Assembly (NCBI GenBank): GCA_044224855.1
Contig: JBGAJP010000003.1
Location: 27,745-91,744, forward strand
Direction: 5' to 3'
Length of the DNA stretch: 64,000 bases
From: Pontiellaceae bacterium
GTDB taxonomy: Bacteria; Verrucomicrobiota; Kiritimatiellia; Kiritimatiellales; Tichowtungiaceae
Below are positions 1 to 64,000 of this stretch, one piece after another (the first letter of the stretch is position 1; each line of letters starts with the position of its first letter). A program made the translations under genes and the position numbers. The notes under the pieces were generated by a model. That model ran no database searches, was not told the origin of the DNA, and saw nothing but the letters and a program-made list of their open reading frames with translations.

Positions 1-321
1 GCCGGGAACGGTGAAGTTCCACATCGGCATGGTGAGAACCAGAACGTCGGCGGCTTTGAAGGCTTCGGCCTGCTTCTGGGCATAGTTCAGGGCGGACTCT
101 TCAGCTTTGCTCGGCTCGTAAGCCACGTCAAAGACCGGCATCCAGCAGCGGCGGAAAAGATCGTTGGAGTAGTACGGCGGTTTGTCCTGATAGAGGTCGA
201 TGTTGTTGAGTTCGACATCGGGATTGAGTTCCATCAGTTTGCCGAAAAAGCGCGCGGCGAGCTGTTTAGAGACAGACTGCTCAATGGGCTTCGGGTTGGC
301 GCACACGTGCAAAATATTCAT
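1..321 (-). CDS. Flavodoxin-like-fold FMN-dependent NAD(P)H azoreductase/quinone reductase, N-terminal 107 codons only (rest lies outside the window)
   Basis: My own reverse-complement translation from the ATG (complement of 319-321) gives MNILHVCANPKPIEQSVSKQLAARFFGKLMELNPDVEL...AADVLVLTMPMWNFTVPG. The VLxxPMWNFxxP segment matches the AzoR/Flavodoxin_2 signature. It is absent from the ORF track because it runs off the window edge. Confidence 0.6.
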   Translation of the reverse strand, partial: MNILHVCANPKPIEQSVSKQLAARFFGKLMELNPDVELNNIDLYQDKPPYYSNDLFRRCWMPVFDVAYEPSKAEESALNYAQKQAEAFKAADVLVLTMPMWNFTVPG

Positions 322-518
322 TCGCTGATACTCCTTCGTTTCGTTCGGGTTATAAAATCAACCGCGAGACTGTAACAGCGGCGCGGGGCGCCGCACAAGC
401 GTTTCTTATAAGGAAGCGGGAATGATTCTGAATTCCGCGGGGCCGGTCTTGCCCCCGGCCGGTTTTTGTCTTACGCTCCCGGCTCTCTTTTCTTAACGAT
501 CTATATAAGGAGCCGGCT

Positions 519-1730
519 ATGAAAAAGGATTACCGCGATTACCTGCAGAACACCCCGGACGCCAACGGAAACTTCGGACCGTACGGCGGCGCCTATATCC
601 CGCCGCAGCTTGTCGGCCCGATGAAGGAAATCCACGAAGCCTACCTTAAGATAAGCCGCTCACACCGCTTTATCGAAGAGCTGCGCTCCATCCGGAAACA
701 CTATCAGGGCCGGCCGACGCCGGTTTACCACGCCGCGCGGCTGTCCGAAAAATGCGGCGGCGCCCAGATTTACCTCAAACGCGAAGACCTAAACCACACC
801 GGCGCGCACAAAATCAACCACTGCATGGGCGAAGGTCTGCTCGCCAAATACATGGGCAAGAAAAAGCTCATCGCGGAAACCGGCGCGGGCCAGCACGGCG
901 TCGCGCTCGCCACTGCCGCCGCCTACTTCGGCCTCGAATGCGAAATCCACATGGGCGAAGTCGATATCGCCAAAGAACATCCGAACGTCGTACGCATGAA
1001 ACTGCTCGGCGCCAAAGTCGTTCCGGTTTCCCACGGACTCAAAACTCTCAAAGAAGCGGTCGATTCCGCATTTCAGGCCTACCTTAAAGATCCTGCCACC
1101 TCAATTTACTGCATCGGATCTGTCGTCGGCCCTCATCCGTTCCCGATGATGGTGCGCGACTTCCAGCGCGTCGTCGGGATCGAAGCGCGCGAACAGTTCT
1201 TCGAAATGACCGGCGGAATGCCGGACGTGATCACCGCCTGCGTCGGTGGCGGCAGCAACGCCATGGGCATTTTCTCGGCGTTCCTCAACGACCCGTGCGA
1301 AATCTGGGGAGTCGAGCCGCTGGGCCGCGGCCCGAAAACCGGCGACCATGCCGCCACCGCCACCTACGGCATGCCCGGCATCATCCACGGCTTCAAATGC
1401 TATCTGCTGCAGGACGAAAAGGGCGAACCGTCGCCGGTTTACTCCATCGCCAGCGGACTCGACTATCCCGGCGTCGGCCCTGAACACAGCCACCTTAAAG
1501 ACGAAGGCCGCGTGCAGTACACCGCCATTGGTGACAAGGAATGCCTCGACGGATTCTTCACCCTCTGCCGCAGCGAAGGCATTATCCCGGCGCTCGAAAG
1601 TGCGCACGCCGTCGCTTTCGCCATGAAAAAAGCCAAAGAGATGAAGCACGGCACGATTCTGGTCAACCTCTCCGGCCGCGGCGACAAAGACCTCGACTTC
1701 GTGGTGGATAACTACGGCTACGGAGACTAG
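519..1730 (+). CDS. trpB: Tryptophan synthase beta chain (PLP-dependent), stand-alone with no trpA in the window
   Basis: 403-aa ORF with an AAGGAG-like RBS. Motifs: [25 protein letters not shown] (PLP lysine), [35 protein letters not shown]. Confidence 0.9.
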
Positions 1731-1808
1731 GAAGAAGGCTTTAGACCTTAGGCCGCAAGCTTGAGGCGTTGGAACGGCAGGCTGTTTTCTGAACCTCAAA
1801 CCTCAGGG

Positions 1809-2210
1809 CTAAAGCCTCCGGCCTTTTGCCTTTTGGCAGGAGGCTTTGAGCCAGACGGCGTATTCTTTTTGATCAATCTCTCCGGCGGCCAGCGCCAGCG
1901 TCTGCAAAACAACCTCTTCTTCGGGTGCAGAAAAACGAAGTCCGTTCGCTTCAAGAAAAAGCGCAGAAGCCATAAATCCGGCGCGCTTGTTGCCGTCAAG
2001 AAAAGGATGGTTCTTCACGATGCCCAGCGCATATTCCGCCGCCAGTTCGAACAAAGTCGGCTTCCCATAGGCAAAGAGATTTTGCGGACGGCTCAGCGCG
2101 GAAAGAAGAAGCCCCTCATCCCGCACTCCGGCGAGTCCGCCGAACGCCGCCAGCATTTCGAGCTGAAACGAGTACACATCGGACGCATCTATCCAAACCG
2201 GCTCTTTCAT
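1809..2210 (-). CDS. doc: Doc (death-on-curing) family toxin, Fic fold
   Basis: 133 aa with the Doc variant of the Fic motif, HPFLDGNKRAG. Its start overlaps the upstream antitoxin stop (ATGA at 2207-2210). Confidence 0.85.
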   Translation of the reverse strand: MKEPVWIDASDVYSFQLEMLAAFGGLAGVRDEGLLLSALSRPQNLFAYGKPTLFELAAEYALGIVKNHPFLDGNKRAGFMASALFLEANGLRFSAPEEEVVLQTLALAAGEIDQKEYAVWLKASCQKAKGRRL

Positions 2211-2437
2211 TTGGCCAGCTCGCGAAGGGCGTTGCGATAGCGCTTCATCAAATCTTCGGCGAGCTTTGCTTTCTCTGCAAAGCCGGGACGTTCCGGTGTC
2301 ATCTGAACTGAGTGTTCAGGAGCTTCGGTAATATAAAGCGTTGCGCCTTCTTCCACCTTCATCGCCTGAAGGGCTTCCTTGGGGAGCACGATGCCGAGTG
2401 AGTTGCCGATTTTCCGAACTTTTGTTTTGTAGGCCAT
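2207..2437 (-). CDS. AbrB/MazE/SpoVT-type antitoxin partner of Doc (Phd-like role)
   Basis: Internal ATG at 2435-2437 gives MAYKTKVRKIGNSLGIVLPKEALQAM..., the typical swapped-hairpin AbrB-type motif (IGNSxGxxLPK). The ORF-track start at 2542 adds an implausible Arg/Pro-rich leader. Confidence 0.75.
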   Translation of the reverse strand: MAYKTKVRKIGNSLGIVLPKEALQAMKVEEGATLYITEAPEHSVQMTPERPGFAEKAKLAEDLMKRYRNALRELAK

Positions 2438-2500
2438 GTGGGAACAATAGTTATAACACCGGGGTTTAACAAGCCCGGATTCCCGGGGTGCTGTTCTTCT

Positions 2501-2587
2501 GTACTGCCGGAACTCCGCCGCTATGCGGCGCGGATCCGGCATCTTTTTCCCGTTTCAGATCAGCCGGACCGAAGTTCCGGCTTTACT
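2501..2587 (-). repeat. REP-family element copy 1 (inverted relative to the copies at 51.6, 52.3 and 61.2 kb)
   Basis: gtactgccggaactc..cggatccggca followed by the hairpin agccggaccgaagttccggctttac. Same family as 43037, 51573, 52332 and 61226. Confidence 0.7.
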
Positions 2588-2641
2588 GCGCCGTTTGCCT
2601 TATTCCAGAATTCCGCCGCCAAAACACTGGAGGTTCGTTGT

Positions 2642-3046
2642 ATGAAAAAGATTCTGCTGTCTGCCGTCCTTCTCGCCGCCGTCACCGCCGTTGCGCAAAC
2701 GCCGCAGGCTGACAAACCTCTCCGCCCGTCTTACGCCTCGCAGTTTGTCGAAGAAAGCCCGCGCTTTCAGTCGTGTGAGAATACCGGCGGGTCCGGCTTC
2801 TTCTGGATGGATACTTCCAACGGCGAGCTGTGGAAACTGACGCCGCCCGCCATGGAATGGGTCTTTCTCGGCAGCCCGCGCGGCGCAAGCCCCGGTTTGA
2901 AAGGAACGTATCAGCTGCTGTCCGACCGTAACGGCGGAGTTTATATTCTTCATACGGAAAGAGGTTTGGGCTGGTGGACCGACGGTGCGACCTGGAAAGT
3001 CATCGGAGAACCCTCCCGCCGCGTAAAGAAACCGGAAGCGGAATAA
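2642..3046 (+). CDS. Secreted hypothetical protein
   Basis: The internal ATG gives MKKILLSAVLLAAVTAVAQT, a signal peptide with an AxA-like cleavage site. I recognise no motif. Confidence 0.55.
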   Translation: MKKILLSAVLLAAVTAVAQTPQADKPLRPSYASQFVEESPRFQSCENTGGSGFFWMDTSNGELWKLTPPAMEWVFLGSPRGASPGLKGTYQLLSDRNGGVYILHTERGLGWWTDGATWKVIGEPSRRVKKPEAE

Positions 3047-3062
3047 GATCCGGCTCCGGCGA

Positions 3063-3461
3063 TCAGGTTTGTTCTGCCGGGAGTAGTTCCTGAATCGCGG
3101 CCTGTATGCCGACGAAATCAAACGGCTTTTGAAAAACCCGTGCGGCACCGAACGCCTTTGCCTGATCTAAAAAACTGAGAGGCTTGGCACTCATCGTCAG
3201 CATGCCGCCGGATATAGCAATAACCGGAATACTGTCCGAAAGCTTGCGGCACCGTTTTTTGATCTCAAGAATGACCTCCAGCCCGTCCATTCCCGGCATA
3301 AAAATATCAGTAATCACGATGTCTGTTTTTTTCTGCTGAAGCAGATGCAACCCTTCGCGTCCGCTGGCGGCCAGAGAAACCATATAGCCGAATTTCTCCA
3401 GGAACCGTCTAAGCACGTCCCTGACCGAGTCGTCGTCATCTATAATCAGAATATGCGCCAT
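3063..3461 (-). CDS. Single-domain response regulator (CheY-like receiver)
   Basis: 132 aa: ILIIDDDDSVRDVL, the phospho-acceptor context DIVITDIFMPGMDG, and a conserved K in FQKPFD. Confidence 0.85.
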   Translation of the reverse strand: MAHILIIDDDDSVRDVLRRFLEKFGYMVSLAASGREGLHLLQQKKTDIVITDIFMPGMDGLEVILEIKKRCRKLSDSIPVIAISGGMLTMSAKPLSFLDQAKAFGAARVFQKPFDFVGIQAAIQELLPAEQT

Positions 3462-3699
3462 AGAAACCCTGTATATTTCAGCTGCATTTCCCCGACAGGC
3501 GCTCCTGTCCGTAAGTCATTAGCAACTTTCTGAGGCCTTGGCGCAGACTGTATGTTTTTTCGCGAGCGACCGCATGTCGGGGCATTGCCTGAAATTTATG
3601 AGGTAGCCGGCCTGACAGAATAGACGGAAGTCCGTGGTCGCAAGTCAGCCGGGAAACTTCCGCCTAAGGTCCAAAGCCTAAAGCCTTCTCTGCAAAGAT

Positions 3700-3773
3700 T
3701 GCCCCGGACAGGAGTCGAACCTGTAACCCTCAGATTCGAAATCTGATGCTCTATCCAGTTGAGCTACCGGGGC
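3700..3773 (-). tRNA. tRNA-Arg (anticodon TCG)
   Basis: The reverse complement reads GCCCCGGTAGCTCAACTGGATAGAGCATCAGATTTCGAATCTGAGGGTTACAGGTTCGACTCCTGTCCGGGGCA. It has a 7-bp acceptor stem, a T-loop GGTTCGA, and an anticodon loop TT-TCG-AA. Confidence 0.9.
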
Positions 3774-3775
3774 GG

Positions 3776-3817
3776 CTGGAATTTCTGAATGATCAATGAT
3801 GGGCACTGAATGTGCAA
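3776..3817. repeat. Direct repeat DR1, immediately upstream of the tRNA-Arg 5-prime end
   Basis: ctggaatttctgaatgatcaatgatg is identical at 3776-3801 and 4955-4980. Similarity continues imperfectly for about 15 more nt. Read on the minus strand it contains TTGCAC-N17-GATCAT. Confidence 0.85.
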
Positions 3818-3848
3818 CGGGTTTTTGCATCACGGGAAAAGCGGTCTT

Positions 3849-4856
3849 TTACTTGCACCGGTACCAGCCTGACTTCCGCGTTCCTTCGCGAAGAATGAGT
3901 CCGGCGTCCAGCAGTGGATTGATGAGATCCAGCGCGCCTTGTTTTGAAATATTCAGCGCCGCCCATATTTCTGCGGGGGTCATGCGATCTCGCGCCTGAA
4001 GCATTGTAAGCAGCTGTTCCTGTTTTGGGCGAAGCATCAGCTTCGGGGCGGCGGCGGCAACACTGAATTTCTGTATGCGCCCCCAGGTTCGCTCCAGCGT
4101 CTGCTGAATCCCTTCCGTACAATACTCAATCCACGACGTCAGATCGTCGCCGTTCTGCCGGACCGTCTGCAGCGCTGCGTAATATCGCGGACGGTCTTCC
4201 CAGTAGAATTCATCTACTGAAAAAATATGCTGCGTGTCGAACCCGCGCCGATACAGCTCCCAAAGCGCCAGTGCGCGGCCAACCCGTCCGTTGCCGTCCG
4301 CAAACGGATGAATTTCTTCAAACCGGTAATGCAGAATGGCTGAAGAAATCACCGGAGAGAGGGTTACCGCTTCGTTATTCCACCATGCGAGCAGATCGAA
4401 CATCATCACCGAAACCTCAGCAGGCGGTGGCGGGAAATGCGGCCCGACCTGCACCATGATCGTTCGGTACCGCCCCGCCTCGCCCTGATCCATCACACCG
4501 CCTCCGGCAATGATGCGATGAAGTTCAAATAAATCGTCGTGTCGAACCGTTTTGATGTCTGCCTGCTTTTCAATATGCCGGAGTCCGGCAAAATAGTTCA
4601 TCACTTCCCGCTTTGCACGGTCGGCCACGGCAGGAACCTCTCGCCCCTCTTCCACTGCCCGCACCTGTTCCAATGTTAACGGATTTCCTTCGATAGCGGT
4701 CGAGCAGTGTGCATTGCGCGCCTTTGAATCCATCTGCATAGCCGGGATCCAGGCCACATTCACCGCAGCATTCAAAATCCGTTCGCGCAGAGCCGCAATC
4801 TTCTCTATCCTGTTGATAAGGTGATGCGTTACGGAAAATACCGGTTCATATTTCAT
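3849..4856 (-). CDS. Fic family protein (AMPylase-type, class II with an N-terminal inhibitory helix) and a C-terminal winged-helix region
   Basis: Canonical Fic motif IHPFADGNGRVGRA. The inhibitory (S/T)xxxE(G/N) motif is present as STAIEGN. Start chosen at MKYEPVF (4854-4856); the ORF-track start at 4925 is also possible. Confidence 0.85.
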   Translation of the reverse strand: MKYEPVFSVTHHLINRIEKIAALRERILNAAVNVAWIPAMQMDSKARNAHCSTAIEGNPLTLEQVRAVEEGREVPAVADRAKREVMNYFAGLRHIEKQADIKTVRHDDLFELHRIIAGGGVMDQGEAGRYRTIMVQVGPHFPPPPAEVSVMMFDLLAWWNNEAVTLSPVISSAILHYRFEEIHPFADGNGRVGRALALWELYRRGFDTQHIFSVDEFYWEDRPRYYAALQTVRQNGDDLTSWIEYCTEGIQQTLERTWGRIQKFSVAAAAPKLMLRPKQEQLLTMLQARDRMTPAEIWAALNISKQGALDLINPLLDAGLILREGTRKSGWYRCK

Positions 4857-4954
4857 GGTGCGAACATACCGAGTAAGTCCAGTATGAGTCAAGTTATTAG
4901 TCAAGCAGCGCCGCAGATAAGTCAACTATTGGTCAAGTTGTCAGTCCGGGGTGA

Positions 4955-4995
4955 CTGGAATTTCTGAATGATCAATGATGAGCGCTGAATTGCAA
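4955..4995. repeat. Direct repeat DR2 (copy of DR1), immediately upstream of the Fic gene on the minus strand
   Basis: See DR1. The two copies bracket only the Fic gene. Confidence 0.85.
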
Positions 4996-5044
4996 GCCGG
5001 AGTTTGGTCTTCGATTTTTACCGGCGCCGCGCTACGTTTTGCGC

Positions 5045-5194
5045 ATGGACCACCTGACTCCAGAGAAACGCTCGTGGAATATGTCGCGGATCCGGGGCAA
5101 AGACACCAAACCGGAAGTCCTCGTCCGCTCCATGCTCCATCGCGCCGGCTACCGTTTCCGGAAGAATGTGAAGACTCTTCCCGGCAAATACTGA
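5045..5194 (+). pseudogene. vsr: Truncated very-short-patch-repair endonuclease (first ~49 codons, then a stop)
   Basis: My own translation gives MDHLTPEKRSWNMSRIRGKDTKPEVLVRSMLHRAGYRFRKNVKTLPGKY*. It matches the Vsr N-terminus (RSxNMSxIxxKDTKPE...R..L...GxRFR....LPGKPD) but stops where the catalytic core should continue. Confidence 0.7.
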
Positions 5195-5254
5195 AAAAGC
5201 CGACTGTTCTATATTAGAACACTTTATCGCTGTTCACCTGGTATCTTGCCGGGC

Positions 5255-5488
5255 ATGGATGTGCGAAATAAGAACATTGCCGGAGGACGAATCAAAGAGG
5301 CTAGAGCGACGTTGGGATTGTCTCAGGACCAGCTCTCCGGACGTCTCGCAAAAGTCGGCATCACTATCGACCGCGCCGGTATTTCAAAAATTGAGACGGG
5401 GTTCCGCGGCATCTACGACTTCGAGCTCAAGGCACTAGCCAAAGTTCTCAATGTCTCTACCGACTGGCTGATGGGAGCTGCCAAATGA
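5255..5488 (+). CDS. XRE-family helix-turn-helix regulator (controller-protein-like)
   Basis: IKEARATLGLSQDQLSGRLAKVGITIDRAGISKIETG is a classic HTH_3 motif. Its stop overlaps the next start (ATGA at 5485-5488). ATG at 5255 is preferred over the TTG at 5246. Confidence 0.8.
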   Translation: MDVRNKNIAGGRIKEARATLGLSQDQLSGRLAKVGITIDRAGISKIETGFRGIYDFELKALAKVLNVSTDWLMGAAK

Positions 5489-6186
5489 ATTCTCTCGGCA
5501 CGCCGGGCAGCGTCATTAACTGGCATGATATCTGTAAAACCGAGAGGGTTTCACAGCAAGGAATGAATTTCCGTATTGGCGGCAGTTACAGTGTAATTTT
5601 GATGAGCGTTCGAAAAGGCGCCCCTTACGCAGATAGAGTAGAAAACGACGGCGCTGTGTTGATCTACGAGGGGCATAATGAAAGACGCGGGCCCAAATGC
5701 AAATATCCCGACCGCGTTGATCAGCCGATGCGAAATCCCGGCGGAACTTTAACCCAAAATGGCCGATTTTTTGATGCCGCTATGCGTCATAAACAAAAAG
5801 GAACGGAGTCAGAATTTGTTCGCGTCTATGAAAAGGTCGTTCCTGGCGTTTGGGTTTACAACGGCCTTTTTCAGCTGGTGGATGCTTGGCAGGAAAACTC
5901 TGGTCGGCGACAGGTTTTTAAGTTCCGGCTCGAAATAACCGAGGATGACTTAGCGCAAGTTCGGCGCGCGCAGTCGGAACTCGATCATACTCGCATGATT
6001 CCCACTCAGGTAAAGCAAGCCGTCTGGGCCCGTGATGGCGGTAAATGTCGTTTGTGTGGTTCAACGGACAACTTACACTTCGACCACATTTTGCCTTTTT
6101 CGAAAGGTGGAACTTCCCTGCTGGCTGAAAACATCCAGTTGCTTTGTGCAAAGCACAATCTACAGAAGCACGATAAGATTGAGTGA
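5485..6186 (+). CDS. HNH endonuclease with an N-terminal SRA/PUA-like domain; candidate modification-dependent (type IV) restriction enzyme
   Basis: The C-terminus CRLCGSTDNLHFDHILPFSKGG...NIQLLCAKHNLQKHD is an HNH motif. N-terminal segments VLIYEGHN, FVRVYEK and VWVYNGLFQLVDAWQENSGRRQVFKFRLE resemble the SRA (YDG) core. The SRA call is from memory only. Confidence 0.6.
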   Translation: MNSLGTPGSVINWHDICKTERVSQQGMNFRIGGSYSVILMSVRKGAPYADRVENDGAVLIYEGHNERRGPKCKYPDRVDQPMRNPGGTLTQNGRFFDAAMRHKQKGTESEFVRVYEKVVPGVWVYNGLFQLVDAWQENSGRRQVFKFRLEITEDDLAQVRRAQSELDHTRMIPTQVKQAVWARDGGKCRLCGSTDNLHFDHILPFSKGGTSLLAENIQLLCAKHNLQKHDKIE

Positions 6187-6192
6187 GGCACT

Positions 6193-6456
6193 CTACGAAA
6201 TGTTCCGGTGTAAATCTTCGGCTGTTTCTATGTAACCGCCTTCGCCCAACTGTTTTTTAATGTTCCGAATAATTCGGCGGTAATACCTCAAAATCGCTTG
6301 CGCCTCCTCTACACCATTTACCTCAGCAATGTGGCCGTACGAAACGCCGTGTTTGTAATAGCCAACTGTTTCTTCGTACAACGCCACTCGACAGGCCAAA
6401 CCATCAAGAACCTGTCCCCATTCCTGCTCGTTCAGCTCTACTTTTGGTTTTTTCAT
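6193..6456 (-). CDS. Hypothetical protein
   Basis: ORF with ATG at MKKPKVEL (the track start at 6480 is GTG). No motif recognised. Lies in the AT-richer island. Confidence 0.4.
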   Translation of the reverse strand: MKKPKVELNEQEWGQVLDGLACRVALYEETVGYYKHGVSYGHIAEVNGVEEAQAILRYYRRIIRNIKKQLGEGGYIETAEDLHRNIS

Positions 6457-6582
6457 GTCCGCATCTTCCCGGCTATTCACCGTCTTTTCAACAGACTATC
6501 AGTCTCGTTTTCGGATTTGTCCACGGACGATGAGTCAAGTTGCGCAACGGGTTCTACTGAACGGAAAATTTCATTCCGGTAG

Positions 6583-6720
6583 ATGAAAAGTGCAACATGT
6601 TCCGCAAAAACCGGAGAGCACTATGACGCCCGAAGAACCGCTAAAAAAGGCCCGAACGCCGGAAATCAGTTTTTGGGCTGCTCCAACTATCCTGCCTGCC
6701 GAACCGTCTGCTCTGTGTAA
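6583..6720 (+). CDS. Small topoisomerase-type zinc-ribbon protein or gene remnant (45 aa)
   Basis: My own translation gives MKSATCSAKTGEHYDARRTAKKGPNAGNQFLGCSNYPACRTVCSV*. FLGCSNYPAC is the zf-C4_Topoisom signature, and the N-terminal CxxC pair is degenerate. Too short for the ORF track. Confidence 0.35.
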   Translation: MKSATCSAKTGEHYDARRTAKKGPNAGNQFLGCSNYPACRTVCSV

Positions 6721-6751
6721 TTACTCTGCGCCTTCGCGGCTTTGCAATTAA

Positions 6752-6937
6752 GATGCCGGAGCGCGCTATGTCGTTTACACCGACGGCGGCAAAGACAGCC
6801 GCAACTGGAGCGGTTACTACGGAACCTATTTTAAAACCGCCGAAGCGTCTGTGATTCCCGAACCGGCCACGGTCTCGATACTGTCGCTCGGCGCGCTGGT
6901 TCTCGGCCTTTACCGCCGCTTTTACGGCCGCGCCTGA
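6752..6937 (+). pseudogene. C-terminal remnant of a PEP-CTERM sorting-signal protein (no start codon)
   Basis: The frame reads ...YYGTYFKTAEASVIPEPATVSILSLGALVLGLYRRFYGRA*: a PEP motif, a TM helix and a basic tail. A stop (6749-6751) sits directly upstream and there is no ATG. Confidence 0.65.
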
Positions 6938-6942
6938 TTCCG

Positions 6943-7848
6943 TTATTCATCGCTCTTAATCGGATCAAGCACCCAGCGCTTGTTGAACCAGAAGTATTGT
7001 TCGGGGCGGGCGCGGATTTCGGCGTCGAAGATGGAGACGAGCTGCTGCATCATCCGCTGCCAGTCTTCTTTTTTGTCGGCGGCCGGATCGGGGAAGATGG
7101 GATCGAATACTTTGTAGTCGTGGTGTGTCCAGCCGTTGCGGATGAGGGCGACGGGATAGATCGGGCAGTGCGCCATCTGGGCAAAGAGCGCCGCGCCTGC
7201 GCCGAGGTTGGCTTTACCGCCGAGGAAATCAATTGCGAGCGCTTCGGTCCGTGAGCGGACGTCGGGCAGGATGGCCAGCACGCCGCCTTTTTTCAGCTGG
7301 CGGACGACGTTCTGCAGAACGCGCGAGTCGTTCAAGACGACTTCCATGCCGGTGGCGTTGCGCATTTTGTTGAGCAGTTCATCGGTCAGCGGATTTTTCT
7401 GGCGCCGTGCGATGGAAAAGACCGGTAGTCCGGCCAGTTTGCAGGCGACGCCGCCGAGATCCCAGTTGCCCATGTGGGCGGTGGCGAAAATGAAGGCGCC
7501 GTTTTTCCGGTGAAGTTCCTGCATCGCGACGATGCCGGGATAGAGCGCGGTTTTTTCCAGCTGTCCCATGGTCAGTTTGCCGAAGCGCGCGGCTTCGACC
7601 GCGTTGAAGCAGATGTTGCGGAAGGAAAGCCATGCAATGCGACGGCGCTCTTTGGCGGTGAAGCGGTCGCCGAATACTTCCTTCAGCCGGCGCTGCGCTT
7701 CGGCGGTGCGGAAGCGCAGGACATAAAAGAAAAACGCGCCGATCAGCCAGCCGACGGTCAGCGCGACGCGCAGCGGCAGAATATTCACAAGGCCGAGCAG
7801 TCCGCGCAGCAGAACGTATTCGACGATATGTTTCGGGCGGTGTTTCAT
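6943..7848 (-). CDS. Lipid A biosynthesis lauroyl/myristoyl acyltransferase family protein (LpxL/HtrB-like)
   Basis: N-terminal TM helix and an HX4D acyltransferase motif (ATAHMGNWDLGG). The track start at 7902 is TTG and overlaps the dnaE stop. ATG at 7848 is chosen, but the start is uncertain. Confidence 0.75.
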   Translation of the reverse strand: MKHRPKHIVEYVLLRGLLGLVNILPLRVALTVGWLIGAFFFYVLRFRTAEAQRRLKEVFGDRFTAKERRRIAWLSFRNICFNAVEAARFGKLTMGQLEKTALYPGIVAMQELHRKNGAFIFATAHMGNWDLGGVACKLAGLPVFSIARRQKNPLTDELLNKMRNATGMEVVLNDSRVLQNVVRQLKKGGVLAILPDVRSRTEALAIDFLGGKANLGAGAALFAQMAHCPIYPVALIRNGWTHHDYKVFDPIFPDPAADKKEDWQRMMQQLVSIFDAEIRARPEQYFWFNKRWVLDPIKSDE

Positions 7849-7898
7849 GCGGCGCAGTCTAAATGTCTTAAGGTCTGGAAGTCGAAGGTCATTTTTGA

Positions 7899-10800
7899 TC
7901 AACCTCGTTTCCCGTTGAATCTCCGGCGGGGCGGATCGTGCAGGAACGGTTTGGATTTTGTGCCGACATAAACGGCATCTTCGCCCAGCAGATGTTCGAG
8001 CTTGTGAATCAGTTCCGGCGAGGCGGCCACCTGCGAAGTCCGGTCGGCCTTGATGAAAATCTTTTCGCCGGAATCGAGCAGGACGCAGATATTCAGCGGC
8101 GTTGGGCCGGGATGTTCCGCTGCGATTTTTTTGACGGCCTCAAGCTTTTCTTTGCTCAGCGACGGTTCAGGCAGATGCAGGCTGACTTTCTCGGCAAACA
8201 GAGACGGAGCGGCGGCCAGCGGGAACAGTTCCGACACCTGAATTTCCAGTTCGTCACGGAAGTCTTTGGTGATGCGGCCTGAAGCCATCAGCGGCGCGCC
8301 GTCTTCGAGCAGTTTTTCAAACTTCGGAAACTCGCTGGACCAGACGACGGCGTTGACGGCGGCTTCGAGGCCCTCAAGCCGGAAGCGGGCGTAGGGCTTC
8401 GGACTGTCTTCCGGAGTTTTCGGTTTGGTGAAAACCTTTTTATATTTGTCTACCAGTCCGCCGACGCGCACATAGGCTTTCTGTTCGTCGTCTCCGGCGG
8501 CTTCGATCACATCGGCCATTTCGCCGATGCGCTGGAGCGCGAAGGTGCGCAGCGTCCATTCATGTTCGGCCAGCGGATGGCCGGAAATGTAAAAGCCGAT
8601 CAGTTCTTTTTCCGCCGAAAGCATTTCGCTGTCCGGCCACGGTTCGACGGCGGGCAGGTCGTCGTCGCTGTCCTGCGCGGGGCCGCCGCCGAGCATATCG
8701 AAGAGCGAGCATTGTCCGCTCAGTTTATCTTTTTGAGCGCTTTGCGCCCGGCCCATTGCCATTTCAATGCCGGCGAACAGGCGGCTGCGCGGTTTATGAC
8801 AGAAATCGAACGCGCCGCATTTGATCAGGCTTTCCAGCGTTTTACGGTTCACTTCGCGCGAATCGATACGGGCGCAGAAATCCATCAGCCCTTTGAACGG
8901 GCCGTTTTTTTCGCGTTCGGCGGAAATGATTTCAACCGCGCCGGCGCCGACGTTCTTCACGCCGGCCATCCCGAAGTGGATGGCGCCTTTGGCGGGGCGG
9001 AAGCGGGCGACGCTTTCGTTGACGCTCGGAGCCTGGACGTTGAGACCCATTTCGCGCGTTTCGGCCAGCATCATCGCCAGCTTGTCGGGATTGCCCATTT
9101 CACTGGAGAGCATGGCGGACATGAATTCTTCAGGGTAGTTGGCCTTCAGCCACGCGGTCTGGTAGGAGATGATGCCGTAGGCGGCGCTGTGCGATTTGTT
9201 GAAGCCGTACTGCGCGAATTTTTCGATCATATCCCAGAGCTTCTGGGCCAGCTTCTGGTCGATGTTGTTGGTTTTTTTGCAGCCGTCGATAAAGCTGGCG
9301 CGCTGGGCGTCCATGACGGCTTTATCTTTTTTACCCATCGCGCGGCGCAGCAAGTCGCCCTGACCGAGCGAGAATCCCGCCAGCTTGTTGGCGGCCTGCT
9401 GAATCTGTTCCTGATAGACGATAATGCCGTAGGTTTCTTTGACGATGCCTTCGAGCAGCGGATGTTCATACTGAATCTTCACCTTGCCGTGCTTGCGCGC
9501 GATAAATTCGTCGATGAACTGCATCGGGCCGGGACGGTAAAGCGCGATCATGGCGATCAGGTCTTCGACGCGGTCGAGGCCGATTTTGCGCAGCGTGTCG
9601 CGCATACCGGGACTTTCTACCTGAAACACGCCGATCGTATCACCGCGGTTGAGCAGTTCGTAGGTCTTCCTGTCGTCGAGCGGAATTTTCAGAATATCCA
9701 GTTCGACGCCGTGGTTGGCGCGGATGTTGTCCACGGCTTCCTGAATGACCGTCAGCGTTTTCAGACCGAGGAAGTCCATCTTAAGCAGGCCGATGGCTTC
9801 CATCGGCTTCATTTCAAACTGGGTGATGACCTGTTTGTCTTTATCCCGCGAGAGAGGAAGAATGTCGATCAGCGGCTTTTCGCCGATGACCACGCCGGCG
9901 GCGTGCGTGCCGGTATGACGCGGCAGACCTTCGAGGATCTGCGCGTACTTCATGATTTCGCGGGCGGTTGGATCGCTGGCGCAGGCGCGCTTGAAGTCGG
10001 GGTTTTCGGCCAGCGCCTGTTCGAGTGTTGCGCCGGGCGTTTCGGGAACCATCTTGGCGAGCTTGTCGCACTCGTTGAGCGGCAGGCCCAGTACGCGTCC
10101 GAGGTCGCGGATCACCGTCTTCGCGCCGAGCGTTCCGAAGGTGATAATCTGCGCGACGTTTTCGCGGCCGTACTTGTCTTTGACGTACTCAATCACTTCG
10201 CCGCGCCGCGCCTGGCAGAAGTCGATATCAAAGTCCGGCGGCGAAACGCGGTCGGGATTTAGGAAGCGTTCAAAAATCAGATTATAAAGCAGCGGGTCGA
10301 GCGCCGTGATGCCGAGCGCGTAGGCCAGCATGCTGCCTGCGCCCGAACCGCGGCCCGGGCCGACCGGAATGCCGTGGTCTTTTGCCCAGCTGATGAAGTC
10401 CTGTACCACGAGGAAATAGTTGATGAAGCCGGTTTTCTCGATGATGCCGACTTCATAGTTGAAGCGCTCGGCTACACGCTTCTCAATGTCGGTCTTCGGG
10501 TTGTCGAGATCTTCGACCGGATAGAGCCGCTTCAGCCCCGCAATACCGGTCGCCATCAGGTATTCCTTCTGGTTTTTGTATTCCGGCGGAATGGCGTAAG
10601 TCGGGAAATGCAGCGGCGGATTATCGACGTTAAACTCAACGTTGCAGCGGCGCGCGATTTCAACGGTGTTGGCGAGCGCTTCCGCATGGTCGGGGAAAAG
10701 CCGCTCCATCTCCGCGCCGCTCTTCATATAAAATTCGCTGCCGGAATAGCTCATCCGGTTGGTGTCGCTTACCAGATTGCCCTGCTGGAGACAGATCAGT

Positions 10801-11459
10801 ACATCGTGCGCATCGCGGTGATCTTTGCGGATATAGTGAACGTCGTTGGTGGCCACCAGCGGCAGGCCGGTGCGCTTCGCCACCTCAATAATGTGCTTAT
10901 TGGCGGTTTTCTGTTCCGGAATACCGTGATCCTGAATTTCCAGGAAGAAATTATCGATGCCGAGAATCTCCGCATACTCTTTCGCCAGCACCACAGCTTT
11001 ATCGACGGCACCTTCAGCGCAGGCTTCGGCGATTTCACCCTTCAGGCAGGCGGACAGGCCGATCAGTCCCTTGCTGTACTGGCGGAGAATTTTCTTATCA
11101 ATGCGCGGCTTGTAATAGAAGCCCTCCAGATGGCCGAGGGAAACCAGATGCATCAGGTTGTTGTAACCTTCGTTATCTTCCGCCAGCAGAACCAGATGCA
11201 GATTATCGGCCTGCGACGTCTTCTCGTCCATTCCGTTGCGGGCAATGTACACTTCGCAGCCGATGATCGGCTTAATGCCCGCTTTGCGCGCCTGCTTATA
11301 GAAATCAATCACGCCGTACAGAACGCCGTGGTCGGTAATCGCCAGATGCTCCTGACCCAGCTCCTTGGCGGTTTTAACGGCCTCCGCCACCTTGCACGAG
11401 CTGTCGAGCAGGCTGTATTCGGTGTGAAAATGAAGATGGCAGAACGGTACGGATTTCAT
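7899..11459 (-). CDS. dnaE: DNA polymerase III alpha subunit
   Basis: PHP domain start MKSVPFCHLHFHTEYSLLDS, polymerase core and OB-fold length are consistent. The track start at 11621 adds 54 non-conserved residues. Confidence 0.95.
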   Translation of the reverse strand: MKSVPFCHLHFHTEYSLLDSSCKVAEAVKTAKELGQEHLAITDHGVLYGVIDFYKQARKAGIKPIIGCEVYIARNGMDEKTSQADNLHLVLLAEDNEGYNNLMHLVSLGHLEGFYYKPRIDKKILRQYSKGLIGLSACLKGEIAEACAEGAVDKAVVLAKEYAEILGIDNFFLEIQDHGIPEQKTANKHIIEVAKRTGLPLVATNDVHYIRKDHRDAHDVLICLQQGNLVSDTNRMSYSGSEFYMKSGAEMERLFPDHAEALANTVEIARRCNVEFNVDNPPLHFPTYAIPPEYKNQKEYLMATGIAGLKRLYPVEDLDNPKTDIEKRVAERFNYEVGIIEKTGFINYFLVVQDFISWAKDHGIPVGPGRGSGAGSMLAYALGITALDPLLYNLIFERFLNPDRVSPPDFDIDFCQARRGEVIEYVKDKYGRENVAQIITFGTLGAKTVIRDLGRVLGLPLNECDKLAKMVPETPGATLEQALAENPDFKRACASDPTAREIMKYAQILEGLPRHTGTHAAGVVIGEKPLIDILPLSRDKDKQVITQFEMKPMEAIGLLKMDFLGLKTLTVIQEAVDNIRANHGVELDILKIPLDDRKTYELLNRGDTIGVFQVESPGMRDTLRKIGLDRVEDLIAMIALYRPGPMQFIDEFIARKHGKVKIQYEHPLLEGIVKETYGIIVYQEQIQQAANKLAGFSLGQGDLLRRAMGKKDKAVMDAQRASFIDGCKKTNNIDQKLAQKLWDMIEKFAQYGFNKSHSAAYGIISYQTAWLKANYPEEFMSAMLSSEMGNPDKLAMMLAETREMGLNVQAPSVNESVARFRPAKGAIHFGMAGVKNVGAGAVEIISAEREKNGPFKGLMDFCARIDSREVNRKTLESLIKCGAFDFCHKPRSRLFAGIEMAMGRAQSAQKDKLSGQCSLFDMLGGGPAQDSDDDLPAVEPWPDSEMLSAEKELIGFYISGHPLAEHEWTLRTFALQRIGEMADVIEAAGDDEQKAYVRVGGLVDKYKKVFTKPKTPEDSPKPYARFRLEGLEAAVNAVVWSSEFPKFEKLLEDGAPLMASGRITKDFRDELEIQVSELFPLAAAPSLFAEKVSLHLPEPSLSKEKLEAVKKIAAEHPGPTPLNICVLLDSGEKIFIKADRTSQVAASPELIHKLEHLLGEDAVYVGTKSKPFLHDPPRRRFNGKRG

Positions 11460-11811
11460 AGGTTGGCCGCCCATATTACCCATCCCGCCCGCCGGGGAAA
11501 GACCGGAGTTTTTCAGCCTCGGGAACTTTTCCGCTAACCCCTTCCAATTGTTGGAGAAATAAGAATAATTTTTTGCCATGTCTGGCGGACGTGACCCTGA
11601 AAATAGCGAGATAGCCCTCATTACCTTTCAGACCTAACAGCTCAGACTGCTGCCTGTCGGAGTCTCAGTATTTGCGGGATTTCCTTTGGAAAATATAAAA
11701 ACCTTCTATTACTCTTAATTTTCCTTTGATAGCATGCCGCAGTTCGCAGGCAGATATTCCGCAGTTTATATAAACTGCACCCTATTACGGAACACGAACA
11801 GGAGAGCGCAA

Positions 11812-12201
11812 ATGGAGGACATTATTTACTGCCGGCAATGCGGGCAGAAGAATCAGGAGAATAACTATAAATGCACGCAATGCGGAGTGGAGTTGCACCT
11901 GTCGCCGCGGCTCCCGGTGATTATTGAGGATGATAATACGCTGGGAGGCTTGATTCCGTATAAGAACGGACAAGCGCTGGCATCATACTATCTCGGAGTA
12001 TTCTCTTTCATTCCGGTTTTTGGAATTCTGCCGGGAGTGGCGGCGGTGATTACAGGGATTCTGGGTCTCCGGCGTTGCCGACTTACTCCGCAGATCCGTG
12101 GTGGAATACACGCCGGAGTCGGTTTGTTTTTAGGTGCCGTATGCACGGCCGGAAACGTTCTTCTAATTTTTTCTATCGTTAAATTGTTGAGCGGAAATTA
12201 A
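11812..12201 (+). CDS. Zinc-ribbon plus DUF4190-like small membrane protein
   Basis: MEDIIYCRQCGQKNQENNYKCTQCG (CxxC...CxxC) followed by two TM helices (GILPGVAAVITGILGL...). GGAGAG RBS. Confidence 0.65.
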   Translation: MEDIIYCRQCGQKNQENNYKCTQCGVELHLSPRLPVIIEDDNTLGGLIPYKNGQALASYYLGVFSFIPVFGILPGVAAVITGILGLRRCRLTPQIRGGIHAGVGLFLGAVCTAGNVLLIFSIVKLLSGN

Positions 12202-12215
12202 ACACGGAGGCAGAG

Positions 12216-12578
12216 ATGTATTGTCAGAAATGCGGAGCTCAGGTTGAAGATTCGGCGGATGTTTGCTCTCAATGCGGAGAAGCACAAACGGCGGCTGTTG
12301 CCGCAGCTATCCCTCCGGCGAAAATTCCAAACTATCTGGCACAGTCTATTCTGGTGACGTTGCTGTGCTGTCTGCCGCTGGGAATCCCTGCCATTGTATT
12401 CGCCGCACAGGTGAACGGAAAAATTCAGGCGGGAGATGTCTCCGGTGCTCAGGCGTCGTCCCGCAAGGCTAAGATGTGGTGCTGGTGGTCTTTTGGCGTT
12501 GGTTTGGTGGCCATTATCCTGCAAATAGGCTTCCAGATTCTGGTTATGGCGGGAGCTGTAGCCGCCAAAGCCCATTAA
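12216..12578 (+). CDS. Zinc-ribbon plus CD225/dispanin (IFITM-like) family membrane protein
   Basis: MYCQKCGAQVEDSADVCSQCG, then the CD225-type segment IPNYLAQSILVTLLCCLPLGIPAIVFAAQV and a second TM helix. Confidence 0.65.
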   Translation: MYCQKCGAQVEDSADVCSQCGEAQTAAVAAAIPPAKIPNYLAQSILVTLLCCLPLGIPAIVFAAQVNGKIQAGDVSGAQASSRKAKMWCWWSFGVGLVAIILQIGFQILVMAGAVAAKAH

Positions 12579-12958
12579 TGAACTTGTTTGCTCGCCAAAC
12601 CCTTCCATTCGTCATTGCGGGCGGAGTGTTTCTGTCTGCAACGACGGTTTTGTTTCTGGTTGATCCATCCGGGGTCAAATGGTTTCCGTCGTGTCCTGTT
12701 TATTCGCTGGCGGGCGTTTACTGCCCCGGCTGCGGATCGCTCCGGGCGCTTCATCAGCTGCTGCATGGGAATTTTACCGGCGCTCTGGCCATGAATCCAT
12801 TGATGGTGCTGTCGTTGCCGTTCCTTGGTGCGCTATTTTTGCGACCATCGTTTGGTCATAAGGTTTGGGTGCCTTGGTTTTGTTTTGTCGTTCTAATTCT
12901 TTATTGTGTTCTCAGAAATATTCCACTGTTACCGTTTACCTGGCTGGCCCCGCATTAA
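12578..12958 (+). CDS. DUF2752 family membrane protein
   Basis: SCPVYSLAGVYCPGCGSLRALHQLLHG is the DUF2752 CP...CPGCG signature. The start overlaps the previous stop (TAATG). Confidence 0.65.
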   Translation: MNLFARQTLPFVIAGGVFLSATTVLFLVDPSGVKWFPSCPVYSLAGVYCPGCGSLRALHQLLHGNFTGALAMNPLMVLSLPFLGALFLRPSFGHKVWVPWFCFVVLILYCVLRNIPLLPFTWLAPH

Positions 12959-12971
12959 ATAAAAGGAGTAC

Positions 12972-13385
12972 ATGATGAATGCTGAGGAAAACAAGTATGT
13001 CAACCTGCTTTCGGTTTTTCATTATGTAGTAGGCGGCCTAACTGCTTTGATTTCCTGCATCTTTCTCCTCCACTTTTTTGTGGGCCTTGCGATGGTGACC
13101 GGTATGTTCCCGATGAAGCCCGGTGATACGCCGCCGCCACAGTTGTTCGGCTGGTTTTTTGTTGTGATGGGCGCGGTATTTGTTTTCGGGGGCTGGACAA
13201 TAGCGGTCAGCATGATTGTCGCGGGCATAAAACTGAAAAAACACAAAGCGCGAATATTCTGTATGGTGGTTGCTGGGATCGAATGCATGTTTATGCCGTT
13301 TGGAACGGTTTTAGGTGTCTTTACTCTGATTCTGCTCAACAAGGATTCCATCAAACAGGCTTTTGTACCGGTAGATGCTTCCTAG
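12972..13385 (+). CDS. Small multi-pass membrane protein, unknown function
   Basis: 137 aa with four hydrophobic segments. AAGGAG RBS. Confidence 0.55.
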   Translation: MMNAEENKYVNLLSVFHYVVGGLTALISCIFLLHFFVGLAMVTGMFPMKPGDTPPPQLFGWFFVVMGAVFVFGGWTIAVSMIVAGIKLKKHKARIFCMVVAGIECMFMPFGTVLGVFTLILLNKDSIKQAFVPVDAS

Positions 13386-13390
13386 TGTTC

Positions 13391-13876
13391 TCACTCCGCC
13401 TGTTGAGTGAGAGGCTTGGGGCGGAATTCGGGATGGCGGATCTGTCCGCCGGCTTCGGCCGTCCAGACGAGCAGAGCGGTGCAGACAATGCAGGCGGCCA
13501 GTACAATGACGGCGAGTTTATACTGATGCCGGGGCCGGATGCGCATGACCAGCAGTCCTGCAGCGGAAAGTCCCATCGCGATGTAAACAAAAGCCGACGC
13601 AATATCGGCCCGTTCTTCATGTTCGTGCAGAAACATTCCGGCGGCAGGGTCGAGCTGAACTCCGGCCGCGTCCGTGGCCAGCCGTTCGGCCGCGACGTCG
13701 CCGGTTTCCGAAACAGCCGGAATGCTGAGTCCGCAGAGAAGAACGATCAAAAAGCCGGAAAGCAGAGCGCCCCGGTCTTTAGTAATCAGGGCAATTGCCA
13801 GAGGAATGATGGCGACTGCCAGTCCGATCAGCGCGACGTGATTCAGTGCGACATGCAGATGTTCCGGTGTAAACAT
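13391..13876 (-). CDS. Multi-pass membrane protein, unknown function
   Basis: 161 aa, hydrophobic, with a strong AAGGAGG RBS. Confidence 0.55.
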   Translation of the reverse strand: MFTPEHLHVALNHVALIGLAVAIIPLAIALITKDRGALLSGFLIVLLCGLSIPAVSETGDVAAERLATDAAGVQLDPAAGMFLHEHEERADIASAFVYIAMGLSAAGLLVMRIRPRHQYKLAVIVLAACIVCTALLVWTAEAGGQIRHPEFRPKPLTQQAE

Positions 13877-13894
13877 GATGATTCCTCCTTTTGG

Positions 13895-15679
13895 TTATGA
13901 TACGGGGGCGTGCTGCAGCAGTTCGTAGAGTTGGCGGTAGTATCCGTCGTGCGCCATGAGTTCGTCGTGTGTGCCCTGGTCGATCAGTTCGCCGTGGCGC
14001 ATGACGAGGATGCGGTCGGCATAGCGGATGGTGGAGAGGCGGTGGGCGATGACGATGCTGGTGCGGTTTTCCATCAGTTTGCCGAGTGCATCCTGAATGA
14101 GCATTTCCGTGGCGGTATCGACGTTGGCGGTGGCTTCATCAAGGACGAAGAGCAGTTCGGGATTCTGTGCCAGCGTGCGGGCCATGACGATGAGCTGTTT
14201 CTGGCCGAGCGAAAGCCCGCCGCCGCGCTCATTCAGAACGGTGTCGTAGCCGGCCGGCAGAGCGCTGATGAATTTATGCGCATTCACCGACTGGGCGGCG
14301 CGGACGATGTCGTCGCGGGTCAGGCCGGGATGAAGCAGGGAAATGTTATCCGCGACTGAACCGGCGAAAAGAAACGGTTCCTGGAAAACATAGCCGACCC
14401 GGCTGCGCAGATCCGTTTTACTGAAGTCGCGCACGTCGGTTCCGCCGATGGTGACGCGCCCGCGCTGTACATCGTAGAAACGGCCGATGAGGTTGATGAT
14501 GGTGCTCTTGCCCGCGCCGGTCGCGCCGACGACGGCGAGGACCTGTCCGGGTTCGACGGAAAAGCTCAGGTCTTTAATCACCCAGTTTTCTTTTTCGTAC
14601 GCGAACCAGACATTTTCGAAGGCGATCGCGCCGCCGATGCGCCCGCCGGAAACCGGATGCACGGGATCGGGGACGGTTTCCGGCGTATCCATCAGCTCAA
14701 AGATGCGTTCGGCCGAGGCCATGGCGACCTGAAACGCGCCGGCTTTGTCGGAGAGCGAACCGAGCGGGCGGAAGAAGTCGCGGATGTAGGCGAGGAAGGC
14801 GATGAGCACGCCGAGCGTCAGCGCATTGCCGCCGTGCAGAAGCCACCAGCCTCCGGCGCCGAGAATGACCGCGATAGCCAGCGCCTGACCGGTTTCAATG
14901 ACCGGGAAATAGATGCTGAACCAGCGGACTTCCTCATAGTTTGCGGCGCGCAGGTCGGTGTTATGCGCATCAAAGTCAGCTTTCGCGGTCGGCTCGCGGT
15001 TGAAGAGCTGGATGGTGGGCATGCCGGTGATATCTTCCTGAAGCAGCGCATTCAGCGCGGCCTGCCGCTTGCGGATCTGCCGGTTCGCCTCGCGCAGATG
15101 GCGGTTGACCCAAACGAGCAGCGCAAAGAGCGGCGGAAGCAGAACAAACAAGACGCCTGAAAGCCGCGGGCTGATGGCGATCATATAGCCCATAATGCCG
15201 AGCAGCATGAACAGGTCGGCGACGGTTCCGACCACACCTTCCGTAACGAAATTTTCCAGCCGTTCGATGTCGGAGGTGACGCGGGTCAGCAGCGTGCCGA
15301 CGGGAGTCCGGTCGAACCAGGCCTGCTGCATGCGCAGCGCTTTTTTGAATACTGCGACGCGCAGATCATAAATGATCCGCTGGCCGATCCACGCGGTCAG
15401 CATGCCTTGCAGGTAGCGCAGCGAGTAGCCGACTACGGCGATGACGAGGTAAATCCAGCTGATGCGCGACAGCCGGTCGAGCCGGACTTCGGCAGGCGCG
15501 GCCGTATCCAGCAGGCAGGAGTCGGTCAGCTGTTTGATCAGCACCGGCAGGTAGTTGATCAGGACGGAAACCGCCAGAATCAGCACCAGCGAGACCAGCA
15601 GTCCGCGCCAGTAAGGCAGCGCATACTGCAGCAGCCGCCGCGCGAGACTGCGTTTCGGTTTGATGTCCGGCGCGCTCAT
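13895..15679 (-). CDS. ABC exporter, fused permease/ATPase (MsbA/MdlB-like), subunit 2 of a heterodimer
   Basis: Six-TM N-terminal half. Walker A GATGAGKST, signature LSLGQKQ, Walker B LFVLDEATA. The start overlaps the upstream partner's stop. Confidence 0.9.
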   Translation of the reverse strand: MSAPDIKPKRSLARRLLQYALPYWRGLLVSLVLILAVSVLINYLPVLIKQLTDSCLLDTAAPAEVRLDRLSRISWIYLVIAVVGYSLRYLQGMLTAWIGQRIIYDLRVAVFKKALRMQQAWFDRTPVGTLLTRVTSDIERLENFVTEGVVGTVADLFMLLGIMGYMIAISPRLSGVLFVLLPPLFALLVWVNRHLREANRQIRKRQAALNALLQEDITGMPTIQLFNREPTAKADFDAHNTDLRAANYEEVRWFSIYFPVIETGQALAIAVILGAGGWWLLHGGNALTLGVLIAFLAYIRDFFRPLGSLSDKAGAFQVAMASAERIFELMDTPETVPDPVHPVSGGRIGGAIAFENVWFAYEKENWVIKDLSFSVEPGQVLAVVGATGAGKSTIINLIGRFYDVQRGRVTIGGTDVRDFSKTDLRSRVGYVFQEPFLFAGSVADNISLLHPGLTRDDIVRAAQSVNAHKFISALPAGYDTVLNERGGGLSLGQKQLIVMARTLAQNPELLFVLDEATANVDTATEMLIQDALGKLMENRTSIVIAHRLSTIRYADRILVMRHGELIDQGTHDELMAHDGYYRQLYELLQHAPVS

Positions 15680-17421
15680 TGTCCGCCCTCCAGTTTCTGC
15701 TGAAGCTGCTGCAGAGTATTGAGTTCGGAGTAATAACCGGGCTGTTTCACGAGCTCGTCATGTGTGCCGCGCTGGGTGATGCGGCCGTCTTCAATGACGA
15801 TGATTTCGTCGGTGTAGCGCAGGGTCGAGACGCGGTGGCTGACAAACAGGCAGGTGCGGTCTTTCATGACCGGCCGGAGCTTGCCCATAATGGCGGCCTC
15901 CGTCTGCGTATCGACGGCGGAGAGCACGTCGTCGAGAATCAGAATCTGCGGTCTGCGCGCCACGGCGCGGCTGATCGAGGTGCGCTGCCGCTGCCCGCCG
16001 GAAAGCGTAATGCCGCGCTCGCCGAGTACGGTTTGATAGTGTTCTGGGAACTCCGCGATATCGCCGTTCAGGTGCGCGATGTCCGCCGCCCAGTCGATGG
16101 TTTCCTGGCCGGGCGTAGTAATGCCGAACGCAATGTTGTGCTCCAGTGTCCGCGAGAAGAGGACCGGCTCCTGCGCGGCGAAGCCGATATGGCGGCGCAG
16201 TACGTCGAGCGGAATGGTGCGGACGGCATGGCCGCCGACGGTCAGCCCGCCTTCGGTGACATCCATCAGACGGGCGGCCAGCGAAACCAGCAGGGTTTTA
16301 CCGCTGCCGGTCGGGCCGGTAATTCCGACGGTTTTTCCGGCGGGAACGGTCAGGCTGATGTTATGCAGGCGGCGCGCGCCGTCGATTTCGAGCGATACAT
16401 TGCGCCATTCGAGCGAGCCGTCCAGCACGGTGATGCCGGTATCGGTTTCCGCGGAATCGGCAATCTTCGGTTCGCGCCGGAACAGTTCCAGAATCCGCCG
16501 CCAGCTCACCTTGCCGCGCTGCATGAGGCTCAGCGTCCAGCTCAGCGAAAGCAGCGGCCACTGCATATAGAGCAGATACTGGAGAAACTGCACAACCACG
16601 CCGACGCTGACGGTACCGCGGATCACCTGTCGGCCGCCGACGTACAGCAGAAGCAGGGTGCCGATGCCGAACCAGAACGCCATCAGCGGCCAGAGAAGCT
16701 GCCGGGCGGTTTGCAGCTGGATCGTTTTTTTAATCAGTCCGCGGTTCAGCAGTTCGAAAAATCCGGTCCGCCGCTTTTCGAGCGCAAACCCTTTGATGCA
16801 GCGGATTCCGGAAAAGCTTTCCTGCGCGAAGTTGGAAACTTCGGAGAGCTGTTCCTGCAGCACCTTCTGGCGGTCGCGCATCACGTTGAGCACCAGGAAG
16901 AAGAAAACGATGATCGGCAGGTAGAGCGAAAAAAGCAGCAGCGCGAGCTTCGGGTCGGTCCAGACCATGACAACGGAGGCGAACAGCAGCGCCCCGCCGG
17001 TACGAAGGCCCTGCAGCAGTCCCTGACCGATGGAGTCGGTGACGATCGTCAGATCCGACGACATACGCGTCATCAGATCGCCGGTGCGCTCCTTGCGGAA
17101 AAACTCCGCATCGAGCCGCGTCAGGTGGGCGAAAAGGTCGCGGCGCACGTCGTATTCGATTTTATGCGAAAGCTTCAGCGGAATTCCGCGCAGGTAGCGG
17201 GCGAACCAGACGGTGAAAACCGCCAGACCGGCATAGATGAACACGTAGCGACACAATCCGGCATTCGTCAGCGTACCGCCGGTCAGCCCGTCGATCGCCA
17301 GCCGCATCAGGTAGGGCATGATCAGGTTGGCGCCGACCGTCACCAGTACGCAGACACAGGTCAGCGCGATCTCGGCCTTATGCGCCGCGATGTAGCGGCT
17401 TAATTTGACGTCGGACTTCAT
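15676..17421 (-). CDS. ABC exporter, fused permease/ATPase, subunit 1 of a heterodimer
   Basis: Walker A GPTGSGKT, signature LSGGQRQR, Walker B ILILDDVLS. Confidence 0.9.
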   Translation of the reverse strand: MKSDVKLSRYIAAHKAEIALTCVCVLVTVGANLIMPYLMRLAIDGLTGGTLTNAGLCRYVFIYAGLAVFTVWFARYLRGIPLKLSHKIEYDVRRDLFAHLTRLDAEFFRKERTGDLMTRMSSDLTIVTDSIGQGLLQGLRTGGALLFASVVMVWTDPKLALLLFSLYLPIIVFFFLVLNVMRDRQKVLQEQLSEVSNFAQESFSGIRCIKGFALEKRRTGFFELLNRGLIKKTIQLQTARQLLWPLMAFWFGIGTLLLLYVGGRQVIRGTVSVGVVVQFLQYLLYMQWPLLSLSWTLSLMQRGKVSWRRILELFRREPKIADSAETDTGITVLDGSLEWRNVSLEIDGARRLHNISLTVPAGKTVGITGPTGSGKTLLVSLAARLMDVTEGGLTVGGHAVRTIPLDVLRRHIGFAAQEPVLFSRTLEHNIAFGITTPGQETIDWAADIAHLNGDIAEFPEHYQTVLGERGITLSGGQRQRTSISRAVARRPQILILDDVLSAVDTQTEAAIMGKLRPVMKDRTCLFVSHRVSTLRYTDEIIVIEDGRITQRGTHDELVKQPGYYSELNTLQQLQQKLEGGQ

Positions 17422-17527
17422 GGCAGCTCAAAACTAAAGACTCTGTTCCGGAATACAAGCGCAGAGCCGCATGATGCGGCGGGCATTTTGTTTCCAAGGG
17501 GCGCGAAAACAGAGTATGTTTTTGCTG

Positions 17528-18406
17528 ATGTTTAGAAAAACACAGATCATTTGGCGGTGCCGCGGGCGGGAGATCGTTTGCGGGCAGAAAACGCTGATTA
17601 TGGGCATCCTGAATGTGACGCCGGATTCCTTCTCGGACGGCGGAAAGTTCCAATGCTTGGAAACTGCGGTGGCGCGCGGCCTGCAGATGGCCGCGGAAGG
17701 CGCTGACATTATTGATATCGGCGGAGAATCGACCCGTCCCGGCTCCCGTCCGGTTCCGGTGCCGGAAGAAATTGCGCGGCCGGTTCCGGTTATTGCAAAG
17801 CTGCGGGCTGAAACCGGCGCGCTGATTTCGATCGATACCCGCAACGCGGAAACCGCCCGTGCGGCGGTCGCCGCCGGCGCGGACATTATCAACGATATTT
17901 CGGCGCTGTCCGACCCCGGTATGGCGGCGGTTGCGGCGGAAACCGGCGCAGGGCTGGTGCTGATGCATATGCTCGGAACGCCGGAGACGATGCAGAATGA
18001 TCCGCACTACGGCGATGTGGTTTCCGAGGTCGGAAGTTTTTTGGAAGAGCGGACAGCCTTCGCGGTGGAGCGAGGCATTGCTCCGGAACAGATTACGCTC
18101 GATCCGGGCATCGGGTTCGGAAAAACGGATGAGCATAATCTGGCGCTTTTGCGCGGAATTTCCGCGCTGGCGGCGGCGGGGCGTCCGGTGCTGATCGGCG
18201 CGAGCCGTAAAGGGTTTATCGGACGGCTGACCGGCTGCGAACCGGCTGACCGGCTGGCGGGTTCGCTGGCGGTTGCGGTCTTTTCTATTCTGCGCGGTGC
18301 GCAGATTTTGCGGGTGCACGATGTAAAGGAATCTTGCGACGCCGCGCGGCTTGTGGATACACTGCGGGCTCAAGGAACGCATGATGAACTGGCTCCACAG
18401 CATTGA
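17528..18406 (+). CDS. folP: Dihydropteroate synthase
   Basis: IMGILNVTPDSFSDGG, DIIDIGGESTRPG, DPGIGFGK. Start is uncertain (ATGs at 17471, 17516 and 17528). Confidence 0.9.
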   Translation: MFRKTQIIWRCRGREIVCGQKTLIMGILNVTPDSFSDGGKFQCLETAVARGLQMAAEGADIIDIGGESTRPGSRPVPVPEEIARPVPVIAKLRAETGALISIDTRNAETARAAVAAGADIINDISALSDPGMAAVAAETGAGLVLMHMLGTPETMQNDPHYGDVVSEVGSFLEERTAFAVERGIAPEQITLDPGIGFGKTDEHNLALLRGISALAAAGRPVLIGASRKGFIGRLTGCEPADRLAGSLAVAVFSILRGAQILRVHDVKESCDAARLVDTLRAQGTHDELAPQH

Positions 18407-19232
18407 GTATCCCGGCAAGACCGGCATGGTCGAGATTCTGATTCTCGCCGTCGTTTTCTATTTTCTGGTGAAGTTCTTCCGCGGTACGCGCGGCGCGGCT
18501 ATTCTGACCGGTCTGGCGATTCTTTTTACGTTCCTGATGGTGATTACAAAATTCACCAACCTGCTGATTATCAACTGGCTGCTGCAGAAGCTGATGGTCT
18601 ATCTGGCCCTCGCGCTGATTGTGATCTTCCAGCCGGAAATCCGCCGCGCGCTGGCACGGCTCGGACGGCACGGCAATTTTATGGCAAGCAAGACCCGCCG
18701 CGCATTAACGGATCCGATTGCCGATGCGGTGCTGATGATGGCTTCGCGCAAAATCGGCGCGCTGATTGCAATTGAACGCGAGGCGGAAACCCGCGCGATT
18801 CAGGATACCGGCACGGCGTTGAACGGCGAGGTGAGCGCGGAGCTTCTGACCACTATTTTTTATCCCGGCACACCGCTGCACGACGGCGGCGCGATTATCA
18901 GTGACGAGCGCATTGTAGCGGCCGGCTGCGTTTTTCCGCTGACGCAGACGGATACGCTGACCAGCGATCTCGGTACGCGCCACCGCGCGGCTATCGGGCT
19001 GACGGAGGAAACGGATACGCTGGTGATTGTCGTTTCCGAAGAGACCGGCATAATTTCGGTCGCCTATAACGGACGCCTCAAGCGCGGCTTTGACGGGCCG
19101 CGCCTGCGCCGCGTACTGACTTCGTTCATTGGTCACGAGGGCCGCAGCCTTCAGCGGCGGTTCACCCGCCAGCGTGCCGCTGAAGATAATGAACAGCGGA
19201 GTTTCATTTTCGAGGAGGCCGAAAATGATTAA
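18381..19232 (+). CDS. cdaA: Diadenylate cyclase (membrane-anchored, DAC domain)
   Basis: Three N-terminal TM helices, then GALIAIE, PLHDGGAII and GTRHRAAIGL (the DGA and RHR motifs). Confidence 0.9.
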   Translation: MMNWLHSIEYPGKTGMVEILILAVVFYFLVKFFRGTRGAAILTGLAILFTFLMVITKFTNLLIINWLLQKLMVYLALALIVIFQPEIRRALARLGRHGNFMASKTRRALTDPIADAVLMMASRKIGALIAIEREAETRAIQDTGTALNGEVSAELLTTIFYPGTPLHDGGAIISDERIVAAGCVFPLTQTDTLTSDLGTRHRAAIGLTEETDTLVIVVSEETGIISVAYNGRLKRGFDGPRLRRVLTSFIGHEGRSLQRRFTRQRAAEDNEQRSFIFEEAEND

Positions 19233-20199
19233 GCGGAGTATGAAAATATCCATGCCTCCGTTCAGCCTGAAGCCTGTCTGGCGGTCACTTACCCGTCACT
19301 GGATGATGAAGCTGTTCTGCATCGTACTGGCGTTTGCGGTGTGGCAGTCCGTCCGTGAAAACATCAGCTTTGAGGTGGTCGTGGCGGATGTTCCGGTTAC
19401 CGTGACCGCGGGGGATGGCCGGGCGGTTTCCGACCAGTCCGCCGATACGGTTAACATTACGTTTCGCGGTTCGCGTGACGACATCCGGTTTATCAGCAGC
19501 GATCAGGTGGAGGTGAAGGTTGATATTTCAAACCACCCCGACCGGCTGCGCCAGACCGTTAAATTTTCTCCGCGCTATGTCAAAGCGCCGTCGCACGCCC
19601 ATGCGGTGCAGTTCGATCCGCCGGAGGTGACCGTGACGGTAGACCGTGAAGTGGAGCGGGTTCTTCCGGTGAAGGCCGTGCTGGAAGGCGAGCTTCCCCA
19701 GGGCATTCAAATGGAACAGACGGTATGCACACCTGCTTCCGTGAAGGTGCGCGGCGCCGAGCGTCTGCTGAGTGAACTGGAACAGGTGCGGACGGTGCCG
19801 GTCAGTCTCGACGGGCGCTATAACTCGTTTAAAACCCATGTGGCGATCGCATCGTCCGGCCAGCCATGGACGGTTTCCCCGGAGCGCGTTACAACGGAGG
19901 TTTTGCTGGTGGAACGCGTGGCGAGCCGCCGCATCGACAACAGCTATGTGCGTCCGCTGCTGGCATCCGACGATACGCGGGTGGTTAAAATCCGGCCCGA
20001 AAAAGTTTCGGTAACGCTGCGCGGCAGTCCGCAGCGGATTGAAGAGTTGAATGCGCGCGATGTGTATACGTATATCGACTGTACCGCGCTAACTGAACCG
20101 GCAGACTATGAAGTTTCCGTGCGCGCCGACGCGCCGGCCGGCCTGCAGATCGAAAAAATTGAACCCGCGGCGGTCAAAGTGACCGTCAAAAAAATGTGA
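19225..20199 (+). CDS. cdaR: YbbR-domain protein, CdaA regulator
   Basis: Overlaps the cdaA stop. N-terminal TM helix followed by repeated YbbR-like beta modules. Position directly after cdaA. Confidence 0.7.
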   Translation: MIKRSMKISMPPFSLKPVWRSLTRHWMMKLFCIVLAFAVWQSVRENISFEVVVADVPVTVTAGDGRAVSDQSADTVNITFRGSRDDIRFISSDQVEVKVDISNHPDRLRQTVKFSPRYVKAPSHAHAVQFDPPEVTVTVDREVERVLPVKAVLEGELPQGIQMEQTVCTPASVKVRGAERLLSELEQVRTVPVSLDGRYNSFKTHVAIASSGQPWTVSPERVTTEVLLVERVASRRIDNSYVRPLLASDDTRVVKIRPEKVSVTLRGSPQRIEELNARDVYTYIDCTALTEPADYEVSVRADAPAGLQIEKIEPAAVKVTVKKM

Positions 20200-20206
20200 G
20201 CAGCCT

Positions 20207-21076
20207 ATGCGATATCTATTCTTTATTTTAACCGGCGCGCTTCCGGCCGCCTTTGTACTGGCTCAAGGCGTTCCGCAAGGCCCGTCGCCGCTGAATATCG
20301 GCGTTTATGAACCGGCAGCCAATGCGGCCGTGAAAGCCGATCCGTCTTCGGCGCAGAGTAATCCTCAGGGGCCGTCTCCGTTGAATATCGTTGCAGATGA
20401 AAAACAAACCAACACCACCATGCAGACCGGGATCGAAGCACCGGATGTTTCTCAGGATCCCATGCTGAAGGTTCCCGGCGGAACTGTAGAGCCGGCAAAA
20501 CCCGCCGCTCCGAACGAGGTCGCCGGATCGACTAATGAGACAAAATCCGCCCGGGTTTCTTTTTTGATGAATACCGGCGTTCAGTATGCCGACGCAGGGG
20601 ACTATCAGGAGGCCGAGCGGGCGTATCTGCGTGCGCGGGAAGCCGATCCGGACAACCCGAATATCCTTTTCGCTCTGAGCAACCTCTATGTTCAGATGGA
20701 ACGCTATAAAACTGCGGTGGATATATTGAACGGCATGGCCGCGAAGTTTCCCGAGAATGCGCTGGTTCATAACAATCTGGCCTGGATTTATTCCACCGGC
20801 GGCTCGATGAAAAACGGGAAACTGGCCGTGCGGCACGCCCTTGAGGCGATCATGTCTGCGCCGATTGAGGCCTCCATGTGGAACACTCTGGCCGAAGCTT
20901 TTTATGTTGCCGGGCAGTATGATAAGGCGCTGAGCGCCTCTGAATACGCCATCGACCTGCTCAAAATGCAAAATGCCTCCGCAGAAGGAATTGCCGAGTT
21001 TGAAAAGCAGCGTGCAAAAATTACGCGGGCTGACGAGGCGACAAAAAGGCTTCTGAATCTGGACGATAAGAAATAG
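20207..21076 (+). CDS. Secreted TPR-repeat protein
   Basis: Signal peptide, a duplicated PQGPSPLNI motif, and TPR units (AGDYQEAERAYLRAREADPDNP...). Confidence 0.7.
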   Translation: MRYLFFILTGALPAAFVLAQGVPQGPSPLNIGVYEPAANAAVKADPSSAQSNPQGPSPLNIVADEKQTNTTMQTGIEAPDVSQDPMLKVPGGTVEPAKPAAPNEVAGSTNETKSARVSFLMNTGVQYADAGDYQEAERAYLRAREADPDNPNILFALSNLYVQMERYKTAVDILNGMAAKFPENALVHNNLAWIYSTGGSMKNGKLAVRHALEAIMSAPIEASMWNTLAEAFYVAGQYDKALSASEYAIDLLKMQNASAEGIAEFEKQRAKITRADEATKRLLNLDDKK

Positions 21077-22021
21077 CTACTGCCAGATGCTGGTCTTGAT
21101 ATGCGGCATGCGATCGTCTGTAAACGGATCCGCCTTATTGATCGGCGATGATTTCCGGATCGCTTCCATCGGCGTCAGCACGGGGGTTTCCGGCTCACTC
21201 CAGTCGGGCGATAAAGTAGCGCGGGCGGGCAGCGGGCGGGCAGGCGCCCCGAGATTTGGGTTAAGCGACGGGCTTCTGGTGGACCGGAGCGGATCACTAT
21301 CCGGAGCTGAAGAAGCCCGTGCTGCCTGAGGGGAGAATAAGGGCGGCGTAACCGGCGTTTCTTTCTTCGGTGTCAACCGGACCGCGGCCATCGGGTCGGG
21401 AGTTCCGCTTTGCGGAGTCATATATAAAGGAGCGTCGGGATCCTTCTCCTTACTGCCAAACAGTTTCTGCGGGGCAAGCTGATACTGCTTCAGACGGTCC
21501 AGTTCCGGCGAACTGCTCTTCGGGGCTGTTTTTTCGCGCAGAAGTTTTTCAGCCAGCTCGTTATCTTTCGTTGCCGTGGCTTCCCGCGCCTTCAGCTCCT
21601 TCTGCCGCTCCATTTCCCGGATAAGCCAGGAATCTTCTGTCGCGCCATTAGTCAGCGACATTGCCGCGTCCTGATCCATCATCGCCGGAGTCAGCCAGTT
21701 TTGATTTTCCGCGGATCGTACTGTTGCGGCGGCCGGCCGTACCGGCATGGACTGCTGAACCATCGCTCCCGGCCGGGCATCCCGCTCCCGCTCGGCTTCC
21801 ATAGCTTCTAATTTTTTATCAAGTTCCTTTTCTTCAGCGGAAGCCTGGCGCGGAATAACCAGATTCTCATTGTGAAGCAAAGCACTGTCCGAATAGACGT
21901 GGCGCTGGGCTTTCTTTTTCTGCGCCGCCAGAGCGGCGTCCAGATCTTCGGAAAACGAAGCCGCGCTGCAGGCGGCAATAACCGTCAGCAGAACGAAAAA
22001 TCTGTAATCCAGCCGCTTCAT
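21077..22021 (-). CDS. Secreted low-complexity (Pro/Ser/Ala/Lys-rich, coiled-coil-like) protein
   Basis: The start at MKRLDYRFFVLLTVIAACSAASF gives a signal peptide. No enzymatic motif. Confidence 0.5.
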   Translation of the reverse strand: MKRLDYRFFVLLTVIAACSAASFSEDLDAALAAQKKKAQRHVYSDSALLHNENLVIPRQASAEEKELDKKLEAMEAERERDARPGAMVQQSMPVRPAAATVRSAENQNWLTPAMMDQDAAMSLTNGATEDSWLIREMERQKELKAREATATKDNELAEKLLREKTAPKSSSPELDRLKQYQLAPQKLFGSKEKDPDAPLYMTPQSGTPDPMAAVRLTPKKETPVTPPLFSPQAARASSAPDSDPLRSTRSPSLNPNLGAPARPLPARATLSPDWSEPETPVLTPMEAIRKSSPINKADPFTDDRMPHIKTSIWQ

Positions 22022-22117
22022 AGAAGTTCGCAACATACGCCTCCTGATATACCCCGTCAACCGCTGGATTAGACGCCGCCGGTTGCCTTCTGTTCAGCTT
22101 CCTGCTACCTTCCCTCC

Positions 22118-23521
22118 GTGCGCAAAATCTTCCAGACAACCCTCTTAGCCCTTTGCACTGTAACGGCTTCCGTGCAGGCCGTTGTCTCTGAATTCCGCCT
22201 CGACCAGAACCGTCTTTGGATCACTGCCAAAGACGAACCGCTTCCGCAGCTTCTCGGACATTTCGCCGCCGCCGGAATTGACGTACAGATTGATCCTGCC
22301 GCGGAGAAAACCGTCACCGGCTCCTGCAGTGCCGCCGATGTCGAAGCCGTTCTCGACAAACTTCTCCCCCCGTACAGCTACCTGCTCGACTGGCGGCGCG
22401 AACCCGGCCCGCTCGGCGACCTGACCCGCCTTACCGGTATTCGTGTTTTCCGCGAAGGCCACGCCTCATCCGTAAAGCCGCTTCGCAACACACGCCGCAT
22501 CGAAACTTCGCTGGACGGACGCTTCCGGTATATGGCCCGCGAAATCCTCATCGGCTTCCGGCCCGGATCCTCCATCGAAAACCTGCGCGCCTTTCTTGCC
22601 CGGACCGGCGGAACCGTCATTTCCGCCAACGCCGATCTCGGAATCTACCGCATTCTGCTTCCCGAAGGAGCCAATGTCCTCGACCTTGCCGGCCAGCTCG
22701 GCAACGAAAGCAGTCTGGCTCTCGCCGAACCGAATTACGTTTATGACCTGCCCGGACTTCTGCCTGTCGAAAAAGGCCTTTCCACTGCTCCGGCGCAGTG
22801 GGATGCTCCCGATAAAAGCGGCAAAATCGCCGTCTCAGTGCTCGATTCAGGGCTTGCATCCGACAGCAGTCTGGATCGCGCCGTTATCAGCGCCTTTGAT
22901 GCCACCAACCCCGGCTCGCCGCTCACTGCCGACGCTGTCGGACACGGCACACTCATGGCGCAGCTCGCCGCCGGACTGATCGATCCGTACAACAGCCCCG
23001 TCGGCGAAGGCGTGCCGGTTGTCGCTGTCAAAGCATTTGCCGACGACGGCTCCGCCGATTCCTTTACTCTCATGAATGCCATGACCCACGCCGTCAAAAA
23101 CAGCTCCGGCCCCGTCAGCCTCAGCTGGGGTTCCGAAACACCCAGTAAATTCATTGAATCCGCCGTGCAATACGCCATTTCTCAGGACCGGCCCGTCTTC
23201 GCCGCCGTCGGCAACAAAAATACCGGACGGGCAATGTATCCGGCTGCCTATCCCGGCGTTGTCGGCGTCGCCGCCTCGAACGGCGACCGGTTCGCCGACT
23301 ACTCCAACCGCGGCGACTTCGTTGATTTAATTGCGCCCGGCTCCGCGGGCGGCTCGCAAGGGACTTCGGTAGCCACGGCTTATGTCGCCCACATCGCTGC
23401 GCGCTACATGAAAAATCATCCCGGTGTTTCCGCCTTCGACACCGTCGCCGCGCTCAAAAAAGCCGCCGGCCCGACCGGCTTTCTCACCGAATCCGCCGTC
23501 AAACAGCTCCTTATCAAATGA
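22118..23521 (+). CDS. Secreted subtilisin-like serine peptidase (S8 family)
   Basis: GTG start and a signal peptide. Catalytic triad contexts VLDSGL (D), HGTLMAQ (H) and GTSVATAYVA (S). Confidence 0.85.
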   Translation: MRKIFQTTLLALCTVTASVQAVVSEFRLDQNRLWITAKDEPLPQLLGHFAAAGIDVQIDPAAEKTVTGSCSAADVEAVLDKLLPPYSYLLDWRREPGPLGDLTRLTGIRVFREGHASSVKPLRNTRRIETSLDGRFRYMAREILIGFRPGSSIENLRAFLARTGGTVISANADLGIYRILLPEGANVLDLAGQLGNESSLALAEPNYVYDLPGLLPVEKGLSTAPAQWDAPDKSGKIAVSVLDSGLASDSSLDRAVISAFDATNPGSPLTADAVGHGTLMAQLAAGLIDPYNSPVGEGVPVVAVKAFADDGSADSFTLMNAMTHAVKNSSGPVSLSWGSETPSKFIESAVQYAISQDRPVFAAVGNKNTGRAMYPAAYPGVVGVAASNGDRFADYSNRGDFVDLIAPGSAGGSQGTSVATAYVAHIAARYMKNHPGVSAFDTVAALKKAAGPTGFLTESAVKQLLIK

Positions 23522-23570
23522 GGTTCAAATGCTTTGAAAAGCAAAACACGGCGCCCTTGTGGAGGTTGCT

Positions 23571-24026
23571 TCACATAGCTTTTTTAGTTTTTCCTGAAGT
23601 CCATAGACGCATGTGAAATACGTGTTTCTTGTCAGATGGTTTGAGTTTCATATCTTTCCGCATTTCCAACAGCAATCGATCTAATGCGAGCTGCTTTTTC
23701 TCACCCGATGGTGCCGGATTAGTTATGCGAATCTCTTCCTGATATTGCCACAAGGCCTTCAACACATCAGAAGGGGCCAGTGCGTGAAGATCATTACAGG
23801 CTTTTGCAAAGTGAATTTCACCTGCATCAGTAATTTCTGAGTCCGTGATACCACTAAGAGCCTCCACAAAATTCAGGTAGAACTTTAATTTTTCTCTGCG
23901 CCATTCAGCCTCTCTCTCGGCCTCCTTTGCCTTAAAGAAAGTCCAGACGGCGAGTAGAAAAGGGGCGATGATTGCCCAAAAATTTGGGGATGCGAGGATG
24001 TTTTTAATTATTTCCATATATGGCAT
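23571..24026 (-). CDS. Hypothetical N-terminally anchored protein in an AT-rich patch
   Basis: 151 aa with one TM helix (FWAIIAPFLLAVWTFF). Visibly lower GC than its neighbours. Confidence 0.45.
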   Translation of the reverse strand: MPYMEIIKNILASPNFWAIIAPFLLAVWTFFKAKEAEREAEWRREKLKFYLNFVEALSGITDSEITDAGEIHFAKACNDLHALAPSDVLKALWQYQEEIRITNPAPSGEKKQLALDRLLLEMRKDMKLKPSDKKHVFHMRLWTSGKTKKAM

Positions 24027-24108
24027 ATGCTCCGTTGTTTAAACCGTCTATAGCACGGGAGCTTTCTATCAGTTTCGCAGGCAACGGGTAAAGAGGTTCC
24101 TGTCCAAG

Positions 24109-24156
24109 GTGGAAGAGGCTTCCAGCCTCTGGCCAGCGGCAGGATGCCGCTTCCAC
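24109..24156. repeat. Nested palindromic element (outer stem enclosing two hairpins)
   Basis: gtggaag / cttccac encloses agaggc-ttcca-gcctct and gcggca-gga-tgccgc. Confidence 0.5.
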
Positions 24157-24247
24157 ATTTCCGAGACTTGGTAAATCCGCGTCCATTCGTGTTCATCCGC
24201 GGTTAAAAATCTTCCGGACTCCGGCAAAAGCCGCTAATGTCCCGCCG

Positions 24248-26035
24248 ATGAATCAGCACATCCAGATGCTCCCGGATCATGTGATCAATAAGATCGCGGC
24301 GGGAGAGGTGATCGAGCGGCCCGCTTCGGTGATGAAGGAGCTGGTCGAAAATGCGCTCGATGCCGGCGCGACACAGGTGGATGTCGAGGTCGTGCAGGGC
24401 GGAATGCAGCTGATTGCGGTGTCCGACAACGGTTCAGGAATGAACCGCGACGATGCTCTGCTTTCCATCGAACGCCACGCGACCAGTAAAATCCGCACGG
24501 CGGAAGAGGTTGAAGCGGTGGCGACGCTCGGGTTCCGCGGCGAGGCGCTCTCGTCCATCTCCGCCGTGTCGCGCTTTACGCTGATTACGCGGCCCGCCGC
24601 CGAACTGAGCGGCACGCAAATCCTGATCGCCGGCGGCAAACTTCAGGACGTACTCGACGCCGGCTGCCCGCCGGGAACGCGGTTTGAAATTCGCAATCTG
24701 TTTTTCAACGTGCCGGCGCGGCGCAAGTTTCTGCGCACGGAAGCGACCGAGCTGGCGCAGATCCGCCAGCTGTTTGCGGTCTATGCGCTGGCGCATCCGG
24801 AAACGGGGCTGACGTTCACCTCCGACGGACGCGAAGTCTATAATCTGCCCGGCGGCTCGTCGCTGGCCGACCGCATTACCGCGCTGTACAGTCCGGCGTT
24901 TCTGAGCCATCTGCGTAAACTCGATTTTGAAGCGGACGGAGTGAGGATTGCCGGGTTTGCCGGACTTCCGCAGACGGGTCGCTCGGACCGTTCGGATCAG
25001 TATGTGTTTATCAACGGCCGTCCGGCATCCGCACCGGTCATTTTCCACGCGCTGAACGAGGCGTATCACGCGGTGCTGGCGCGCGGGCGTTATCCGTCGG
25101 CTTTTCTTTTCATCGAAACGCCGCCTGCTCAGGTGGATGTGAATGTGCATCCGGCGAAAAAGGAAGTGCGGTTCCGCCATCCTGCCGCTGTGCGCGACGC
25201 CGTCATCGCGGCGGTGCAGAAAGCGCTGGCGCTGGAAGCGCCGGAAACCGAGCGCCGCGAACCGGCTTTTAAATTCGATGCGCCGCGGCCCGCGCCGCGT
25301 GTCGAAAAGCAGCATGAACTGGATATCAGGGGACAGGTGTCAGGGGTCGGGAGTCAGGGGTCAGGATTCAGGGCGCAGGAGACAGAATCGAACCAGAGAA
25401 AGTCTCTGACGTCTGACGTGCCGACGCCGGTTCAAGGCGGCGACAAAGCGCCGTGGAAGTGGTGCCGCGTGCTGGGACAGGCGGGCGGCCTTTACGCCGT
25501 GCTGGAAACAGAAGAGGGCATCGTGCTGATGGATCCGCAGGCGGCGCACGAGCGGGTGCTGTTTGAAAAATTTATGCACGATCTGACCGCCGGGAAGCCG
25601 TCGCGGCAGGGGCTGCTGACTCCGGAAGCGATCGAGCTGATGCCTGCCGATGCCGAGGCGCTCCGCCGCCATTTGCCGGTGCTGGATGAAATGGGCTTCG
25701 GTGTTTCCGCTTTCGGCCAGGATACGTTTATCGTCGATGCGCTTCCGGTTCATTTGCAGAACGGTTCGCCGATTGTCATTCTAAGCGGCATTGCGCGGGC
25801 GCTGGAAAAAAGCGGCGCGGCAGCAAGGGCAACGCGCGAAGCGTTGCGCGAAACGGTGGCGCAGGCCGCCTGCCGCACGTCGATTAAAGCCAAAGACGCT
25901 CTTCCGGCGGCGGCGATTGAGCGTCTGGTGGAGGATCTGGCGAAAACTGAAATGCCGTACACCTGTCCGCATGGAAGGCCGACGCTGATCTTCACCAGCT
26001 TTACGGAGCTAAACCGTAAGTTCGGAAGATCCTAA
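24248..26035 (+). CDS. mutL: DNA mismatch repair protein MutL
   Basis: GHKL ATPase N-terminus INKIAAGEVIERPASVMKELVENALDAGA, a low-complexity linker, and a C-terminal dimerisation domain. Confidence 0.95.
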   Translation: MNQHIQMLPDHVINKIAAGEVIERPASVMKELVENALDAGATQVDVEVVQGGMQLIAVSDNGSGMNRDDALLSIERHATSKIRTAEEVEAVATLGFRGEALSSISAVSRFTLITRPAAELSGTQILIAGGKLQDVLDAGCPPGTRFEIRNLFFNVPARRKFLRTEATELAQIRQLFAVYALAHPETGLTFTSDGREVYNLPGGSSLADRITALYSPAFLSHLRKLDFEADGVRIAGFAGLPQTGRSDRSDQYVFINGRPASAPVIFHALNEAYHAVLARGRYPSAFLFIETPPAQVDVNVHPAKKEVRFRHPAAVRDAVIAAVQKALALEAPETERREPAFKFDAPRPAPRVEKQHELDIRGQVSGVGSQGSGFRAQETESNQRKSLTSDVPTPVQGGDKAPWKWCRVLGQAGGLYAVLETEEGIVLMDPQAAHERVLFEKFMHDLTAGKPSRQGLLTPEAIELMPADAEALRRHLPVLDEMGFGVSAFGQDTFIVDALPVHLQNGSPIVILSGIARALEKSGAAARATREALRETVAQAACRTSIKAKDALPAAAIERLVEDLAKTEMPYTCPHGRPTLIFTSFTELNRKFGRS

Positions 26036-26592
26036 ACCGGCGTCGCCGTGGCTTTTTCCGCTTCGCCGTCGGCCAGTTCTTCGAAATGTTTATAGGCTTT
26101 TTCGTAGCGGACTTTGTCTTCGGCGGTCATTTTGGCGACGCTGGTCTGCCGGAGATCCCGGAACGGTTTTTCCGCTTTCTGCAGAATCAGGAGAAGACCT
26201 TTTAATATGTGCGCGGCGCATCGCCGGTAATGCCCGCTCATTTTCGAGCCGGTATCGCCGGAGCCGAGGAACAGGTCGAGCGGATTGTGCGGGACATTCA
26301 CACTGATCTGGCGGCGCAGCAGGCTGGTGATCGACTGGGTGTTGTCGACGGTTGTATCCATAAAATCCATGAAAAGCCGGTTTTGCGTGGAGGTTTTTTC
26401 CGAAAGATTGGCCGCCTCGGCGCAGATGCGCGCTTCGAGCAGCAGAAACAGCGCCTCTTCGGCGGTTTTACACTGTTCAGCGGGCTGGTCCTGCGTCTTG
26501 AGTTTCCGGATGCGCACTACGGCTTTTTCAAAAAAAACGTCGCGGCGGGCAAGGTGGACTGGCCGGTTCAAATGGAAAGGGTCGGCGCTCAT
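26032..26592 (-). CDS. Hypothetical protein
   Basis: 186-aa ORF convergent with mutL (4-nt overlap). No motif recognised. Confidence 0.4.
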   Translation of the reverse strand: MSADPFHLNRPVHLARRDVFFEKAVVRIRKLKTQDQPAEQCKTAEEALFLLLEARICAEAANLSEKTSTQNRLFMDFMDTTVDNTQSITSLLRRQISVNVPHNPLDLFLGSGDTGSKMSGHYRRCAAHILKGLLLILQKAEKPFRDLRQTSVAKMTAEDKVRYEKAYKHFEELADGEAEKATATPV

Positions 26593-26710
26593 GAGCGTAA
26601 GATAACAGGACGCTTCTATGGCGGCAACCCCTGAAAAAGCCGCAGTTTAAGGTGGTAATCGAGAGTCTCTCAGTTAAAATTCGCGCGCAATTTAACCAAA
26701 GGGAGATCCA

Positions 26711-27661
26711 ATGATCGTAACAACAAAAGAACTGTTTAAGCATGCCTACGGCAAATACGCCGTCGGTGCTTATAACATCAACAACGCCGAACAGGTGATG
26801 GGTCTGTTCCGCGGCTGCATGGAAAGCAAAGCACCGTTTATCGTGCAGCTCTCCAAGGGCGCCCGCACCTACACCGACAAACGCATGCTCGAAGCGATGC
26901 TGCGCGCAGCGGACGAAATTTTCCCGGATGCCATCTTCGCAGTGCATCTCGACCACGGCGACGAAAAGACCTGTATGGACTGTATCGACAGCGGTTTCTA
27001 CAGCTCCGTCATGATCGACGCCAGCCATGAGTCGTTCGACGAAAACATTGCCATCAGCAAGCGCGTCGCAGATGCCGCTCATGCTAAAGGCCTCGTAGTC
27101 GAAGCGGAACTCGGCCAGCTCGGCGGCGTGGAAGAACACGTTTCCGTCAGCGAAGCGGATGCCAAACTGACCAATCCTGAACAGGCGAAAGAATTTGTCG
27201 AACGCAGCGGCGTCGATTCACTGGCCTGTGCTATCGGCACCTCGCACGGCGCGTTCAAGTTCAGCGGTTCACAGGGCCTGCACTTCGACGTACTGAAAGA
27301 AATCCAGAAGCGTCTGCCGGGCTTCCCGCTCGTCATGCACGGTTCCAGCTCGGTTCCGCAGGACGAAGTGGCCCGCATCAACGCTGCCGGCGGAAAACTG
27401 GCTGGCGCTAAAGGCGTGGACGAAACTCAGTTCCTGCCTGCCGCCAAGCTCGGTGTAACCAAGATCAACATCGACACCGACGGACGTCTGGTCTGGTGCC
27501 GCGTACACCGCGAAGAGTTCATGAAGAATCCTGAAAACTTCGACCTGCGTCCCCCGGGCAAAGTGTTCATGGCCGAATACGCCAAGTATATCGCCCACAA
27601 GAACACCGTTCTCGGCAGCGCCGGCCAGCTCGACAGCGTCCGCGCCAGCCTCAAAAAGTAA
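26711..27661 (+). CDS. fba: Class II fructose-1,6-bisphosphate aldolase
   Basis: GAYNINN, HLDHG, TSHGAFK and PLVMHGSS motifs. GGGAGA RBS. Confidence 0.9.
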   Translation: MIVTTKELFKHAYGKYAVGAYNINNAEQVMGLFRGCMESKAPFIVQLSKGARTYTDKRMLEAMLRAADEIFPDAIFAVHLDHGDEKTCMDCIDSGFYSSVMIDASHESFDENIAISKRVADAAHAKGLVVEAELGQLGGVEEHVSVSEADAKLTNPEQAKEFVERSGVDSLACAIGTSHGAFKFSGSQGLHFDVLKEIQKRLPGFPLVMHGSSSVPQDEVARINAAGGKLAGAKGVDETQFLPAAKLGVTKINIDTDGRLVWCRVHREEFMKNPENFDLRPPGKVFMAEYAKYIAHKNTVLGSAGQLDSVRASLKK

Positions 27662-27686
27662 GCAGAATTTGAATTCTGCTTATGAA

Positions 27687-27719
27687 AACGCTCCGGAATT
27701 CCGGAGCGTTTTTTGTTTT
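27687..27719 (+). terminator. Rho-independent terminator after fba
   Basis: aacgctccgg-aa-ttccggagcgtt followed by ttttgtttt. It is preceded by a second hairpin, aagcagaatttgaattctgctt. Confidence 0.8.
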
Positions 27720-27775
27720 CAGGAAGGAGCGGGATCGGGCAGACTGCCCGCCGTTTAAATGTTGGGAGAAACCGG

Positions 27776-28321
27776 ATGTCTGAACTTTCTGTCGCTGCTC
27801 TTCTGATCGGCCTGCTCGCCTTGGCCGGCGGGGTGATTTCTTTGCTGGTTCCGGCAAAAATCCGCGCCGGTGTGGCGGCGTTTCCGCGCAGTATCTGGCC
27901 GGGCCGCATTCTGGCCGCGATTGATCTGGTTTGGGCGGCTTATGAACTCGCGCAGATGCACCTCGGCATGTTTGACGCCTGGAAAGTTCATCTCTACTGG
28001 CTGACACCGGTCGCTATTGTTCTTTGCGTCGTTTATCTCGACGAACTGCTTTCACCGCGCGCGCTCGGTGGCTTGCTGCTGCTGGTCGCGGGTCCGGTTC
28101 TGGATATCGCGCGCTGGCATCCGTCAGACTGGCGGCTTGTTGTCACCGTCATCGCCTATCTCTGGATCCTGCTCGGCCTTGTTTTCCTGCTTTCGCCGTG
28201 GTGGTTCCGCCGGATTTCCGTCTGGCTGACCGGACGTGGCGACCATGCCGTACGCATCAGCGGTGCCATTAAAGCGGCGGCGGGCCTTGGATTAATTGTA
28301 CTGGCCCTGCTGGTTTACTGA
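27776..28321 (+). CDS. Multi-pass membrane protein, unknown function
   Basis: The start at MSELSVAALLIGLLALAGGV begins a run of hydrophobic segments. Confidence 0.5.
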   Translation: MSELSVAALLIGLLALAGGVISLLVPAKIRAGVAAFPRSIWPGRILAAIDLVWAAYELAQMHLGMFDAWKVHLYWLTPVAIVLCVVYLDELLSPRALGGLLLLVAGPVLDIARWHPSDWRLVVTVIAYLWILLGLVFLLSPWWFRRISVWLTGRGDHAVRISGAIKAAAGLGLIVLALLVY

Positions 28322-28326
28322 TCGCC

Positions 28327-29103
28327 ATGACTCCGGAAATACTCACCCGGCTTACCGAACGCTTCCGCGCTTTCACCGACCGCTACCGGATGGACGGTCG
28401 GCTGGAGCCGATGCTCCAGCTTAAGCTCGAACACACCATACGCGTTGCCGCCGATGCGCGCGCCATCGCCGCGGGGATGAATTGGCCGGAAGAAGAAGTC
28501 TGTCTGGCGGAAGCGGTCGGCCTTTTTCATGACGTTGCCCGCTTTCCGCAGTTTAAGCAGCACCGCTCTTTTTCCGACGCCGAAACGATCGACCACGGCG
28601 ATCTGGGAGCGCAGACACTGCAAAGCGAACCTCTGCTCGCCGGTATAGCGGGCGAACCGCGCGCCCTGATTCTCCATGCGGTTCAGCACCACAACAAAAA
28701 AGAGCTGCCACCCAGGCTTACTGTACACGAAGAAAAACATCTGCGGCTTATCCGCGATGCCGACCGGCTGGATATCTTTTTTGTCTGCTGGGACTCCATC
28801 CGGACCGGACACATCCATGATCATCCGGAGATCATCATGAACATTGATTTCAACGGTTCACCGACTCCGGCGGTGATGGATCAGTTTGAGCGCGGCGAAA
28901 AAATTGATTACCGGAACATGAAAAGCATGGCCGACCGTTTTGTTCTGCAACTCAGCTGGATGCATGATTTGAGCTACGCTTCAACTAAACGACTGGTTCG
29001 CGAGCGCAGCATCCTCAACAAGTTCGTCGATGTGCTGCCGGTCAGAACGGACCGGTTGATGCGCTGCTTCGAAAAAACCGCTGCCTTTATCGCCGACGCT
29101 TAA
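28327..29103 (+). CDS. HD-domain phosphohydrolase family protein
   Basis: LEHTIRVA ... GLFHDVARF ... DHGDLGA (the H...HD...D pattern). Confidence 0.7.
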   Translation: MTPEILTRLTERFRAFTDRYRMDGRLEPMLQLKLEHTIRVAADARAIAAGMNWPEEEVCLAEAVGLFHDVARFPQFKQHRSFSDAETIDHGDLGAQTLQSEPLLAGIAGEPRALILHAVQHHNKKELPPRLTVHEEKHLRLIRDADRLDIFFVCWDSIRTGHIHDHPEIIMNIDFNGSPTPAVMDQFERGEKIDYRNMKSMADRFVLQLSWMHDLSYASTKRLVRERSILNKFVDVLPVRTDRLMRCFEKTAAFIADA

Positions 29104-29159
29104 AATGAGAAAGCCGCCGTTGCCGGCGGCTGTATGTTCTCTGCAGGCAGTTGGTGTTT

Positions 29160-29474
29160 TTAAGCTGTCAGCACTTCGACGAGCGCGGCTTCCTGCTGGA
29201 CGCCGATGAAGTCGCGGACTTTCTGGCCGTTTTTGAAGAGAATCAGTGTCGGAATCGAGCGTACGCCGAACTGTGCGGCCAGTGCCGGGCTTTCATCCAC
29301 ATTCACTTTAGCGATCACCGCTTTATCGCCGATTTTGTCAGCAACTTTATCAAGAATTGGAGTCTGCATCTTACATGGGCCGCACCAGGGAGCCCAGAAA
29401 TCCACCAGCACGGTTCCGGTGGCGATGGTTGCGGCGAAATTTTCAGCGGTAAGTTCTTTTACTTTATCGGACAT
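29160..29474 (-). CDS. trxA: Thioredoxin
   Basis: 104 aa with the active site WAPWCGPCK. Confidence 0.95.
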   Translation of the reverse strand: MSDKVKELTAENFAATIATGTVLVDFWAPWCGPCKMQTPILDKVADKIGDKAVIAKVNVDESPALAAQFGVRSIPTLILFKNGQKVRDFIGVQQEAALVEVLTA

Positions 29475-29537
29475 GGCTTTCTCCTGTTTATTTAATGCCG
29501 ACTATAAAGCTTGGGTATTGGCGGAACAAGTGCGGAT

Positions 29538-30638
29538 TTAGACATTGAACAGAAACTCGATCACATCCCCGTCCTGCACAACGTAATCTTTGCCTTCGGT
29601 GCGCATCAGCCCTTTTTCGCGGCAGCCGGTTTCGCCGCCGTAAGTGATGTAGTCGTTATAGGAAATCACCTGCGCGCGGATGAAACCGCGTTCGAAGTCG
29701 GTGTGAATCACGCCCGCCGCCGCCGGAGCTTTCCATCCGCGGTGAATCGTCCATGCATGAACTTCTTTCGGACCGGCAGTGAGATAGCTGATGAGGCCAA
29801 GCGTGTGGTAGCCGGTGCGGGCGATCTGATCGAGCCCGCTTTCGGTTACGTTGTACTCCTTGAGAAATTCAGCCGCTTCGGCGTCGTCCATACCGATGAG
29901 ATCTTCTTCCATCTTGGCGCAGATTTTCACGGTGTCGGCACCTTTGGAATCGGCATAGGCGCGAACGGCCTTCACATAGGCGCCGTCTTCCGCCATGCCG
30001 GATTCGTCCACGTTGGCGCAGTAGATGATTTTTTTATCCGTCAGCAACGGCGACTCTTTCAGGAACGCTTTGATCTCATCGGTATCATGCTCCGGAAAGC
30101 TGACTGCCGGTTTGCCTTCGCCGAGATGCGCCAGCAGACGCTTTACCGCGGCCAGCTGTTCGGCAACCTTCTTGTCGTTGCGGGCCAGCTTTTCCATCCG
30201 CTGGGCGCGGGCTTCCACGGTCTGGTAATCAGCCAGAACCAGCTCGGTTTCAATCACCTCAATGTCGCGCAACGGATCGACGGAGCCGTCCACATGAACT
30301 ACGTTTTCATCCGCAAAGCAGCGGACAACGTGGAGCAGGGCATCCGCTTCGCGGATGTTGGCGAGAAACTTGTTGCCGAGACCTTCGCCGCGGCTGGCTC
30401 CTTTGACAAGGCCGGCGATATCCACAAAATCGACCGTGGCGTACAGAAGTTTCTGCGACTTGGCGATGGCCGCCAGCTTGGCCAACCGTTCGTCCGGTAC
30501 CGGAACAACTGCTTTGTTCGGCTCAATCGTACAGAAAGGATAGTTGGCGGCCTCCGCGTTCTGCGCGCGTGTCAGCGCATTAAAAATCGTTGATTTACCA
30601 ACGTTCGGAAGACCCAGAATACCAATGCTCAAGCTCAT
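29538..30638 (-). CDS. ychF: Ribosome-binding ATPase YchF
   Basis: The start at [23 protein letters not shown] gives the P-loop. C-terminal TGS-like end [11 protein letters not shown]. The track start at 30845 adds 69 implausible residues. Confidence 0.9.
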
Positions 30639-30721
30639 ATGAAAACTCCGTTCAAAAGGGCGGCCAATAAAGCACGAAACGGCGGGCGGGGCAAGCGGGT
30701 TTACAATCGTTGGCAAACCGG

Positions 30722-31882
30722 TCAGAGCTTGATGTCGAAATTGTGGACTTTGCCGGAGTTGATCACCAGCCGGAGCAGGGCGGAAAGCAGCGGAACTTTC
30801 GGGAAGACGACGAAGTGCCAGATGGGCCGGTGCTGGACGTTCCATTTGGCGAGGATCGGCGGGTCGGAGAAATAGTTAATCTCGTCAAACTCGCCGGAAT
30901 CGCAGGCGGTTTCAATGACCTTGATCATAAGCAGGTTGCCGGGCGAGCTGTTGATGAATTCCTCATCATAAGCCATTTTCAGAATATACAGCGTCCGCCC
31001 GTTGCGCATGGAATAATGCGCGGCGATGGGGCGGCCGGCGGACTCAATAAAACAGAACATCATCTGATTTGCTGCGGCCAGTCCTTCCGCGGCCTCTTCA
31101 AAAACGGCGGCGCTGCCCGGAAAGTCCCGGATCGTCGTTCCGCGTTCGCTCTTCCAGTTGCGCTGTTCAACATCCAGAAACCGTGTGGTGTTTTCTTTGG
31201 CGGAGCGGGTGATTTCATGAAAGCGGAACTGAACATCCGGAAGCTTTTCCAGTTCACGGGCGGCGCGGCGCAGGTTCTGCCGGAGTTTTCCGGCGAGCCC
31301 GGCGGAATATTCCCCGGCGGTTTTCGGCAGGGGAAGAACCGCTTCTGTTCCGGCAGATTTCTGTACAAAGCAAAGACGGTGTTTTCCGGTGTTTAAATAC
31401 CGGACGGACGGGTAATGATCCGGAATATGTTTGAGGCTGAGGCAGGGAATTGAGCGGGGGATGCTGTTTAAATAATCCATGAACAGGCTGATGACCCCTT
31501 CCCGTCCGGGCAGAGTCAGGCAGTCGGTGCCGCTTGTATGGGCGTAGTGATAAGGCAGTTTAAAAAGCCGCAGGGAAAATCCGAGCACCCGGACGGCGTA
31601 GCTCGACATGAGCGGCATAATTCCGATCAGCCGTTCGTTTTCGTAGGCAAACAGGCATAGCCAGCGTTCCGGTGCGGTAACCTGATTCCGGAAGAAGGCG
31701 CGCATCCACGGATAGGAAAGCATCGGCGTCAGCCGTCCGGCCTGGCTGTACAGTTCATTCCATCCGGCGGCGTGCTGATCCAGTTCTTCAATCGTGCGGA
31801 CATCTACCAGCCGGATTCCGGCGGGAGGCCGGAAGTTCCAGCGATCCGGCAGGTCATAATGTTTGGATACGACCTTCAGCAT
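30722..31882 (-). CDS. GNAT-fold acetyltransferase of the CelD/BioF2-like (FemAB-related) type
   Basis: About 386 aa from MLKVVSKHYDL. The organisation recalls CelD-like Acetyltransf_6 proteins. Assigned from memory and weak. Confidence 0.45.
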   Translation of the reverse strand: MLKVVSKHYDLPDRWNFRPPAGIRLVDVRTIEELDQHAAGWNELYSQAGRLTPMLSYPWMRAFFRNQVTAPERWLCLFAYENERLIGIMPLMSSYAVRVLGFSLRLFKLPYHYAHTSGTDCLTLPGREGVISLFMDYLNSIPRSIPCLSLKHIPDHYPSVRYLNTGKHRLCFVQKSAGTEAVLPLPKTAGEYSAGLAGKLRQNLRRAARELEKLPDVQFRFHEITRSAKENTTRFLDVEQRNWKSERGTTIRDFPGSAAVFEEAAEGLAAANQMMFCFIESAGRPIAAHYSMRNGRTLYILKMAYDEEFINSSPGNLLMIKVIETACDSGEFDEINYFSDPPILAKWNVQHRPIWHFVVFPKVPLLSALLRLVINSGKVHNFDIKL

Positions 31883-31892
31883 AGAGGCCTCT

Positions 31893-32855
31893 CTATGGTA
31901 CGGCAGCGTAGGACGTGGCGGCGGTGACGGCTTCGAGAATTTTGCCGCGCAGCTCGGCAATACGGGGAGCATCGGAAGAGAAGGCGGCCAGCACGTCGGC
32001 TTCGCTGAGCTCTTTCGGCTCTTTGATGGCCAGCGCTTCAAGCTGTTTGGCGAGCTCCGGCTTTTCCATGCCGAAGAAGCGGACTTCCTGCGGGATGCGC
32101 TCGATCAGATCGCGGTAGGCTTTAACGGCCGGTCCCCAGGCTTCGGAATCCTCAAAACGGTTGAACACCTTGTTTGAATCTTCCCAGTACGGATTCTTTT
32201 TGCCGGCCAGCAATGAAAAAAAGGAGGCCGCCAGTTTCTGGGCAATGCCGGCTTCGCCGCCGACCGGACGTTTCGGAAAGAGCAGTTTTTCGTGTTTTTC
32301 GATCAGTGCGTGCAGGATGGCTTCGAAGTGATAGACCGTTTCGGTTTTCGGCGGCTTCCCGCCCAGCAGGCCGACGACTTCCTCCTGCACCTTTTCAATT
32401 TCCGCCAGCTTGAGTTCCGGGTCGATCACCAGAAATGTTTCGCCGCTCTTCTTATGTTCGTACACGCGTACTTTGGTCTGGTCTTCGCGGGTCTGGACAT
32501 CTTTTTCGACCAGTATCCGTTTGCGTTCGAGCATGACGGCGAGAATATAGATGGCATTGATATCGTCGGCGTCTTCTTTGGCGACAAGTTTGCGCAGAAG
32601 CGTTTCGGCGTTTTCCTTTTTCACCACTTCCGCGGGCGGCGGCGGAACGCGAAAAACACTTTTCCACGAGCTGAGGCCGTGGTCGGGCTGATGTTCGTTC
32701 CAGTACGAAAGCTTGTAGTCTTCGCGGATGTATTCGCCGTCTTTGAAAAGCAGGCGGGTAACGATTTCCTCTTTATCGCTGAACGGTTCGTTTGTCCCGG
32801 CGCAGAGGTCGGAACGTCGTTTAATCTGCCAGCTTTCTTCGCGTACGTTTGCCAT
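31893..32855 (-). CDS. Conserved-looking hypothetical protein
   Basis: 320-aa ORF with normal amino-acid composition. No motif recognised. Confidence 0.45.
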   Translation of the reverse strand: MANVREESWQIKRRSDLCAGTNEPFSDKEEIVTRLLFKDGEYIREDYKLSYWNEHQPDHGLSSWKSVFRVPPPPAEVVKKENAETLLRKLVAKEDADDINAIYILAVMLERKRILVEKDVQTREDQTKVRVYEHKKSGETFLVIDPELKLAEIEKVQEEVVGLLGGKPPKTETVYHFEAILHALIEKHEKLLFPKRPVGGEAGIAQKLAASFFSLLAGKKNPYWEDSNKVFNRFEDSEAWGPAVKAYRDLIERIPQEVRFFGMEKPELAKQLEALAIKEPKELSEADVLAAFSSDAPRIAELRGKILEAVTAATSYAAVP

Positions 32856-32893
32856 AGGGTGAACAGGTTACAGAGCAGGCGTTCTTTTTCAAT

Positions 32894-33457
32894 TTAATTG
32901 CGGAGAAGCGACAGATTCTGGCGGAAGTAGAGGATGCCGCTCCAGACGGTCAGTACGGTTACAGCTCCGCCGGCCCACAGCAGAATCTGCCGGTAGAGGT
33001 CACTTTCCAGAAAACTCCAGGGATAAATCCAGTAAACCATGCGCAGCAGCAGAACGGCACTGATAAAGACCATCTGCCAGACGGTTTTATGTTTGCCCCA
33101 GACTCCGGCGGCGAGAACGATCCCCTTGTCGGCAGCGAGCAGCCGCAGGCCGGTCACCATCATTTCGCGGGAGAGAATCAGCGTAACCATCCACGCGGGC
33201 ATGATTTTGAGTTCGACGAAGCCGATGAAGGCGGCGGCGGTGAGGACTTTATCGGCCAGCGGATCCATCAGCTTGCCGAAGACGGAGCAGCCGTACACTT
33301 TGCGGGCGAGGTGCCCGTCAAGAGCATCTGTCAGCGCGGCAACGCCGAAAACGATTACTGCGGCCAGCGGCTCGCCGGGAAAGGAGACGCTCAGGCAGAC
33401 CATAAATATGGCGGCCAAGGCAAACCGGCTGACGGTGAGGACATTAGGTGGATTCAT
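32894..33457 (-). CDS. pgsA: CDP-diacylglycerol--glycerol-3-phosphate 3-phosphatidyltransferase
   Basis: CDP-alcohol phosphatidyltransferase motif DALDGHLARKVYGCSVFGKLMDPLADK. Confidence 0.85.
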   Translation of the reverse strand: MNPPNVLTVSRFALAAIFMVCLSVSFPGEPLAAVIVFGVAALTDALDGHLARKVYGCSVFGKLMDPLADKVLTAAAFIGFVELKIMPAWMVTLILSREMMVTGLRLLAADKGIVLAAGVWGKHKTVWQMVFISAVLLLRMVYWIYPWSFLESDLYRQILLWAGGAVTVLTVWSGILYFRQNLSLLRN

Positions 33458-34059
33458 CGTGAACTTTCAATTTTTCCGGGCTCAACCAGATAGATGTCGG
33501 GCAGGGGCTTATCGAGAAGCAGGCGGGCGGAAGCTTCGGCGGGCTGTTTCGCGGATTTTTCAGCGCCATGCCGGCGCACGAAGTTGGTTGCGCTGACGAC
33601 CAGAACAATCAACACCAGTAAAGCGGCTACTCCGATGGCGAGTGCGCGAAGGTCTTTCACCACATACGGCTGCAGGCCTTTGGTTAAATTTTTGGCAGGG
33701 GCGCTGAACCATGCGAGCGGATTGATCTTTTTTGGAAGCCATTTGCGGACGGCGGCAAAAGACGGCGGCAAAAGACGGCGGTTCTGTTCCAGCTGGCTTG
33801 CTTCATCAATCAGCGGCTTGGTCGCAGCTGTATGCCGGATCATATATTCTTCGATCAGCGGATCCGGGTTGAGGCCGAGGTATCCGGCGTAGAGGCGGAT
33901 GAATCCTTTGGCGTAGGTCGGAGCCGCCATGCCGGAGAAATCGTCGGCTTCCATGGCGACAATGATCCGGGTCAGGATTTTTGTCGCGGCACCGGCGTCT
34001 GATTCGCTGACTCCTTTGGCCTCGCGTGCGGCTTTGAACTGCTGTCCGAGTGTTGCCAT
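33454..34059 (-). CDS. RodZ-like HTH membrane protein
   Basis: N-terminal HTH_25-like LGQQFKAAREAKGVSESDAGAATKI and YAKGFIRLYAGYLGL, followed by a single TM helix. Confidence 0.65.
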   Translation of the reverse strand: MATLGQQFKAAREAKGVSESDAGAATKILTRIIVAMEADDFSGMAAPTYAKGFIRLYAGYLGLNPDPLIEEYMIRHTAATKPLIDEASQLEQNRRLLPPSFAAVRKWLPKKINPLAWFSAPAKNLTKGLQPYVVKDLRALAIGVAALLVLIVLVVSATNFVRRHGAEKSAKQPAEASARLLLDKPLPDIYLVEPGKIESSR

Positions 34060-34064
34060 GGCGG

Positions 34065-36482
34065 TTAATCCTCCGTTTTATGCTCCTCTTCGTCGTCCAA
34101 AAATTCCTGCGGGGCTTCTGCTTCGGAGAGAGGTTCGGCGCTTCCGCCGTGTTCGGGGATTTCACCGTCAAGGTCGATCAGAATATCGCGCGGACCGGTT
34201 TCAGTCGGCGGGCCGATGATGCCCTTTTCTTCAAGGATATCCATCAGCCGGGCGGCGCGGTTGTAGCCGATTTTCAGGCGGCGCTGGAGCGAAGAGGTGG
34301 AGGCGCGCTTGGTGCTGCGGAGTACCTCAACCGCGGCTTCGAGGAGATCGTCGCTTTCGTCCATATCCGGCAGTTCCGGCCGGTTGTTTTCGATCTTCTG
34401 TTTGATTTCGGTAATGAACTCCGGCATGCCCTGCGTGCGGATAAAGTCGGTGACACGGTGCATTTCGCCGTCGCTGGTCCAGGTTCCCTGCAGACGGACC
34501 GGTTTGTTTTTTCCGGGCGGCAGATAAAGCATATCGCCTTTACCGAGCAGTTTTTCGGCGCCGATGGTGTCGAGAATGGTGCGGCTGTCATTGCCCTGCG
34601 CCACCTGGAAAGCGATACGGCCCGGAATGTTGGCCTTGATCGTTCCGGTGATGACGTTGACGGACGGGCGCTGCGTGGCGAGGATCATATGAATCCCTGC
34701 CGCGCGGGAGAGCTGGGCCAGACGGACAATGCACGGCTCGATTTCCTGCTGCGCGACGCTCATCAGTTCGGCCAGCTCGTCCACGACGATGACGATGTAG
34801 GGCAGTTTGGCCGGAACCACATCTTTCGGCTGATCGTCTTCTTCGACGGCCGCGCCGAACAGGTCGGTCTGCTTTTCGATCGGGCGGGTATTGAAGCCCT
34901 TGATGTCGCGTACTTTCACCTTTTTGAATAAGGCGTAGCGTTTTTCCATTTCCTTAATCGCCCAGCGCAGACCGAGCGTCACCTTCTTGGCGTCGGTGAT
35001 GATCGGAACGACCAGGTGCTTGAGGTTTTCGTAGGCCTGGAACTCGAAGGTTTTCGGGTCCACCAGAATCAGGCGGAGCTGCTCGGGTGTGCGCGAAAGC
35101 AGCAGGCCGGTCAGCAGAGAATTCATACAGACGGTTTTACCCGCGCCGGTAGCTCCGGCGATCAGCATATGCGGCATGGCGGAAAGGTCGCCGACGACCA
35201 TGCGTCCGCTGACATCTTTACCGAGCGCAAGCGGCAGGGCGATGTCGGGATTGTGGAAAATAGGACTTTCAGCCAGTTCACGCAGATAGACAGCTGTACT
35301 CTTGGAGTTCGGCACTTCGATACCGACCGCGCCTTTACCGGGAATCGGCGCCTGAATACGGATGCTCTGGGCGCGGAGCGCCAGCGCAATATTGCGTTCC
35401 AGCGCGGAGATGCGTTCGACTCGTACGCCGGGGGCCGGCGTGATTTCGTAGGAAGTAACCGTCGGGCCGGTTTCGACGTGCGTCACCTGCCCCTGTACAT
35501 CAAACTCTTCGAGCGTGGCCTGAAGAATTTTCGCCTTTTCCTCGGTGTTTTCGGTCGATGTACGGGAAGCCAGCGAAGGCAGCTCGTCGAGGATCGTCAG
35601 CGGCGGGAGCTGATAGCCGGATTCGTCGCGGCCCGGAGCGATATTGACGGAAACGTTGGACAGCTCATCGGCGGGCGGCGGCGCAACCGGTTTAACTTTG
35701 GGCTGAGGTTTGACCGGTTCTGGTTTGGGTTCCGCTTTAGGCTCGGCTTTCGGTATCGAAACCGGCGGAACAAAGAGTTCGCCATCAGCCTGAGCAGGTT
35801 CGGGCGGCGGCAGAACGGCTTTCTTCGGCTTTTCTTTTTCAACCGGCTTCACCTGGCGGCCGAACTTCGGTTTCGGTGCCGCTGCGCGCGCTTCTTTGCG
35901 GGCGGCTCTGAACTCCTGAATTTTCCCCCAGAGGAATGTAAACGGGGTGAACGGGTGCATGCCGGTCAGCTGCAGGACGGCGAGAATGAAAACGGTGACA
36001 AAAACAATTCCTGCCCCAGTATGATTGATCAGCTTTCCGACCGTACGGATAGCCAGCAGCTGGCCGATCAGTCCGCCGGGGCTGCCCAGATTCAGGATAT
36101 CTTTCAGTCCGGCCCATAGACCGGTCTGATATTCAAAAAGGCTCGAAAGAGAGCTTAACCCGGCGACCAGCCAGGCCCAGACCGGCCAGCCGCGCTCGTA
36201 GGAGCGGAAGGTCATCATCAGGCCGCCCGTCAGCAGAAGGAAGGGAAGCAGGTATCCGCCGACACCGAAGAGCAGAAAGCCGATGAAAGCGAACCAGGCT
36301 CCGAACGGGCCGACCAGATTATGCGGCGGCGACGCTGGCGGGTTGTGCAGCCAGCCGATATCTTCGGGGTTGAACGAAAAGACACAGAGAAAGCTGAGCA
36401 GACAGAGTGCCAGAAGAATGACGCCGACTGCTTCGCGCTTCGGGGAACGGACAATTTCGGATTGCTTAGATTGTTTTGCCAT
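34065..36482 (-). CDS. ftsK: DNA translocase FtsK
   Basis: Four or five N-terminal TM helices, a Pro/Lys-rich linker, Walker A AGATGAGKT, and the gamma wHTH STSSLQRRLKIGYNRAARLMD. Confidence 0.95.
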   Translation of the reverse strand: MAKQSKQSEIVRSPKREAVGVILLALCLLSFLCVFSFNPEDIGWLHNPPASPPHNLVGPFGAWFAFIGFLLFGVGGYLLPFLLLTGGLMMTFRSYERGWPVWAWLVAGLSSLSSLFEYQTGLWAGLKDILNLGSPGGLIGQLLAIRTVGKLINHTGAGIVFVTVFILAVLQLTGMHPFTPFTFLWGKIQEFRAARKEARAAAPKPKFGRQVKPVEKEKPKKAVLPPPEPAQADGELFVPPVSIPKAEPKAEPKPEPVKPQPKVKPVAPPPADELSNVSVNIAPGRDESGYQLPPLTILDELPSLASRTSTENTEEKAKILQATLEEFDVQGQVTHVETGPTVTSYEITPAPGVRVERISALERNIALALRAQSIRIQAPIPGKGAVGIEVPNSKSTAVYLRELAESPIFHNPDIALPLALGKDVSGRMVVGDLSAMPHMLIAGATGAGKTVCMNSLLTGLLLSRTPEQLRLILVDPKTFEFQAYENLKHLVVPIITDAKKVTLGLRWAIKEMEKRYALFKKVKVRDIKGFNTRPIEKQTDLFGAAVEEDDQPKDVVPAKLPYIVIVVDELAELMSVAQQEIEPCIVRLAQLSRAAGIHMILATQRPSVNVITGTIKANIPGRIAFQVAQGNDSRTILDTIGAEKLLGKGDMLYLPPGKNKPVRLQGTWTSDGEMHRVTDFIRTQGMPEFITEIKQKIENNRPELPDMDESDDLLEAAVEVLRSTKRASTSSLQRRLKIGYNRAARLMDILEEKGIIGPPTETGPRDILIDLDGEIPEHGGSAEPLSEAEAPQEFLDDEEEHKTED

Positions 36483-36552
36483 TTCGTCGAGTATAGCCGC
36501 AGAAAAATGATTTTGAATACCGAAATCTCATTTATCTAGGGCTTCCAAATAC

Positions 36553-36585
36553 AAAAAACCCCGCCGGAATGACGGGGTTTTTTTA
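36553..36585 (-). terminator. Rho-independent terminator downstream of EF-hand gene 1
   Basis: aaaaaaccccgccgg-aatga-cggggttttttt, symmetric with an A-run and a T-run. Confidence 0.75.
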
Positions 36586-36633
36586 AAAACAGCGGTTGGG
36601 CGCGAAGACCCGATCCGCATCGCATAAACCTGC

Positions 36634-36885
36634 TTATTCAGCATCTTTTTTTGGAGCGGCCGTTTTTTGTGCCTCAAACGCTTTTTGTTCCGCCGGAGAA
36701 ATCAGGCCGTCTTTATTTGTGTCTACTTTATTAAAATATGCGAGCACGCCCGCTTCATTGAAATCTTTTCCAGCCGCTTCCGCCTGGGCTTTTTTCTTAG
36801 CAAGGAGCTGCTCTTTGTTCATATCGGCGGCACTTGCGGTAATACCAATCATGGCGATCATGCTAAACAGAAGTAACTTCTTCAT
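36634..36885 (-). CDS. Small secreted EF-hand calcium-binding protein, paralog 1
   Basis: Signal peptide MKKLLLFSMIAMIGITASAA and EF-hand loop DTNKDGLISPAE. Confidence 0.75.
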   Translation of the reverse strand: MKKLLLFSMIAMIGITASAADMNKEQLLAKKKAQAEAAGKDFNEAGVLAYFNKVDTNKDGLISPAEQKAFEAQKTAAPKKDAE

Positions 36886-36993
36886 CCTGCTCTCTCCCCC
36901 GGTGTTTGATGTTAAACAAGAACCCCTCCATCGGAGCTCACTATACAGAACAAAAGATGCCGCCAGACCCGGTAAAAGTCAATTTATAAGGCG
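36827..36993. repeat. 167-bp near-identical block (signal-peptide codons + 5-prime UTR + promoter region), copy 1
   Basis: Aligns with 37321-37487 with only about a dozen mismatches by eye. The mature-protein parts are much more diverged. Confidence 0.85.
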
Positions 36994-37048
36994 TAACACG
37001 GCAGGAATCGATTATTGGTAATTCTCTATCCATCAGCCGAATATAAAA

Positions 37049-37079
37049 CAAAAAACCCCGCCTCAATGGCGGGGTTTTT
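37049..37079 (-). terminator. Rho-independent terminator downstream of EF-hand gene 2
   Basis: aaaaaaccccgcc-tcaat-ggcggggttttt. Confidence 0.75.
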
Positions 37080-37124
37080 GTTGGGATCCTGAATCCTTTT
37101 AGCAAGTCAGATTTATCTGCTGCC

Positions 37125-37379
37125 TTACTGGGCTTTTTTCGCTTCGACAGCGGCCTTTGCGGCGGCTTTGGCGGCGGCCTGTTCTTCATCTGACAGTACA
37201 CCGTCCTTATTCAGATCCTGTCTTTCGAAGTTTCCCGAGTGTCCTTTTTCGTTGAAAGTTTTTCCGGCCTTTTCAGCGTCGGCTTTCTTTTTGGCCATAT
37301 AATCTGGTTTTGTTATGTCTGCGGCGCTTGCGGTAATACCAATCATGGCGATCATGCTGAACAGAAGTAACTTCTTCAT
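37125..37379 (-). CDS. Small secreted EF-hand calcium-binding protein, paralog 2
   Basis: The first 20 residues (MKKLLLFSMIAMIGITASAA) are identical to paralog 1. EF-hand loop DLNKDGVLSDEE. Confidence 0.75.
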   Translation of the reverse strand: MKKLLLFSMIAMIGITASAADITKPDYMAKKKADAEKAGKTFNEKGHSGNFERQDLNKDGVLSDEEQAAAKAAAKAAVEAKKAQ

Positions 37380-37487
37380 CTTGCTCTCTCCCCCGGTGTT
37401 TGATGTTAAACAAGAACCCCTCCATCGGAGCTCACTATACGGAGCAAAAGATGCCGCCGGAGCAGGTAGAAGTCAATTTATAAGGCG
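37321..37487. repeat. 167-bp near-identical block, copy 2
   Basis: See 36827-36993. The spacing between copies is 494 bp. Confidence 0.85.
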
Positions 37488-38278
37488 GTACACTTGAAAA
37501 GCAGCACGACAGGAATGCGGGCGAGCTGGGGATAAAGTTCGCGCCAGCCTGCGCTGTCATACGGAACCTTGGCGCGGATTTCCGCTTCACTCATTTCAGG
37601 AATCGGCATTGGCACCGGTTCGAGCAGCCGTTCTATGACCAGTCCGGCGGAATGAATCCATTCGGCAACGGCTGAAACCGGCCAGTAGTTCGCGGCGCTC
37701 ATGGTTTTATCGTCCAGTGACATCCGTACGTCCGGTTCCGGCCGGAAATAGTCGGGCAGAAAGACCCCGTCTTCTCCGTCGCCGATGTCAAGCCATTCGC
37801 CCGCATAAAGCGGATGGCCGGTTGTCAGCAGAAAGGTGCCGCCGGGCTTCAGCATCGCAGCGGCATCCGCAATTACCTTTTGCGGATCGGCGGAAAAGGG
37901 CAGTGCGTACGCCGAATGAATCAGGTCGAATTTTCCAAGGTCGCCCATCGCGTCCATCGAAATGCAGCGGAAATCCACTGCGACCTTTTCCGCGGCGGCC
38001 AGCTTACGGCCGTGCGCCAGCTGTGCTTCGGAGATATCAATGGCGACGCATTCAGCGCCCTGCTTGGCGAGAAAGATGGAATTCTGTCCCGCGCCGCAGC
38101 CGATCTCCAGGCAACTGCGTTGCGGCAAAGGGGGAAGCAGGCCAAGAATAGAATCCCCCGGAAGGAGCGGGCCGTAGTGGAAATCATCCGTCGAGATACG
38201 TGTTTCGCGCTGGTAGAGTTCCGCGAGGTCGTCCCAGTAGCGCGCGCTGCTTCGGTCGCTGTTGCCTTTAAACCGCAT
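37478..38278 (-). CDS. Class I SAM-dependent methyltransferase
   Basis: Motif I CLEIGCGAGQNS. Confidence 0.75.
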   Translation of the reverse strand: MRFKGNSDRSSARYWDDLAELYQRETRISTDDFHYGPLLPGDSILGLLPPLPQRSCLEIGCGAGQNSIFLAKQGAECVAIDISEAQLAHGRKLAAAEKVAVDFRCISMDAMGDLGKFDLIHSAYALPFSADPQKVIADAAAMLKPGGTFLLTTGHPLYAGEWLDIGDGEDGVFLPDYFRPEPDVRMSLDDKTMSAANYWPVSAVAEWIHSAGLVIERLLEPVPMPIPEMSEAEIRAKVPYDSAGWRELYPQLARIPVVLLFKCTAL

Positions 38279-38282
38279 AGGG

Positions 38283-39101
38283 TCAGGCTTTCATGCCCGT
38301 TGCGATAAAAACGCCGACCGAGCCCCATGCATTCGGAGCCTGCGCGGCGGATTTAATCTTTTTGAGCTGCGGCAGCGCGAACAGCTTCTGCAGTTTATTG
38401 AGCATTTCCAGGCGGAAAAGCACCGCAACGCCGAGAAACATCTTTACGCCGATGTCTTCGGTGGTGATCGGCCGGATTCTGGTAGAGACCTCTTTGAATC
38501 CGGCTTCATTCAGCATTCCGTAAAGCTGCGAGCCGATCAGCCGGTTGCCGCCTTTGCGCTTCTGCCCGGCGCCGGCCTTGCGGATGAATTTGACGAACGC
38601 GTCGCTTTCCGGCGCGAAGCTGGTCCAGTTATCGTCAATGTCCAGCACGCAGAGAATCCCGCCCGGCTTTAAAACGCGCATAATGTTCTGAAGTGCCAGC
38701 TGCGGTTTTTCCAGATGCTGGAAAACGAAGCGGGCGTAGATGAAATCGAAAGCGTTTTTCGGCAGGGCGAGATTGTAGACATTGCCGGTCAGGAACGAGA
38801 CGTTATCCACTTTTTCGGACACCTTGGCCTGATGGGCGGTAAAGATCAGCTCTTTGCTGATGTCCACACCGGTAACCGTTCCGGTTCCGGCTACCCGGGC
38901 CAGCTCGCAACTGATGAATCCGGGGCCGCAGGCAAGATCGAGCACGTTCATACCGGGTTTTAAGCCTGCGTTTTTCCAAACCTCCCGCTCAATATCAATC
39001 GCCACCGTCGCCTGCATCTTCAGGCGGGCAAGCTCCTCGGCATTTTTCTGAAACCGGCCGAACTTGTACGATCCGGCATCTGAAAGTTGGTCATCGGTCA
39101 T
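38283..39101 (-). CDS. Class I SAM-dependent methyltransferase
   Basis: Motif I VLDLACGPGFIS and post-I VTGVDIS. Confidence 0.75.
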   Translation of the reverse strand: MTDDQLSDAGSYKFGRFQKNAEELARLKMQATVAIDIEREVWKNAGLKPGMNVLDLACGPGFISCELARVAGTGTVTGVDISKELIFTAHQAKVSEKVDNVSFLTGNVYNLALPKNAFDFIYARFVFQHLEKPQLALQNIMRVLKPGGILCVLDIDDNWTSFAPESDAFVKFIRKAGAGQKRKGGNRLIGSQLYGMLNEAGFKEVSTRIRPITTEDIGVKMFLGVAVLFRLEMLNKLQKLFALPQLKKIKSAAQAPNAWGSVGVFIATGMKA

Positions 39102-39114
39102 GGAATTCTCCGTG

Positions 39115-39705
39115 TTACGGCGCGTCGATCAGCGCCTGAAGTTTTTCGGCCAGAGCGGTGAATCCGCGATCCTTGGCAAATTTCGCGGCGGTGTCGTTAT
39201 CCTTATCTTTCATTTTCGGGTCGGCCCCGCGTTCGAGCAGAATATCCACCACTGGCGAAAGCCCTTCGGCGGCCGCGAACATCAGCGCGTTAAAATGATC
39301 CACGTTATCAACTGCGTTTATCTCGGAACCTTTATCGAGCAGCAGCCGGACCGCGGCCGGAAACGGACCGGAAGAGGCAAACATCAGTGCGGTCCGCCCG
39401 TTTTTATCACGCAGTTTAATGTCTGCGCCGGCATCGAGCAGAACCTGTATGACGTTGGTATGACCGTTAAACGAAGCCAGCATCAATCCTGTGTTTCCGG
39501 TTTCTTCCGCCTGATTCACCGGCATGCCGGCTTTAAGCGCGGCAGCGACCTTTTGCACATCTCCGTTGAAAGCGGCGTCGGCAAAAGCGGCGATCGCTTC
39601 GGCGGTCGGTGGCGGAACGGGAGCCGGCTGCGGTTTTTTCCCGCAGCCGCAGAATACGGCAGAACAGGCGAGCAGAGCCAGAACCGGGAAAGCTGTTATA
39701 CGCAT
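39115..39705 (-). CDS. Ankyrin-repeat lipoprotein
   Basis: Lipobox-like LLACSAVFCGCG after MRITAFPVLA. ANK repeats GNTGLMLASFNGHTNVIQVLLDAGADI and GRTALMFA. Confidence 0.75.
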   Translation of the reverse strand: MRITAFPVLALLACSAVFCGCGKKPQPAPVPPPTAEAIAAFADAAFNGDVQKVAAALKAGMPVNQAEETGNTGLMLASFNGHTNVIQVLLDAGADIKLRDKNGRTALMFASSGPFPAAVRLLLDKGSEINAVDNVDHFNALMFAAAEGLSPVVDILLERGADPKMKDKDNDTAAKFAKDRGFTALAEKLQALIDAP

Positions 39706-39790
39706 AAGAACCCCTTTGTTAGGGGCAGACCATAAAGTTGCCGCCATCCGATTGCCAGCTCTTTTGTCCTTCTGCGCCGGACTTCCGGCC

Positions 39791-40198
39791 TCACGCTTTA
39801 AAAAACGTTTTTACCTTCGCGACAACCTGCGGTTCGGTCATCTTATCGCACGTTTCCACGGCGGAAATCCGGACACGCAAACCCTTATTCTTCTCAATCT
39901 CCTTCACCAGCTCGTGTTTGGCGTCGCCGGGGCCGAAAATGAAAAGCTCTTCGGCTGCGCCGACGGCTTTGATTAATTCCTGATAGTAGGCGTGAAGATG
40001 ATGCTTACGGCGTTCATCTTCTTTTTGTTCTTTGACGATCGATTGCGCCATAGCCGTTCCGCCCGCCTTCCAGCCGCCGGACGGACTGAAGCGGGTTCCG
40101 ACCTCCGATTCCACGCGGCGAACCGACGTTGCGCCATCCTTCATCGAAACCAGAACCGCTTCCTTGTGATCAATCCAGAGTCCAATCGTTCTGCTCAT
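39791..40198 (-). CDS. Hypothetical protein (possibly eRF1/host-attachment-protein-like fold)
   Basis: 135 aa with a strong GGAGG RBS. The fold suggestion is a weak recollection only. Confidence 0.4.
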   Translation of the reverse strand: MSRTIGLWIDHKEAVLVSMKDGATSVRRVESEVGTRFSPSGGWKAGGTAMAQSIVKEQKEDERRKHHLHAYYQELIKAVGAAEELFIFGPGDAKHELVKEIEKNKGLRVRISAVETCDKMTEPQVVAKVKTFFKA

Positions 40199-40305
40199 AG
40201 GAGCCTCCTTCCTCTGGCGGAAGACCGGAGTTCAATCCTCTGCTTCTCCCGTCGGCTGTATTTTGATCCAGAACCGCCCGGGAAGAAAGGAGTATTTTGA
40301 AGGTT

Positions 40306-41550
40306 CTAGCCGCGCAACGTGAGCAGAAAAACCTTATCCTGACGGCGAGCCTTGCGGGGCAGGGCGAGCGTAACGGCATCGTTCGGCTGTGCGGACTCGG
40401 CCGGCTCGCCGTTTACGCGCAAACCTTCGACGGGGAACCGCAGCGCGCCGGTCGTCGGCCCTTCAATCAAAAGCGAATCGCCGGTTTTGATCGAATGACG
40501 CCGCAAGGTGAACTCGGCGATATTGGCTTTGCTGTAAAAATTGCTGAGAACGCCGACTTCGTCGCGCTGCTCGGTCGCCTGCGAATCGGCGGCACCGGCC
40601 CACTCGCCGAGCTTTTCGCCGCAGTAATAGCCGCCGTGCCAGAACCCGCGGTTAAAAACCTTCTCCAGTTCCGCCGTCCATGCCGCGCATTTTTCCGGCG
40701 TATAGGTTCCGGCGGCCAGCGCGTCGAGCGCTTCGCGGTAAACCTTCGTTACCGTTGCGACGTAATCGGCGGAGCGGCCGCGGCCTTCGATCTTCAGCAC
40801 CGAAATTCCGGCGTCGGTGATTTTATCCAGAAACTGAATCGTGCAGATATCCTTCGGCGACATCACATACTTATTGTCGATCACCAGCTCCGCGCCGGTT
40901 TCGTTGTCGGTCACGCGGTAACTGCGGCGGCAGGGCTGGAAACAGGCGCCGCGGTTGGCGGAATGGTCGTACTGCGCGAGGCTCATGTAGCACTTGCCGC
41001 TGACCGCCACGCACAGCGCGCCGTGAGCGAACAGTTCGAGCCGGACCGGTTCGCCGGACGGCCCGCGCAGATTTTTCTCCTGCACTTTTTTCGCGATCGA
41101 GGAAATCTGTTCCAGCGAAAGCTCGCGCGCCAGCACCACGGTATCGGCGTAACGGGCATAAAATTCCAACGCCTGGAAATTCGTCACGTTGGCCTGCACC
41201 GAAATATGCACTTCGAGTCCGATTGAGCGGGCGTATTCAATCGTCGCGATGTCGGTGGCGATCACGGCGGAAACGCCGGCGGCCTTGGCGGCATCGCACA
41301 ACGCCTGCATTTCCTCCATCTCATCGTCATAAACAATCGTATTAAGCGTCAGGTAGCTCTTTACGCCTGCCGACCGGCAGAGCCGCGCAACCTTCGGCAG
41401 ATCCTCCGGCGCCAGATCGGCGGAGCGGGCGCGCATATTCAGTTTGCCGACGCCGAAATAAACGGAATCCGCGCCGGCGCGGATCGCTGCCGCCAGCGCC
41501 GCCTCGGAGCCCGCTGGGCTCATCAGTTCGATTTTTGAGGGGTTGTTCAT
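40306..41550 (-). CDS. Peptidase U32 family protein (RlhA/TrhP-type RNA hydroxylase family)
   Basis: N-terminus IELMSPAGSEAALAAAIRAGADSVYFG, typical of U32. Start taken at MNNPSK. Confidence 0.8.
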   Translation of the reverse strand: MNNPSKIELMSPAGSEAALAAAIRAGADSVYFGVGKLNMRARSADLAPEDLPKVARLCRSAGVKSYLTLNTIVYDDEMEEMQALCDAAKAAGVSAVIATDIATIEYARSIGLEVHISVQANVTNFQALEFYARYADTVVLARELSLEQISSIAKKVQEKNLRGPSGEPVRLELFAHGALCVAVSGKCYMSLAQYDHSANRGACFQPCRRSYRVTDNETGAELVIDNKYVMSPKDICTIQFLDKITDAGISVLKIEGRGRSADYVATVTKVYREALDALAAGTYTPEKCAAWTAELEKVFNRGFWHGGYYCGEKLGEWAGAADSQATEQRDEVGVLSNFYSKANIAEFTLRRHSIKTGDSLLIEGPTTGALRFPVEGLRVNGEPAESAQPNDAVTLALPRKARRQDKVFLLTLRG

Positions 41551-41768
41551 AGGTTTTTCTGAAGTCTGCCACTCTCTGCGACTATTGCCCAGCAACAGCT
41601 AAGTCTCTTTTCGTTATCGCCTAATAGAGGAAACATTTTGCCAATCAACCGTCAACTCGCTAAAACCTTCTGCGCCGCAGGAGCTTGTGGAAAATGATGA
41701 AGAAAAAACAAAAGAAGCGGTGCGATGGTCTGAACCTTTTCGTCCTCCGGATCGTCCTATAGGCAAAT

Positions 41769-42308
41769 ATGCAAGGTAACTGTGAAACGATAAGGGATGA
41801 GATTCTTGTTCTGCAAAGCAAGCAGGGTTGCGCCGATGCCTTTGGAAAACTGGTTGATCGATGGCAGAAGCGGCTTTGGTTTTGCGCTTTTCGGATCACG
41901 CAAAACGAAGCGGCGTCTTGGGACATTGTTCAGGACACATGGGCAAAGGCAATGAACTCTCTTTCACGGCTCGACGATTCTGCCGCTTTCCCCGGATGGA
42001 TTCTCAGGATTACAAATAATCTCGCGATAGATTGGGTCAGAAGGGAAATTCGGCAACGGGAGGCGCAGGAATCCTACACACGGTTTGCCGAACAAACGAC
42101 CGACGCGACGCATCTTACCTTGGAAGCCGTTCGCTTTGCGTTGACCCGACTTTCCGGGACAGACGCCGAAATTCTGACTCTTTTTTACTTTGCCGGATTC
42201 AAGCTGGCTGAAATTTCCGGTCTGCTGGGCATTCCTGAGGGCACGGCTAAATCGCGTCTTCATTACGCACGAGCCAAGATTAAAACCGTTCTGGAGGAAC
42301 AGCCATGA
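41769..42308 (+). CDS. ECF-type RNA polymerase sigma factor
   Basis: Region 2 (DIVQDTWAKA) and the region 4 HTH (LAEISGLLGIPEGTAKSRLHYARAKI). AT-richer than its surroundings. Confidence 0.85.
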   Translation: MQGNCETIRDEILVLQSKQGCADAFGKLVDRWQKRLWFCAFRITQNEAASWDIVQDTWAKAMNSLSRLDDSAAFPGWILRITNNLAIDWVRREIRQREAQESYTRFAEQTTDATHLTLEAVRFALTRLSGTDAEILTLFYFAGFKLAEISGLLGIPEGTAKSRLHYARAKIKTVLEEQP

Positions 42309-42676
42309 CAGAAAAACGATTTGACGAAGAGCTGTTTAAACTGGTTGCACAGGGAACGCCATATGATCAACAGAAGCATGAAAAAATGCTTCAGGAGGTA
42401 ACGATGAAATACAAAGTAAAAACAAACAAAGCAAAATATCTAACTTGGGCCTATCTTGCCGTTTGCACGAGCCTGATATTGCTTGGGTTTCAGCAGTTCT
42501 TCAGGACGGATGACATCAAAAAGATGATCTTCATTATGACACTCATCATTATCTTTCATAGTGGAACGGTTTTGATGAAACTGTGGTGGTGGACATACAG
42601 TTCTCGCAATGCCGTCCTGGAAGAGTTGAAAACGATCCGATTGCAACTGGCAGAAATGCAGTCCACTGATAAATAA
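42305..42676 (+). CDS. Putative membrane anti-sigma factor
   Basis: Overlaps the sigma factor stop (ATGA). 123 aa with two TM helices. Confidence 0.5.
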   Translation: MTEKRFDEELFKLVAQGTPYDQQKHEKMLQEVTMKYKVKTNKAKYLTWAYLAVCTSLILLGFQQFFRTDDIKKMIFIMTLIIIFHSGTVLMKLWWWTYSSRNAVLEELKTIRLQLAEMQSTDK

Positions 42677-42942
42677 ACACGGTACAAACTACTTGTGGAA
42701 AGTGGACTTGGGAGCTGTTGACAGTGCTGCTTCCGGCCCTGCCGGAGACATCAGCTCGATTCCGGAGAACTTATCTACGATCAAGAAAACTTCTCTGCTG
42801 AAGTTATCCATTCGAAATTGCGCGAGTACGGTACTTACATGTTTCGGCTAAAGCTCAATCATATTCAACTCGTTCGCTGGCATCCATTTGTTCGCTATGC
42901 CCGCGAAGTCTGACCTTGCGTTGCAGAACACATTCCAGCGAG

Positions 42943-43022
42943 CAGGCCGCAGGCGGCACCAATATCCTTGCCGCCGCTGTAGCGCCGGGCGAGGCGAGGT
43001 GACGGCGCAGGGCGTCGCGGAA
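42943..43022 (-). pseudogene. Duplicated, frameshifted fragment of the rlmN-like 3-prime end
   Basis: About 80 nt align with 43155-43241 (caggccgcaggcggcaccaatatccttgccgccgctgtagcg...) with a 7-nt deletion. Confidence 0.75.
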
Positions 43023-43036
43023 CGAATGGTTTTCAA

Positions 43037-43137
43037 GTACTGCCGGAACTCAGCCGTACCCGGCGTGGATCCGGCAAGCTCATCCATCCCGTCCGTAAGA
43101 CGGATCTACGAGCTTCGCTCTAAGCTCCGGCTTTACT
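43037..43137 (-). repeat. REP-family element copy 2 (long variant), abutting the rlmN-like stop codon
   Basis: gtactgccggaactcagccgtacccggcgtggatccggcaa ... ctaagctccggctttac. Confidence 0.7.
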
Positions 43138-44162
43138 TACTTCTGACCGGCCAGTAGGCCGCAAGCGGCACCAATATCTTTGCCGCCGCTGTAGCGGCGG
43201 GCGAAGGGCGCGGCGAGGTGGCGGCGCAGGGCGTCGCGGAAGGCGTTTAATTCTTCCGGTGATGGCGGCGTAAATTTTCCGGACGGGTCGTTTACGTCAA
43301 TTAAGTCGAGTTTGACCGGCAGTCCGCGGGTGAGTTCCGCCAGCTGTTTGGCATCTTCTTCGCCGGTGTTGATGCCGGAAATCATCGTCCATGCCAGCGT
43401 GGTGCGTTCGCCGATGACGGCGTAGCGTTCGCGGAGTGCGGCCATCAGCTCGACGGTCGGATGCAAGCTTTCAACCGGCATGAGTTCGCGCCGTTTCTGC
43501 GGGTCGGCGGAGGTGAGCGATACGACCAGCCGGAACGGTTGTTTCTCGGCGGTGAACCGCCGGATGGCGGGCGCGATGCCGGAAGTGGAAACGGTAATGG
43601 CTTTGGCGGAGATGGCGCCGCCGCACGGTTCGGAGAGGATGCGCGCGGCGCGGATGACTTCGTCGTAGTTAAGGAACGGTTCGCCCATGCCCATGAAAAC
43701 CACGCCGCGCACCGGATGTTCGGAGTCGTCGCGGATTTTGAGTACCTGATCGACCATTTCCCATGCGGAGAGGTTGCGGATGAAGCCCATTCTGCCGGTG
43801 TAGCAGAACGAACAGCCCATCGCACAGCCGACCTGCGAGCTGACGCAGACGATATATTTCTGATCTTCCTCGCGGTGCAGCAGCGGAATGCGCACGGCTT
43901 CGAACGGTTCCGGGCCGTCGCCGCGAAACAAGTATTTGGCGAAGCCGTCCTGCGGCGAAACGGTTTTATTCTTCAGGGTCAGGTTCGGAATTTCCGCCGC
44001 GGCGCGGACGGCTTTCAGTGCCTTTTCCGAAATCTCGGCCTGTACCTCCGGCAACTGTCCTTTCCGGATGACGACGGCCTGAATCATCCGCGCCTGACGG
44101 AGCGTAATGCCGAGCTGGCTGTGCAGCTCTTCGGCGGTCTGGTTTTTCAGGAGGATCGACAT
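43137..44162 (-). CDS. rlmN: Radical SAM 23S rRNA/tRNA adenine-C2 methyltransferase (RlmN/Cfr family)
   Basis: CVSSQVGCAMGCSFCYTG cluster motif and C-terminal GKDIGAACGLL. Confidence 0.8.
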   Translation of the reverse strand: MSILLKNQTAEELHSQLGITLRQARMIQAVVIRKGQLPEVQAEISEKALKAVRAAAEIPNLTLKNKTVSPQDGFAKYLFRGDGPEPFEAVRIPLLHREEDQKYIVCVSSQVGCAMGCSFCYTGRMGFIRNLSAWEMVDQVLKIRDDSEHPVRGVVFMGMGEPFLNYDEVIRAARILSEPCGGAISAKAITVSTSGIAPAIRRFTAEKQPFRLVVSLTSADPQKRRELMPVESLHPTVELMAALRERYAVIGERTTLAWTMISGINTGEEDAKQLAELTRGLPVKLDLIDVNDPSGKFTPPSPEELNAFRDALRRHLAAPFARRYSGGKDIGAACGLLAGQK

Positions 44163-44218
44163 TCAGTTTCCAAGTTTAAACTTCCGCAGTGTCCGCTGTC
44201 CGGATAAAATCCGCAACC

Positions 44219-44677
44219 ATGAAGAAGCCCGGAACGTTCCTGCTGTTTATCGTCATTGCGTTTCTGCCGTCAGTCAGCGCTGTTTTCGTGGAGACCGGCG
44301 GCTGGTATGCGGCGCTGAATAAGCCGTCCTGGAATCCGCCCGGCTGGCTTTTCGGTCCGGTGTGGTCGTGTCTTTATCTGATGATCGGGCTGGCGGGCTA
44401 TTTTGCATGGACGCGCGGCAGACCTGCCGAGCGGAGTGCTGTCTTTACTGTTTACGGCGCGCAGCTTCTGGTGAACGGACTCTGGAGCTGGATCTTTTTC
44501 GGCCTGCACCGGCCCGACTGGGCGATGGCTGATCTGCTGCTGCTCTGGTTTTTGATTCCGCTCTGCCTTTGGCTTTTCGCTCAACAAAGCCGGCCGGCGG
44601 CGTGGCTGATGTTTCCGTATTTCCTGTGGGTCTCGTTCGCCGGAGTGCTGAATGCGGCGATCTGGATGATGAACTGA
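44219..44677 (+). CDS. tspO: TspO/MBR tryptophan-rich sensory protein
   Basis: LNKPSWNPPGWLFGPVWSCLYLMIGLAGYFAW and five TM helices. Confidence 0.85.
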   Translation: MKKPGTFLLFIVIAFLPSVSAVFVETGGWYAALNKPSWNPPGWLFGPVWSCLYLMIGLAGYFAWTRGRPAERSAVFTVYGAQLLVNGLWSWIFFGLHRPDWAMADLLLLWFLIPLCLWLFAQQSRPAAWLMFPYFLWVSFAGVLNAAIWMMN

Positions 44678-44724
44678 TCGGATTTTTGCTTTCCGGAAAG
44701 CGGAGCTTCGGCTACTTTCCGCGC

Positions 44725-45477
44725 ATGGCCGTTAAACCAAATGCCGATTGGACTCCGGAGCTGGACAAAGAAAACGACAAAGCCGTCTGGGTGCATGTCA
44801 TCCCGTATCTGGCATGGCTGTTGATGATGTCTTTGCTGGGCGATCCATCCGGAACGCGCTACGCCATTCAGACCGTCGGCGGCATTATTCTCCTGCTGAT
44901 CTGCCGTCCGTGGCGCTGGTACACACCGCCGCAGCTCAAAAATATTCCGCTCGCGCTGGCGGTCGGTCTGCTGGTGTTTGTTTTCTGGGTCGGCCCGGAA
45001 TCCGAGTTTTTCAGAAGCGTCTTTCCAAAGATCAGCGAATTTTATGACCGGTATTTTGTTGAGCTGATCCGGCTCGGGGACCTGCGCCAGCCGCTGGAGC
45101 TGGGTGCCAACGGACTTCACCACTATGATCCGCGAACCACCGGCTGGCCGCTTTTCTGGGTGCATATGTTCGGCACCACCGTGATCATCGGCGCCATCGA
45201 AGAGTTCATGTTCCGCGGGTTTCTCTACCGCTGGATGCAGGGCAGCCCCTTCTTTAAGAAAGACATCGGCGCGATGGACTCGAAAATGTGCATCCTTGTC
45301 GCCGTGCTCTTTGCGCTCGAGCACAACGAATGGCTGATGGGCTTTCTCTGCGGACTTTTCTTCACCTGGCTGATGGTCAGAACCCGCGATATCTGGGCCG
45401 CCGTTCTGGCGCATGCCTTCACCAACGGCCTGCTCGGCTGGTACGCCGTCAAAACCGGCGCCTACTGGTTCTGGTAA
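44725..45477 (+). CDS. CPBP (CAAX protease / Abi) family intramembrane metalloprotease
   Basis: Motif 1 GAIEEFMFRGFLY, motif 2 FALEHN, motif 3 AHAFTNGL. Confidence 0.8.
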   Translation: MAVKPNADWTPELDKENDKAVWVHVIPYLAWLLMMSLLGDPSGTRYAIQTVGGIILLLICRPWRWYTPPQLKNIPLALAVGLLVFVFWVGPESEFFRSVFPKISEFYDRYFVELIRLGDLRQPLELGANGLHHYDPRTTGWPLFWVHMFGTTVIIGAIEEFMFRGFLYRWMQGSPFFKKDIGAMDSKMCILVAVLFALEHNEWLMGFLCGLFFTWLMVRTRDIWAAVLAHAFTNGLLGWYAVKTGAYWFW

Positions 45478-45571
45478 CCGGCCGCGCCGGTTGTTTTTCA
45501 GGAATCCGTTCTTCCAAGGCTTGTAAAGATATGTCAGAAACTTTCCTGACGCTTTACGGAGACAGCCTGAC

Positions 45572-46093
45572 ATGAACGAACTGAAATTGATTGAACCTCT
45601 GATTCTGACTCTGCGAGGTCAGAAGGTAATTCTGGATACTGATCTTGCGGAGATTTACGGCGTGCCTACTAAGCGGCTCAATGAGCAAATTAAACGCAAT
45701 GCCGATCGGTTTCCCGAAGATTTTATGTTTCGCCTTACGGAAGCGGAGAAAAACGAGGTGGTCGCAAATTGCGACCACCTCCAGAAGCTCAAATTTTCTC
45801 CGCAATTACCAGCCGCCTTCACCGAACACGGCGCGATTATGGCGGCGACGGTGCTGAGCAGTCCGGAAGCTGTTGCGATGAGCGTGTTTGTGGTGCGGGC
45901 GTTTGTCCGGATGCGCGAACAGCTGGCCGCCAACGCGGCGATTCTCAAACGGCTGGCTGAAATTGATAAGACCCTGCTGGAACACGACCGGGCGCTGGGC
46001 GTGATCTGGGAACAGCTTCAGCCGCTGCTGGCTCCGCCGCCGGAGCCGCCCAAGCGGCAGATCGGGTTCGATTGCCACCGGAAAGATGAATGA
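45572..46093 (+). CDS. ORF6N (KilA-N-related) DNA-binding domain protein
   Basis: LRGQKVILDTDLAEIYGVPTKRLNEQIKRNADRFPEDFMFRLT is the ORF6N signature. Confidence 0.75.
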   Translation: MNELKLIEPLILTLRGQKVILDTDLAEIYGVPTKRLNEQIKRNADRFPEDFMFRLTEAEKNEVVANCDHLQKLKFSPQLPAAFTEHGAIMAATVLSSPEAVAMSVFVVRAFVRMREQLAANAAILKRLAEIDKTLLEHDRALGVIWEQLQPLLAPPPEPPKRQIGFDCHRKDE

Positions 46094-46201
46094 CAGCAAA
46101 GGCTTTCGCCGCAAAATTCACCAAGTTAAGGAGTGTAAAAAACTGCTGAATTTGGTCTTCTTGAAGCACAATAGCCGCCGCAGAGCGGTCAGGAGGACTC
46201 T

Positions 46202-47395
46202 ATGGGAAAATGGATGCTGGGCTTGATGGTTGCAGCGATAGCTGCCGGCGGATATGGCAACGACTGGCCGGTTTGGCGAGGTCCAGATAATAACGGAATT
46301 TCAAAAGAGACCGGCTGGGATCCCAGGAGTGCCAAAAAACTCTGGACGAAGGAACTGGGCGACGGCTACTCATCGGTCAGCGTCAAAGACGGCCGGCTTT
46401 ACACGACCGGGTTTTCATCCGGCGCTGACAAGGCGGGCAAAGACACGGTTTATTGTCTCGATGCAAAAACCGGAAAAGAAATCTGGAGCCACTCGTATCC
46501 CAGTCAGTCCGGATCGTACAAGGGTCCGCGCGCCACGCCGGTTTGTGACGGCGACGTGGTTTATATGTTCAGCCGCGAAGGTCTGCTGATCTGTCTCGAC
46601 GCCGCTTCCGGCAAAGTGAAGTGGGAAACGGATGTACTCACCGGAACCGGCAACCAGAACATTAAATGGGGGCTGTCCTCCTCTCCGGTTGTTGAAGGCG
46701 ACCTGATTCTGCTTAACGTTGGTTCCACCGGAACGGCCGTTGACAAAAACAGCGGCAAAATCAAATGGAAGAGCGCCGGAACCTCCGGTTACGCCTCGCC
46801 GGTAGTCTTTGATTTCAAAGGCAAACGCTGCGCCGCGATCTTTTCAGCGCCCGGTCTTCAGGTGGTCGATGTCAAAACCGGCGGTAAGATCAGCTCCTTT
46901 AACTGGGAAACCAAATACGACGTCAACAGCGCCGACCCGCTGGTTATCGGCGATCGGATCTTCATCTCTTCCGGTTACGCCCGCGGCTGCGGCATGCTCG
47001 ATTTTTCCTCCGGCGAACTGAAACCGGTGTGGGAAAACAGCCTGATCAAAGCGCATTTCGGCAGCAGTGTCTGTATCGACGGGTTCATCTACGGTGTCGA
47101 CGGACAGGCTAAAGGAAAAGGCCCGCTGCGCTGTGTTTCCGCCGCTGACGGTTCCGAGCAGTGGAACGCGCCGGTCAACTTCGGCTCGCTGATGGCCGCC
47201 GACGGCAAGCTGATTGTACTCGGCGAAGACGGAACACTTATCTTCGCGGATGTCTCTGCCGAAAAATATACCGAGATTTCCAGAATGGACACCGGAATCG
47301 GCCCGCTCTGCTGGACCGCGCCGGTATTGGCGAACGGCATCATCTACTGCCGCAATGACAAGGGAACGCTCGTCGCGATCGATGTCAGCAAATAA
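46202..47395 (+). CDS. PQQ-like beta-propeller repeat protein, paralog P1 (secreted)
   Basis: AGGAGG RBS and a signal peptide. N-terminal motif NDWPVWRGPDNNG, followed by repeated blade-like units such as VKDGRLY, GDVVYMF and CLDAKTGKEIW. Confidence 0.8.
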   Translation: MGKWMLGLMVAAIAAGGYGNDWPVWRGPDNNGISKETGWDPRSAKKLWTKELGDGYSSVSVKDGRLYTTGFSSGADKAGKDTVYCLDAKTGKEIWSHSYPSQSGSYKGPRATPVCDGDVVYMFSREGLLICLDAASGKVKWETDVLTGTGNQNIKWGLSSSPVVEGDLILLNVGSTGTAVDKNSGKIKWKSAGTSGYASPVVFDFKGKRCAAIFSAPGLQVVDVKTGGKISSFNWETKYDVNSADPLVIGDRIFISSGYARGCGMLDFSSGELKPVWENSLIKAHFGSSVCIDGFIYGVDGQAKGKGPLRCVSAADGSEQWNAPVNFGSLMAADGKLIVLGEDGTLIFADVSAEKYTEISRMDTGIGPLCWTAPVLANGIIYCRNDKGTLVAIDVSK

Positions 47396-48077
47396 GACAC
47401 TCCTGATCTGCCGCTGCGCCGGGCGCCGCCTGCTTAAACAGGAGGCGCTCGAACCGCTTTTGCGGCAGGACGGGGCGGTTACGGTTCCCGATCTCTGTCA
47501 GGCCGCCGCTGCAAAAGACCCGGTTCTTGGGCAAATCGCCGGCGCGGAATTTCCGGTCGTTTGCGCCTGCCATCCGCGCGCGGTTCGCGCGCTCTTTGCG
47601 TTTGCCGGGTTTCCGCTTCCGCAAAACACGGAATTTATAAACCTTCGCATTTCATCCGGCGGTTCATCCGTTCAATCGGATGCCGCCTGGTATCCGGTCA
47701 TAGACGAAAACCGCTGCACGAACTGCGGGCAGTGTTTCGAGTTCTGCCTTTTCGGTGTCTATGAAAAGAATTCCGCCGGGAAAGTCCGCGTGGTGAATCC
47801 GCACAGCTGCAAAAACAACTGTCCGGCCTGTGCCCGGATCTGTCCCGCCGCCGCCATTATTTTCCCCAAAGTCGGCGAAGCGCCGATCAACGGCGCAGAA
47901 ATTTCCGACGAGGAAGCCCTTAAGGCGAACATCAAAATCAACGTCGACGAAATTCTTGGCGGCGATGTTTACGCCGCGCTGAATGCCCGCAAACAGAAGC
48001 GCCGCTCGCTGCTCGATCAAAAGAAAATCGAGCAGGCGCTGGCGGAGCGGAAGAAATGTTCGGAGGGCAGCGTATGA
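47382..48077 (+). CDS. 4Fe-4S dicluster ferredoxin-domain protein with a Cys-rich N-terminal domain
   Basis: CTNCGQCFEFC and CKNNCPACARICP. The start at MSANKT overlaps the end of P1 by 14 nt. Confidence 0.7.
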   Translation: MSANKTLLICRCAGRRLLKQEALEPLLRQDGAVTVPDLCQAAAAKDPVLGQIAGAEFPVVCACHPRAVRALFAFAGFPLPQNTEFINLRISSGGSSVQSDAAWYPVIDENRCTNCGQCFEFCLFGVYEKNSAGKVRVVNPHSCKNNCPACARICPAAAIIFPKVGEAPINGAEISDEEALKANIKINVDEILGGDVYAALNARKQKRRSLLDQKKIEQALAERKKCSEGSV

Positions 48078-49267
48078 GCGCCACGTTGATGAAACGGATG
48101 CTGACCGAGCCGGACAAGCGACTGCTGTGGAAGTTCGCCTATAACTTCGGCTTTAAAGGAATGCGCTCCATCGAAAAATTCCAGAAGCGCCTCAAGCGCG
48201 GCGAATATTTCCCGGCCTTTTTATTTCTGTCGGTCACCAACGCCTGCAATCTTGCCTGTCAGGGATGCTGGGTGTCACAAACCAATCCGCCCAAACAGAT
48301 CGCGCCCGGAACGCTTGATAACGTCATCACCGAATGTAAGGCGCAGGGTTCCTGTTTCTTCGGTATCCTCGGCGGCGAACCGCTGCTCTATGACGGCCTC
48401 TTCAAGGTTTTCGAAAAACATCCCGACTGCTATTTCCTGCTCTTCACCAATGGCACGATGATCACAGACGCGGTCGCGAAAGAGATGCGGCGTATCGGCA
48501 ACATCAGTCCGCTCATCAGCATCGAAGGGCTTGAGGAAGTCAGCGACGTGCGCCGCGGCGGAAACAAGGTGTATGAACAGACGCTGGCGGGACTGGCTAA
48601 CTGCCGCGCGAACCGTCTGGTTACCGGTGTCTGCACCAGCGTCTGCAAATCCAACATCGACGACCTGGCTACCGAAAAGTTCGTGAACGATGCCGCCGCG
48701 TTCGGCGCGCACTATCTCTGGTATTACATCTACCGCCCGGTCGGACCGAATCCGTCGCCGGAACTCGCGCTTGACGCGGAACAGATCACCCGCCTGCGCC
48801 GCTTCATCGTCGATATCCGCCTCACAGCGCCGCTGGTGGTGGTTGACGCCTACTGGGACGATAAAGGCCGGGCGCTCTGCCCGGCGGCAGTCGGCATCGC
48901 CAATCACGTCAGTCCTGACGGTTATATCGAACCGTGCCCGCCGCTTCAGTTCGCCAAGGACAACATCGGCGACGGAACCGGGCTCTACGACCTTTTCAAC
49001 CATTCCGAATTTCTCGCTGACTTCCGCCGGATGTGCTGCAAAACCACGCAGGGCTGCATCATCATGGAACATCCCGATCAGCTCGCGGACTTTATCAAAC
49101 GCGAAGATGCGGTCGACAGCTCCGGGCGCGGCACGCTGCTGGCCGAGCTTGGCCGGACGTGTCCTTGCGGCAGCCACCATCAGCCCGGCGAAGAAATTCC
49201 GGAGCGCAGTTGGGCCTACCGTTTTGCGAAGAAAAACTGGTTTTTCGGTTTCGGAGCGTACGGGTGA
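48074..49267 (+). CDS. Radical SAM protein, subfamily not recognised
   Basis: SVTNACNLACQGCW (CX3CX2C) and GGEPLL. C-terminal Cys-rich region. ATGA overlap with the ferredoxin gene. Confidence 0.8.
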   Translation: MSATLMKRMLTEPDKRLLWKFAYNFGFKGMRSIEKFQKRLKRGEYFPAFLFLSVTNACNLACQGCWVSQTNPPKQIAPGTLDNVITECKAQGSCFFGILGGEPLLYDGLFKVFEKHPDCYFLLFTNGTMITDAVAKEMRRIGNISPLISIEGLEEVSDVRRGGNKVYEQTLAGLANCRANRLVTGVCTSVCKSNIDDLATEKFVNDAAAFGAHYLWYYIYRPVGPNPSPELALDAEQITRLRRFIVDIRLTAPLVVVDAYWDDKGRALCPAAVGIANHVSPDGYIEPCPPLQFAKDNIGDGTGLYDLFNHSEFLADFRRMCCKTTQGCIIMEHPDQLADFIKREDAVDSSGRGTLLAELGRTCPCGSHHQPGEEIPERSWAYRFAKKNWFFGFGAYG

Positions 49268-50790
49268 TGAAACAGACGGCGGCAAAATACGGAGTTCCGA
49301 CGGAACGGTTCGAACGCGAGCAGCTCATGCTCGCAGTTTCCCGGTATGCCGCGGAACATCAGCTGGTGCCGCCGCTCTCGATAGAAGAACTGCGCGATCA
49401 CGCCGGAAATATTGCGGCCGATCCGGGCCTGATCGACTATGTGATGGTGCTGCTCAACAACGAAGTCTGGCGCGAAACAGTCGCTTCCATTCCGTACGAA
49501 CGCCGCCTGCTTCTTCTTCCGCAATGCCTGCGCGACATTCAAGCCTGTCCGGCCAAACTCGATGAGTTCGGCCTGCTCTGCGAAGAGTGCGGACGGTGCA
49601 ATATCGGCGGACTTCAGGCTCTCGCCGAAGAACTGGGTTACGTCGTACTGATCGCCGAAGGCTCAACGGTCGTTTCCAGACTGCTGGAAGGCGGCAAGGT
49701 CGATGCGGTCATCGGCGTCAGCTGCCTCGCCGCGCTGGAAAAATCTTTTTCGCGCATGGCGGATGGTGCCATTCCCGGTCTCGCGATTCCGCTGACCGTT
49801 GATGGCTGCGCCGGAACTGAAATAGACGTCGAGCATGTCCGCGATGCGATCAAACTGAAATCTTCCGCACCGTGGAAAAACACGCTCGATACCGCCCGTC
49901 TGCACGAAGTCGTCGACGGATGGTTTTCCGCCGTCGGCGATTGGAATACGGAAACCCGTACCGGCCAGATCGCCTGCGAGTGGCTGCTCAAAGACGGCAA
50001 GCGCTGGCGTCCGTATCTGCTGGCTTGCACCTACAGCGCGCTCAACGGCGGCACAACGGAACTGCCCGACGAAGTCCGCCGCCTCGCCATTGCCGTCGAA
50101 TGTTTTCACAAAGCTTCGCTTATTCACGATGACATCGAAGACGGCGACGACCTGCGTTACGGCGAGCCTGCGCTTCACCGTCAATACGGACTTGCCGTTG
50201 CCATCAACGCCGGCGACCTGCTGGTCGGCGAAGGCTACCGCTGGATCGCTTCCGTCGAAACCCGTACCGCCGAACTGCTGCGTATTGCCGCAGAAAATCA
50301 CCGTACTCTCTGCCTCGGGCAGGGCGAGGAACTCTACGGTCTTGCGAACGGAACAGCGTTTACCGCGAAAGAGATCATTGAAATTTTCCGGCGCAAAACC
50401 GCGCCGGCTTTCGGCGCGGCGCTTCTGCTCGGCGCCGTCGCTGCCGGAGCGGACCGCGCGCTGCTCGAAACGCTCCAGTCTTTCAGCGAATCGCTTGGTA
50501 TCGCCTACCAGATCCGCGACGATCTCGAAGAATACAAATCCGGCGAAGCACGCGACCTGCGTGCTTCGCTGCTGCTCGCGCTGGCCAATGACCATTCGCC
50601 GGCGCTCCGGCTGACCGCTGAAACCGCGCAGTTGAGCCACCTCTTTGATGAACTGATGATTCCAGAAAAAGCGGCGCAGCTGCTGGAGCACTATAAAAAC
50701 GAAGCGGTCCGCGCACTGAACCCGCTGAAAAACGCGTTGCTCAAAAGTCTGCTCCGGCGGGTTGCCGCTAAAATGCTGGGCGGAGGATGA
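49267..50790 (+). CDS. Fusion of a DUF116-like Cys-rich domain and a trans-polyprenyl diphosphate synthase
   Basis: The N-terminal half has LPQCLRDIQACP...LLCEECGRCNIGG. The C-terminal half has GKRWRP, FARM LIHDDIEDGDDLR, KTAPAF, and a variant second Asp-rich motif IRDDLEE. Confidence 0.75.
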   Translation: MKQTAAKYGVPTERFEREQLMLAVSRYAAEHQLVPPLSIEELRDHAGNIAADPGLIDYVMVLLNNEVWRETVASIPYERRLLLLPQCLRDIQACPAKLDEFGLLCEECGRCNIGGLQALAEELGYVVLIAEGSTVVSRLLEGGKVDAVIGVSCLAALEKSFSRMADGAIPGLAIPLTVDGCAGTEIDVEHVRDAIKLKSSAPWKNTLDTARLHEVVDGWFSAVGDWNTETRTGQIACEWLLKDGKRWRPYLLACTYSALNGGTTELPDEVRRLAIAVECFHKASLIHDDIEDGDDLRYGEPALHRQYGLAVAINAGDLLVGEGYRWIASVETRTAELLRIAAENHRTLCLGQGEELYGLANGTAFTAKEIIEIFRRKTAPAFGAALLLGAVAAGADRALLETLQSFSESLGIAYQIRDDLEEYKSGEARDLRASLLLALANDHSPALRLTAETAQLSHLFDELMIPEKAAQLLEHYKNEAVRALNPLKNALLKSLLRRVAAKMLGGG

Positions 50791-50794
50791 CGCC

Positions 50795-51574
50795 ATGGAA
50801 TCTCTGGCCGACCGCCTGATTCACGCCGCCGCCTGCTCCCGCCGGTTTCTGGAACAGGAATCGCGCAGTCAAATCGCCCGCTTCATTCTCAGCCGGCAGA
50901 ATTCTGACGGCGGGTTTCGAGGAAAAAGCGCGGAGAGCGATCTCTACTATACGGTTTTTGCTGCGGCCGGGCTGAAGGCGCTCGGCTGGCGTATTCCGGC
51001 ATGGTCGCTTTGGAAATACATCAGGCAGTTCGGTTCGGGCGAAGAGCTCGATCTGGTTCATCTGTTCTGTCTGATCCGCTTGCGCGCAGCTTTTCCGATG
51101 ACGGGTAAAACGAGGCGTCAGCTTTTCCGGAACATGGAAGAACTGCCTGCGGACTCAGCTTATGATTTTTTCCTGAAACAGCTGTCCGGGGATTGCCTGG
51201 GAATCGCCCGTCTGCCGGTTGCGCCGCGACCCGTTTCGCTTACGGATCCGACGCCGAATCTCGCGGCGGCGATCGTCGTCAACCGGACCGAGGGGAAAGT
51301 CGCCGCCGGGGTATTGCTCAATCGGATTTGCAGTTCCGGCGGCTTTGCCGCAACGGATCAGCTGAATTCCGCCGACCTGCTGTCCACCGCTACGGCGCTG
51401 TTTGCGCTGAGGATTCTCCATGCGGATCTCGATCCGGTCCGCCGCCCGTGTATGGAATTTATCGAATCGCTCTGGCGCGACAGCGGCGGCTTCGCCGGAC
51501 ATGTAACGGACGAATTCGAAGACGTCGAATACACCTTCTACGCGCTGCTCAGTATCGGATGTTTAATGGAATGA
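50795..51574 (+). CDS. Prenyltransferase/squalene-oxidase repeat protein (protein-prenyltransferase beta-subunit-like alpha-alpha toroid)
   Basis: Repeated QNSDGGFRG, SSGGFAA and DSGGFAG motifs across 259 aa. Confidence 0.7.
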   Translation: MESLADRLIHAAACSRRFLEQESRSQIARFILSRQNSDGGFRGKSAESDLYYTVFAAAGLKALGWRIPAWSLWKYIRQFGSGEELDLVHLFCLIRLRAAFPMTGKTRRQLFRNMEELPADSAYDFFLKQLSGDCLGIARLPVAPRPVSLTDPTPNLAAAIVVNRTEGKVAAGVLLNRICSSGGFAATDQLNSADLLSTATALFALRILHADLDPVRRPCMEFIESLWRDSGGFAGHVTDEFEDVEYTFYALLSIGCLME

Positions 51575-51648
51575 TTTGCCGGATCCACGCCGGGTACGGC
51601 TGAGTTCCGGCAGTACTGGTAAAGCCGGACCTGAAAGTTCCGGCTTAT
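51573..51648 (+). repeat. REP-family element copy 3 (left flank of the RAYT gene)
   Basis: gatttgccggatccacgccgggtacggctgagttccggcagtact (45 nt identical to 52332-52376), then the hairpin aagccggacctgaaagttccggctt. Confidence 0.85.
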
Positions 51649-51714
51649 GGGTTGGAATGGTAAAGCCTGAGCTTAGCGCGAAGCGCGTAGCCCCGGCTTC
51701 AAATGGAGAGAAGG

Positions 51715-52329
51715 ATGGAAAATACAGTGAAGTTCTTCCGGCGGAACCTGCCTCACTGGCTGGTGTCAGACCGGTCATACTTCGTTACCATCCGTTTGCA
51801 TGGAACACTTCCGCAAACCGTTGTGCGGACTTTTCAGGAGGAGCGGGATCGTCTGGATGCTTCCTCGCCCGAGCTTATGGATTTACAGCGCAGACAGTTT
51901 TTGCAGTTGGAGAAAATGCTGGATGCGTGCGAAGCGGGGAGTGCTTGGCTGGCGAATCCTGATATTGCCGCCATGGTTTTGGAAAACCTGGATTGGCTTC
52001 GCGCGGAACGCGGATGGCGGATTTATGCCGGAGTCGTGATGCCAACGCATCTGCATTTACTGATGCGCAGTGAGGACGAACGATCCGGCGATCTCCTGAA
52101 TGATCTGGCTCATTTTAAACGCTTTTCAGCGAGCAAAGCGAATCAGATGCTGGGACGAACCGGGCCGTTCTGGGCGAGGGAACATTTTGATCATTGGATT
52201 CGAAACCGGGGAAAATTCGAAGGAACGGTTCGGTATATTCTAAACAATCCGGTGAAGGCCGGATTGGCGGCAGACTGGCGGGAATGGCCGTGGTATTGTC
52301 TGGATGACTCAATTCGGGAACTGGTTTGA
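51715..52329 (+). mobile_element. REP-associated tyrosine transposase (RAYT, IS200/Y1-type HUH)
   Basis: FFRRNLPHW, HUH motif PTHLHLLM, and C-terminal catalytic-Tyr context VRYILNNPVKAGL. Flanked by REP copies. An alternative ATG lies at 51703. Confidence 0.85.
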
Positions 52330-52331
52330 AA

Positions 52332-52409
52332 GATTTGCCGGATCCACGCCGGGTACGGCTGAGTTCCGGCAGTACTTTAGTAAAGCCGGAACTTTTAGGT
52401 CCGGCTTAT
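52332..52409 (+). repeat. REP-family element copy 4 (right flank of the RAYT gene)
   Basis: Same 45-mer, then the hairpin aagccggaacttttaggtccggctt. Confidence 0.85.
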
Positions 52410-52411
52410 GA

Positions 52412-54064
52412 ATGGTGAAAATGGGTATCGAGAAAGAACAGATTAAAACTGCGCTGGCTTCTTCGCGGAAGACGCTACTGGCCGGGCTGACGCCGGAAGG
52501 CCGGTGGGAAGGCGAGCTGTCGAGTTCCGCGCTGGCGACAGCGGTGGCTTCGTTTGCGCTGAAGACCTCTGGGAAAACAGATCTGGCGGAACGCGGGTTC
52601 CAATGGCTGAAAACTCATCGCAACGCTGACGGCGGCTGGGGCGACAGTCCGGAGAGTCCGAGCAACTTTACAACGACACTGCTTTGCCGCTGTGTGCTGG
52701 ACGAAGAGGTCGGTACGCCGGAAGAAGTTGTCCGAGCGATTCTCGAACATTATGGTGATGACCGCACTTTCTCCGTTCCGATCCTGACGATGTGCATGCT
52801 TGCGGGAAAGCTGGGCGACGACTGGTCGGTTGTTCCGCAGCTTCCGTTCGAGCTGGCGATATTTCCGCACCGTTTCTACAAATTTCTCAGGCTTCCAGTA
52901 GTCAGCTATGCGTTGCCCGCGCTGATTGCGATCGGCCTGGTGCGGCATGTCAGCCGTCCGGCCCGGCTTTCCTTTGTCCGGCAGCGGATCATTCCGCGTG
53001 CGCTGAATATTCTGCAGAAGATCCAGCCCGAAAGCGGCGGCTACCTCGAAGCCGCGCCGCTGACCGGTTTCGTGGCGATGAGTCTGATGGCGGCGGGATA
53101 CGGCGATCATCCGGCGGCGCAGTCGTGTTTCCGGTTTCTGGAAAACACGGTGCGCGCAGACGGCAGCTGGCCGATCGACGTTAACCTCTCCTCGTGGGTG
53201 ACGTCGCTGGCGGTCCGCGCGCTGGACGACCGTCTTTCCGATGAACAGAAGGAGCGCATCCGGTCATATCTGCTGGAGAATCAGTGGAAAGAGGAGCATC
53301 CGTTCACTCATGCCGCGCCCGGCGGCTGGGGCTGGACGTATGAAAAGGGCGGAGTTCCCGACGCCGACGATACGGCCGCCGCGCTGATCGCGCTTCACCA
53401 TTTGGAGTGCGATACGGAGACGGCTGAAAAGGGAATCCACTGGCTGTTGGATTTGCAGAACCGCGACGGCGGGATGCCGACGTTCTGCAAGGGCTGGGGA
53501 AAGCTGCCGTTCGACCGCAGCTGTCCGGATCTGACGGCGCACATGATCCGCGCATTTATGGCATGGCGCGGAGCTGTCGGTTCCGGACTTGCTGTAAAAA
53601 TGAAACACTCGATCCTCCGGGGGTTGCGTTATCTAAAGAAACAGCAGCGCGCCGACGGTTCGTGGCTTCCGCTCTGGTTCGGCAGTCAGGCCGATCCGAA
53701 GCATGAAAATCCGGTTTACGGAACGGTGCGTGTGCTGGAAGCGCTGCGCGAACTGGATGAGAACGAGTTTCCGGTTTCCGGGGAAATGAAACGGCGCGGG
53801 TTTCAATGGCTGGAGACTGCGCAGAATCCGGACGGCAGCTGGGGAAGTTCGGTCGAGGAGATGGCGCTGGCGGCGGGGCTGACGGGGAAAGGGTTTGAGC
53901 GGTTGCTGGAAATGACGGAGAGCGGAACGAAATTTCCGGCGGCACCGATCGGATTGTATTTTGCGAGCCTGTGGTATTCGGAGAAAATGTACCCGCTGAT
54001 CTTTACGGTCGAGGCGCTTCAAAGATACACTCCGGAATTTGAACAGGAAGGCGGCAGAAAATGA
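52412..54064 (+). CDS. Squalene-hopene-cyclase-family class II terpene cyclase (short, 550 aa)
   Basis: PGGWGWTYEKGGVPDADDTAAAL contains the DxDDTA motif. QW-like repeats RNADGGWG, QNRDGGMP, QRADGSW and QNPDGSWG. The order of C-terminal segments parallels A. acidocaldarius SHC as I recall it. Confidence 0.8.
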   Translation: MVKMGIEKEQIKTALASSRKTLLAGLTPEGRWEGELSSSALATAVASFALKTSGKTDLAERGFQWLKTHRNADGGWGDSPESPSNFTTTLLCRCVLDEEVGTPEEVVRAILEHYGDDRTFSVPILTMCMLAGKLGDDWSVVPQLPFELAIFPHRFYKFLRLPVVSYALPALIAIGLVRHVSRPARLSFVRQRIIPRALNILQKIQPESGGYLEAAPLTGFVAMSLMAAGYGDHPAAQSCFRFLENTVRADGSWPIDVNLSSWVTSLAVRALDDRLSDEQKERIRSYLLENQWKEEHPFTHAAPGGWGWTYEKGGVPDADDTAAALIALHHLECDTETAEKGIHWLLDLQNRDGGMPTFCKGWGKLPFDRSCPDLTAHMIRAFMAWRGAVGSGLAVKMKHSILRGLRYLKKQQRADGSWLPLWFGSQADPKHENPVYGTVRVLEALRELDENEFPVSGEMKRRGFQWLETAQNPDGSWGSSVEEMALAAGLTGKGFERLLEMTESGTKFPAAPIGLYFASLWYSEKMYPLIFTVEALQRYTPEFEQEGGRK

Positions 54065-55386
54065 AAAACGCATGGCTTTATATCGCAGTCGGGTTTGCAT
54101 GGTTTACAACGGCATTTGCCGGCGACTGGCCGCAGCTTGGCGGCCCGGCCCGAAACAATATTTCAACCGAAACCGGGCTGGCGGATTCGTGGCCGTCGTC
54201 CGGTCCGAACGTGCTGTGGGAAAAAACCGTATCCGACGGGTATTCCGGACCGACGATTAAAGACGGCAAAATCTATCTGATTGATCACGAGGGCGACGAC
54301 AGCATTCTCCGCTGCCTGGCGCTGAGCTCCGGAGAGGAAATCTGGAATTATTCTTTCAGCGATCCGGGTAAAATGAGCGGCGGAAAATTTGCCGGAACGC
54401 GCGGTAATCCGACGGTGACGGATGATGCTGTTTATCTGGTCACGGGCCATGGAACGTTTATTTGCATGGATCTCCGGACGCGGCAGGTGAAGTGGATGCA
54501 CCATCTGCTGAAAGATTATGGAAACAAACTGCACCAGTTCGGCGTTGTGCAGGCTCCCTTTATCTATAAAAACATGGTTCTGGTCGCGCCCAACACCAAA
54601 GAAGCCGGTGCCGCTGCATACGACACGACAACCGGCGAGAGGTTGTGGGTCTCGTCCGGTCTGGGCGATCACGCCTATATCACGCCGCAGGTTGTCGAAT
54701 TCTGCGGACAGGAAATGGTTCTGGCGGTTGGATCCAAGCAGGAGACGCCGAAACCGCGCAGGCGGCAGCCGGGTGCCGGCCCGGAGGAACCGGTCGCGCC
54801 GCCGATGGCCGGGCACATAACGGGGCTTTCGCTGAAAGACGGTTCAGTTCTGTGGGATTACACCGGCTGGCAGTGTGACAGCGCGATTCCCGCGCCGGTG
54901 CTGTTGAGCGACAATCGTCTGTTTATCACGGGCGACTACGGTGCCGGTTCAGCCATGATTCAGGTGGTGAGGGACGGCCCCGGTTTTGCGGCCAGGGAAA
55001 TTTACAAGACCGACGCGGTCGGCGCGCAGCTGCAGCCGCCTATTCAGGTCGGAGACCATTTCTTCATCGGCAGCAACGGGAACGGACGGAAAGACGGATT
55101 AGTCTGCTTCAGCCTCGACGGGAAGCTGGAGTGGCGGACAAAAGATATAGAAGGCGCACCCAATTTTGAGCGCGGTCCGTTTATTCTAGCCGACGGAAAA
55201 CTGATTCTGCTCGATGGCAAGAGCGGGATTCTCTATCTCGTGAAAGCAGACGCTTCCGGTTACAAACAGCTGGCCGCGGCTCAGATGGTGAAGGAAAACA
55301 GCATGGCCTGGGCTCCGCTTGCGCTTTCCGGCGGCAAACTGCTCGTCCGTGACTGGAACACGTTGAAGTGTGTTGATTTGAAATAA
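54061..55386 (+). CDS. PQQ-like beta-propeller repeat protein, paralog P2 (secreted)
   Basis: ATGA overlap with the cyclase stop. Signal peptide and motif GDWPQLGGPARNN. Internal Pro/Arg-rich insert KPRRRQPGAGPEEPVAPP. Confidence 0.8.
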   Translation: MKNAWLYIAVGFAWFTTAFAGDWPQLGGPARNNISTETGLADSWPSSGPNVLWEKTVSDGYSGPTIKDGKIYLIDHEGDDSILRCLALSSGEEIWNYSFSDPGKMSGGKFAGTRGNPTVTDDAVYLVTGHGTFICMDLRTRQVKWMHHLLKDYGNKLHQFGVVQAPFIYKNMVLVAPNTKEAGAAAYDTTTGERLWVSSGLGDHAYITPQVVEFCGQEMVLAVGSKQETPKPRRRQPGAGPEEPVAPPMAGHITGLSLKDGSVLWDYTGWQCDSAIPAPVLLSDNRLFITGDYGAGSAMIQVVRDGPGFAAREIYKTDAVGAQLQPPIQVGDHFFIGSNGNGRKDGLVCFSLDGKLEWRTKDIEGAPNFERGPFILADGKLILLDGKSGILYLVKADASGYKQLAAAQMVKENSMAWAPLALSGGKLLVRDWNTLKCVDLK

Positions 55387-55436
55387 TAGGGGATACTCAG
55401 CTCCGCGGTAACAGCGGCAAGACGGCTAAATTCCGA

Positions 55437-55484
55437 AAAAATGTACCCCTTGATCTTTACGGTCGAGGCGCTTCAAAGATACAC
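55437..55484 (+). repeat. Copy of the last ~48 nt of the cyclase gene (53984-54031), placed upstream of paralog P3
   Basis: aaaatgtacccNNtgatctttacggtcgaggcgcttcaaagatacact matches at 46 of 48 positions. It contains the stem atcttt/aaagat. Confidence 0.85.
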
Positions 55485-55535
55485 TGCGCGTACTCAGAGT
55501 TATCCATAAGGATTTAAACAGAAAGGCCGCAGAAA

Positions 55536-56864
55536 ATGAACAAAGCTGTGATTTGTGCAATGGCGGGACTCACGTTGTTTTCACAGGCATTTGCTGCCGA
55601 CTGGCCGCAGTTTTGCGGTCCGGACCGGAACAATACTTCTGCTGAAACCGGGCTGGCCCGGAGCTGGCCTGCTGCCGGTCCCGACGTGCTGTGGACCGCA
55701 AACGTCACAAGCGGGTATGCCGGTCCTGCCGTTAAAAACGGCGCGGTGTATCTGCTGGAGCACGACGGAGTCCGCAGCAGCGTCCGTGCGCTGGAGCTCG
55801 GTTCCGGCAAAGAACTCTGGATCTGTTCATTTGATGATCCCGGATCGGTGGATAAAAAGTATCCGGGTACCCGCGGTACGCCCACGGTAACGGACGATTC
55901 GCTGTATGCTGTGACACTTCTCGGCACAGTGGTCTGCGTGGATTTGAAATCTCATCAGATAAAATGGCAGCACAACCTGACTAAGGATTATGGCAAGAAA
56001 CGGGGTGGCTGGGGAGTTGCTCAGTCGCCGGTGCTGGTTGATGACCTGGTAATTATCGCGCCGCTGACGGAAACCGGAAGCCTCGTGGCTTTGAACAAAA
56101 ATTCCGGCAAGGAAGTCTGGAAAGTAGCCGGATTTCCCGGCGACGGGTTCGTTTCGCCGGCGATGATTTCCATCGACGGGGAGGATCAGATTCTTATGGT
56201 GGCGGGCGGATCAAAGCCCGAGAAGCCGCCTCGCCGCGCAAAAGATGCCGACGCGGAAGACGAGGCGCCAAAAGGAAAGCAGCGCCCCACGTATGTTTTT
56301 GCCGTTTCGCCGAAGGACGGCAGGGTGCTTTGGAGCTATGAGGGATGGTCCTGCAGCAACCCGATCCCACATCCGGTTCCGGCGGGCGCAAACACGCTGT
56401 TTATCACGTCCGGGTACAAAGCCGTTTCTTCACTGCTCAAGGTGGAGAAAAAAGCCGACGGTTATGAAATCAAAGAACTGTTTAAAACCGAAAGCGCGGC
56501 GACACAGATTGAGCAGCCGGTTTTTGCAAACAACCATCTGTTTGTCGGCGGCACAACGAAAAGCGCCCGGCGGGGACTCGTCTGCATGGATCTGGAAGGA
56601 AACGTAAAGTGGGAGAGCAGCAAGGTTGAAGGCTCTCCGGCGTTCAATGATCTTAATATGATTGCCGCCGACGGAATGCTGATCGGCCTCGATGGCGATT
56701 CCGGGAAACTGTATCTGATCGACGCGACACCCAAGGCCTTCAAGGCGCTCGCGGCCGCCACCGTTCTGCCCGAAAAAGGCCAAACCTGGGCGCCGATTGC
56801 TTTGTCGGACGGCAAACTGCTTGTCCGGGATCACACGGTGATGAAGTGCCTCAACCTGAAATAA
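55536..56864 (+). CDS. PQQ-like beta-propeller repeat protein, paralog P3 (secreted)
   Basis: Signal peptide and motif ADWPQFCGPDRNN. Collinear with P2, with an insert KPPRRAKDADAEDEAPKGKQRP at the same position. Confidence 0.8.
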   Translation: MNKAVICAMAGLTLFSQAFAADWPQFCGPDRNNTSAETGLARSWPAAGPDVLWTANVTSGYAGPAVKNGAVYLLEHDGVRSSVRALELGSGKELWICSFDDPGSVDKKYPGTRGTPTVTDDSLYAVTLLGTVVCVDLKSHQIKWQHNLTKDYGKKRGGWGVAQSPVLVDDLVIIAPLTETGSLVALNKNSGKEVWKVAGFPGDGFVSPAMISIDGEDQILMVAGGSKPEKPPRRAKDADAEDEAPKGKQRPTYVFAVSPKDGRVLWSYEGWSCSNPIPHPVPAGANTLFITSGYKAVSSLLKVEKKADGYEIKELFKTESAATQIEQPVFANNHLFVGGTTKSARRGLVCMDLEGNVKWESSKVEGSPAFNDLNMIAADGMLIGLDGDSGKLYLIDATPKAFKALAAATVLPEKGQTWAPIALSDGKLLVRDHTVMKCLNLK

Positions 56865-56878
56865 ATTTTGCTGAATGC

Positions 56879-58324
56879 ATGCGTCGCATGAAACAGAAAA
56901 CAGCCAGTCTGCTGACAGCGGTACCCGTTCTTGTTCTATGCGGGGGTCTCGCCGCTTTTCTGCTCGCGCGCTGGTTTGCGTATGATCCGGCGCGCGGGCT
57001 GGCGCGCAGCCTGCCCGGTATGGACGGCAGTCCTGCCGGATCGAAACAGGCGGGCGCGAGCGACTTGAAGGTTGATCTGGCCGGAACGCTTGAAAAGTTC
57101 GACGGCGTACCGTCCAGTCTGCCCGGCTCGTGGCCGCGCTTTCGCGGTCCGGATTTTGATAACATCTATAAAGCCGGTGTGAAGCTGGCGGACAGCTGGC
57201 CGGAGTCCGGCCCGGAAATTCTCTGGTCGGTTGCGCTGGGCGAAGGCCACGCCGCGCCCGCCGTTTTCAACGGCTGCGTCTATCTGTTCGACTACGACGA
57301 GCAGAAGCGTTCTGACGCGCTGCGCTGTTTTTCGCTGGCCGACGGCAAAGAAATCTGGCGGCACTCCTACATACTGCCCGCCAAGCGGAACCATGGACTT
57401 TCACGAACCATTCCGGCGGTCACCGAAGACTGCATCGTGACGATCGGTCCGCGCTGCCACGTTTCATGTGTCGAAACCGCGACCGGCAAATTCCGCTGGG
57501 GGATTGATCTGCAAAAGGAGTATGGCACTACGGAACCGCTGTGGTTTACCGGACAATGTCCGCTGATCGATGAAGGCCGCGCGATTCTTGCGCCCGGCGG
57601 GCCCGACGTCCTGCTGATGGCAGTTGACTGCAAAACCGGCGCTGTCATTTGGAAGACGCCGAATCCGGGCGGCTGGAAAATGTCGCACTCATCCGTTATG
57701 CCGCTGACGCTTCACGGCGAAGCCATGTATGTTTACGCCGCGGTCGGCGGCATGGCCGGCATTTCCAAAGACGGAAAACTCCTGTGGCAGATTCCCTGGA
57801 GCGCCTCGGTGATCGCTCCGTCACCGGTTCCGGTTTCCGGAAACCGGATTTTCATCACCGCCGGTTACGGCGCGGGCAGTCTGATGGTACAGATCGACAA
57901 GACTGCTGACGGCTTTACCGCAAAAGAAGTTGCGCGCACCGGCCCGCAGGACTGGCTGGCGAGCGAACAGCAGACGCCGGTTCTGCACGACGGCCTGCTT
58001 TATGGAATCATGCCGAAAGACGGCGGTGCGCTGAAACAGCAGTTCGTCTGCTACGATCCGGCCGGCGGACTGGTCTGGTCGAGCGGCAAAACGAGTCGCT
58101 TCGGACTCGGCCCGTTCCTGCTGGCCGACGGAAAGTTTTTTATATTGGACGACGACGGCACATTAACCATGCTGGCCGTTAGCCGGGACGGATATAAACA
58201 GCTCGCGCAGCACAAGGTGCTGGACGGACACGATGCCTGGGGGCCGATCGCCATCGCCGGAACCCGAATGCTCCTGCGCGATTCGACCCGGATGGTCTGT
58301 ATTGAAACCGGAGTTAAAAAATGA
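56879..58324 (+). CDS. PQQ-like beta-propeller repeat protein, paralog P4 (N-terminal TM anchor)
   Basis: TM helix LLTAVPVLVLCGGLAAFLLA and motif GSWPRFRGPDFDN. Confidence 0.8.
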   Translation: MRRMKQKTASLLTAVPVLVLCGGLAAFLLARWFAYDPARGLARSLPGMDGSPAGSKQAGASDLKVDLAGTLEKFDGVPSSLPGSWPRFRGPDFDNIYKAGVKLADSWPESGPEILWSVALGEGHAAPAVFNGCVYLFDYDEQKRSDALRCFSLADGKEIWRHSYILPAKRNHGLSRTIPAVTEDCIVTIGPRCHVSCVETATGKFRWGIDLQKEYGTTEPLWFTGQCPLIDEGRAILAPGGPDVLLMAVDCKTGAVIWKTPNPGGWKMSHSSVMPLTLHGEAMYVYAAVGGMAGISKDGKLLWQIPWSASVIAPSPVPVSGNRIFITAGYGAGSLMVQIDKTADGFTAKEVARTGPQDWLASEQQTPVLHDGLLYGIMPKDGGALKQQFVCYDPAGGLVWSSGKTSRFGLGPFLLADGKFFILDDDGTLTMLAVSRDGYKQLAQHKVLDGHDAWGPIAIAGTRMLLRDSTRMVCIETGVKK

Positions 58325-59271
58325 GCAGTGCAAAGCAAAGCTGGATCTGGTTTGCCGTGCTTTTGCTGCTGATTGCCGGCTCCGGAATTTATTTGGGAAC
58401 GAGCCGCCGCGCAGAGCTTGGCAAAAGTTTTGCCTACTCCGTCGATGACTACCGGCAGGTTGACCCCGCGCTTCTGCGTTACGCCGAGACAGGCAGCCTC
58501 CGTCCGGCGATTAAAAAACTTTCCGCGTTGGCTATTGCACCGGACGGGAAAATTTACGTCGCCGGCGAAAATGCCATCGAAATTCTTCCGGACAGAACCA
58601 TTCTCCCGGTTGCCGGAACGCCGGCCTGTATTGCGGTGGATGACGACGGTACGGTATTTGCCGGCCTGCAAAATCACGTCGAAGTTTTTTCCAAAGACGG
58701 AAAAAGCACGACGTGGCCGTCGCCCGGCGACAAGGCTTACCTGACTTCCATCGCGGTTGATGACCGGTATGTTTATGTGGCTGACGCAGGCAGCCGCCGC
58801 GTCTGGCGGTACGGCAAGGCGGGTGGCGCGCCGTTTGAAATCGGTGCAAAAGATGAGGCGAACGGCGTGCGCGGTTTCTATATTCCCAGTCCGTTCTTTG
58901 ATCTGGCTGTCGGAACCGACGGCTCGCTGTGGGTGGTTAATCCCGGTTATCACGCGCTGGAAAATTACAGCGTGGACGGACGGCTTATTTCATCTTGGCA
59001 GAACAGTTCATTCGGCATTCAGGGATTCAGCGGATGCTGCAACCCGGCGAATTTTGCGCTGATGCCCGACGGTTCATTCGTTACCGCTGAAAAAGGACTG
59101 CCGCGTATCAAGATTCACAATCTGGACGGTTCGCTGCGGTGCGTCGTCGCGGCACCGGATCAGTTTGAAAAAGGCGCGGCCGGACTCGACGTGGCGGCGG
59201 ACCGGCAGGGCCGCGTCTATGTGCTCGACCCGGTTCGTGACGCTGTCCGGATTTTTGAGGAGAAAAAATGA
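58321..59271 (+). CDS. NHL-repeat six-bladed beta-propeller protein (N-terminal TM anchor)
   Basis: ATGA overlap with P4. TM helix WIWFAVLLLLIAGSGIYL. NHL-like units YVYVADAGSRRVWRY, GSLWVVNPGYHALENY and GRVYVLDPVRDAVRIF. Confidence 0.7.
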   Translation: MSSAKQSWIWFAVLLLLIAGSGIYLGTSRRAELGKSFAYSVDDYRQVDPALLRYAETGSLRPAIKKLSALAIAPDGKIYVAGENAIEILPDRTILPVAGTPACIAVDDDGTVFAGLQNHVEVFSKDGKSTTWPSPGDKAYLTSIAVDDRYVYVADAGSRRVWRYGKAGGAPFEIGAKDEANGVRGFYIPSPFFDLAVGTDGSLWVVNPGYHALENYSVDGRLISSWQNSSFGIQGFSGCCNPANFALMPDGSFVTAEKGLPRIKIHNLDGSLRCVVAAPDQFEKGAAGLDVAADRQGRVYVLDPVRDAVRIFEEKK

Positions 59272-59897
59272 AAACGGCCGGAAGACGGGATTTTATTAAA
59301 AACCTCGCACGAGGCGCAGTGCTGGCCTGTATCGCCGGAGTCTGCGGCATACTGATTTCGCGGAAAAATAAATATCAATGCAACGGGCGCTGCGGTACGT
59401 GCAAACCTGCCAACGGCGGGGCGTGCCCGATGGGATCATCCGGATTCGTCTGGCAGATTGACCCGGAGAAATGCACCCAGTGCGGACGCTGCGCCACGCA
59501 TTGCGTACTGGCGCCGTCGGCGGTGAAGTGCTTTCACTCCTATTCCATCTGCGGCTATTGCGATCTATGCGGCGGCTATCTGCGTCCCGATGCTAAAGAG
59601 CGCAATACCGGAGCGGAAAACCAGCTCTGTCCGACGGCGGCTATTCGCCGGAAATTCATTGAGGATCCTTATTACCAGTACACCATTGACGAAAAGCTCT
59701 GCATCGGTTGCGGCAAATGCGTGAAGGGCTGCGGTATGTTCGGCAACGGTTCGCTTTATCTTCAGGTCAAACATGACCTTTGCGTTAATTGCAACGAATG
59801 CGCCATCGCCCGCGCCTGTCCGTCCGGTGCCTTCCGGCGTGTGCCTGCCTCCGATCCCTATCTGCTGAAATCCAACAAGGAACGGAGAATCAGCTGA
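59268..59897 (+). CDS. NapG-like Tat-signal poly-ferredoxin (periplasmic 4Fe-4S protein)
   Basis: Twin-arginine motif GRRDFIKNLARGAVLA. Cluster motifs CTQCGRCATHC, CGYCDLCGG, CIGCGKCVKGC and CVNCNECAIARAC. Confidence 0.7.
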   Translation: MKTAGRRDFIKNLARGAVLACIAGVCGILISRKNKYQCNGRCGTCKPANGGACPMGSSGFVWQIDPEKCTQCGRCATHCVLAPSAVKCFHSYSICGYCDLCGGYLRPDAKERNTGAENQLCPTAAIRRKFIEDPYYQYTIDEKLCIGCGKCVKGCGMFGNGSLYLQVKHDLCVNCNECAIARACPSGAFRRVPASDPYLLKSNKERRIS

Positions 59898-61270
59898 TGC
59901 AGAAATCAGTTCAAACCGCAAAGACGCAAAGACGCCAAGCCCACGGGACTGCCTTCCTTCGCTTCTTCGCGCCTTTGCGGTCGATCATCCCGATGTTTTG
60001 TTTAGCAGGTTCTGCGCAGGCGGAATTCCGCTTTCCGATGCCGGAGTTCGCTTCGGGCTATAAATACCCGGCGGTCTATACGCCAGAGCCGTCGAACCTG
60101 ATGGCGGGCTGGGACATCGTGGTACTGATCGCCGCGCTGACGCTGGCGGCAATCTTTGTGTTAAAGCGCCGCAGGCGCCGCGAAATATTTCTGCTCACGC
60201 TTTTTTCACTGATCTATTTCGGCTTCTGGCGCAACGGCTGCGTCTGTTCGGTCGGCTCGGTGCAGAACGTCGCGACGGGTTTGTTTAATCCTGCCTTTGG
60301 CGTTCCGCTGACGGTGCTGGTTTTTTTTGCCGTACCGCTGATCTTTGCTTTACTGTTCGGCCGCGTTTTCTGTGCGGCGGTCTGTCCGCTGGGTGCGATT
60401 CAGGAATCCGTCGCGATCAAACCGGTCAAAGTTCCGCTGGCGGTCGAGAAGGTGCTATCGATTGTTCCGGTTATCTATCTCGGACTGGCGATGCTTTCCG
60501 TGGCGATGGGCGCGGGCTTCCTCATCTGCCGGTACGATCCGTTCGTTGGATTCTTCCGCATGGGTGCCAGCTTCAGTCTGCTGATTTTCGGCGGCCTCAT
60601 GCTGGTGCTCGGTATTTTTGTGGCGCGGCCTTACTGCCGTTTTCTCTGTCCTTACGGCGTACTGCTCAACTGGGCGTCGAAACTTTCGCGCCGTCACGCC
60701 ACCATTACACCGTCAGAGTGTATCCAGTGCGGACTTTGCGCTGATTCGTGTCCCTACAACGCCATCAACGAACCGGCGCCCGAAGCGGCGCCGGAAAGCC
60801 GCCGCAAGGGCGCACGGCGGCTCGGCCTGCTGATTCTGCTGCTTCCGGTTCTCATTGCGCTCGGCATTGGAACCGGCAGCCTGCTGCGCGAACCGCTTTC
60901 GCGGTTGCATCCAACCGTCCGGCTGGCCGAACGCATCGCCGGCGAAGAGCTGGGGAGGTACACGGATAATACAATCGAGTCCGCAGCCTTTCGCGCATCG
61001 GATACTCCCAACGAAAAACTTTATACGGAAGCCGTGGCGCTTAAAGGCCGGTTCGGACGCGGTGGAAAATGGTTCGGCGCGTTTATCGGTCTGATGATCG
61101 GCTGCAAGCTGATCGGCGTTTCCGTCCGCCGGAAACGTGCGGGTTATGAACCGGACCGCGGCACCTGCTACAGCTGCGGCCGCTGTTTTAAATTTTGCCC
61201 GGTGAAGGCCTCGTGCCGCGAAAAACTTGCCGGGCCCACGCCGGATACGACTGAGTTCCGGCAGTACTGA
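59897..61270 (+). CDS. NapH/NosH-like integral-membrane polyferredoxin (putative quinol dehydrogenase subunit)
   Basis: Membrane CX3CP motifs FCAAVCPLG and YCRFLCPYG, plus CIQCGLCADSCP and CYSCGRCFKFCP. The 5-prime 90 nt and the last 13 codons are built from repeat elements, so both the true start and the true end are uncertain. Confidence 0.7.
   Translation: MQKSVQTAKTQRRQAHGTAFLRFFAPLRSIIPMFCLAGSAQAEFRFPMPEFASGYKYPAVYTPEPSNLMAGWDIVVLIAALTLAAIFVLKRRRRREIFLLTLFSLIYFGFWRNGCVCSVGSVQNVATGLFNPAFGVPLTVLVFFAVPLIFALLFGRVFCAAVCPLGAIQESVAIKPVKVPLAVEKVLSIVPVIYLGLAMLSVAMGAGFLICRYDPFVGFFRMGASFSLLIFGGLMLVLGIFVARPYCRFLCPYGVLLNWASKLSRRHATITPSECIQCGLCADSCPYNAINEPAPEAAPESRRKGARRLGLLILLLPVLIALGIGTGSLLREPLSRLHPTVRLAERIAGEELGRYTDNTIESAAFRASDTPNEKLYTEAVALKGRFGRGGKWFGAFIGLMIGCKLIGVSVRRKRAGYEPDRGTCYSCGRCFKFCPVKASCREKLAGPTPDTTEFRQY
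59914..59981. repeat. Empty inverted-repeat hairpin of the KDAK-type family that flanks the GxxExxY gene
   Basis: aaccgcaaagacgcaaagacgccaag ... cttccttcgcttcttcgcgcctttgcggt. The arms are reverse complements at about 21 of 25 positions and resemble 63052-63079. Confidence 0.7.
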
Positions 61271-61320
61271 AGTAAAGCCGGAACTTAGGGTGTATTCGCC
61301 CGTAGATCCGGCCTATAAGG
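61226..61320 (+). repeat. REP-family element copy 5 (long variant), overlapping the 3-prime end of the NapH-like ORF
   Basis: cttgccgggcccacgccggatacgactgagttccggcagtactgaagtaaagccggaacttaggg...cgtagatccggcc. Confidence 0.7.
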
Positions 61321-61327
61321 GTGGTGT

Positions 61328-63046
61328 ATGGAAGAGAAATCAGAATTTAAACAGCGGCCGGTGCTGAGTCTGCTGGCGCAGAGCGTCGCGATGGCGGCGG
61401 CTGTGTTCTCGCTGATCCTCTGCATCCTGCTGATCGCCGACTTCGTGCGGATTCAGAAAATGGATCCGCTGAACGATCCGCATCTACTTCAGCTGCGCGA
61501 AAAGCTGGCCGATTCGACGGACGGCCGCGAAGCGCTGGCGGAACAGATCCGCACGTTCGATCTTTATGCACGTCGCGCCTTTTTCAGCAATCAGGAGCAG
61601 CGGCACATGGGCGGCCTGCTTCTGTTGGGCGGTGCAGCGGTCTGTTTTGCTGCGCTGAAACTTTCCAGGCTTTGGAAGCCGGAACTTCCGAAGGTCGGTA
61701 AACCGGAACCGGTGGATCATTGGGAACTCAACGCGCTGTTCCGGCAGTTGATGGCCATGAGCGGTATTCTGCTGGCTGCCGTTGCGCTGTTCCTGGCTTT
61801 CGCGGTGAAAAGTGATTTGTCCGTTGTACTTGAGCAGTCGAAGCAACAACCCGTAGCGCCTGCCGCGCAAGTGACACAAACAGCTCAGCCTATGCAATTC
61901 ATGGGCGCGGCGAAAACCAATTGGCCGTCACTGCGCGGACCGGGCGGAACCGGCGTAGCGCATTTCACGAACGCGCCGACCGGTTGGGATGTTAAAACCG
62001 GCGAAGGCATCCTGTGGAAAACAGAAATTCCTGTCCCCGGATTCAACTCGCCGATTGTCTGGGGCGGCCGGATTTTCATGTCGGGTGCCGATGATGAAGG
62101 GCAGGAGATTTTCTGCTTCGATGCGGATACAGGTAAACAGCTCTGGACGAAGGCGGTGAAGACCGCGGTCAAACTTCCTGAAGTGTCGAAAGATACAGGC
62201 TATGCCGCGCCGACGATGACAACCGATGGCCGGCGTGTGTTTGCCATCTTCGCGACCGGCGAGCTGGCCGCGTTCGGTTTCGACGGCAACCCCGTCTGGC
62301 AGAAAAATCTGGGCGTGCCGGAAAATCCGTACGGCATGGGCTCGTCGCTCATTACCGATGGCGAACGGCTGTTTGTGCAATACGACCATCAGGATGCGCA
62401 AAAAATAATGGCCTTTGACTGCGCCACCGGCAATCCGGTCTGGCAAACTGCGCGCGCGCATATTTCCTGGTCGAGCCCGGCGCTGATCGAAACCGCTTCC
62501 GGCCCGCAGCTGATTCTCAACGACGAAGAAAATGTGACGGCCTATGACCCGGTTTCCGGAAAACAGATCTGGCAGGTCAAATGTCTCGGCGGCGAAGTCG
62601 CACCGTCACCCGCTTTCAACGGCAGGGACATTGTTTTCGTGGCGAACGAATATGCGCAGGCCAGCGCGCTGAAGCTGAGCGGCGGCACGCCGGAAATCCT
62701 GTGGCAGTATGAAAAATTGCTGCCGGAGATCAGCAGCCCCGTCGCGGCGGAAAACTTTTTTTTCATCGCCACCTCGGCGGGGGATGTAGTCTGTCTTGAT
62801 GCCGCGACAGGCAAAGAGAAGTGGAAGCAGGAGTTCGACGAAGGATTCACTTCATCGCCGGTACTCGTCGGCGACCGTATTTACGCCATCGACCTCACCG
62901 GCGTCATGCACATTTTCGCCGCCGCCGGAGAATATAAGGAGATCGGAACGGTCGAAACGGGCGAGCCGGTTTACGCCACACCTGCTTTCATGAACGGACG
63001 GATTTATATTCGCGGCGATAACAACCTCTACTGCGTCGGAAGATGA
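61328..63046 (+). CDS. PQQ-like beta-propeller repeat protein, paralog P5 (three N-terminal TM helices)
   Basis: About 190 aa of membrane domain, then TNWPSLRGPGGTG and propeller repeats. Confidence 0.8.
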   Translation: MEEKSEFKQRPVLSLLAQSVAMAAAVFSLILCILLIADFVRIQKMDPLNDPHLLQLREKLADSTDGREALAEQIRTFDLYARRAFFSNQEQRHMGGLLLLGGAAVCFAALKLSRLWKPELPKVGKPEPVDHWELNALFRQLMAMSGILLAAVALFLAFAVKSDLSVVLEQSKQQPVAPAAQVTQTAQPMQFMGAAKTNWPSLRGPGGTGVAHFTNAPTGWDVKTGEGILWKTEIPVPGFNSPIVWGGRIFMSGADDEGQEIFCFDADTGKQLWTKAVKTAVKLPEVSKDTGYAAPTMTTDGRRVFAIFATGELAAFGFDGNPVWQKNLGVPENPYGMGSSLITDGERLFVQYDHQDAQKIMAFDCATGNPVWQTARAHISWSSPALIETASGPQLILNDEENVTAYDPVSGKQIWQVKCLGGEVAPSPAFNGRDIVFVANEYAQASALKLSGGTPEILWQYEKLLPEISSPVAAENFFFIATSAGDVVCLDAATGKEKWKQEFDEGFTSSPVLVGDRIYAIDLTGVMHIFAAAGEYKEIGTVETGEPVYATPAFMNGRIYIRGDNNLYCVGR

Positions 63047-63051
63047 GATTT

Positions 63052-63079
63052 AACCGCAAAGGCGCAAAGACACGAAGGA
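63052..63079. repeat. Left inverted repeat of the GxxExxY cassette
   Basis: aaccgcaaaggcgcaaagacacgaagga. Its reverse-complement partner is at 63481-63506 (about 21 of 26 match). Confidence 0.7.
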
Positions 63080-63086
63080 GAGAGGA

Positions 63087-63473
63087 ATGACCGAGACAAC
63101 GGAACGGCAAGAGGAATTGGTGACCCGATTTATCGATGCGGCGATCGAGGTTCATCGTGAGCTCGGTCCGGGGTATGATGAGTCTGTCTATGAAAATGCG
63201 CTGGTGATTGAAATGAAGCTGCGGGGCATTCCGTTTGAGCGGCAGAAGAGCATAGAGGTTTTTTATAAAGGAACAGGTGTTGGGGAGGGCAGACTGGATT
63301 TGTTTTTAGACGGAGAGGTGGTTGTTGAATTAAAGGCGGTCGATCAGTTGAATGAGAAACATGTTGCGCAGGTTATCTCGTATTTGAAAGCAACGAAGAA
63401 ACCATTGGGTCTGCTGCTCAACTTTCATGAATTTCTCCTGAAGAAAGGACTTAAGCGCATAATTTATTCATAA
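63087..63473 (+). CDS. GxxExxY protein (PD-(D/E)XK nuclease superfamily, PDDEXK_3)
   Basis: LGPGYDESVYENAL (the GxxExxY motif), then RLDLFLDGEVVVELKAV (the D...ExK core). Confidence 0.85.
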   Translation: MTETTERQEELVTRFIDAAIEVHRELGPGYDESVYENALVIEMKLRGIPFERQKSIEVFYKGTGVGEGRLDLFLDGEVVVELKAVDQLNEKHVAQVISYLKATKKPLGLLLNFHEFLLKKGLKRIIYS

Positions 63474-63480
63474 CAGGCTT

Positions 63481-63506
63481 TCTTCGTGCCTTGGCGTCTT
63501 AGCGGT
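63481..63506. repeat. Right inverted repeat of the GxxExxY cassette
   Basis: tcttcgtgccttggcgtcttagcggt. Confidence 0.7.
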
Positions 63507-63516
63507 CGAAAAAGAA

Positions 63517-64000
63517 ATGAACAGCAATATTAACATTCAGGAAGTGGACCGGATCGTCGCGGAACTTGGCCGCGACGCATCGGCGGTTATTCCGATCCTG
63601 CAGGCGGTGCAAAAGGAGTTTAGATATCTTCCGGAAGCGGCGCTGCGGCGGATTTGCGAAATCAGCGACATCACACCGGCGCAGATCGAAGGCGTCGCTT
63701 CATTCTTTTCGCAGTTCCGCCGGACGCCGGTCGGCAAACACATGATCAGCGTTTGCGACGGCACGGCCTGCCACGTTAAAGGCGCCGAAGCGATTCATGG
63801 TTCCGTGCTGAGCGCGCTGGGCATCAAAGAAGGCGACACCGATGCCGCCGGACTTTTCACCGTTCAGAAAGTGGCCTGCCTCGGCTGTTGCACGCTGGCA
63901 CCGGCGGTACAGATTGACGGTGTAACCTACGGTCACCTCCGGACCAGCACCGTCTCAAACATGATCACCGATTTTCTGGAGAATGAATCCAGCCGGACTC
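63517..64000 (+). CDS. NuoE/HndA-like [2Fe-2S] thioredoxin-like ferredoxin subunit, partial (continues beyond the window)
   Basis: My own translation gives MNSNINIQEVDRIVAELGRDASAVIPILQAVQKEFRYLPEAALRRICEISDITPAQIEGVASFFSQFRRTPVGKHMISVCDGTACHVKGA...VACLGCCTLAP. This shows the CxxxxC...CxxC NuoE pattern. Confidence 0.8.
   Translation, partial: MNSNINIQEVDRIVAELGRDASAVIPILQAVQKEFRYLPEAALRRICEISDITPAQIEGVASFFSQFRRTPVGKHMISVCDGTACHVKGAEAIHGSVLSALGIKEGDTDAAGLFTVQKVACLGCCTLAPAVQIDGVTYGHLRTSTVSNMITDFLENESSRT

Follow-up and report, generated by a model that had tools for sequence, protein, structure and literature searches.

The locus analysed here raises the question of whether genes for isoprenoid cyclisation and genes for an extracytoplasmic redox system, lying on one strand of a Pontiella-like bacterium, belong to one system. 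In the window, the whole 64,000-nucleotide stretch of DNA that was analysed, fourteen genes on the plus strand span positions 46202–63046, and Pfam and NCBIfam assign to each, the RAYT insertion included, the family named in the original prediction. The combination it described, of an isoprenoid synthase/cyclase module with a radical SAM enzyme paired with a ferredoxin, six propellers outside the cytoplasm and two NapGH-like proteins, is therefore present, and all eight junctions listed as evidence of coupling proved exact on direct reading of the sequence: a 14-nt overlap of Prop1 with FerA (47382/47395), ATGA at 48074, 54061, 58321 and 59268, TGATG at 49265 and 59895, and a 4-nt gap (50790/50795) between the DUF116-synthase and Prenyltrans genes. 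The operon does not end at 63046 as had been supposed, since a PDDEXK_3 gene and then a NuoE-domain gene continue it beyond the window end. The claim of novelty stood, as a full-text literature search returned no description of the system as a whole and only mentions of two of its parts, both called uncharacterised: the clade of the cyclase (PMC7306690, PMC12414744) and the fused DUF116-synthase (PMC5898192). The features are as follows.

46090–46117, plus strand: sigma-70-like promoter match (consensus only), some 85 nt before the first gene
46202–47395, plus strand: Prop1, secreted PQQ_2 (BamB-like) propeller (Pfam PQQ_2, 2.3e-36)
47382–48077, plus strand: FerA, ferredoxin (Pfam Fer4_6/Fer4_10)
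48074–49267, plus strand: radical SAM enzyme (Pfam Radical_SAM, 2.9e-15)
49267–50790, plus strand: DUF116-polyprenyl synthase fusion (Pfam DUF116, 2.6e-37; polyprenyl_synt, 1.3e-41)
50795–51574, plus strand: PTsm, small alpha/alpha toroid (Pfam Prenyltrans, 7.3e-12)
51569–52394, plus strand: RAYT insertion with flanking repeats (repeat families D1, D19, I2; NF047646)
52412–54064, plus strand: SHC-like class II terpene cyclase (Pfam SQHop_cyclase_C, 2.7e-36; SQHop_cyclase_N, 6e-16)
54061–55386, plus strand: Prop2, secreted PQQ_2 propeller (1.2e-18), ATGA-coupled to the cyclase gene
55430–55535, plus strand: duplicated cyclase/Prop2 remnant (repeat families D7, 92% identical, and D15, 86%)
55536–56864, plus strand: Prop3, secreted PQQ_2 propeller (3.1e-19)
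56846–58324, plus strand: Prop4, PQQ_2 propeller (2.7e-21), start GTG 56846 or ATG 56879
58321–59271, plus strand: membrane-anchored, six-bladed NHL propeller (Pfam NHL, 4e-08)
59268–59897, plus strand: Cys4/NapG-like fusion (Pfam Fer4 families)
59897–61270, plus strand: NapH/NosR-type membrane polyferredoxin (Pfam Fer4_5, 1.5e-14)
61220–61286, plus strand: third 67-nt REP-like copy (repeat family D1, 88% identical)
61328–63046, plus strand: Prop5, PQQ_2 propeller (7.1e-33)
63087–63473, plus strand: PDDEXK_3 gene (PF13366, 3.7e-41)
63517–64000, plus strand: start of a NuoE-NuoF-ferredoxin flavoprotein (2Fe-2S_thioredx, 3.3e-46), cut by the window end

The gene set and its overlaps recur in four relatives (L164, L165, L001 and L002) at protein identities of 54–79%, so the pattern is more than chance, and Pontiella sulfatireligans and other Kiritimatiellales retain the operon, overlaps included. 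These observations support a real, conserved and tightly coupled operon. A consensus-based scan for promoters and terminators, which may not suit this phylum and is hence weak evidence, gave one sigma-70-like site between 45000 and 64000 against 6.5 expected in shuffles, and no terminator-like site within the plus-strand intergenic gaps. The gene at 51703–52329 encodes a REP-associated tyrosine transposase (NF047646, 83.9 bits, cut-off 80) and is flanked by two direct copies of the REP-like element (51569–51635 and 52328–52394); at the equivalent position L164 has a 203-aa gene. The third copy provides the stop and the final 17 codons of the NapH-like gene, and a 16-mer of the element occurs five times in the window, where 0.01 would be expected. 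The remnant before Prop3 comprises the final 90 nt or so of the cyclase gene and the ribosome-site region of Prop2. The PDDEXK_3 gene is probably an insertion between Prop5 and the NuoEF-like gene: it is found in L165 and absent from L164, in which these two neighbours share 4 nt.

Compared across genomes, the region is two conserved modules joined together, a cyclase cassette (module A) and an envelope redox system (module B). Module A, which is found in Planctomycetota, Verrucomicrobiota, Acidobacteriota, Bacteroidota and Lentisphaerota, consists of the ferredoxin, radical SAM enzyme, DUF116-polyprenyl synthase, small toroid and cyclase. Among 41 cyclase loci with at least 8 kb of flank, FerA adjoins the cyclase in 29, the DUF116-synthase joins it in 30 and PTsm accompanies it in 28. 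FerA, a cytoplasmic protein divided into two genes in other phyla, combines a Cys-rich domain at its N terminus with a 2x[4Fe-4S] ferredoxin domain and is the probable reductant of the radical SAM enzyme. The latter carries its CX3CX2C motif as CNLACQGC, has a Cys-rich C-terminal half and lies under all NCBIfam cut-offs, its top matches being NirJ2, AhbC/D, SkfB and, weakly, HpnH; SkfB is the closest solved relative (1.4e-12). The fusion protein, previously mentioned and called uncharacterised (PMC5898192), joins a DUF116 Fe-S domain to a trans-polyprenyl diphosphate synthase-like domain and has seven invariant cysteines. Its first Asp-rich motif, HKASL[IV]HDDIEDxDxxRYG, has an invariant RYG instead of RRG and the second, [DN]D[LI]x[DE] (DDLEE in the window), is partly degenerate, so that ordinary chain elongation is not certain. 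PTsm is a small cytoplasmic toroid of the prenyltransferase/cyclase fold without a DxDD motif (AF2 model, pLDDT 92), weakly matching the monodomain class II cyclases 8PAK, 8PAJ and MstE and the RabGGTase beta subunit, and its gene overlaps the cyclase gene in L001 and L165.

The cyclase has relatives in at least 595 species and belongs to an orphan ‘SHC-like / unknown function’ clade, placed outside SHC as a sister to epoxy-polyprenyl cyclases that act on head-to-tail substrates (PMC12414744); genomic context has been taken to suggest precursors other than squalene for this functionally unknown clade (PMC7306690). The PDxDDT catalytic acid motif is invariant in the family and intact here, and equivalents of SHC D374/D376/D377, H451 and Y495 align. 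No squalene synthase gene occurs in the operon or in the relatives L001, L002, L164 and L165. An epoxide substrate requires O2. The cassette is present in Pontiella, an obligate anaerobe (PMC7356697), and an alkene substrate is therefore favoured over an epoxide. The lipid profiles published for Pontiella report no unusual cyclic isoprenoid, such lipids not having been specifically sought (PMC7356697).

Module B, comprising propellers, an NHL protein, a small Cys4 protein and NapG-like and NapH-like proteins, is a widespread operon in its own right and, as far as the full-text literature search shows, an undescribed one: the order propeller, NHL, small Cys4, NapG, NapH, propeller holds in all 14 NHL loci with at least 8 kb of flank. 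Prop1 has a signal peptide and the motif DWPVWRGP, its orthologue in L004 is 66% identical, and in many phyla a propeller gene lies immediately 5′ of the ferredoxin gene. Prop2 has an orthologue (62% identical) after the cyclase region of P. sulfatireligans; Prop3, only 43% identical to it, is the alternative post-cyclase type found in L164, L003 and L005 (62–73%). Prop4 is anchored by an N-terminal hydrophobic segment (7–35) and in every relative its orthologue (55–82% identical) lies immediately 5′ of the NHL gene, while Prop5, whose N-terminal domain has three membrane segments by hydrophobicity, is always 3′ of the NapH-like gene. The NHL protein (AF2 model, pLDDT 86) matches generic NHL domains only, has an invariant GCCNP motif (C239, C240) and belongs to a family of 915 representative clusters at E<=1e-30. 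No lipid-binding or lipid-modifying features were found in the propellers, and the earlier proposal of lipid binding or modification by them is not supported.

In the ‘NapG-like’ gene a small Cys4 protein with a membrane anchor (roughly residues 1–57, carrying the twin-arginine motif RRDFIK) is fused in frame to the mature portion of a NapG-like periplasmic polyferredoxin. The two parts are separate genes in Pontiella (L001/L002) and are fused likewise in L164, and the small Cys4 protein is kept in 43 loci. The NapH-like protein has about six to seven hydrophobic segments, two CX3CP motifs and two [4Fe-4S] motifs (CAAVCP, CRFLCP, CIQCGLCADSCP and CYSCGRCFKFCP). What is visible of the downstream flavoprotein is its NuoE-type [2Fe-2S] domain; on an identical contig (L163) the fused protein reaches at least 750 aa. 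Its 781-aa orthologues in L164 and L165 are followed by GltD-like, GT4 and one more propeller gene, and NuoEF-like and GltD-like genes follow module B in about 25 further loci. The conservation of these cytoplasmic flavoproteins makes NAD(P)H a likelier electron source than quinol alone, and the quinol-derived electrons originally proposed are doubtful; module B probably serves to move electrons from NAD(P)H onto the periplasmic propeller set.

We tentatively favour, as plausible rather than probable, a fused super-operon in which two conserved, separable modules work together, one in lipid synthesis and the other as an electron conduit. The analysis shows the gene content, the catalytic motifs, the predicted topology, the conservation of each module and their repeated juxtaposition; substrate and product, which way the electrons flow and how the modules are linked are inferred. 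Module A, in the cytoplasm or at the inner membrane face, would make a non-squalene cyclised polyprenyl lipid: the DUF116-fused synthase would supply a regular head-to-tail prenyl chain, the cyclase, probably with PTsm, would protonate the terminal C=C and cyclise the chain, and the DUF116 Fe-S domain and FerA-reduced radical SAM enzyme may carry out oxygen-independent tailoring. Module B would act as a transmembrane conduit in which the flavoproteins oxidise cytoplasmic NAD(P)H and pass electrons to the NapH-like polyferredoxin, then to the Tat-exported Cys4 protein and NapG-like ferredoxin, and finally to the anchored NHL protein, whose vicinal cysteine pair is invariant, and its partner periplasmic BamB-like propellers. 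The lipid may be a substrate, membrane cofactor or assembly requirement of module B; alternatively, the modules may share one low-potential electron supply.

The modules could instead be functionally unrelated, neighbours in Kiritimatiellales and, elsewhere, through transfer of a fused block, with the coupling secondary. The original prediction of a single system holds for this coupled operon but not for an indivisible unit, as module B usually lies away from the cassette: it is present at only four of the 41 well-flanked cyclase loci, and the cassette at 0/14 well-flanked NHL-anchored loci (2/80 overall). Most genomes keep the modules apart, so that, as far as gene order goes, neither strictly requires the other. 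Co-location in other genomes was nevertheless found as predicted, in Kiritimatiellota, Bacteroidota, Lentisphaerota, Planctomycetota and Ca. Zipacnadia, and the four of 41 cyclase loci compare with a chance level of, by our own rough estimate, about 0.5% per genome. Window-type gene order is identical in L007, L029, L079 and L152, and these juxtapositions may go back to a single origin spread by gene transfer and hence count as fewer independent events, but there are at least four geometries (the window type, L017, L043 and L088), including divergent modules in L043 and module B before the cyclase alone in L017. Furthermore, propellers of the same family stand right before FerA or after the cyclase, without module B, in 13/41 loci, and the cyclase/propeller start-stop overlap is retained in the window and, via a glyoxalase insertion, in P. 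sulfatireligans, with the two genes 1 nt apart in L164. A functional link is supported, and we consider unrelated modules unlikely.

Slightly less likely again, in our judgement, is that module A makes a dedicated membrane redox or anchoring lipid, such as a meroterpenoid carrier (of the prenyl-quinone type, for instance) whose tail is cyclised, with which the NapH-like protein would specifically exchange electrons and which module B would need as a cofactor and not process. NapH/NosR-type proteins interact with quinol, and PTsm resembles isoprenoid-binding toroids. Pontiella produces MK-6 to MK-9 (PMC7356697), and the cyclase-clade relatives MstE and Lon15 use prenylated aromatic or polyprenyl substrates (PMC12414744). 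However, the operon and its relatives contain no UbiA-type or ABBA aromatic prenyltransferase or aromatic-ring pathway gene, and the NAD(P)H flavoproteins offer a quinone-free electron source. We doubt more strongly that module B is a lipid-trafficking or outer-membrane assembly machine, in which BamB-like propeller scaffolds take a cyclic (glycosylated) lipid to the outer membrane and the Fe-S chain only keeps the NHL cysteines reduced. GT4, LolD-like and FtsX-type (1100 aa) genes do lie 5′ of module B in 20–29 loci, a GT4 gene follows the GltD-like gene in L164/L165, an ABC gene adjoins the cassette in L018, L021 and L079, and the propellers weakly match BamB models; yet they fall far under the BamB cut-off and have no lipobox, the Kiritimatiellales operon is without the LolD/FtsX pair, and a five-protein Fe-S/flavin chain is expensive for thiol upkeep alone. 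In other lineages a MacB/LolCDE-type ABC exporter and a GT4 glycosyltransferase would assist such a machine. An ordinary hopanoid cluster with an HpnH-like enzyme is highly improbable. Some annotations do call relatives squalene-hopene cyclase or sporulenol synthase, but this reading is contradicted by clade placement, by model scores (97 bits against a TIGR01507 cut-off of 431; HpnH, 36.7 against 225), by protein length, the cyclase being about 90 aa shorter than SHC, and by gene content, since hpnCDE/sqs, hpnG and hpnN were not found in the operon, L164 or L165.

In conclusion, one long operon of a Pontiella-like bacterium unites an orphan-cyclase gene set with a widespread envelope redox system, and this gives the SHC-like family a testable context. 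The NapGH-like pair of the original prediction is present, but both proteins score far under the NCBI NapG/NapH cut-offs (the NapH-like protein reaches 37.9 bits against 213 for the NapH/MauN model) and its first gene is a two-gene fusion. The NuoEF-like and GltD-like genes are related to the electron-bifurcating Stn/NfnABC and HydABC systems, the closest solved structures being 9n5u (its chain ‘NfnB’, 9n5u_B, is the best match of the 781-aa flavoprotein orthologues, 1e-208), 8oh5 and HydB.

The region from 46202 to 63046 holds 14 genes, all on one strand, and an ORF listing with Pfam scans bore out both this count and the families named in the original prediction. The Pfam matches comprise five PQQ_2 propellers and one NHL propeller; a cassette (module A) of a ferredoxin (FerA), a radical SAM enzyme, a DUF116-polyprenyl synthase fusion, a small Prenyltrans-type protein (PTsm) and a cyclase with both SQHop_cyclase domains; and a Tat-motif ferredoxin (NapG-like) and a Fer4_5 membrane polyferredoxin (NapH-like) which, with propellers, the NHL protein and a small Tat-motif Cys4 protein (sm), form an envelope module (module B). 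The remaining gene, identified by Pfam and NCBIfam, encodes a REP-associated tyrosine transposase (RAYT), the sole operon protein above an NCBIfam cut-off. The eight start-stop junctions from which translational coupling had been argued are all exact on reading the sequence. An end of the operon at 63046 was not borne out, as a PDDEXK_3 gene and then a NuoE-domain gene continue the unit.

Features of the operon and its continuation
46202-47395, plus strand: Prop1, PQQ_2 propeller
49267-50790, plus strand: DUF116-polyprenyl synthase fusion
51569-51635: REP-like 67-nt element, direct repeat 5′ of RAYT
51703-52329, plus strand: RAYT
52328-52394: REP-like 67-nt element, direct repeat 3′ of RAYT
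52412-54064, plus strand: SHC-like cyclase
54061-55386, plus strand: Prop2, PQQ_2 propeller
55536-56864, plus strand: Prop3, PQQ_2 propeller
56846-58324, plus strand: Prop4, PQQ_2 propeller
58321-59271, plus strand: NHL propeller
59268-59897, plus strand: NapG-like protein
59897-61270, plus strand: NapH-like protein
61220-61286: REP-like 67-nt element, third copy, in the last 17 codons (…LAGPTPDTTEFRQY-stop) of the NapH-like gene
61328-63046, plus strand: Prop5, PQQ_2 propeller
63087-63473: PDDEXK_3 gene, between Prop5 and the NuoEF-like gene, also in Pontiella sulfatireligans
63517, leaving the window end: NuoE-type [2Fe-2S] domain gene, first 161 codons inside the window

The NuoE-domain gene encodes at least 750 aa on a contig whose Prop5 protein is identical and which shares the downstream genes. 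In a Kiritimatiellaceae genome (L164) and in P. sulfatireligans (L165) its counterpart encodes a NuoE-NuoF-ferredoxin fusion of 781 aa; next come the genes for a GltD-like protein (Fer2_4, Fer4_20, Pyr_redox_2), a GT4 glycosyltransferase and one extra propeller. L164 has no PDDEXK_3 gene, and there the Prop5 and NuoEF-like genes overlap by 4 nt. The PDDEXK_3 and RAYT genes look like two small selfish insertions tolerated within the operon. The window comes from a member of the Kiritimatiellales related closely to Pontiella. The expectation that a real operon would be conserved in relatives was confirmed, since the gene set is kept in P. sulfatireligans (L001, L165), in L164 and in a metagenome contig (L002), with cyclase identities of 54–79%. 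The 14-nt overlap and the ATGA junctions are shared by the window and L164, and P. sulfatireligans has its synthase gene relocated between two propeller genes, a change of order that leaves the gene set intact. In the same species a gene of the glyoxalase/bleomycin-resistance fold (L165, 5176-5592) is inserted between the cyclase and the next propeller, overlapping both.

A hydropathy scan combined with the N-terminal sequences places signal peptides on Prop1 to Prop3 and one N-terminal anchor each on Prop4 and the NHL protein. The scan gives three membrane segments for Prop5 and about six to seven for the NapH-like protein, and none for the cassette proteins save one hydrophobic stretch in the cyclase. 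An Rfam search of the leader and gaps of the operon region found no riboswitch or known RNA. A terminator scan returned zero sites in the plus-strand gaps and many weak ones within genes on both strands, and was judged uninformative. Upstream, window positions 40306-46093 encode a U32 peptidase (minus strand), an ECF sigma factor and its DUF6768 partner protein, an RlmN-like radical SAM protein (minus strand), a TspO/MBR protein, a CPBP protease of the Rce1-like type and an ORF6N protein. In other organisms, proteins like TspO and Rce1 have isoprenoid or sterol connections; at this position P. sulfatireligans carries thiS, thiG and thiH, which makes a link with the operon unlikely.

The cyclase scores 97.1 bits against the squalene-hopene cyclase (SHC) equivalog TIGR01507 (cut-off 431.1) and 117 bits against TIGR01787 (cut-off 322.7), and its nearest solved relative is the SHC of A. 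acidocaldarius. The motif PDxDDT is invariant across 18 diverse members; in the window it reads PDADDTA, with D317, D319, D320 and T321 all invariant. Alignment to SHC (1gsz) pairs PDADDTA with PDVDDTA, DLTAH with DVTAH and VYGT with LYGT, so that the window cyclase has a DxDDTA catalytic acid (D374/D376/D377 in SHC) and keeps the positions of its partners H451 and Y495. An ordinary hopanoid cluster is rejected on the family scores below cut-off together with the missing hpn genes, neither squalene supply (hpnCDE or sqs) nor hopanoid tailoring genes being present in the operon or in L001, L002, L164 and L165. The thallusin/ebo pathway (10.64898/2026.05.21.724671) was also rejected, as it is based on EboA-F and a UbiA-type enzyme, unlike the present gene set.

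From its sequence, the window cyclase is a predicted member of the ‘SHC-like’ clade of the literature. Santana-Molina et al. (2020) report that in planctomycete members of this clade the catalytic residues are conserved, and that the genomic context of these members, drawn in supplementary figure S10, suggests non-squalene precursors (PMC7306690). A 2025 MBE study, ‘The Evolutionary History and Modern Diversity of Triterpenoid Cyclases’, describes the clade as functionally uncharacterised and lacking a structure, and used a length filter of 550–700 aa (PMC12414744); Kiritimatiellales SHC-like cyclases, at 530–550 aa, lie at or under that filter. The relatives found here occur in Planctomycetota, including Gemmataceae (L037, L042), Verrucomicrobiota, Lentisphaerota, Bacteroidota and Acidobacteriota. 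The clade and the window cyclase agree in range (PVC, FCB and Acidobacteriota), in catalytic residues and in a non-squalene context; the two papers assign no function or substrate, and their readable text contains no description of the cassette or the envelope module (PMC7306690, PMC12414744). A preprint on hopanoid transport (PMC12324291) mentions neither the SHC-like clade nor the operon neighbours. Our analysis adds the full cassette, its presence in an obligate anaerobe and its link to module B. Pontiella is obligately anaerobic (PMC7356697), and a cassette housed in such an organism favours an alkene over an epoxide, which argues by inference that the cyclase substrate is an alkene.

Among the other cassette proteins, the radical SAM enzyme has the CX3CX2C motif CNLACQGC and scores 57.3 bits against PF04055 (cut-off 29.5), compared with 36.7 bits against the model for HpnH adenosyl-hopene transferase (cut-off 225); no match to a characterised family was found among NCBIfam models or solved structures. 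PTsm is confidently modelled as a small alpha/alpha toroid; beta subunits of prenyltransferases and monodomain class II cyclases are weakly similar to it, and both the DxDD motif and an invariant Cys/His zinc site are absent. Protein prenylation by PTsm acting with the upstream Rce1-like protease was rejected because that zinc site is absent and the propellers carry export signals. The protease was also rejected as a PTsm partner in its own right, since the ORF6N gene separates it from the operon and the thi genes take its place in P. sulfatireligans. In the synthase domain the first Asp-rich motif is an invariant DDIED, RYG stands instead of RRG in 51/51 family members (R297-Y298-G299 in the window), and the second motif, DDLEE in the window (D418-E422), has the family form [D36/N16]-D-[LI]-x-[D48/E4], with Asn in first position in about 30%. 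Canonical trans-isoprenyl diphosphate synthases have DDxxD then xxxxRRG, and DDxxD as the second motif. The RYG and the partly degenerate second motif suggest that the chemistry of this domain may differ from plain elongation. The domain has small residues, Ala and Ser, at −5 and −4 before DDIED, and is closer to short- to medium-chain synthases than to IspB. The fused DUF116 domain has seven invariant cysteines; Makarova et al. (2015) predicted DUF116 to be an Fe-S, flavodoxin-like electron-transfer domain and noted the DUF116-synthase fusion (PMC5898192).

A cyclase-anchored scan of one genome per species found a relative of the cyclase in at least 595 species. HMM mapping of the 80 best loci gave a core cassette of FerA, radical SAM enzyme, DUF116-synthase, PTsm and cyclase that ranges over Planctomycetota, Verrucomicrobiota, Acidobacteriota, Bacteroidota (Marinifilum, Parabacteroides sp.), Lentisphaerota, Hydrogenedentes and others.

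Partners near the cyclase at loci flanked by 8 kb or more on each side (n = 41)
DUF116-synthase: 30/41
FerA: 29/41
PTsm: 28/41
Propeller: 13/41
NHL or NapH-like: 4/41

The cassette of Planctomycetota, Acidobacteriota and others has further members upstream and downstream (L011, L016, L045, L054, L065, L068, L073): a GcvH-like protein with the lipoyl-lysine position kept, a CobW-type GTPase (COG0523) and a cysteine desulfurase resembling NifS. These partners hint at sulfur or metal-cluster chemistry. At a further set of loci (L018, L032, L036, L040, L043, L051, L055, L056, L066, L069, L072, L081) the window-type radical SAM enzyme is replaced by a different one of 534 aa, with a long N-terminal domain, whose gene separates that of the ferredoxin from that of the cyclase or synthase and which may represent either a non-orthologous replacement or another tailoring step. 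The GcvH-like, COG0523, NifS and alternative radical SAM proteins are not encoded anywhere in the window.

The reciprocal scan of metagenome contigs, anchored on the NHL protein (80 loci, 14 of them well flanked), revealed Prop-NHL-sm-NapG-NapH-Prop as a stand-alone operon, with NapG-like, NapH-like and propeller genes in 14/14 well-flanked loci. In most stand-alone copies (L087-L160, for example L118 3006-8391) a GT4 glycosyltransferase, a LolD-like ATPase and a 1100-aa FtsX-type permease precede the propeller-NHL genes, and NuoEF-like, GltD-like and another propeller commonly lie downstream. The ATPase and permease resemble a MacB/LolCDE-like exporter. At E≤1e-30 the NHL family comprises 915 clusters at 50% identity. 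The cyclase cassette was found in 2/80 NHL-anchored loci, and one more (L089) has the alternative radical SAM gene only. Modules A and B are thus separable, and where they adjoin they do so in at least four geometries.

Geometries in which modules A and B adjoin
Geometry 1: the window type; also L007, L029 (Bacteroidota), L079 (Planctomycetota) and L152
Geometry 2: L017 (Lentisphaerales), module B immediately 5′ of the cyclase, which is alone
Geometry 3: L043 (Ca. Zipacnadia), modules divergent
Geometry 4: L088

With one copy of each module per genome of about 4–5 Mb, we estimate the chance of finding them within 10 kb at about 0.5%. The idea of one combined system, as first put forward, is therefore upheld in that the modules are co-located outside the genome type of the window and in several arrangements, but qualified by their separability and by the rarity of the cassette beside NHL genes.

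For the envelope module, a NapGH-like pair fed by quinol had been proposed, and the pair itself stands. The NapH-like protein is polytopic, with Fer4_5 domains, two CX3CP motifs (CAAVCP, CRFLCP) and two [4Fe-4S] motifs (CIQCGLCADSCP, CYSCGRCFKFCP), and NapG-like orthologues carry Tat motifs (RRNFVRG, RRDFMRG). The NapGH identity and the quinol feed are less secure, as the window proteins fall below the cut-offs of the NapH models (TIGR02163, 37.9 bits against 213; NF007013, 28.4 against 234) and of the NapG model (NF007012, 20.8 against 269), and NAD(P)H flavoproteins adjoin the pair. No nap genes were found in the operon. In Pontiella and L002 the NapG-like ferredoxin is separate from a small Tat-anchored Cys4 protein. 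In Pontiella the ferredoxin has its own Tat signal, and the small protein encoded before it has 58–65 aa, a Tat-like anchor and four Cys; this small protein is conserved in 43 loci. In the window (59268-59897) and in L164 (10948-11577) the two are fused in frame with the loss of about 35 codons, including the ferredoxin's Tat signal, whereas they are separate in L001 (17388-18118); in the window fusion the small protein supplies RRDFIK in place of the native NapG-like signal.

The L164 and L165 orthologues of the NuoEF-like protein match ‘NfnB’ (9n5u_B) at 1e-208, as well as 8oh5_B and HydB of bifurcating hydrogenases, and the GltD-like orthologues match 9bov_A, ‘NfnA’ (9n5u_A, 1e-60) and 8oh5_C. 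These two loci thus have the NuoE, NuoF and ferredoxin domains and the GltD-like partner of the Bfu type, and the window holds the NuoE domain only. On this basis we infer that NAD(P)H, not quinol alone, would be the electron source, possibly with flavin-based bifurcation, and the flavoproteins could reduce FerA too, as a second possible link between the modules. On the receiving side, the NHL protein is modelled as a generic six-bladed propeller, and a fold search for an enzyme analogue matched just generic NHL domains. Its motif F-x-G-C-C-N-P is invariant, with adjacent C239 and C240, and GCCNP falls just after a low-confidence loop of the model; the vicinal pair could form a redox-active disulfide or bind a metal. 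Redox centres based on haem or PQQ were rejected for the propellers, since the CxxCH motif is absent from every operon protein and the PQQ-dependent dehydrogenase model TIGR03075 gives 32–47 bits against 480. Against the BamB model TIGR03300 the propellers score 30–112 bits (cut-offs 285–423, 285 for this model), and no N-terminus has a lipobox Cys.

The propeller paralogues are 19–43% identical to one another, and Prop1, Prop4 and Prop5 have their own orthologues in relatives at 43–82% identity, so the array is not a recent amplification. This fits a set of distinct subunits of what would be one assembly. Immediately after the cyclase, P. sulfatireligans has a propeller of the Prop2 type and L164, L003 and L005 have one of the Prop3 type, and the window has both. 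The cyclase 3′ end precedes each of them: window 53976-54071, which spans that end and the Prop2 start region, recurs at 55430-55546, 5′ of Prop3, as a non-coding copy 86–92% identical, the two propeller proteins being 43% identical. A 22-codon mini-ORF (MYPLIFTVEALQRYTARTQSYP-stop) remains of the duplicate and stops about 30 nt 5′ of the Prop3 start. The arrangement suggests an acquisition by recombination at the cyclase-propeller junction; the mini-ORF may preserve translational coupling or mark the recombination junction between two propeller ‘alleles’, and the duplication underlines the tight linkage of cyclase and propeller. RAYT scores 83.9 bits (cut-off 80) and has the 67-nt hairpin repeats on both sides (AGTTCCGGC...GCCGGAACT), a 16-mer of which is also found at 2500-2515 and 43036-43051 on the minus strand, making 5 occurrences in the window. 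Since the third copy supplies the end of the NapH-like gene, a mobile repeat has rewritten the NapH-like C-terminus; the same peptide lies inside an N-terminal extension of the cyclase in a relative (P0083).

The likeliest reading of these data, at a little under even chances, is that a cassette for a cyclised polyprenyl lipid is coupled in function to a transmembrane conduit that draws electrons from NAD(P)H and serves a periplasmic NHL/propeller assembly, where the product, the direction of electron flow and the nature of the coupling are conjectural. We consider it possible, if rather unlikely, that this is a hitherto undescribed envelope system of hundreds of PVC, Bacteroidota and Acidobacteriota species in which a Bfu/Stn-type flavoprotein pair would pass low-potential electrons over the inner membrane, through the NapH-like and NapG-like proteins, to a periplasmic machine of the NHL protein, with its vicinal Cys-Cys, and the propellers. 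The machine would act on or be built around a cyclised polyprenyl lipid of a new class, made under anaerobic conditions by the orphan SHC-like cyclases, whose product has long been sought. Terpenoid clusters and NapGH-like conduits are each of a known kind, with a fair chance that, combined, they make up an envelope system of a new kind; as originally supposed, no paper describing the combined system was found in a full-text literature search of limited scope.

According to the two studies of triterpenoid-cyclase evolution, the SHC-like clade is the main uncharacterised branch, and its substrate would decide between origin scenarios for cyclases that use alkenes and those that use epoxides and could link orphan lipid biomarkers with particular taxa (PMC7306690, PMC12414744). 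The operon and the cassette offer a concrete set of five to six genes for SHC-like function and suggest a substrate class, regular polyprenyl chains and not squalene, with the obligate-anaerobe argument against an epoxide. Module B, with its 915 NHL clusters, is a large uncharacterised set of gene families and, if the reading is true, an unusual case in which periplasmic proteins without haem or molybdenum receive electrons from NAD(P)H by way of Fe-S proteins.

Each part can be set beside a known system. With SHC/hpn clusters the operon has in common a radical SAM enzyme and a class II cyclase with the beta-gamma fold, the DxDDTA acid, repeats of the QW type and a single hydrophobic segment that would suit a monotopic membrane protein; it differs in falling below the family cut-offs and in having a polyprenyl synthase fusion and a ferredoxin instead of squalene synthesis, HpnG/I/J/K and HpnN. 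The epoxy-polyprenyl cyclases Lon15 and AtoE and the sporulene pathway (HepST-YtpB-SqhC) likewise use a class II cyclase on a regular head-to-tail polyprenyl chain from a dedicated synthase, and the epoxy-polyprenyl cyclases appear as the sister clade of the SHC-like clade in the 2025 study (PMC12414744). The cassette, in contrast, has no epoxidase or YtpB-type synthase, occurs in obligate anaerobes and comes with Fe-S/radical SAM partners and envelope proteins. BamB and other PQQ_2 propellers share the eight-bladed PQQ_2-type form and the envelope location, although here there are five distinct, individually conserved paralogues, two of them membrane-anchored, with no lipoprotein signal. NapGH, NosGH and NosR resemble module B in the membrane protein with two CX3CP and two [4Fe-4S] motifs and in the paired Tat-exported polyferredoxin, whereas module B is without NapAB, NosZ or a cytochrome, has extra membrane segments and NHL/PQQ_2 partners, and is adjoined by conserved NAD(P)H flavoproteins of the cytoplasm. 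Those flavoproteins have the NuoE-NuoF-ferredoxin fusion and GltD-like partner of Stn/NfnABC and HydABC (Bfu family), but no catalytic domain of a hydrogenase or formate dehydrogenase, and their genes share a module with those for periplasmic proteins and a membrane polyferredoxin.

Follow-up and report, generated by a model that had tools for sequence, protein, structure and literature searches.

A five-gene module lies on the + strand of the 64,000-nucleotide stretch of Pontiellaceae DNA analysed here (the window). It encodes a ferredoxin, a radical SAM enzyme, a DUF116-polyprenyl diphosphate synthase fusion, a single-domain alpha/alpha-toroid protein and an SHC-like cyclase, with overlapping junctions. 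The sequence suggests that the module represents, in Kiritimatiellales, an uncharacterised operon of wide occurrence that makes a cyclic isoprenoid from its own polyprenyl diphosphate, not from squalene; we hold this reading with about as much confidence as doubt. The domain identities, the intact catalytic motifs and the linkage conserved across phyla are direct observations. All module genes of the preliminary description, including the radical SAM and ferredoxin genes upstream of the fusion, were recovered at the same positions (Table 1).

Table 1. Features of the module and its surroundings, in window positions.
Feature	Position	Strand	Evidence or remark
PQQ_2 beta-propeller with signal peptide	46202..47395	+	translationally coupled to ferredoxin gene
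Ferredoxin, 231 aa	47382..48077	+	Pfam Fer4 families, two 4Fe-4S motifs
Radical SAM enzyme, 397 aa	48074..49267	+	PF04055, 57 bits; CxxxCxxC
DUF116-polyprenyl diphosphate synthase fusion, 507 aa	49267..50790	+	PF01976 + PF00348
DUF116 domain, residues 54-195	49426..49851	+	PF01976, 128 bits
Polyprenyl synthase domain, residues 240-426 (Pfam match)	49984..50544	+	PF00348, 142.9 bits vs cutoff 27
FARM DDIED	50128-50142	+	Ala(-5)/Ser(-4)
SARM DDLEE	50518-50532	+	synthase domain
Alpha/alpha-toroid protein ("PTb"), single-domain, 259 aa	50795..51574	+	PF00432, 46 bits
Left copy of duplicated ~80-nt segment with REP-like hairpin	51569..51649	.	repeat comparison
REP-associated tyrosine transposase (RAYT)	51703..52329	+	NF047646, 83.9 bits vs cutoff 80
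Right copy of duplicated REP-like segment	52328..52410	.	repeat comparison
SHC-like class II terpenoid cyclase, 550 aa	52412..54064	+	PF13249 + PF13243 (Pfam)
VPDADDTA motif of cyclase	53360-53377	+	motif scan
PQQ_2 beta-propeller paralogue 1	54061-55386	+	overlaps cyclase stop codon
PQQ_2 beta-propeller paralogue 2	55536-56864	+	Pfam
PQQ_2 beta-propeller paralogue 3	56846-58324	+	Pfam
NHL-repeat protein	58321-59271	+	overlaps TAT-ferredoxin gene
Ferredoxin with twin-arginine signal	59268-59897	+	overlaps both neighbours
NapH/NosR-like membrane polyferredoxin	59897-61270	+	third gene of overlapping trio

Relatives were found in at least 597 species genomes, in Planctomycetota, Verrucomicrobiota, Kiritimatiellae, Lentisphaerae, Acidobacteriota, Bacteroidota, Hydrogenedentes and Sumerlaeota. 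Linkage was counted over the 54 loci with complete flanks. The DUF116-synthase fusion was present in 44 of these, from several phyla, the ferredoxin in 41, and a radical SAM gene in 37 (29 of the module type, 8 with a B12-domain replacement). At least 36 encoded the toroid protein; the cyclase had no partner genes nearby in nine. The usual order was ferredoxin, radical SAM, DUF116-synthase, toroid and cyclase, with overlapping stop and start codons. Because the identical gene order is repeated in different phyla, the arrangement is far above chance.

Between the toroid and cyclase genes of the window sits a RAYT gene, overlooked in the preliminary description, with duplicated segments at either side. 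The REP-like hairpin pattern occurred in the window at the two flanking sites only (chance expectation 0). Two relatives, L001 and L005, have no RAYT here, and their toroid and cyclase genes lie directly side by side. The RAYT gene is an insertion that does not belong to the module.

Alignment to SHC of A. acidocaldarius showed that the acid machinery of the cyclase is complete: D317-A-D319-D320-T-A, H377 and Y436 correspond to D374/D376/D377, H451 and Y495, and equivalents of W312 and F365 are also retained. Among 24 homologues, D317, D319, D320, T321 and H377 were invariant, the aromatic lining was kept, and position 436 was Tyr, or Phe in a few. The DxDDTA motif reported earlier was confirmed, as were the QW-like repeats, four of which are clear. 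The protein is indeed shorter than SHC (550 aa vs 631 aa in A. acidocaldarius); as a family trait, however, the shortness is confined to the Kiritimatiellales/Pontiellaceae lineage, whose cyclases have ~516-573 aa because they miss two loops of the orthologues from other phyla (556-642 aa).

The cyclase scored 97.1 bits against TIGR01507 (SHC; curated cutoff 431.1) and 117 bits against TIGR01787 (cutoff 322.7). These scores support the view that it is not an ordinary SHC and falls outside the curated SHC and OSC families. In a profile comparison with the PDB, the scores were 131 bits for SHC, 61 for OSC, 57 for DMS and 32 for ent-CPS; judged by these matches, it is nearer SHC/OSC than diterpene cyclases. 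Public annotations of family members read "squalene--hopene cyclase" or "sporulenol synthase". Along with the DxDDTA and QW motifs and the top PDB match to SHC, they would suit an ordinary, slightly truncated squalene-hopene cyclase that receives squalene from elsewhere, the synthase giving FPP and the other genes being unrelated. We regard this as highly improbable. The scores reach only one quarter to one third of the curated SHC cutoffs, the five-gene synteny extends across phyla, and the module is present in Bacteroidota, from which SHC is reported to be nearly absent. Moreover, the clade has been presented as separate and unassigned in two papers (PMC7306690, PMC12324236).

A six-frame motif scan of the 64 kb (cruder than an HMM scan), combined with reading of ORF translations, revealed no squalene/phytoene-synthase signature in the window, which upholds the earlier observation. 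The scan found one DxDDTA and one genuine FARM only. No SQS-like family was found among the neighbour families recurring in at least 7 of 87 loci, and no additional family was widespread among the conserved neighbours. Likewise, the window and the recurring neighbour families contained no hpn genes, and the association with hpnCDE/sqs and hopanoid tailoring genes that marks an SHC was not seen there. The earlier proposal of a polyprenyl rather than a squalene substrate is supported in part, by cyclase scores far under the SHC cutoffs, by the dedicated synthase in 44 of 54 loci, by the lack of SQS in the window, by the invariant class II acid motif and by the non-squalene precursor suggested for the clade in print. 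SHC-type enzymes are promiscuous, and squalene from elsewhere in the genome may therefore still serve as substrate.

The FARM of the fusion reads ECFHKASLIHDDIED. All of 30 homologues had DDxxD with Ala at -5 and Ser at -4, and a FARM insertion was absent. The SARM, DDLEE, has the family-wide form DDxx(D/E). Both motifs were as first described. Conserved residues of the synthase are D288/D289/D292, R297, Q352, K377/T378, D418/D419 and E/D422, so that the fusion carries the set typical of trans-polyprenyl diphosphate synthases (FARM DDx2-4D, SARM DDxxD, Arg, Lys and Gln). Against the NCBIfam chain-length models it scored 102 (FPPS), 97 (GGPPS), 82 (HepT) and 54 (OPPS). Short-chain profiles thus outscored long-chain ones, every equivalog being far below its cutoff. 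Ala/Ser before the FARM is also found in type-III GGPP synthases (C20), and the rule would say no more than that chain growth does not have to stop at C15. The earlier prediction of products longer than C15 would hold as regards the missing cap, but the profile scores favour short-chain families. Judged by sequence, the product would have at least C20.

The N-terminal Cys-rich domain was verified as DUF116. It contains seven invariant Cys (C87, C94, C105-x2-C108-x2-C111, C153 and C181), and the same seven are invariant in stand-alone DUF116 proteins. Its AlphaFold model had a pLDDT of 79.7, and no structural match in the PDB fell under E = 0.07. Both domains were present in 118 of the best 120 fusion homologues. 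Among the best 150 DUF116 cluster representatives, about two thirds were 440-690 aa long, and 5 of 5 tested were fusions. In a Bipolaricaulota cluster, DUF116 adjoins IspH, SHC, a radical SAM enzyme and a polyprenyl synthase. These co-occurrences tie DUF116 to polyprenyl synthases.

The ferredoxin consists of an N-terminal domain with conserved Cys (CxC...DLC...C) and a C-terminal 2x[4Fe-4S] part. The N-terminal domain matched no family in Pfam or NCBIfam and is a separate ORF in other phyla. The radical SAM enzyme has C58-x3-C62-x2-C65, three further invariant Cys in its C-terminal third (C268, C287 and C328) and a conserved aromatic C-terminal tail; its gene overlaps both neighbours. Matches to NirJ, AhbC, AhbD, SkfB and HpnH were weak and all far under the cutoffs. 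Assignment as HpnH (TIGR03470) was rejected at 36.7 bits against a cutoff of 225. The closest solved relative was the thioether-forming SkfB (E = 1e-12).

Two electrons are needed for the reductive head-to-head coupling of prenyl chains, and low-potential redox proteins abound in the operon. Squalene synthase might be replaced by these Fe-S and radical proteins: DUF116, the ferredoxin-fed radical SAM enzyme or both would couple two FPP or GGPP chains reductively, and the tail-to-tail hydrocarbon (squalene or a C40 analogue) would then be cyclised to a triterpenoid-like lipid. We know of no precedent for such a reductive coupling enzyme, and neither DUF116 nor the radical SAM enzyme shows any likeness to the SQS/PSY fold. 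The better scores of the synthase against short-chain families would suit such coupling, but Ala/Ser before the FARM disfavours an FPP-specific synthase. A cyclase profile nearest SHC, the failure to find a canonical squalene synthase nearby and the "triterpenoid" type ascribed in print to the clade's gamma domain also agree with it, whereas the sister clade is described as using head-to-tail substrates. Coupling is, in our view, unlikely.

The AlphaFold model of the toroid protein had a pLDDT of 91.8 and 12 helices. Foldseek matched it best to the monodomain cyclase 8pak (TM 0.6) and MstE (0.55), with RabGGTase-beta behind them (0.36-0.43), and its sequence also matches RabGGTase-beta. The earlier label "prenyltransferase-beta-like" is borne out by the PF00432 match, but the fold is at least as near single-domain class II cyclases. 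At the DxDD position the protein reads D194-L-L-S-T, in which the first Asp alone survives, and the catalytic DxD/DxDD acid of an MstE-like single-domain class II enzyme was not found in the cavity. A role as protein prenyltransferase beta subunit was rejected as well. No invariant Cys or His that could form the Zn-binding Asp/Cys/His triad was seen in 16-40 homologues, homologue alignments revealed no conserved basic diphosphate-binding residues, and neither the window genes nor the characterised neighbour families included a recognisable TPR-type alpha subunit. The toroid protein probably acts as a binding or partner subunit and as neither of the known enzyme types.

The PQQ_2 gene upstream of the module, which the ferredoxin start overlaps by 14 nt, is a lineage-specific accessory. 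Apart from the window, 19 related loci have PQQ_2 paralogues close to the cyclase gene. The NHL/TAT-ferredoxin/NapH trio adjoins the module in 7 further loci, among them one of a Parabacteroides genome. A second set, mutually exclusive with this trio, comprises an LplA-like ligase, an IscS/DndA-like cysteine desulfurase, a GcvH-like protein and a CobW GTPase. About one third of loci carry it; the window and the majority of loci do not. The modifiable Lys of the GcvH-like protein (E-x-x-K-A) was kept in 13 of 13 sequences.

The encoding of this second set in the same operon raises the possibility that the product is a prenylated or thiolated protein or cofactor and not a free lipid. The toroid proteins would hold the prenyl chain, and a C-S bond would come from the radical SAM enzyme together with the cysteine desulfurase; the GcvH-like protein, through its Lys arm, would be the acceptor or a sulfur or electron carrier. 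We consider this distinctly improbable. SkfB as nearest solved relative and the match of the toroid to a prenyltransferase Pfam family are in keeping with it; however, the accessory genes are missing from most loci, the toroid protein lacks Zn ligands and conserved basic residues, and the invariant, complete Bronsted-acid site of the cyclase would be pointless for simple prenyl transfer.

For the dedicated polyprenyl-diphosphate route, we infer the order of steps as follows. Starting from an allylic primer, the synthase half of the fusion would add IPP units until an all-trans polyprenyl diphosphate is formed. The DxDD/His/Tyr acid cluster of the cyclase would protonate the terminal double bond, and the head-to-tail chain, or its dephosphorylated or modified form, would be cyclised. 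The cyclase would probably act jointly with the co-translated toroid protein. Excess substitutions on the SHC-type dimer surface have been reported for the stem of the clade; such changes would be in keeping with a new partner, for which the toroid protein is a candidate. The radical SAM enzyme, and possibly the seven-Cys DUF116 domain, would receive electrons from the ferredoxin, and these two could carry out reductive or radical tailoring of the chain or the cyclised product. The scheme does not say what exactly the toroid protein, DUF116 and the radical SAM enzyme do, and it leaves the LplA-like/IscS-type/GcvH-like/CobW additions in one third of loci unaccounted for.

Compared with the SHC/hpn pathway, the module shares the two-domain beta-gamma class II fold, DxDDTA, the H451/Y495 equivalents, the aromatic cavity, QW repeats and a radical SAM enzyme within the locus. 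It differs in that the cyclase fails the curated SHC models, HpnC, D and E are absent from the window and the recurring neighbour families, the radical SAM enzyme is not HpnH, the synthase is fused to DUF116 and an additional toroid protein is present. The Bacillus HepS/HepT-YtpB-SqhC route resembles the proposed one in its logic, a dedicated polyprenyl synthase and an SHC-type cyclase for a head-to-tail chain. The analogy to it drawn in the preliminary description did not hold: no class-I-type YtpB-like or HepS-like partner was identified among the window genes and the recurring, characterised neighbour families, and the Bacillus route has no counterpart to the Fe-S and radical partners. The toroid protein shares the 12-helix alpha/alpha toroid with MstE and Cystobacter fuscus 8pak but has kept the first Asp alone from the acid motif; it differs from prenyltransferase beta subunits in lacking Zn ligands, an alpha subunit and conserved basic residues.

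The epoxy-polyprenyl cyclases Lon15, AtoE, Bra4 and PlaT2 are reported to act on head-to-tail C20-C40 substrates, some of them diphosphate-bearing. They open an O2-made epoxide, whereas the module's family retains the alkene-protonating DxDD. This family presumably also occurs in anaerobes, given the physiology of Kiritimatiellales and Marinifilum. By description, the window cyclase fits the published "SHC-like"/"unknown function" clade: the likeness lies in the PVC/FCB/Acidobacteriota spread, the catalytic residues and the non-squalene context. Kiritimatiellales cyclases stand at or under the lower limit of the clade's 550-700 aa because of the two deleted loops. [quoted passage not shown] 2020 (PMC7306690). 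In their accessible main text, the cyclase is treated by itself, no function is reported, and the DUF116 fusion, radical SAM enzyme, ferredoxin, toroid protein and accessory sets do not appear. New to this picture are a defined five-gene core, a seven-Cys DUF116 domain for which the PDB gave no structural homologue, and two accessory sets that exclude each other.

The five genes of the module, which encode a ferredoxin, a radical SAM enzyme, a DUF116-polyprenyl synthase fusion, a small single-domain alpha/alpha-toroid protein (toroid protein) and an SHC-like cyclase, are embedded in a single co-directional 17-kb array on the + strand (46202-63046), in which most junctions overlap or nearly abut. 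A promoter-like site at 46090-46117 was the sole informative result of a promoter/terminator scan. The genes named in the preliminary description are present; however, it overlooked a transposase gene inside the operon that separates the toroid gene from the cyclase gene. Duplicated segments of ~80 nt (49 nt at 98% plus 31 nt at 84% identity) lie on both sides of the transposase gene, the whole unit spanning 51569-52410. Each segment contains a hairpin of the form AAGCCGGAnCTnnnAGnTCCGGCTT, a pattern with no further occurrence elsewhere in the window. In close relatives, by contrast, the toroid and cyclase genes abut. Pairing of the nearby TspO/MBR and CPBP/Rce1-like genes with prenyl metabolism was suggestive; neither gene recurred with the module in other loci, and both were dropped as module partners.

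Features of the module and its surroundings (window coordinates)
Feature	Position	Strand	Remarks
TspO/MBR gene and CPBP/Rce1-like 'CAAX' protease gene	44189-45477		2-3 kb upstream of module; TspO: PF03073, 150 bits
Five PQQ_2 beta-propeller paralogues	starts 46202, 54061, 55536, 56846, 61328	+	in array
Ferredoxin, 231 aa	47382-48077	+	two 4Fe-4S motifs; Cys-bearing N-terminal domain
Radical SAM enzyme, 397 aa	48074-49267	+
DUF116-polyprenyl synthase fusion, 507 aa	49267-50790	+	DUF116 residues 54-195; synthase residues 240-426
Toroid protein, 259 aa	50795-51574	+	prenyltransferase alpha/alpha-toroid family match
REP-associated tyrosine transposase gene	51703-52329	+	NF047646, 83.9 bits (cutoff 80)
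SHC-like cyclase, 550 aa	52412-54064	+	both squalene-hopene-cyclase domains

The best homologues of the cyclase (79-90% identity) were from Kiritimatiellaceae, Pontiellaceae and Pontiella, and the public names of its homologues disagree ('squalene--hopene cyclase', 'sporulenol synthase', 'prenyltransferase/squalene oxidase repeat-containing protein'). The motifs quoted earlier were all recovered: VPDADDTA (53360-53377) and four clear QW-like repeats in the cyclase, and the first and second Asp-rich motifs (FARM, KASLIHDDIED; SARM, DDLEE) in the synthase. D317, D319, D320, T321 and H377 were invariant in 24 cyclase homologues, down to 53% identity, and Y436 was Tyr, or Phe in a few. The acid residues align with D374, D376, D377, H451 and Y495 of SHC, and equivalents of W312 and F365 are also kept; judged from this alignment, the acid machinery is complete. 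The shortness of the cyclase is a lineage trait, since Kiritimatiellales-type proteins (~516-573 aa) lack two loops; the aligned orthologues of other phyla had 556-642 aa.

When the cyclase family profile was compared with PDB chains, SHC scored highest (131 bits), followed by lanosterol synthase (61), drimenyl diphosphate synthase (57), single-domain cyclases (49) and ent-copalyl diphosphate synthase (32). A class II diterpene cyclase was rejected because the scores against the last of these and against Rv3377c-type chains (28) were far weaker than that against SHC. The cyclase fell below the curated cutoffs of both the hopene cyclase model (97 vs 431 bits) and the squalene/oxidosqualene cyclase model (117 vs 322 bits). 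On these cutoffs and on genomic context an ordinary SHC was ruled out, and we consider this reading very improbable despite the rank of SHC among the PDB chains. A six-frame motif scan of the 64 kb, a coarse test with inspection of the ORF translations as its sole backing, revealed no squalene/phytoene-synthase signature, in agreement with the preliminary description, and no second cyclase or second synthase.

Relatives of the cyclase were found in at least 597 genomes in a scan that took one genome per species. Planctomycetota, Verrucomicrobiota, Kiritimatiellae, Lentisphaerae, Acidobacteriota, Bacteroidota (Marinifilum, Parabacteroides), Hydrogenedentes and Sumerlaeota were among the relatives listed. 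Genes within 8 kb of the cyclase were counted in the 54 loci with full flanks. The DUF116-synthase fusion was present in 44 of these, the ferredoxin in 41, the toroid protein in at least 36 and a radical SAM enzyme of the window type in 29; in eight others a B12-domain type replaced the latter. Nine loci had a cyclase without a nearby synthase or toroid gene. The prevailing gene order was ferredoxin, radical SAM enzyme, DUF116-synthase fusion, toroid protein and cyclase, and the toroid stop codon frequently overlapped the cyclase start. No other evidence argues as strongly as this conserved linkage for a cyclase that uses what its own synthase makes.

The FARM, R297, Q352, K377/T378 and the SARM (DDxx[D/E]) are conserved in the synthase, and from these motifs the enzyme should be active. 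Its FARM is preceded by Ala(-5)/Ser(-4) and has no insertion, a combination predicted to lift the usual C15 cap. Type-III GGPP synthases and long-chain enzymes alike have the Ala(-5)/Ser(-4) pattern. Profile scores were higher for FPPS (102), IdsA (102) and GGPPS (97) than for HepT (82) and OPPS (54), every score being far under its cutoff. We predict a product of C20 or longer; as the sequence evidence conflicts, with profile scores that favour short-chain families, we assign no narrower class.

Seven Cys residues of DUF116 (C87, C94, C105-x2-C108-x2-C111, C153 and C181) were invariant in fusions and stand-alone members. In the AlphaFold model (pLDDT 79.7) the N-terminus is helical and the core Rossmann-like, and confidence is low for the Cys loop; a Foldseek search of this fold against the PDB gave no match below E = 0.07 (TM ~0.25). 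With 987 cluster representatives in a set of 1.84 billion proteins, the family is small. Of its best 150 representatives about two-thirds have 440-690 aa, and all five tested were synthase fusions. We infer for DUF116 a putative redox role, based on a metal or Fe-S centre and directed at the substrate or product of the synthase. In a cultured Bipolaricaulota strain, a stand-alone DUF116 gene is clustered with genes for IspH, an SHC, an HpnH-annotated radical SAM enzyme and a polyprenyl synthase (bioRxiv 10.1101/2025.11.21.689855), a second, independent association of DUF116 with isoprenoid genes.

The model of the toroid protein is of high confidence (pLDDT 91.8), has 12 helices and matched 8pak, a single-domain class II cyclase (TM 0.6), and MstE (0.55), followed by RabGGTase-beta (0.36-0.43). 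Its acid position reads D194-L-L-S-T. In the homologue alignment the invariant residues were Asp/Glu and aromatics, with no invariant Cys, His or basic residue. On these features the toroid protein can be classed neither as a canonical cyclase nor as a canonical prenyltransferase, and we propose that it is a substrate-binding or partner subunit. A role in protein prenylation was rejected: the Zn triad is absent, and no alpha subunit was found among the window genes or the characterised neighbour families.

The radical SAM enzyme has a CxxxCxxC motif, a conserved aromatic C-terminal tail and extra invariant Cys residues in its C-terminal third, which suggest an auxiliary cluster. Its nearest solved relative is SkfB (E = 1e-12). 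Assignment as HpnH (37 bits vs cutoff 225) was rejected, as were NirJ, AhbC/D and PqqE (all 30-63 bits vs cutoffs of 225-650). In loci without the window-type enzyme its position is held by the B12-type enzyme of ~540-610 aa, the N-terminal domain of which is B12-binding-like (TIGR04013-like, 77 bits), as at 1161-2993 of relatives' locus L016 and also at L045, L054, L058, L065, L032, L057, L046, L068 and L081. The N-terminal domain of the ferredoxin (residues 1-105; 47382-47700; CxC ... DLC ... C), a separate gene in many genomes, had no family match in Pfam or NCBIfam and may represent a hitherto undescribed domain of Fe-S or redox type. With such enzymes beside the cyclase and no squalene synthase seen in the window, one can envisage that a squalene-like substrate is made by novel Fe-S/radical chemistry; we regard this as unlikely.

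Two accessory gene sets accompany the module, and they did not co-occur in any of the 87 loci. In about one-third of loci the operon is extended upstream by genes for an LplA-like ligase, an IscS/DndA-like cysteine desulfurase, a GcvH-like protein and a CobW GTPase (1798-6283 of locus L085; also L044, L010, L013, L070 and L076), and here the N-terminal Cys domain of the ferredoxin is a stand-alone ORF. This set was found in Planctomycetaceae, Tepidisphaeraceae, Akkermansiaceae, Vicinamibacterales, Bryobacteraceae and Hydrogenedentes. The GcvH-like protein retained the modifiable lysine (E-x-x-K-A) in 13 of 13 sequences. Prenyl-thiol modification of a protein or cofactor, with this protein at its centre, is improbable in our view; the window has the other set. 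That set, encoded in the same array, comprises secreted PQQ_2 beta-propellers, an NHL protein, a twin-arginine ferredoxin and a NapH/NosR-like membrane polyferredoxin; it is common to Pontiella, Lentisphaerales, a Parabacteroides and several unclassified MAGs, and the NHL-ferredoxin-NapH trio adjoins the module in seven other loci of different lineages. Either set could be a source of reducing power or sulfur.

The reading we prefer is a three-step pathway. The fusion would make an all-trans polyprenyl diphosphate; the cyclase and its toroid partner would protonate the terminal alkene and cyclise the head-to-tail chain, either unaltered or after modification; and the ferredoxin, radical SAM enzyme and DUF116 would carry out reductive or radical tailoring. 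We give this pathway an even chance and no better, mainly because the accessory sets are unaccounted for. Cyclised regular polyprenoids could be what orphan tricyclic terpane biomarkers derive from, and the geochemical literature links tricyclopolyprenols to these compounds (e.g. Schaeffer et al. 1994). In its fullest form the reading would make the module the pathway, long sought, by which organisms cyclise regular (head-to-tail) polyprenoids: a C25-C35 chain from the fusion would be folded by the cyclase and toroid partner into tri- to polycyclic polyprenols, a source of orphan biomarkers, with no need for squalene synthase or O2 and with new DUF116/radical SAM Fe-S chemistry on isoprenoid diphosphates. 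We think it unlikely that all of this holds. If it did, orphan biomarkers in sediments such as the extended tricyclic terpanes (cheilanthanes), whose biosynthetic pathway is uncharacterised in the literature, would have a source in widespread bacteria of the PVC, FCB and Acidobacteriota groups. A cyclised head-to-tail polyprenoid would be a new class of bacterial membrane lipid, might supply biomarkers of the cheilanthane type, and would offer a first clue to the function of DUF116, whose small seven-Cys family has no structural homologue.

A literature search for characterisation of the operon or a demonstrated function found no such paper. As far as we could find, no earlier description exists of the defined module, its seven-Cys DUF116 partner or the two accessory sets; the cyclase clade itself is already known. 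A clade of the same distribution and properties is described in Santana-Molina et al. 2020 (PMC7306690) and in a 2025 preprint (PMC12324236). The former named it 'SHC-like', noted that planctomycete members keep the catalytic residues, and suggested from genomic context a non-squalene precursor; the same idea in the preliminary description is thus a rediscovery of one already in print. According to the preprint, the function of the clade is undemonstrated, and surplus substitutions along its stem lie on the SHC-type dimer surface. The 'odd cyclase' is now a defined set, in which its own synthase, radical SAM enzyme, ferredoxin and toroid partner travel together in hundreds of species. The hopane and sterane fossil record rests on type II terpenoid cyclases, of which specialists regard this clade as the chief unassigned branch, and its substrate would help settle the evolution of epoxide versus alkene substrates (PMC12324236).
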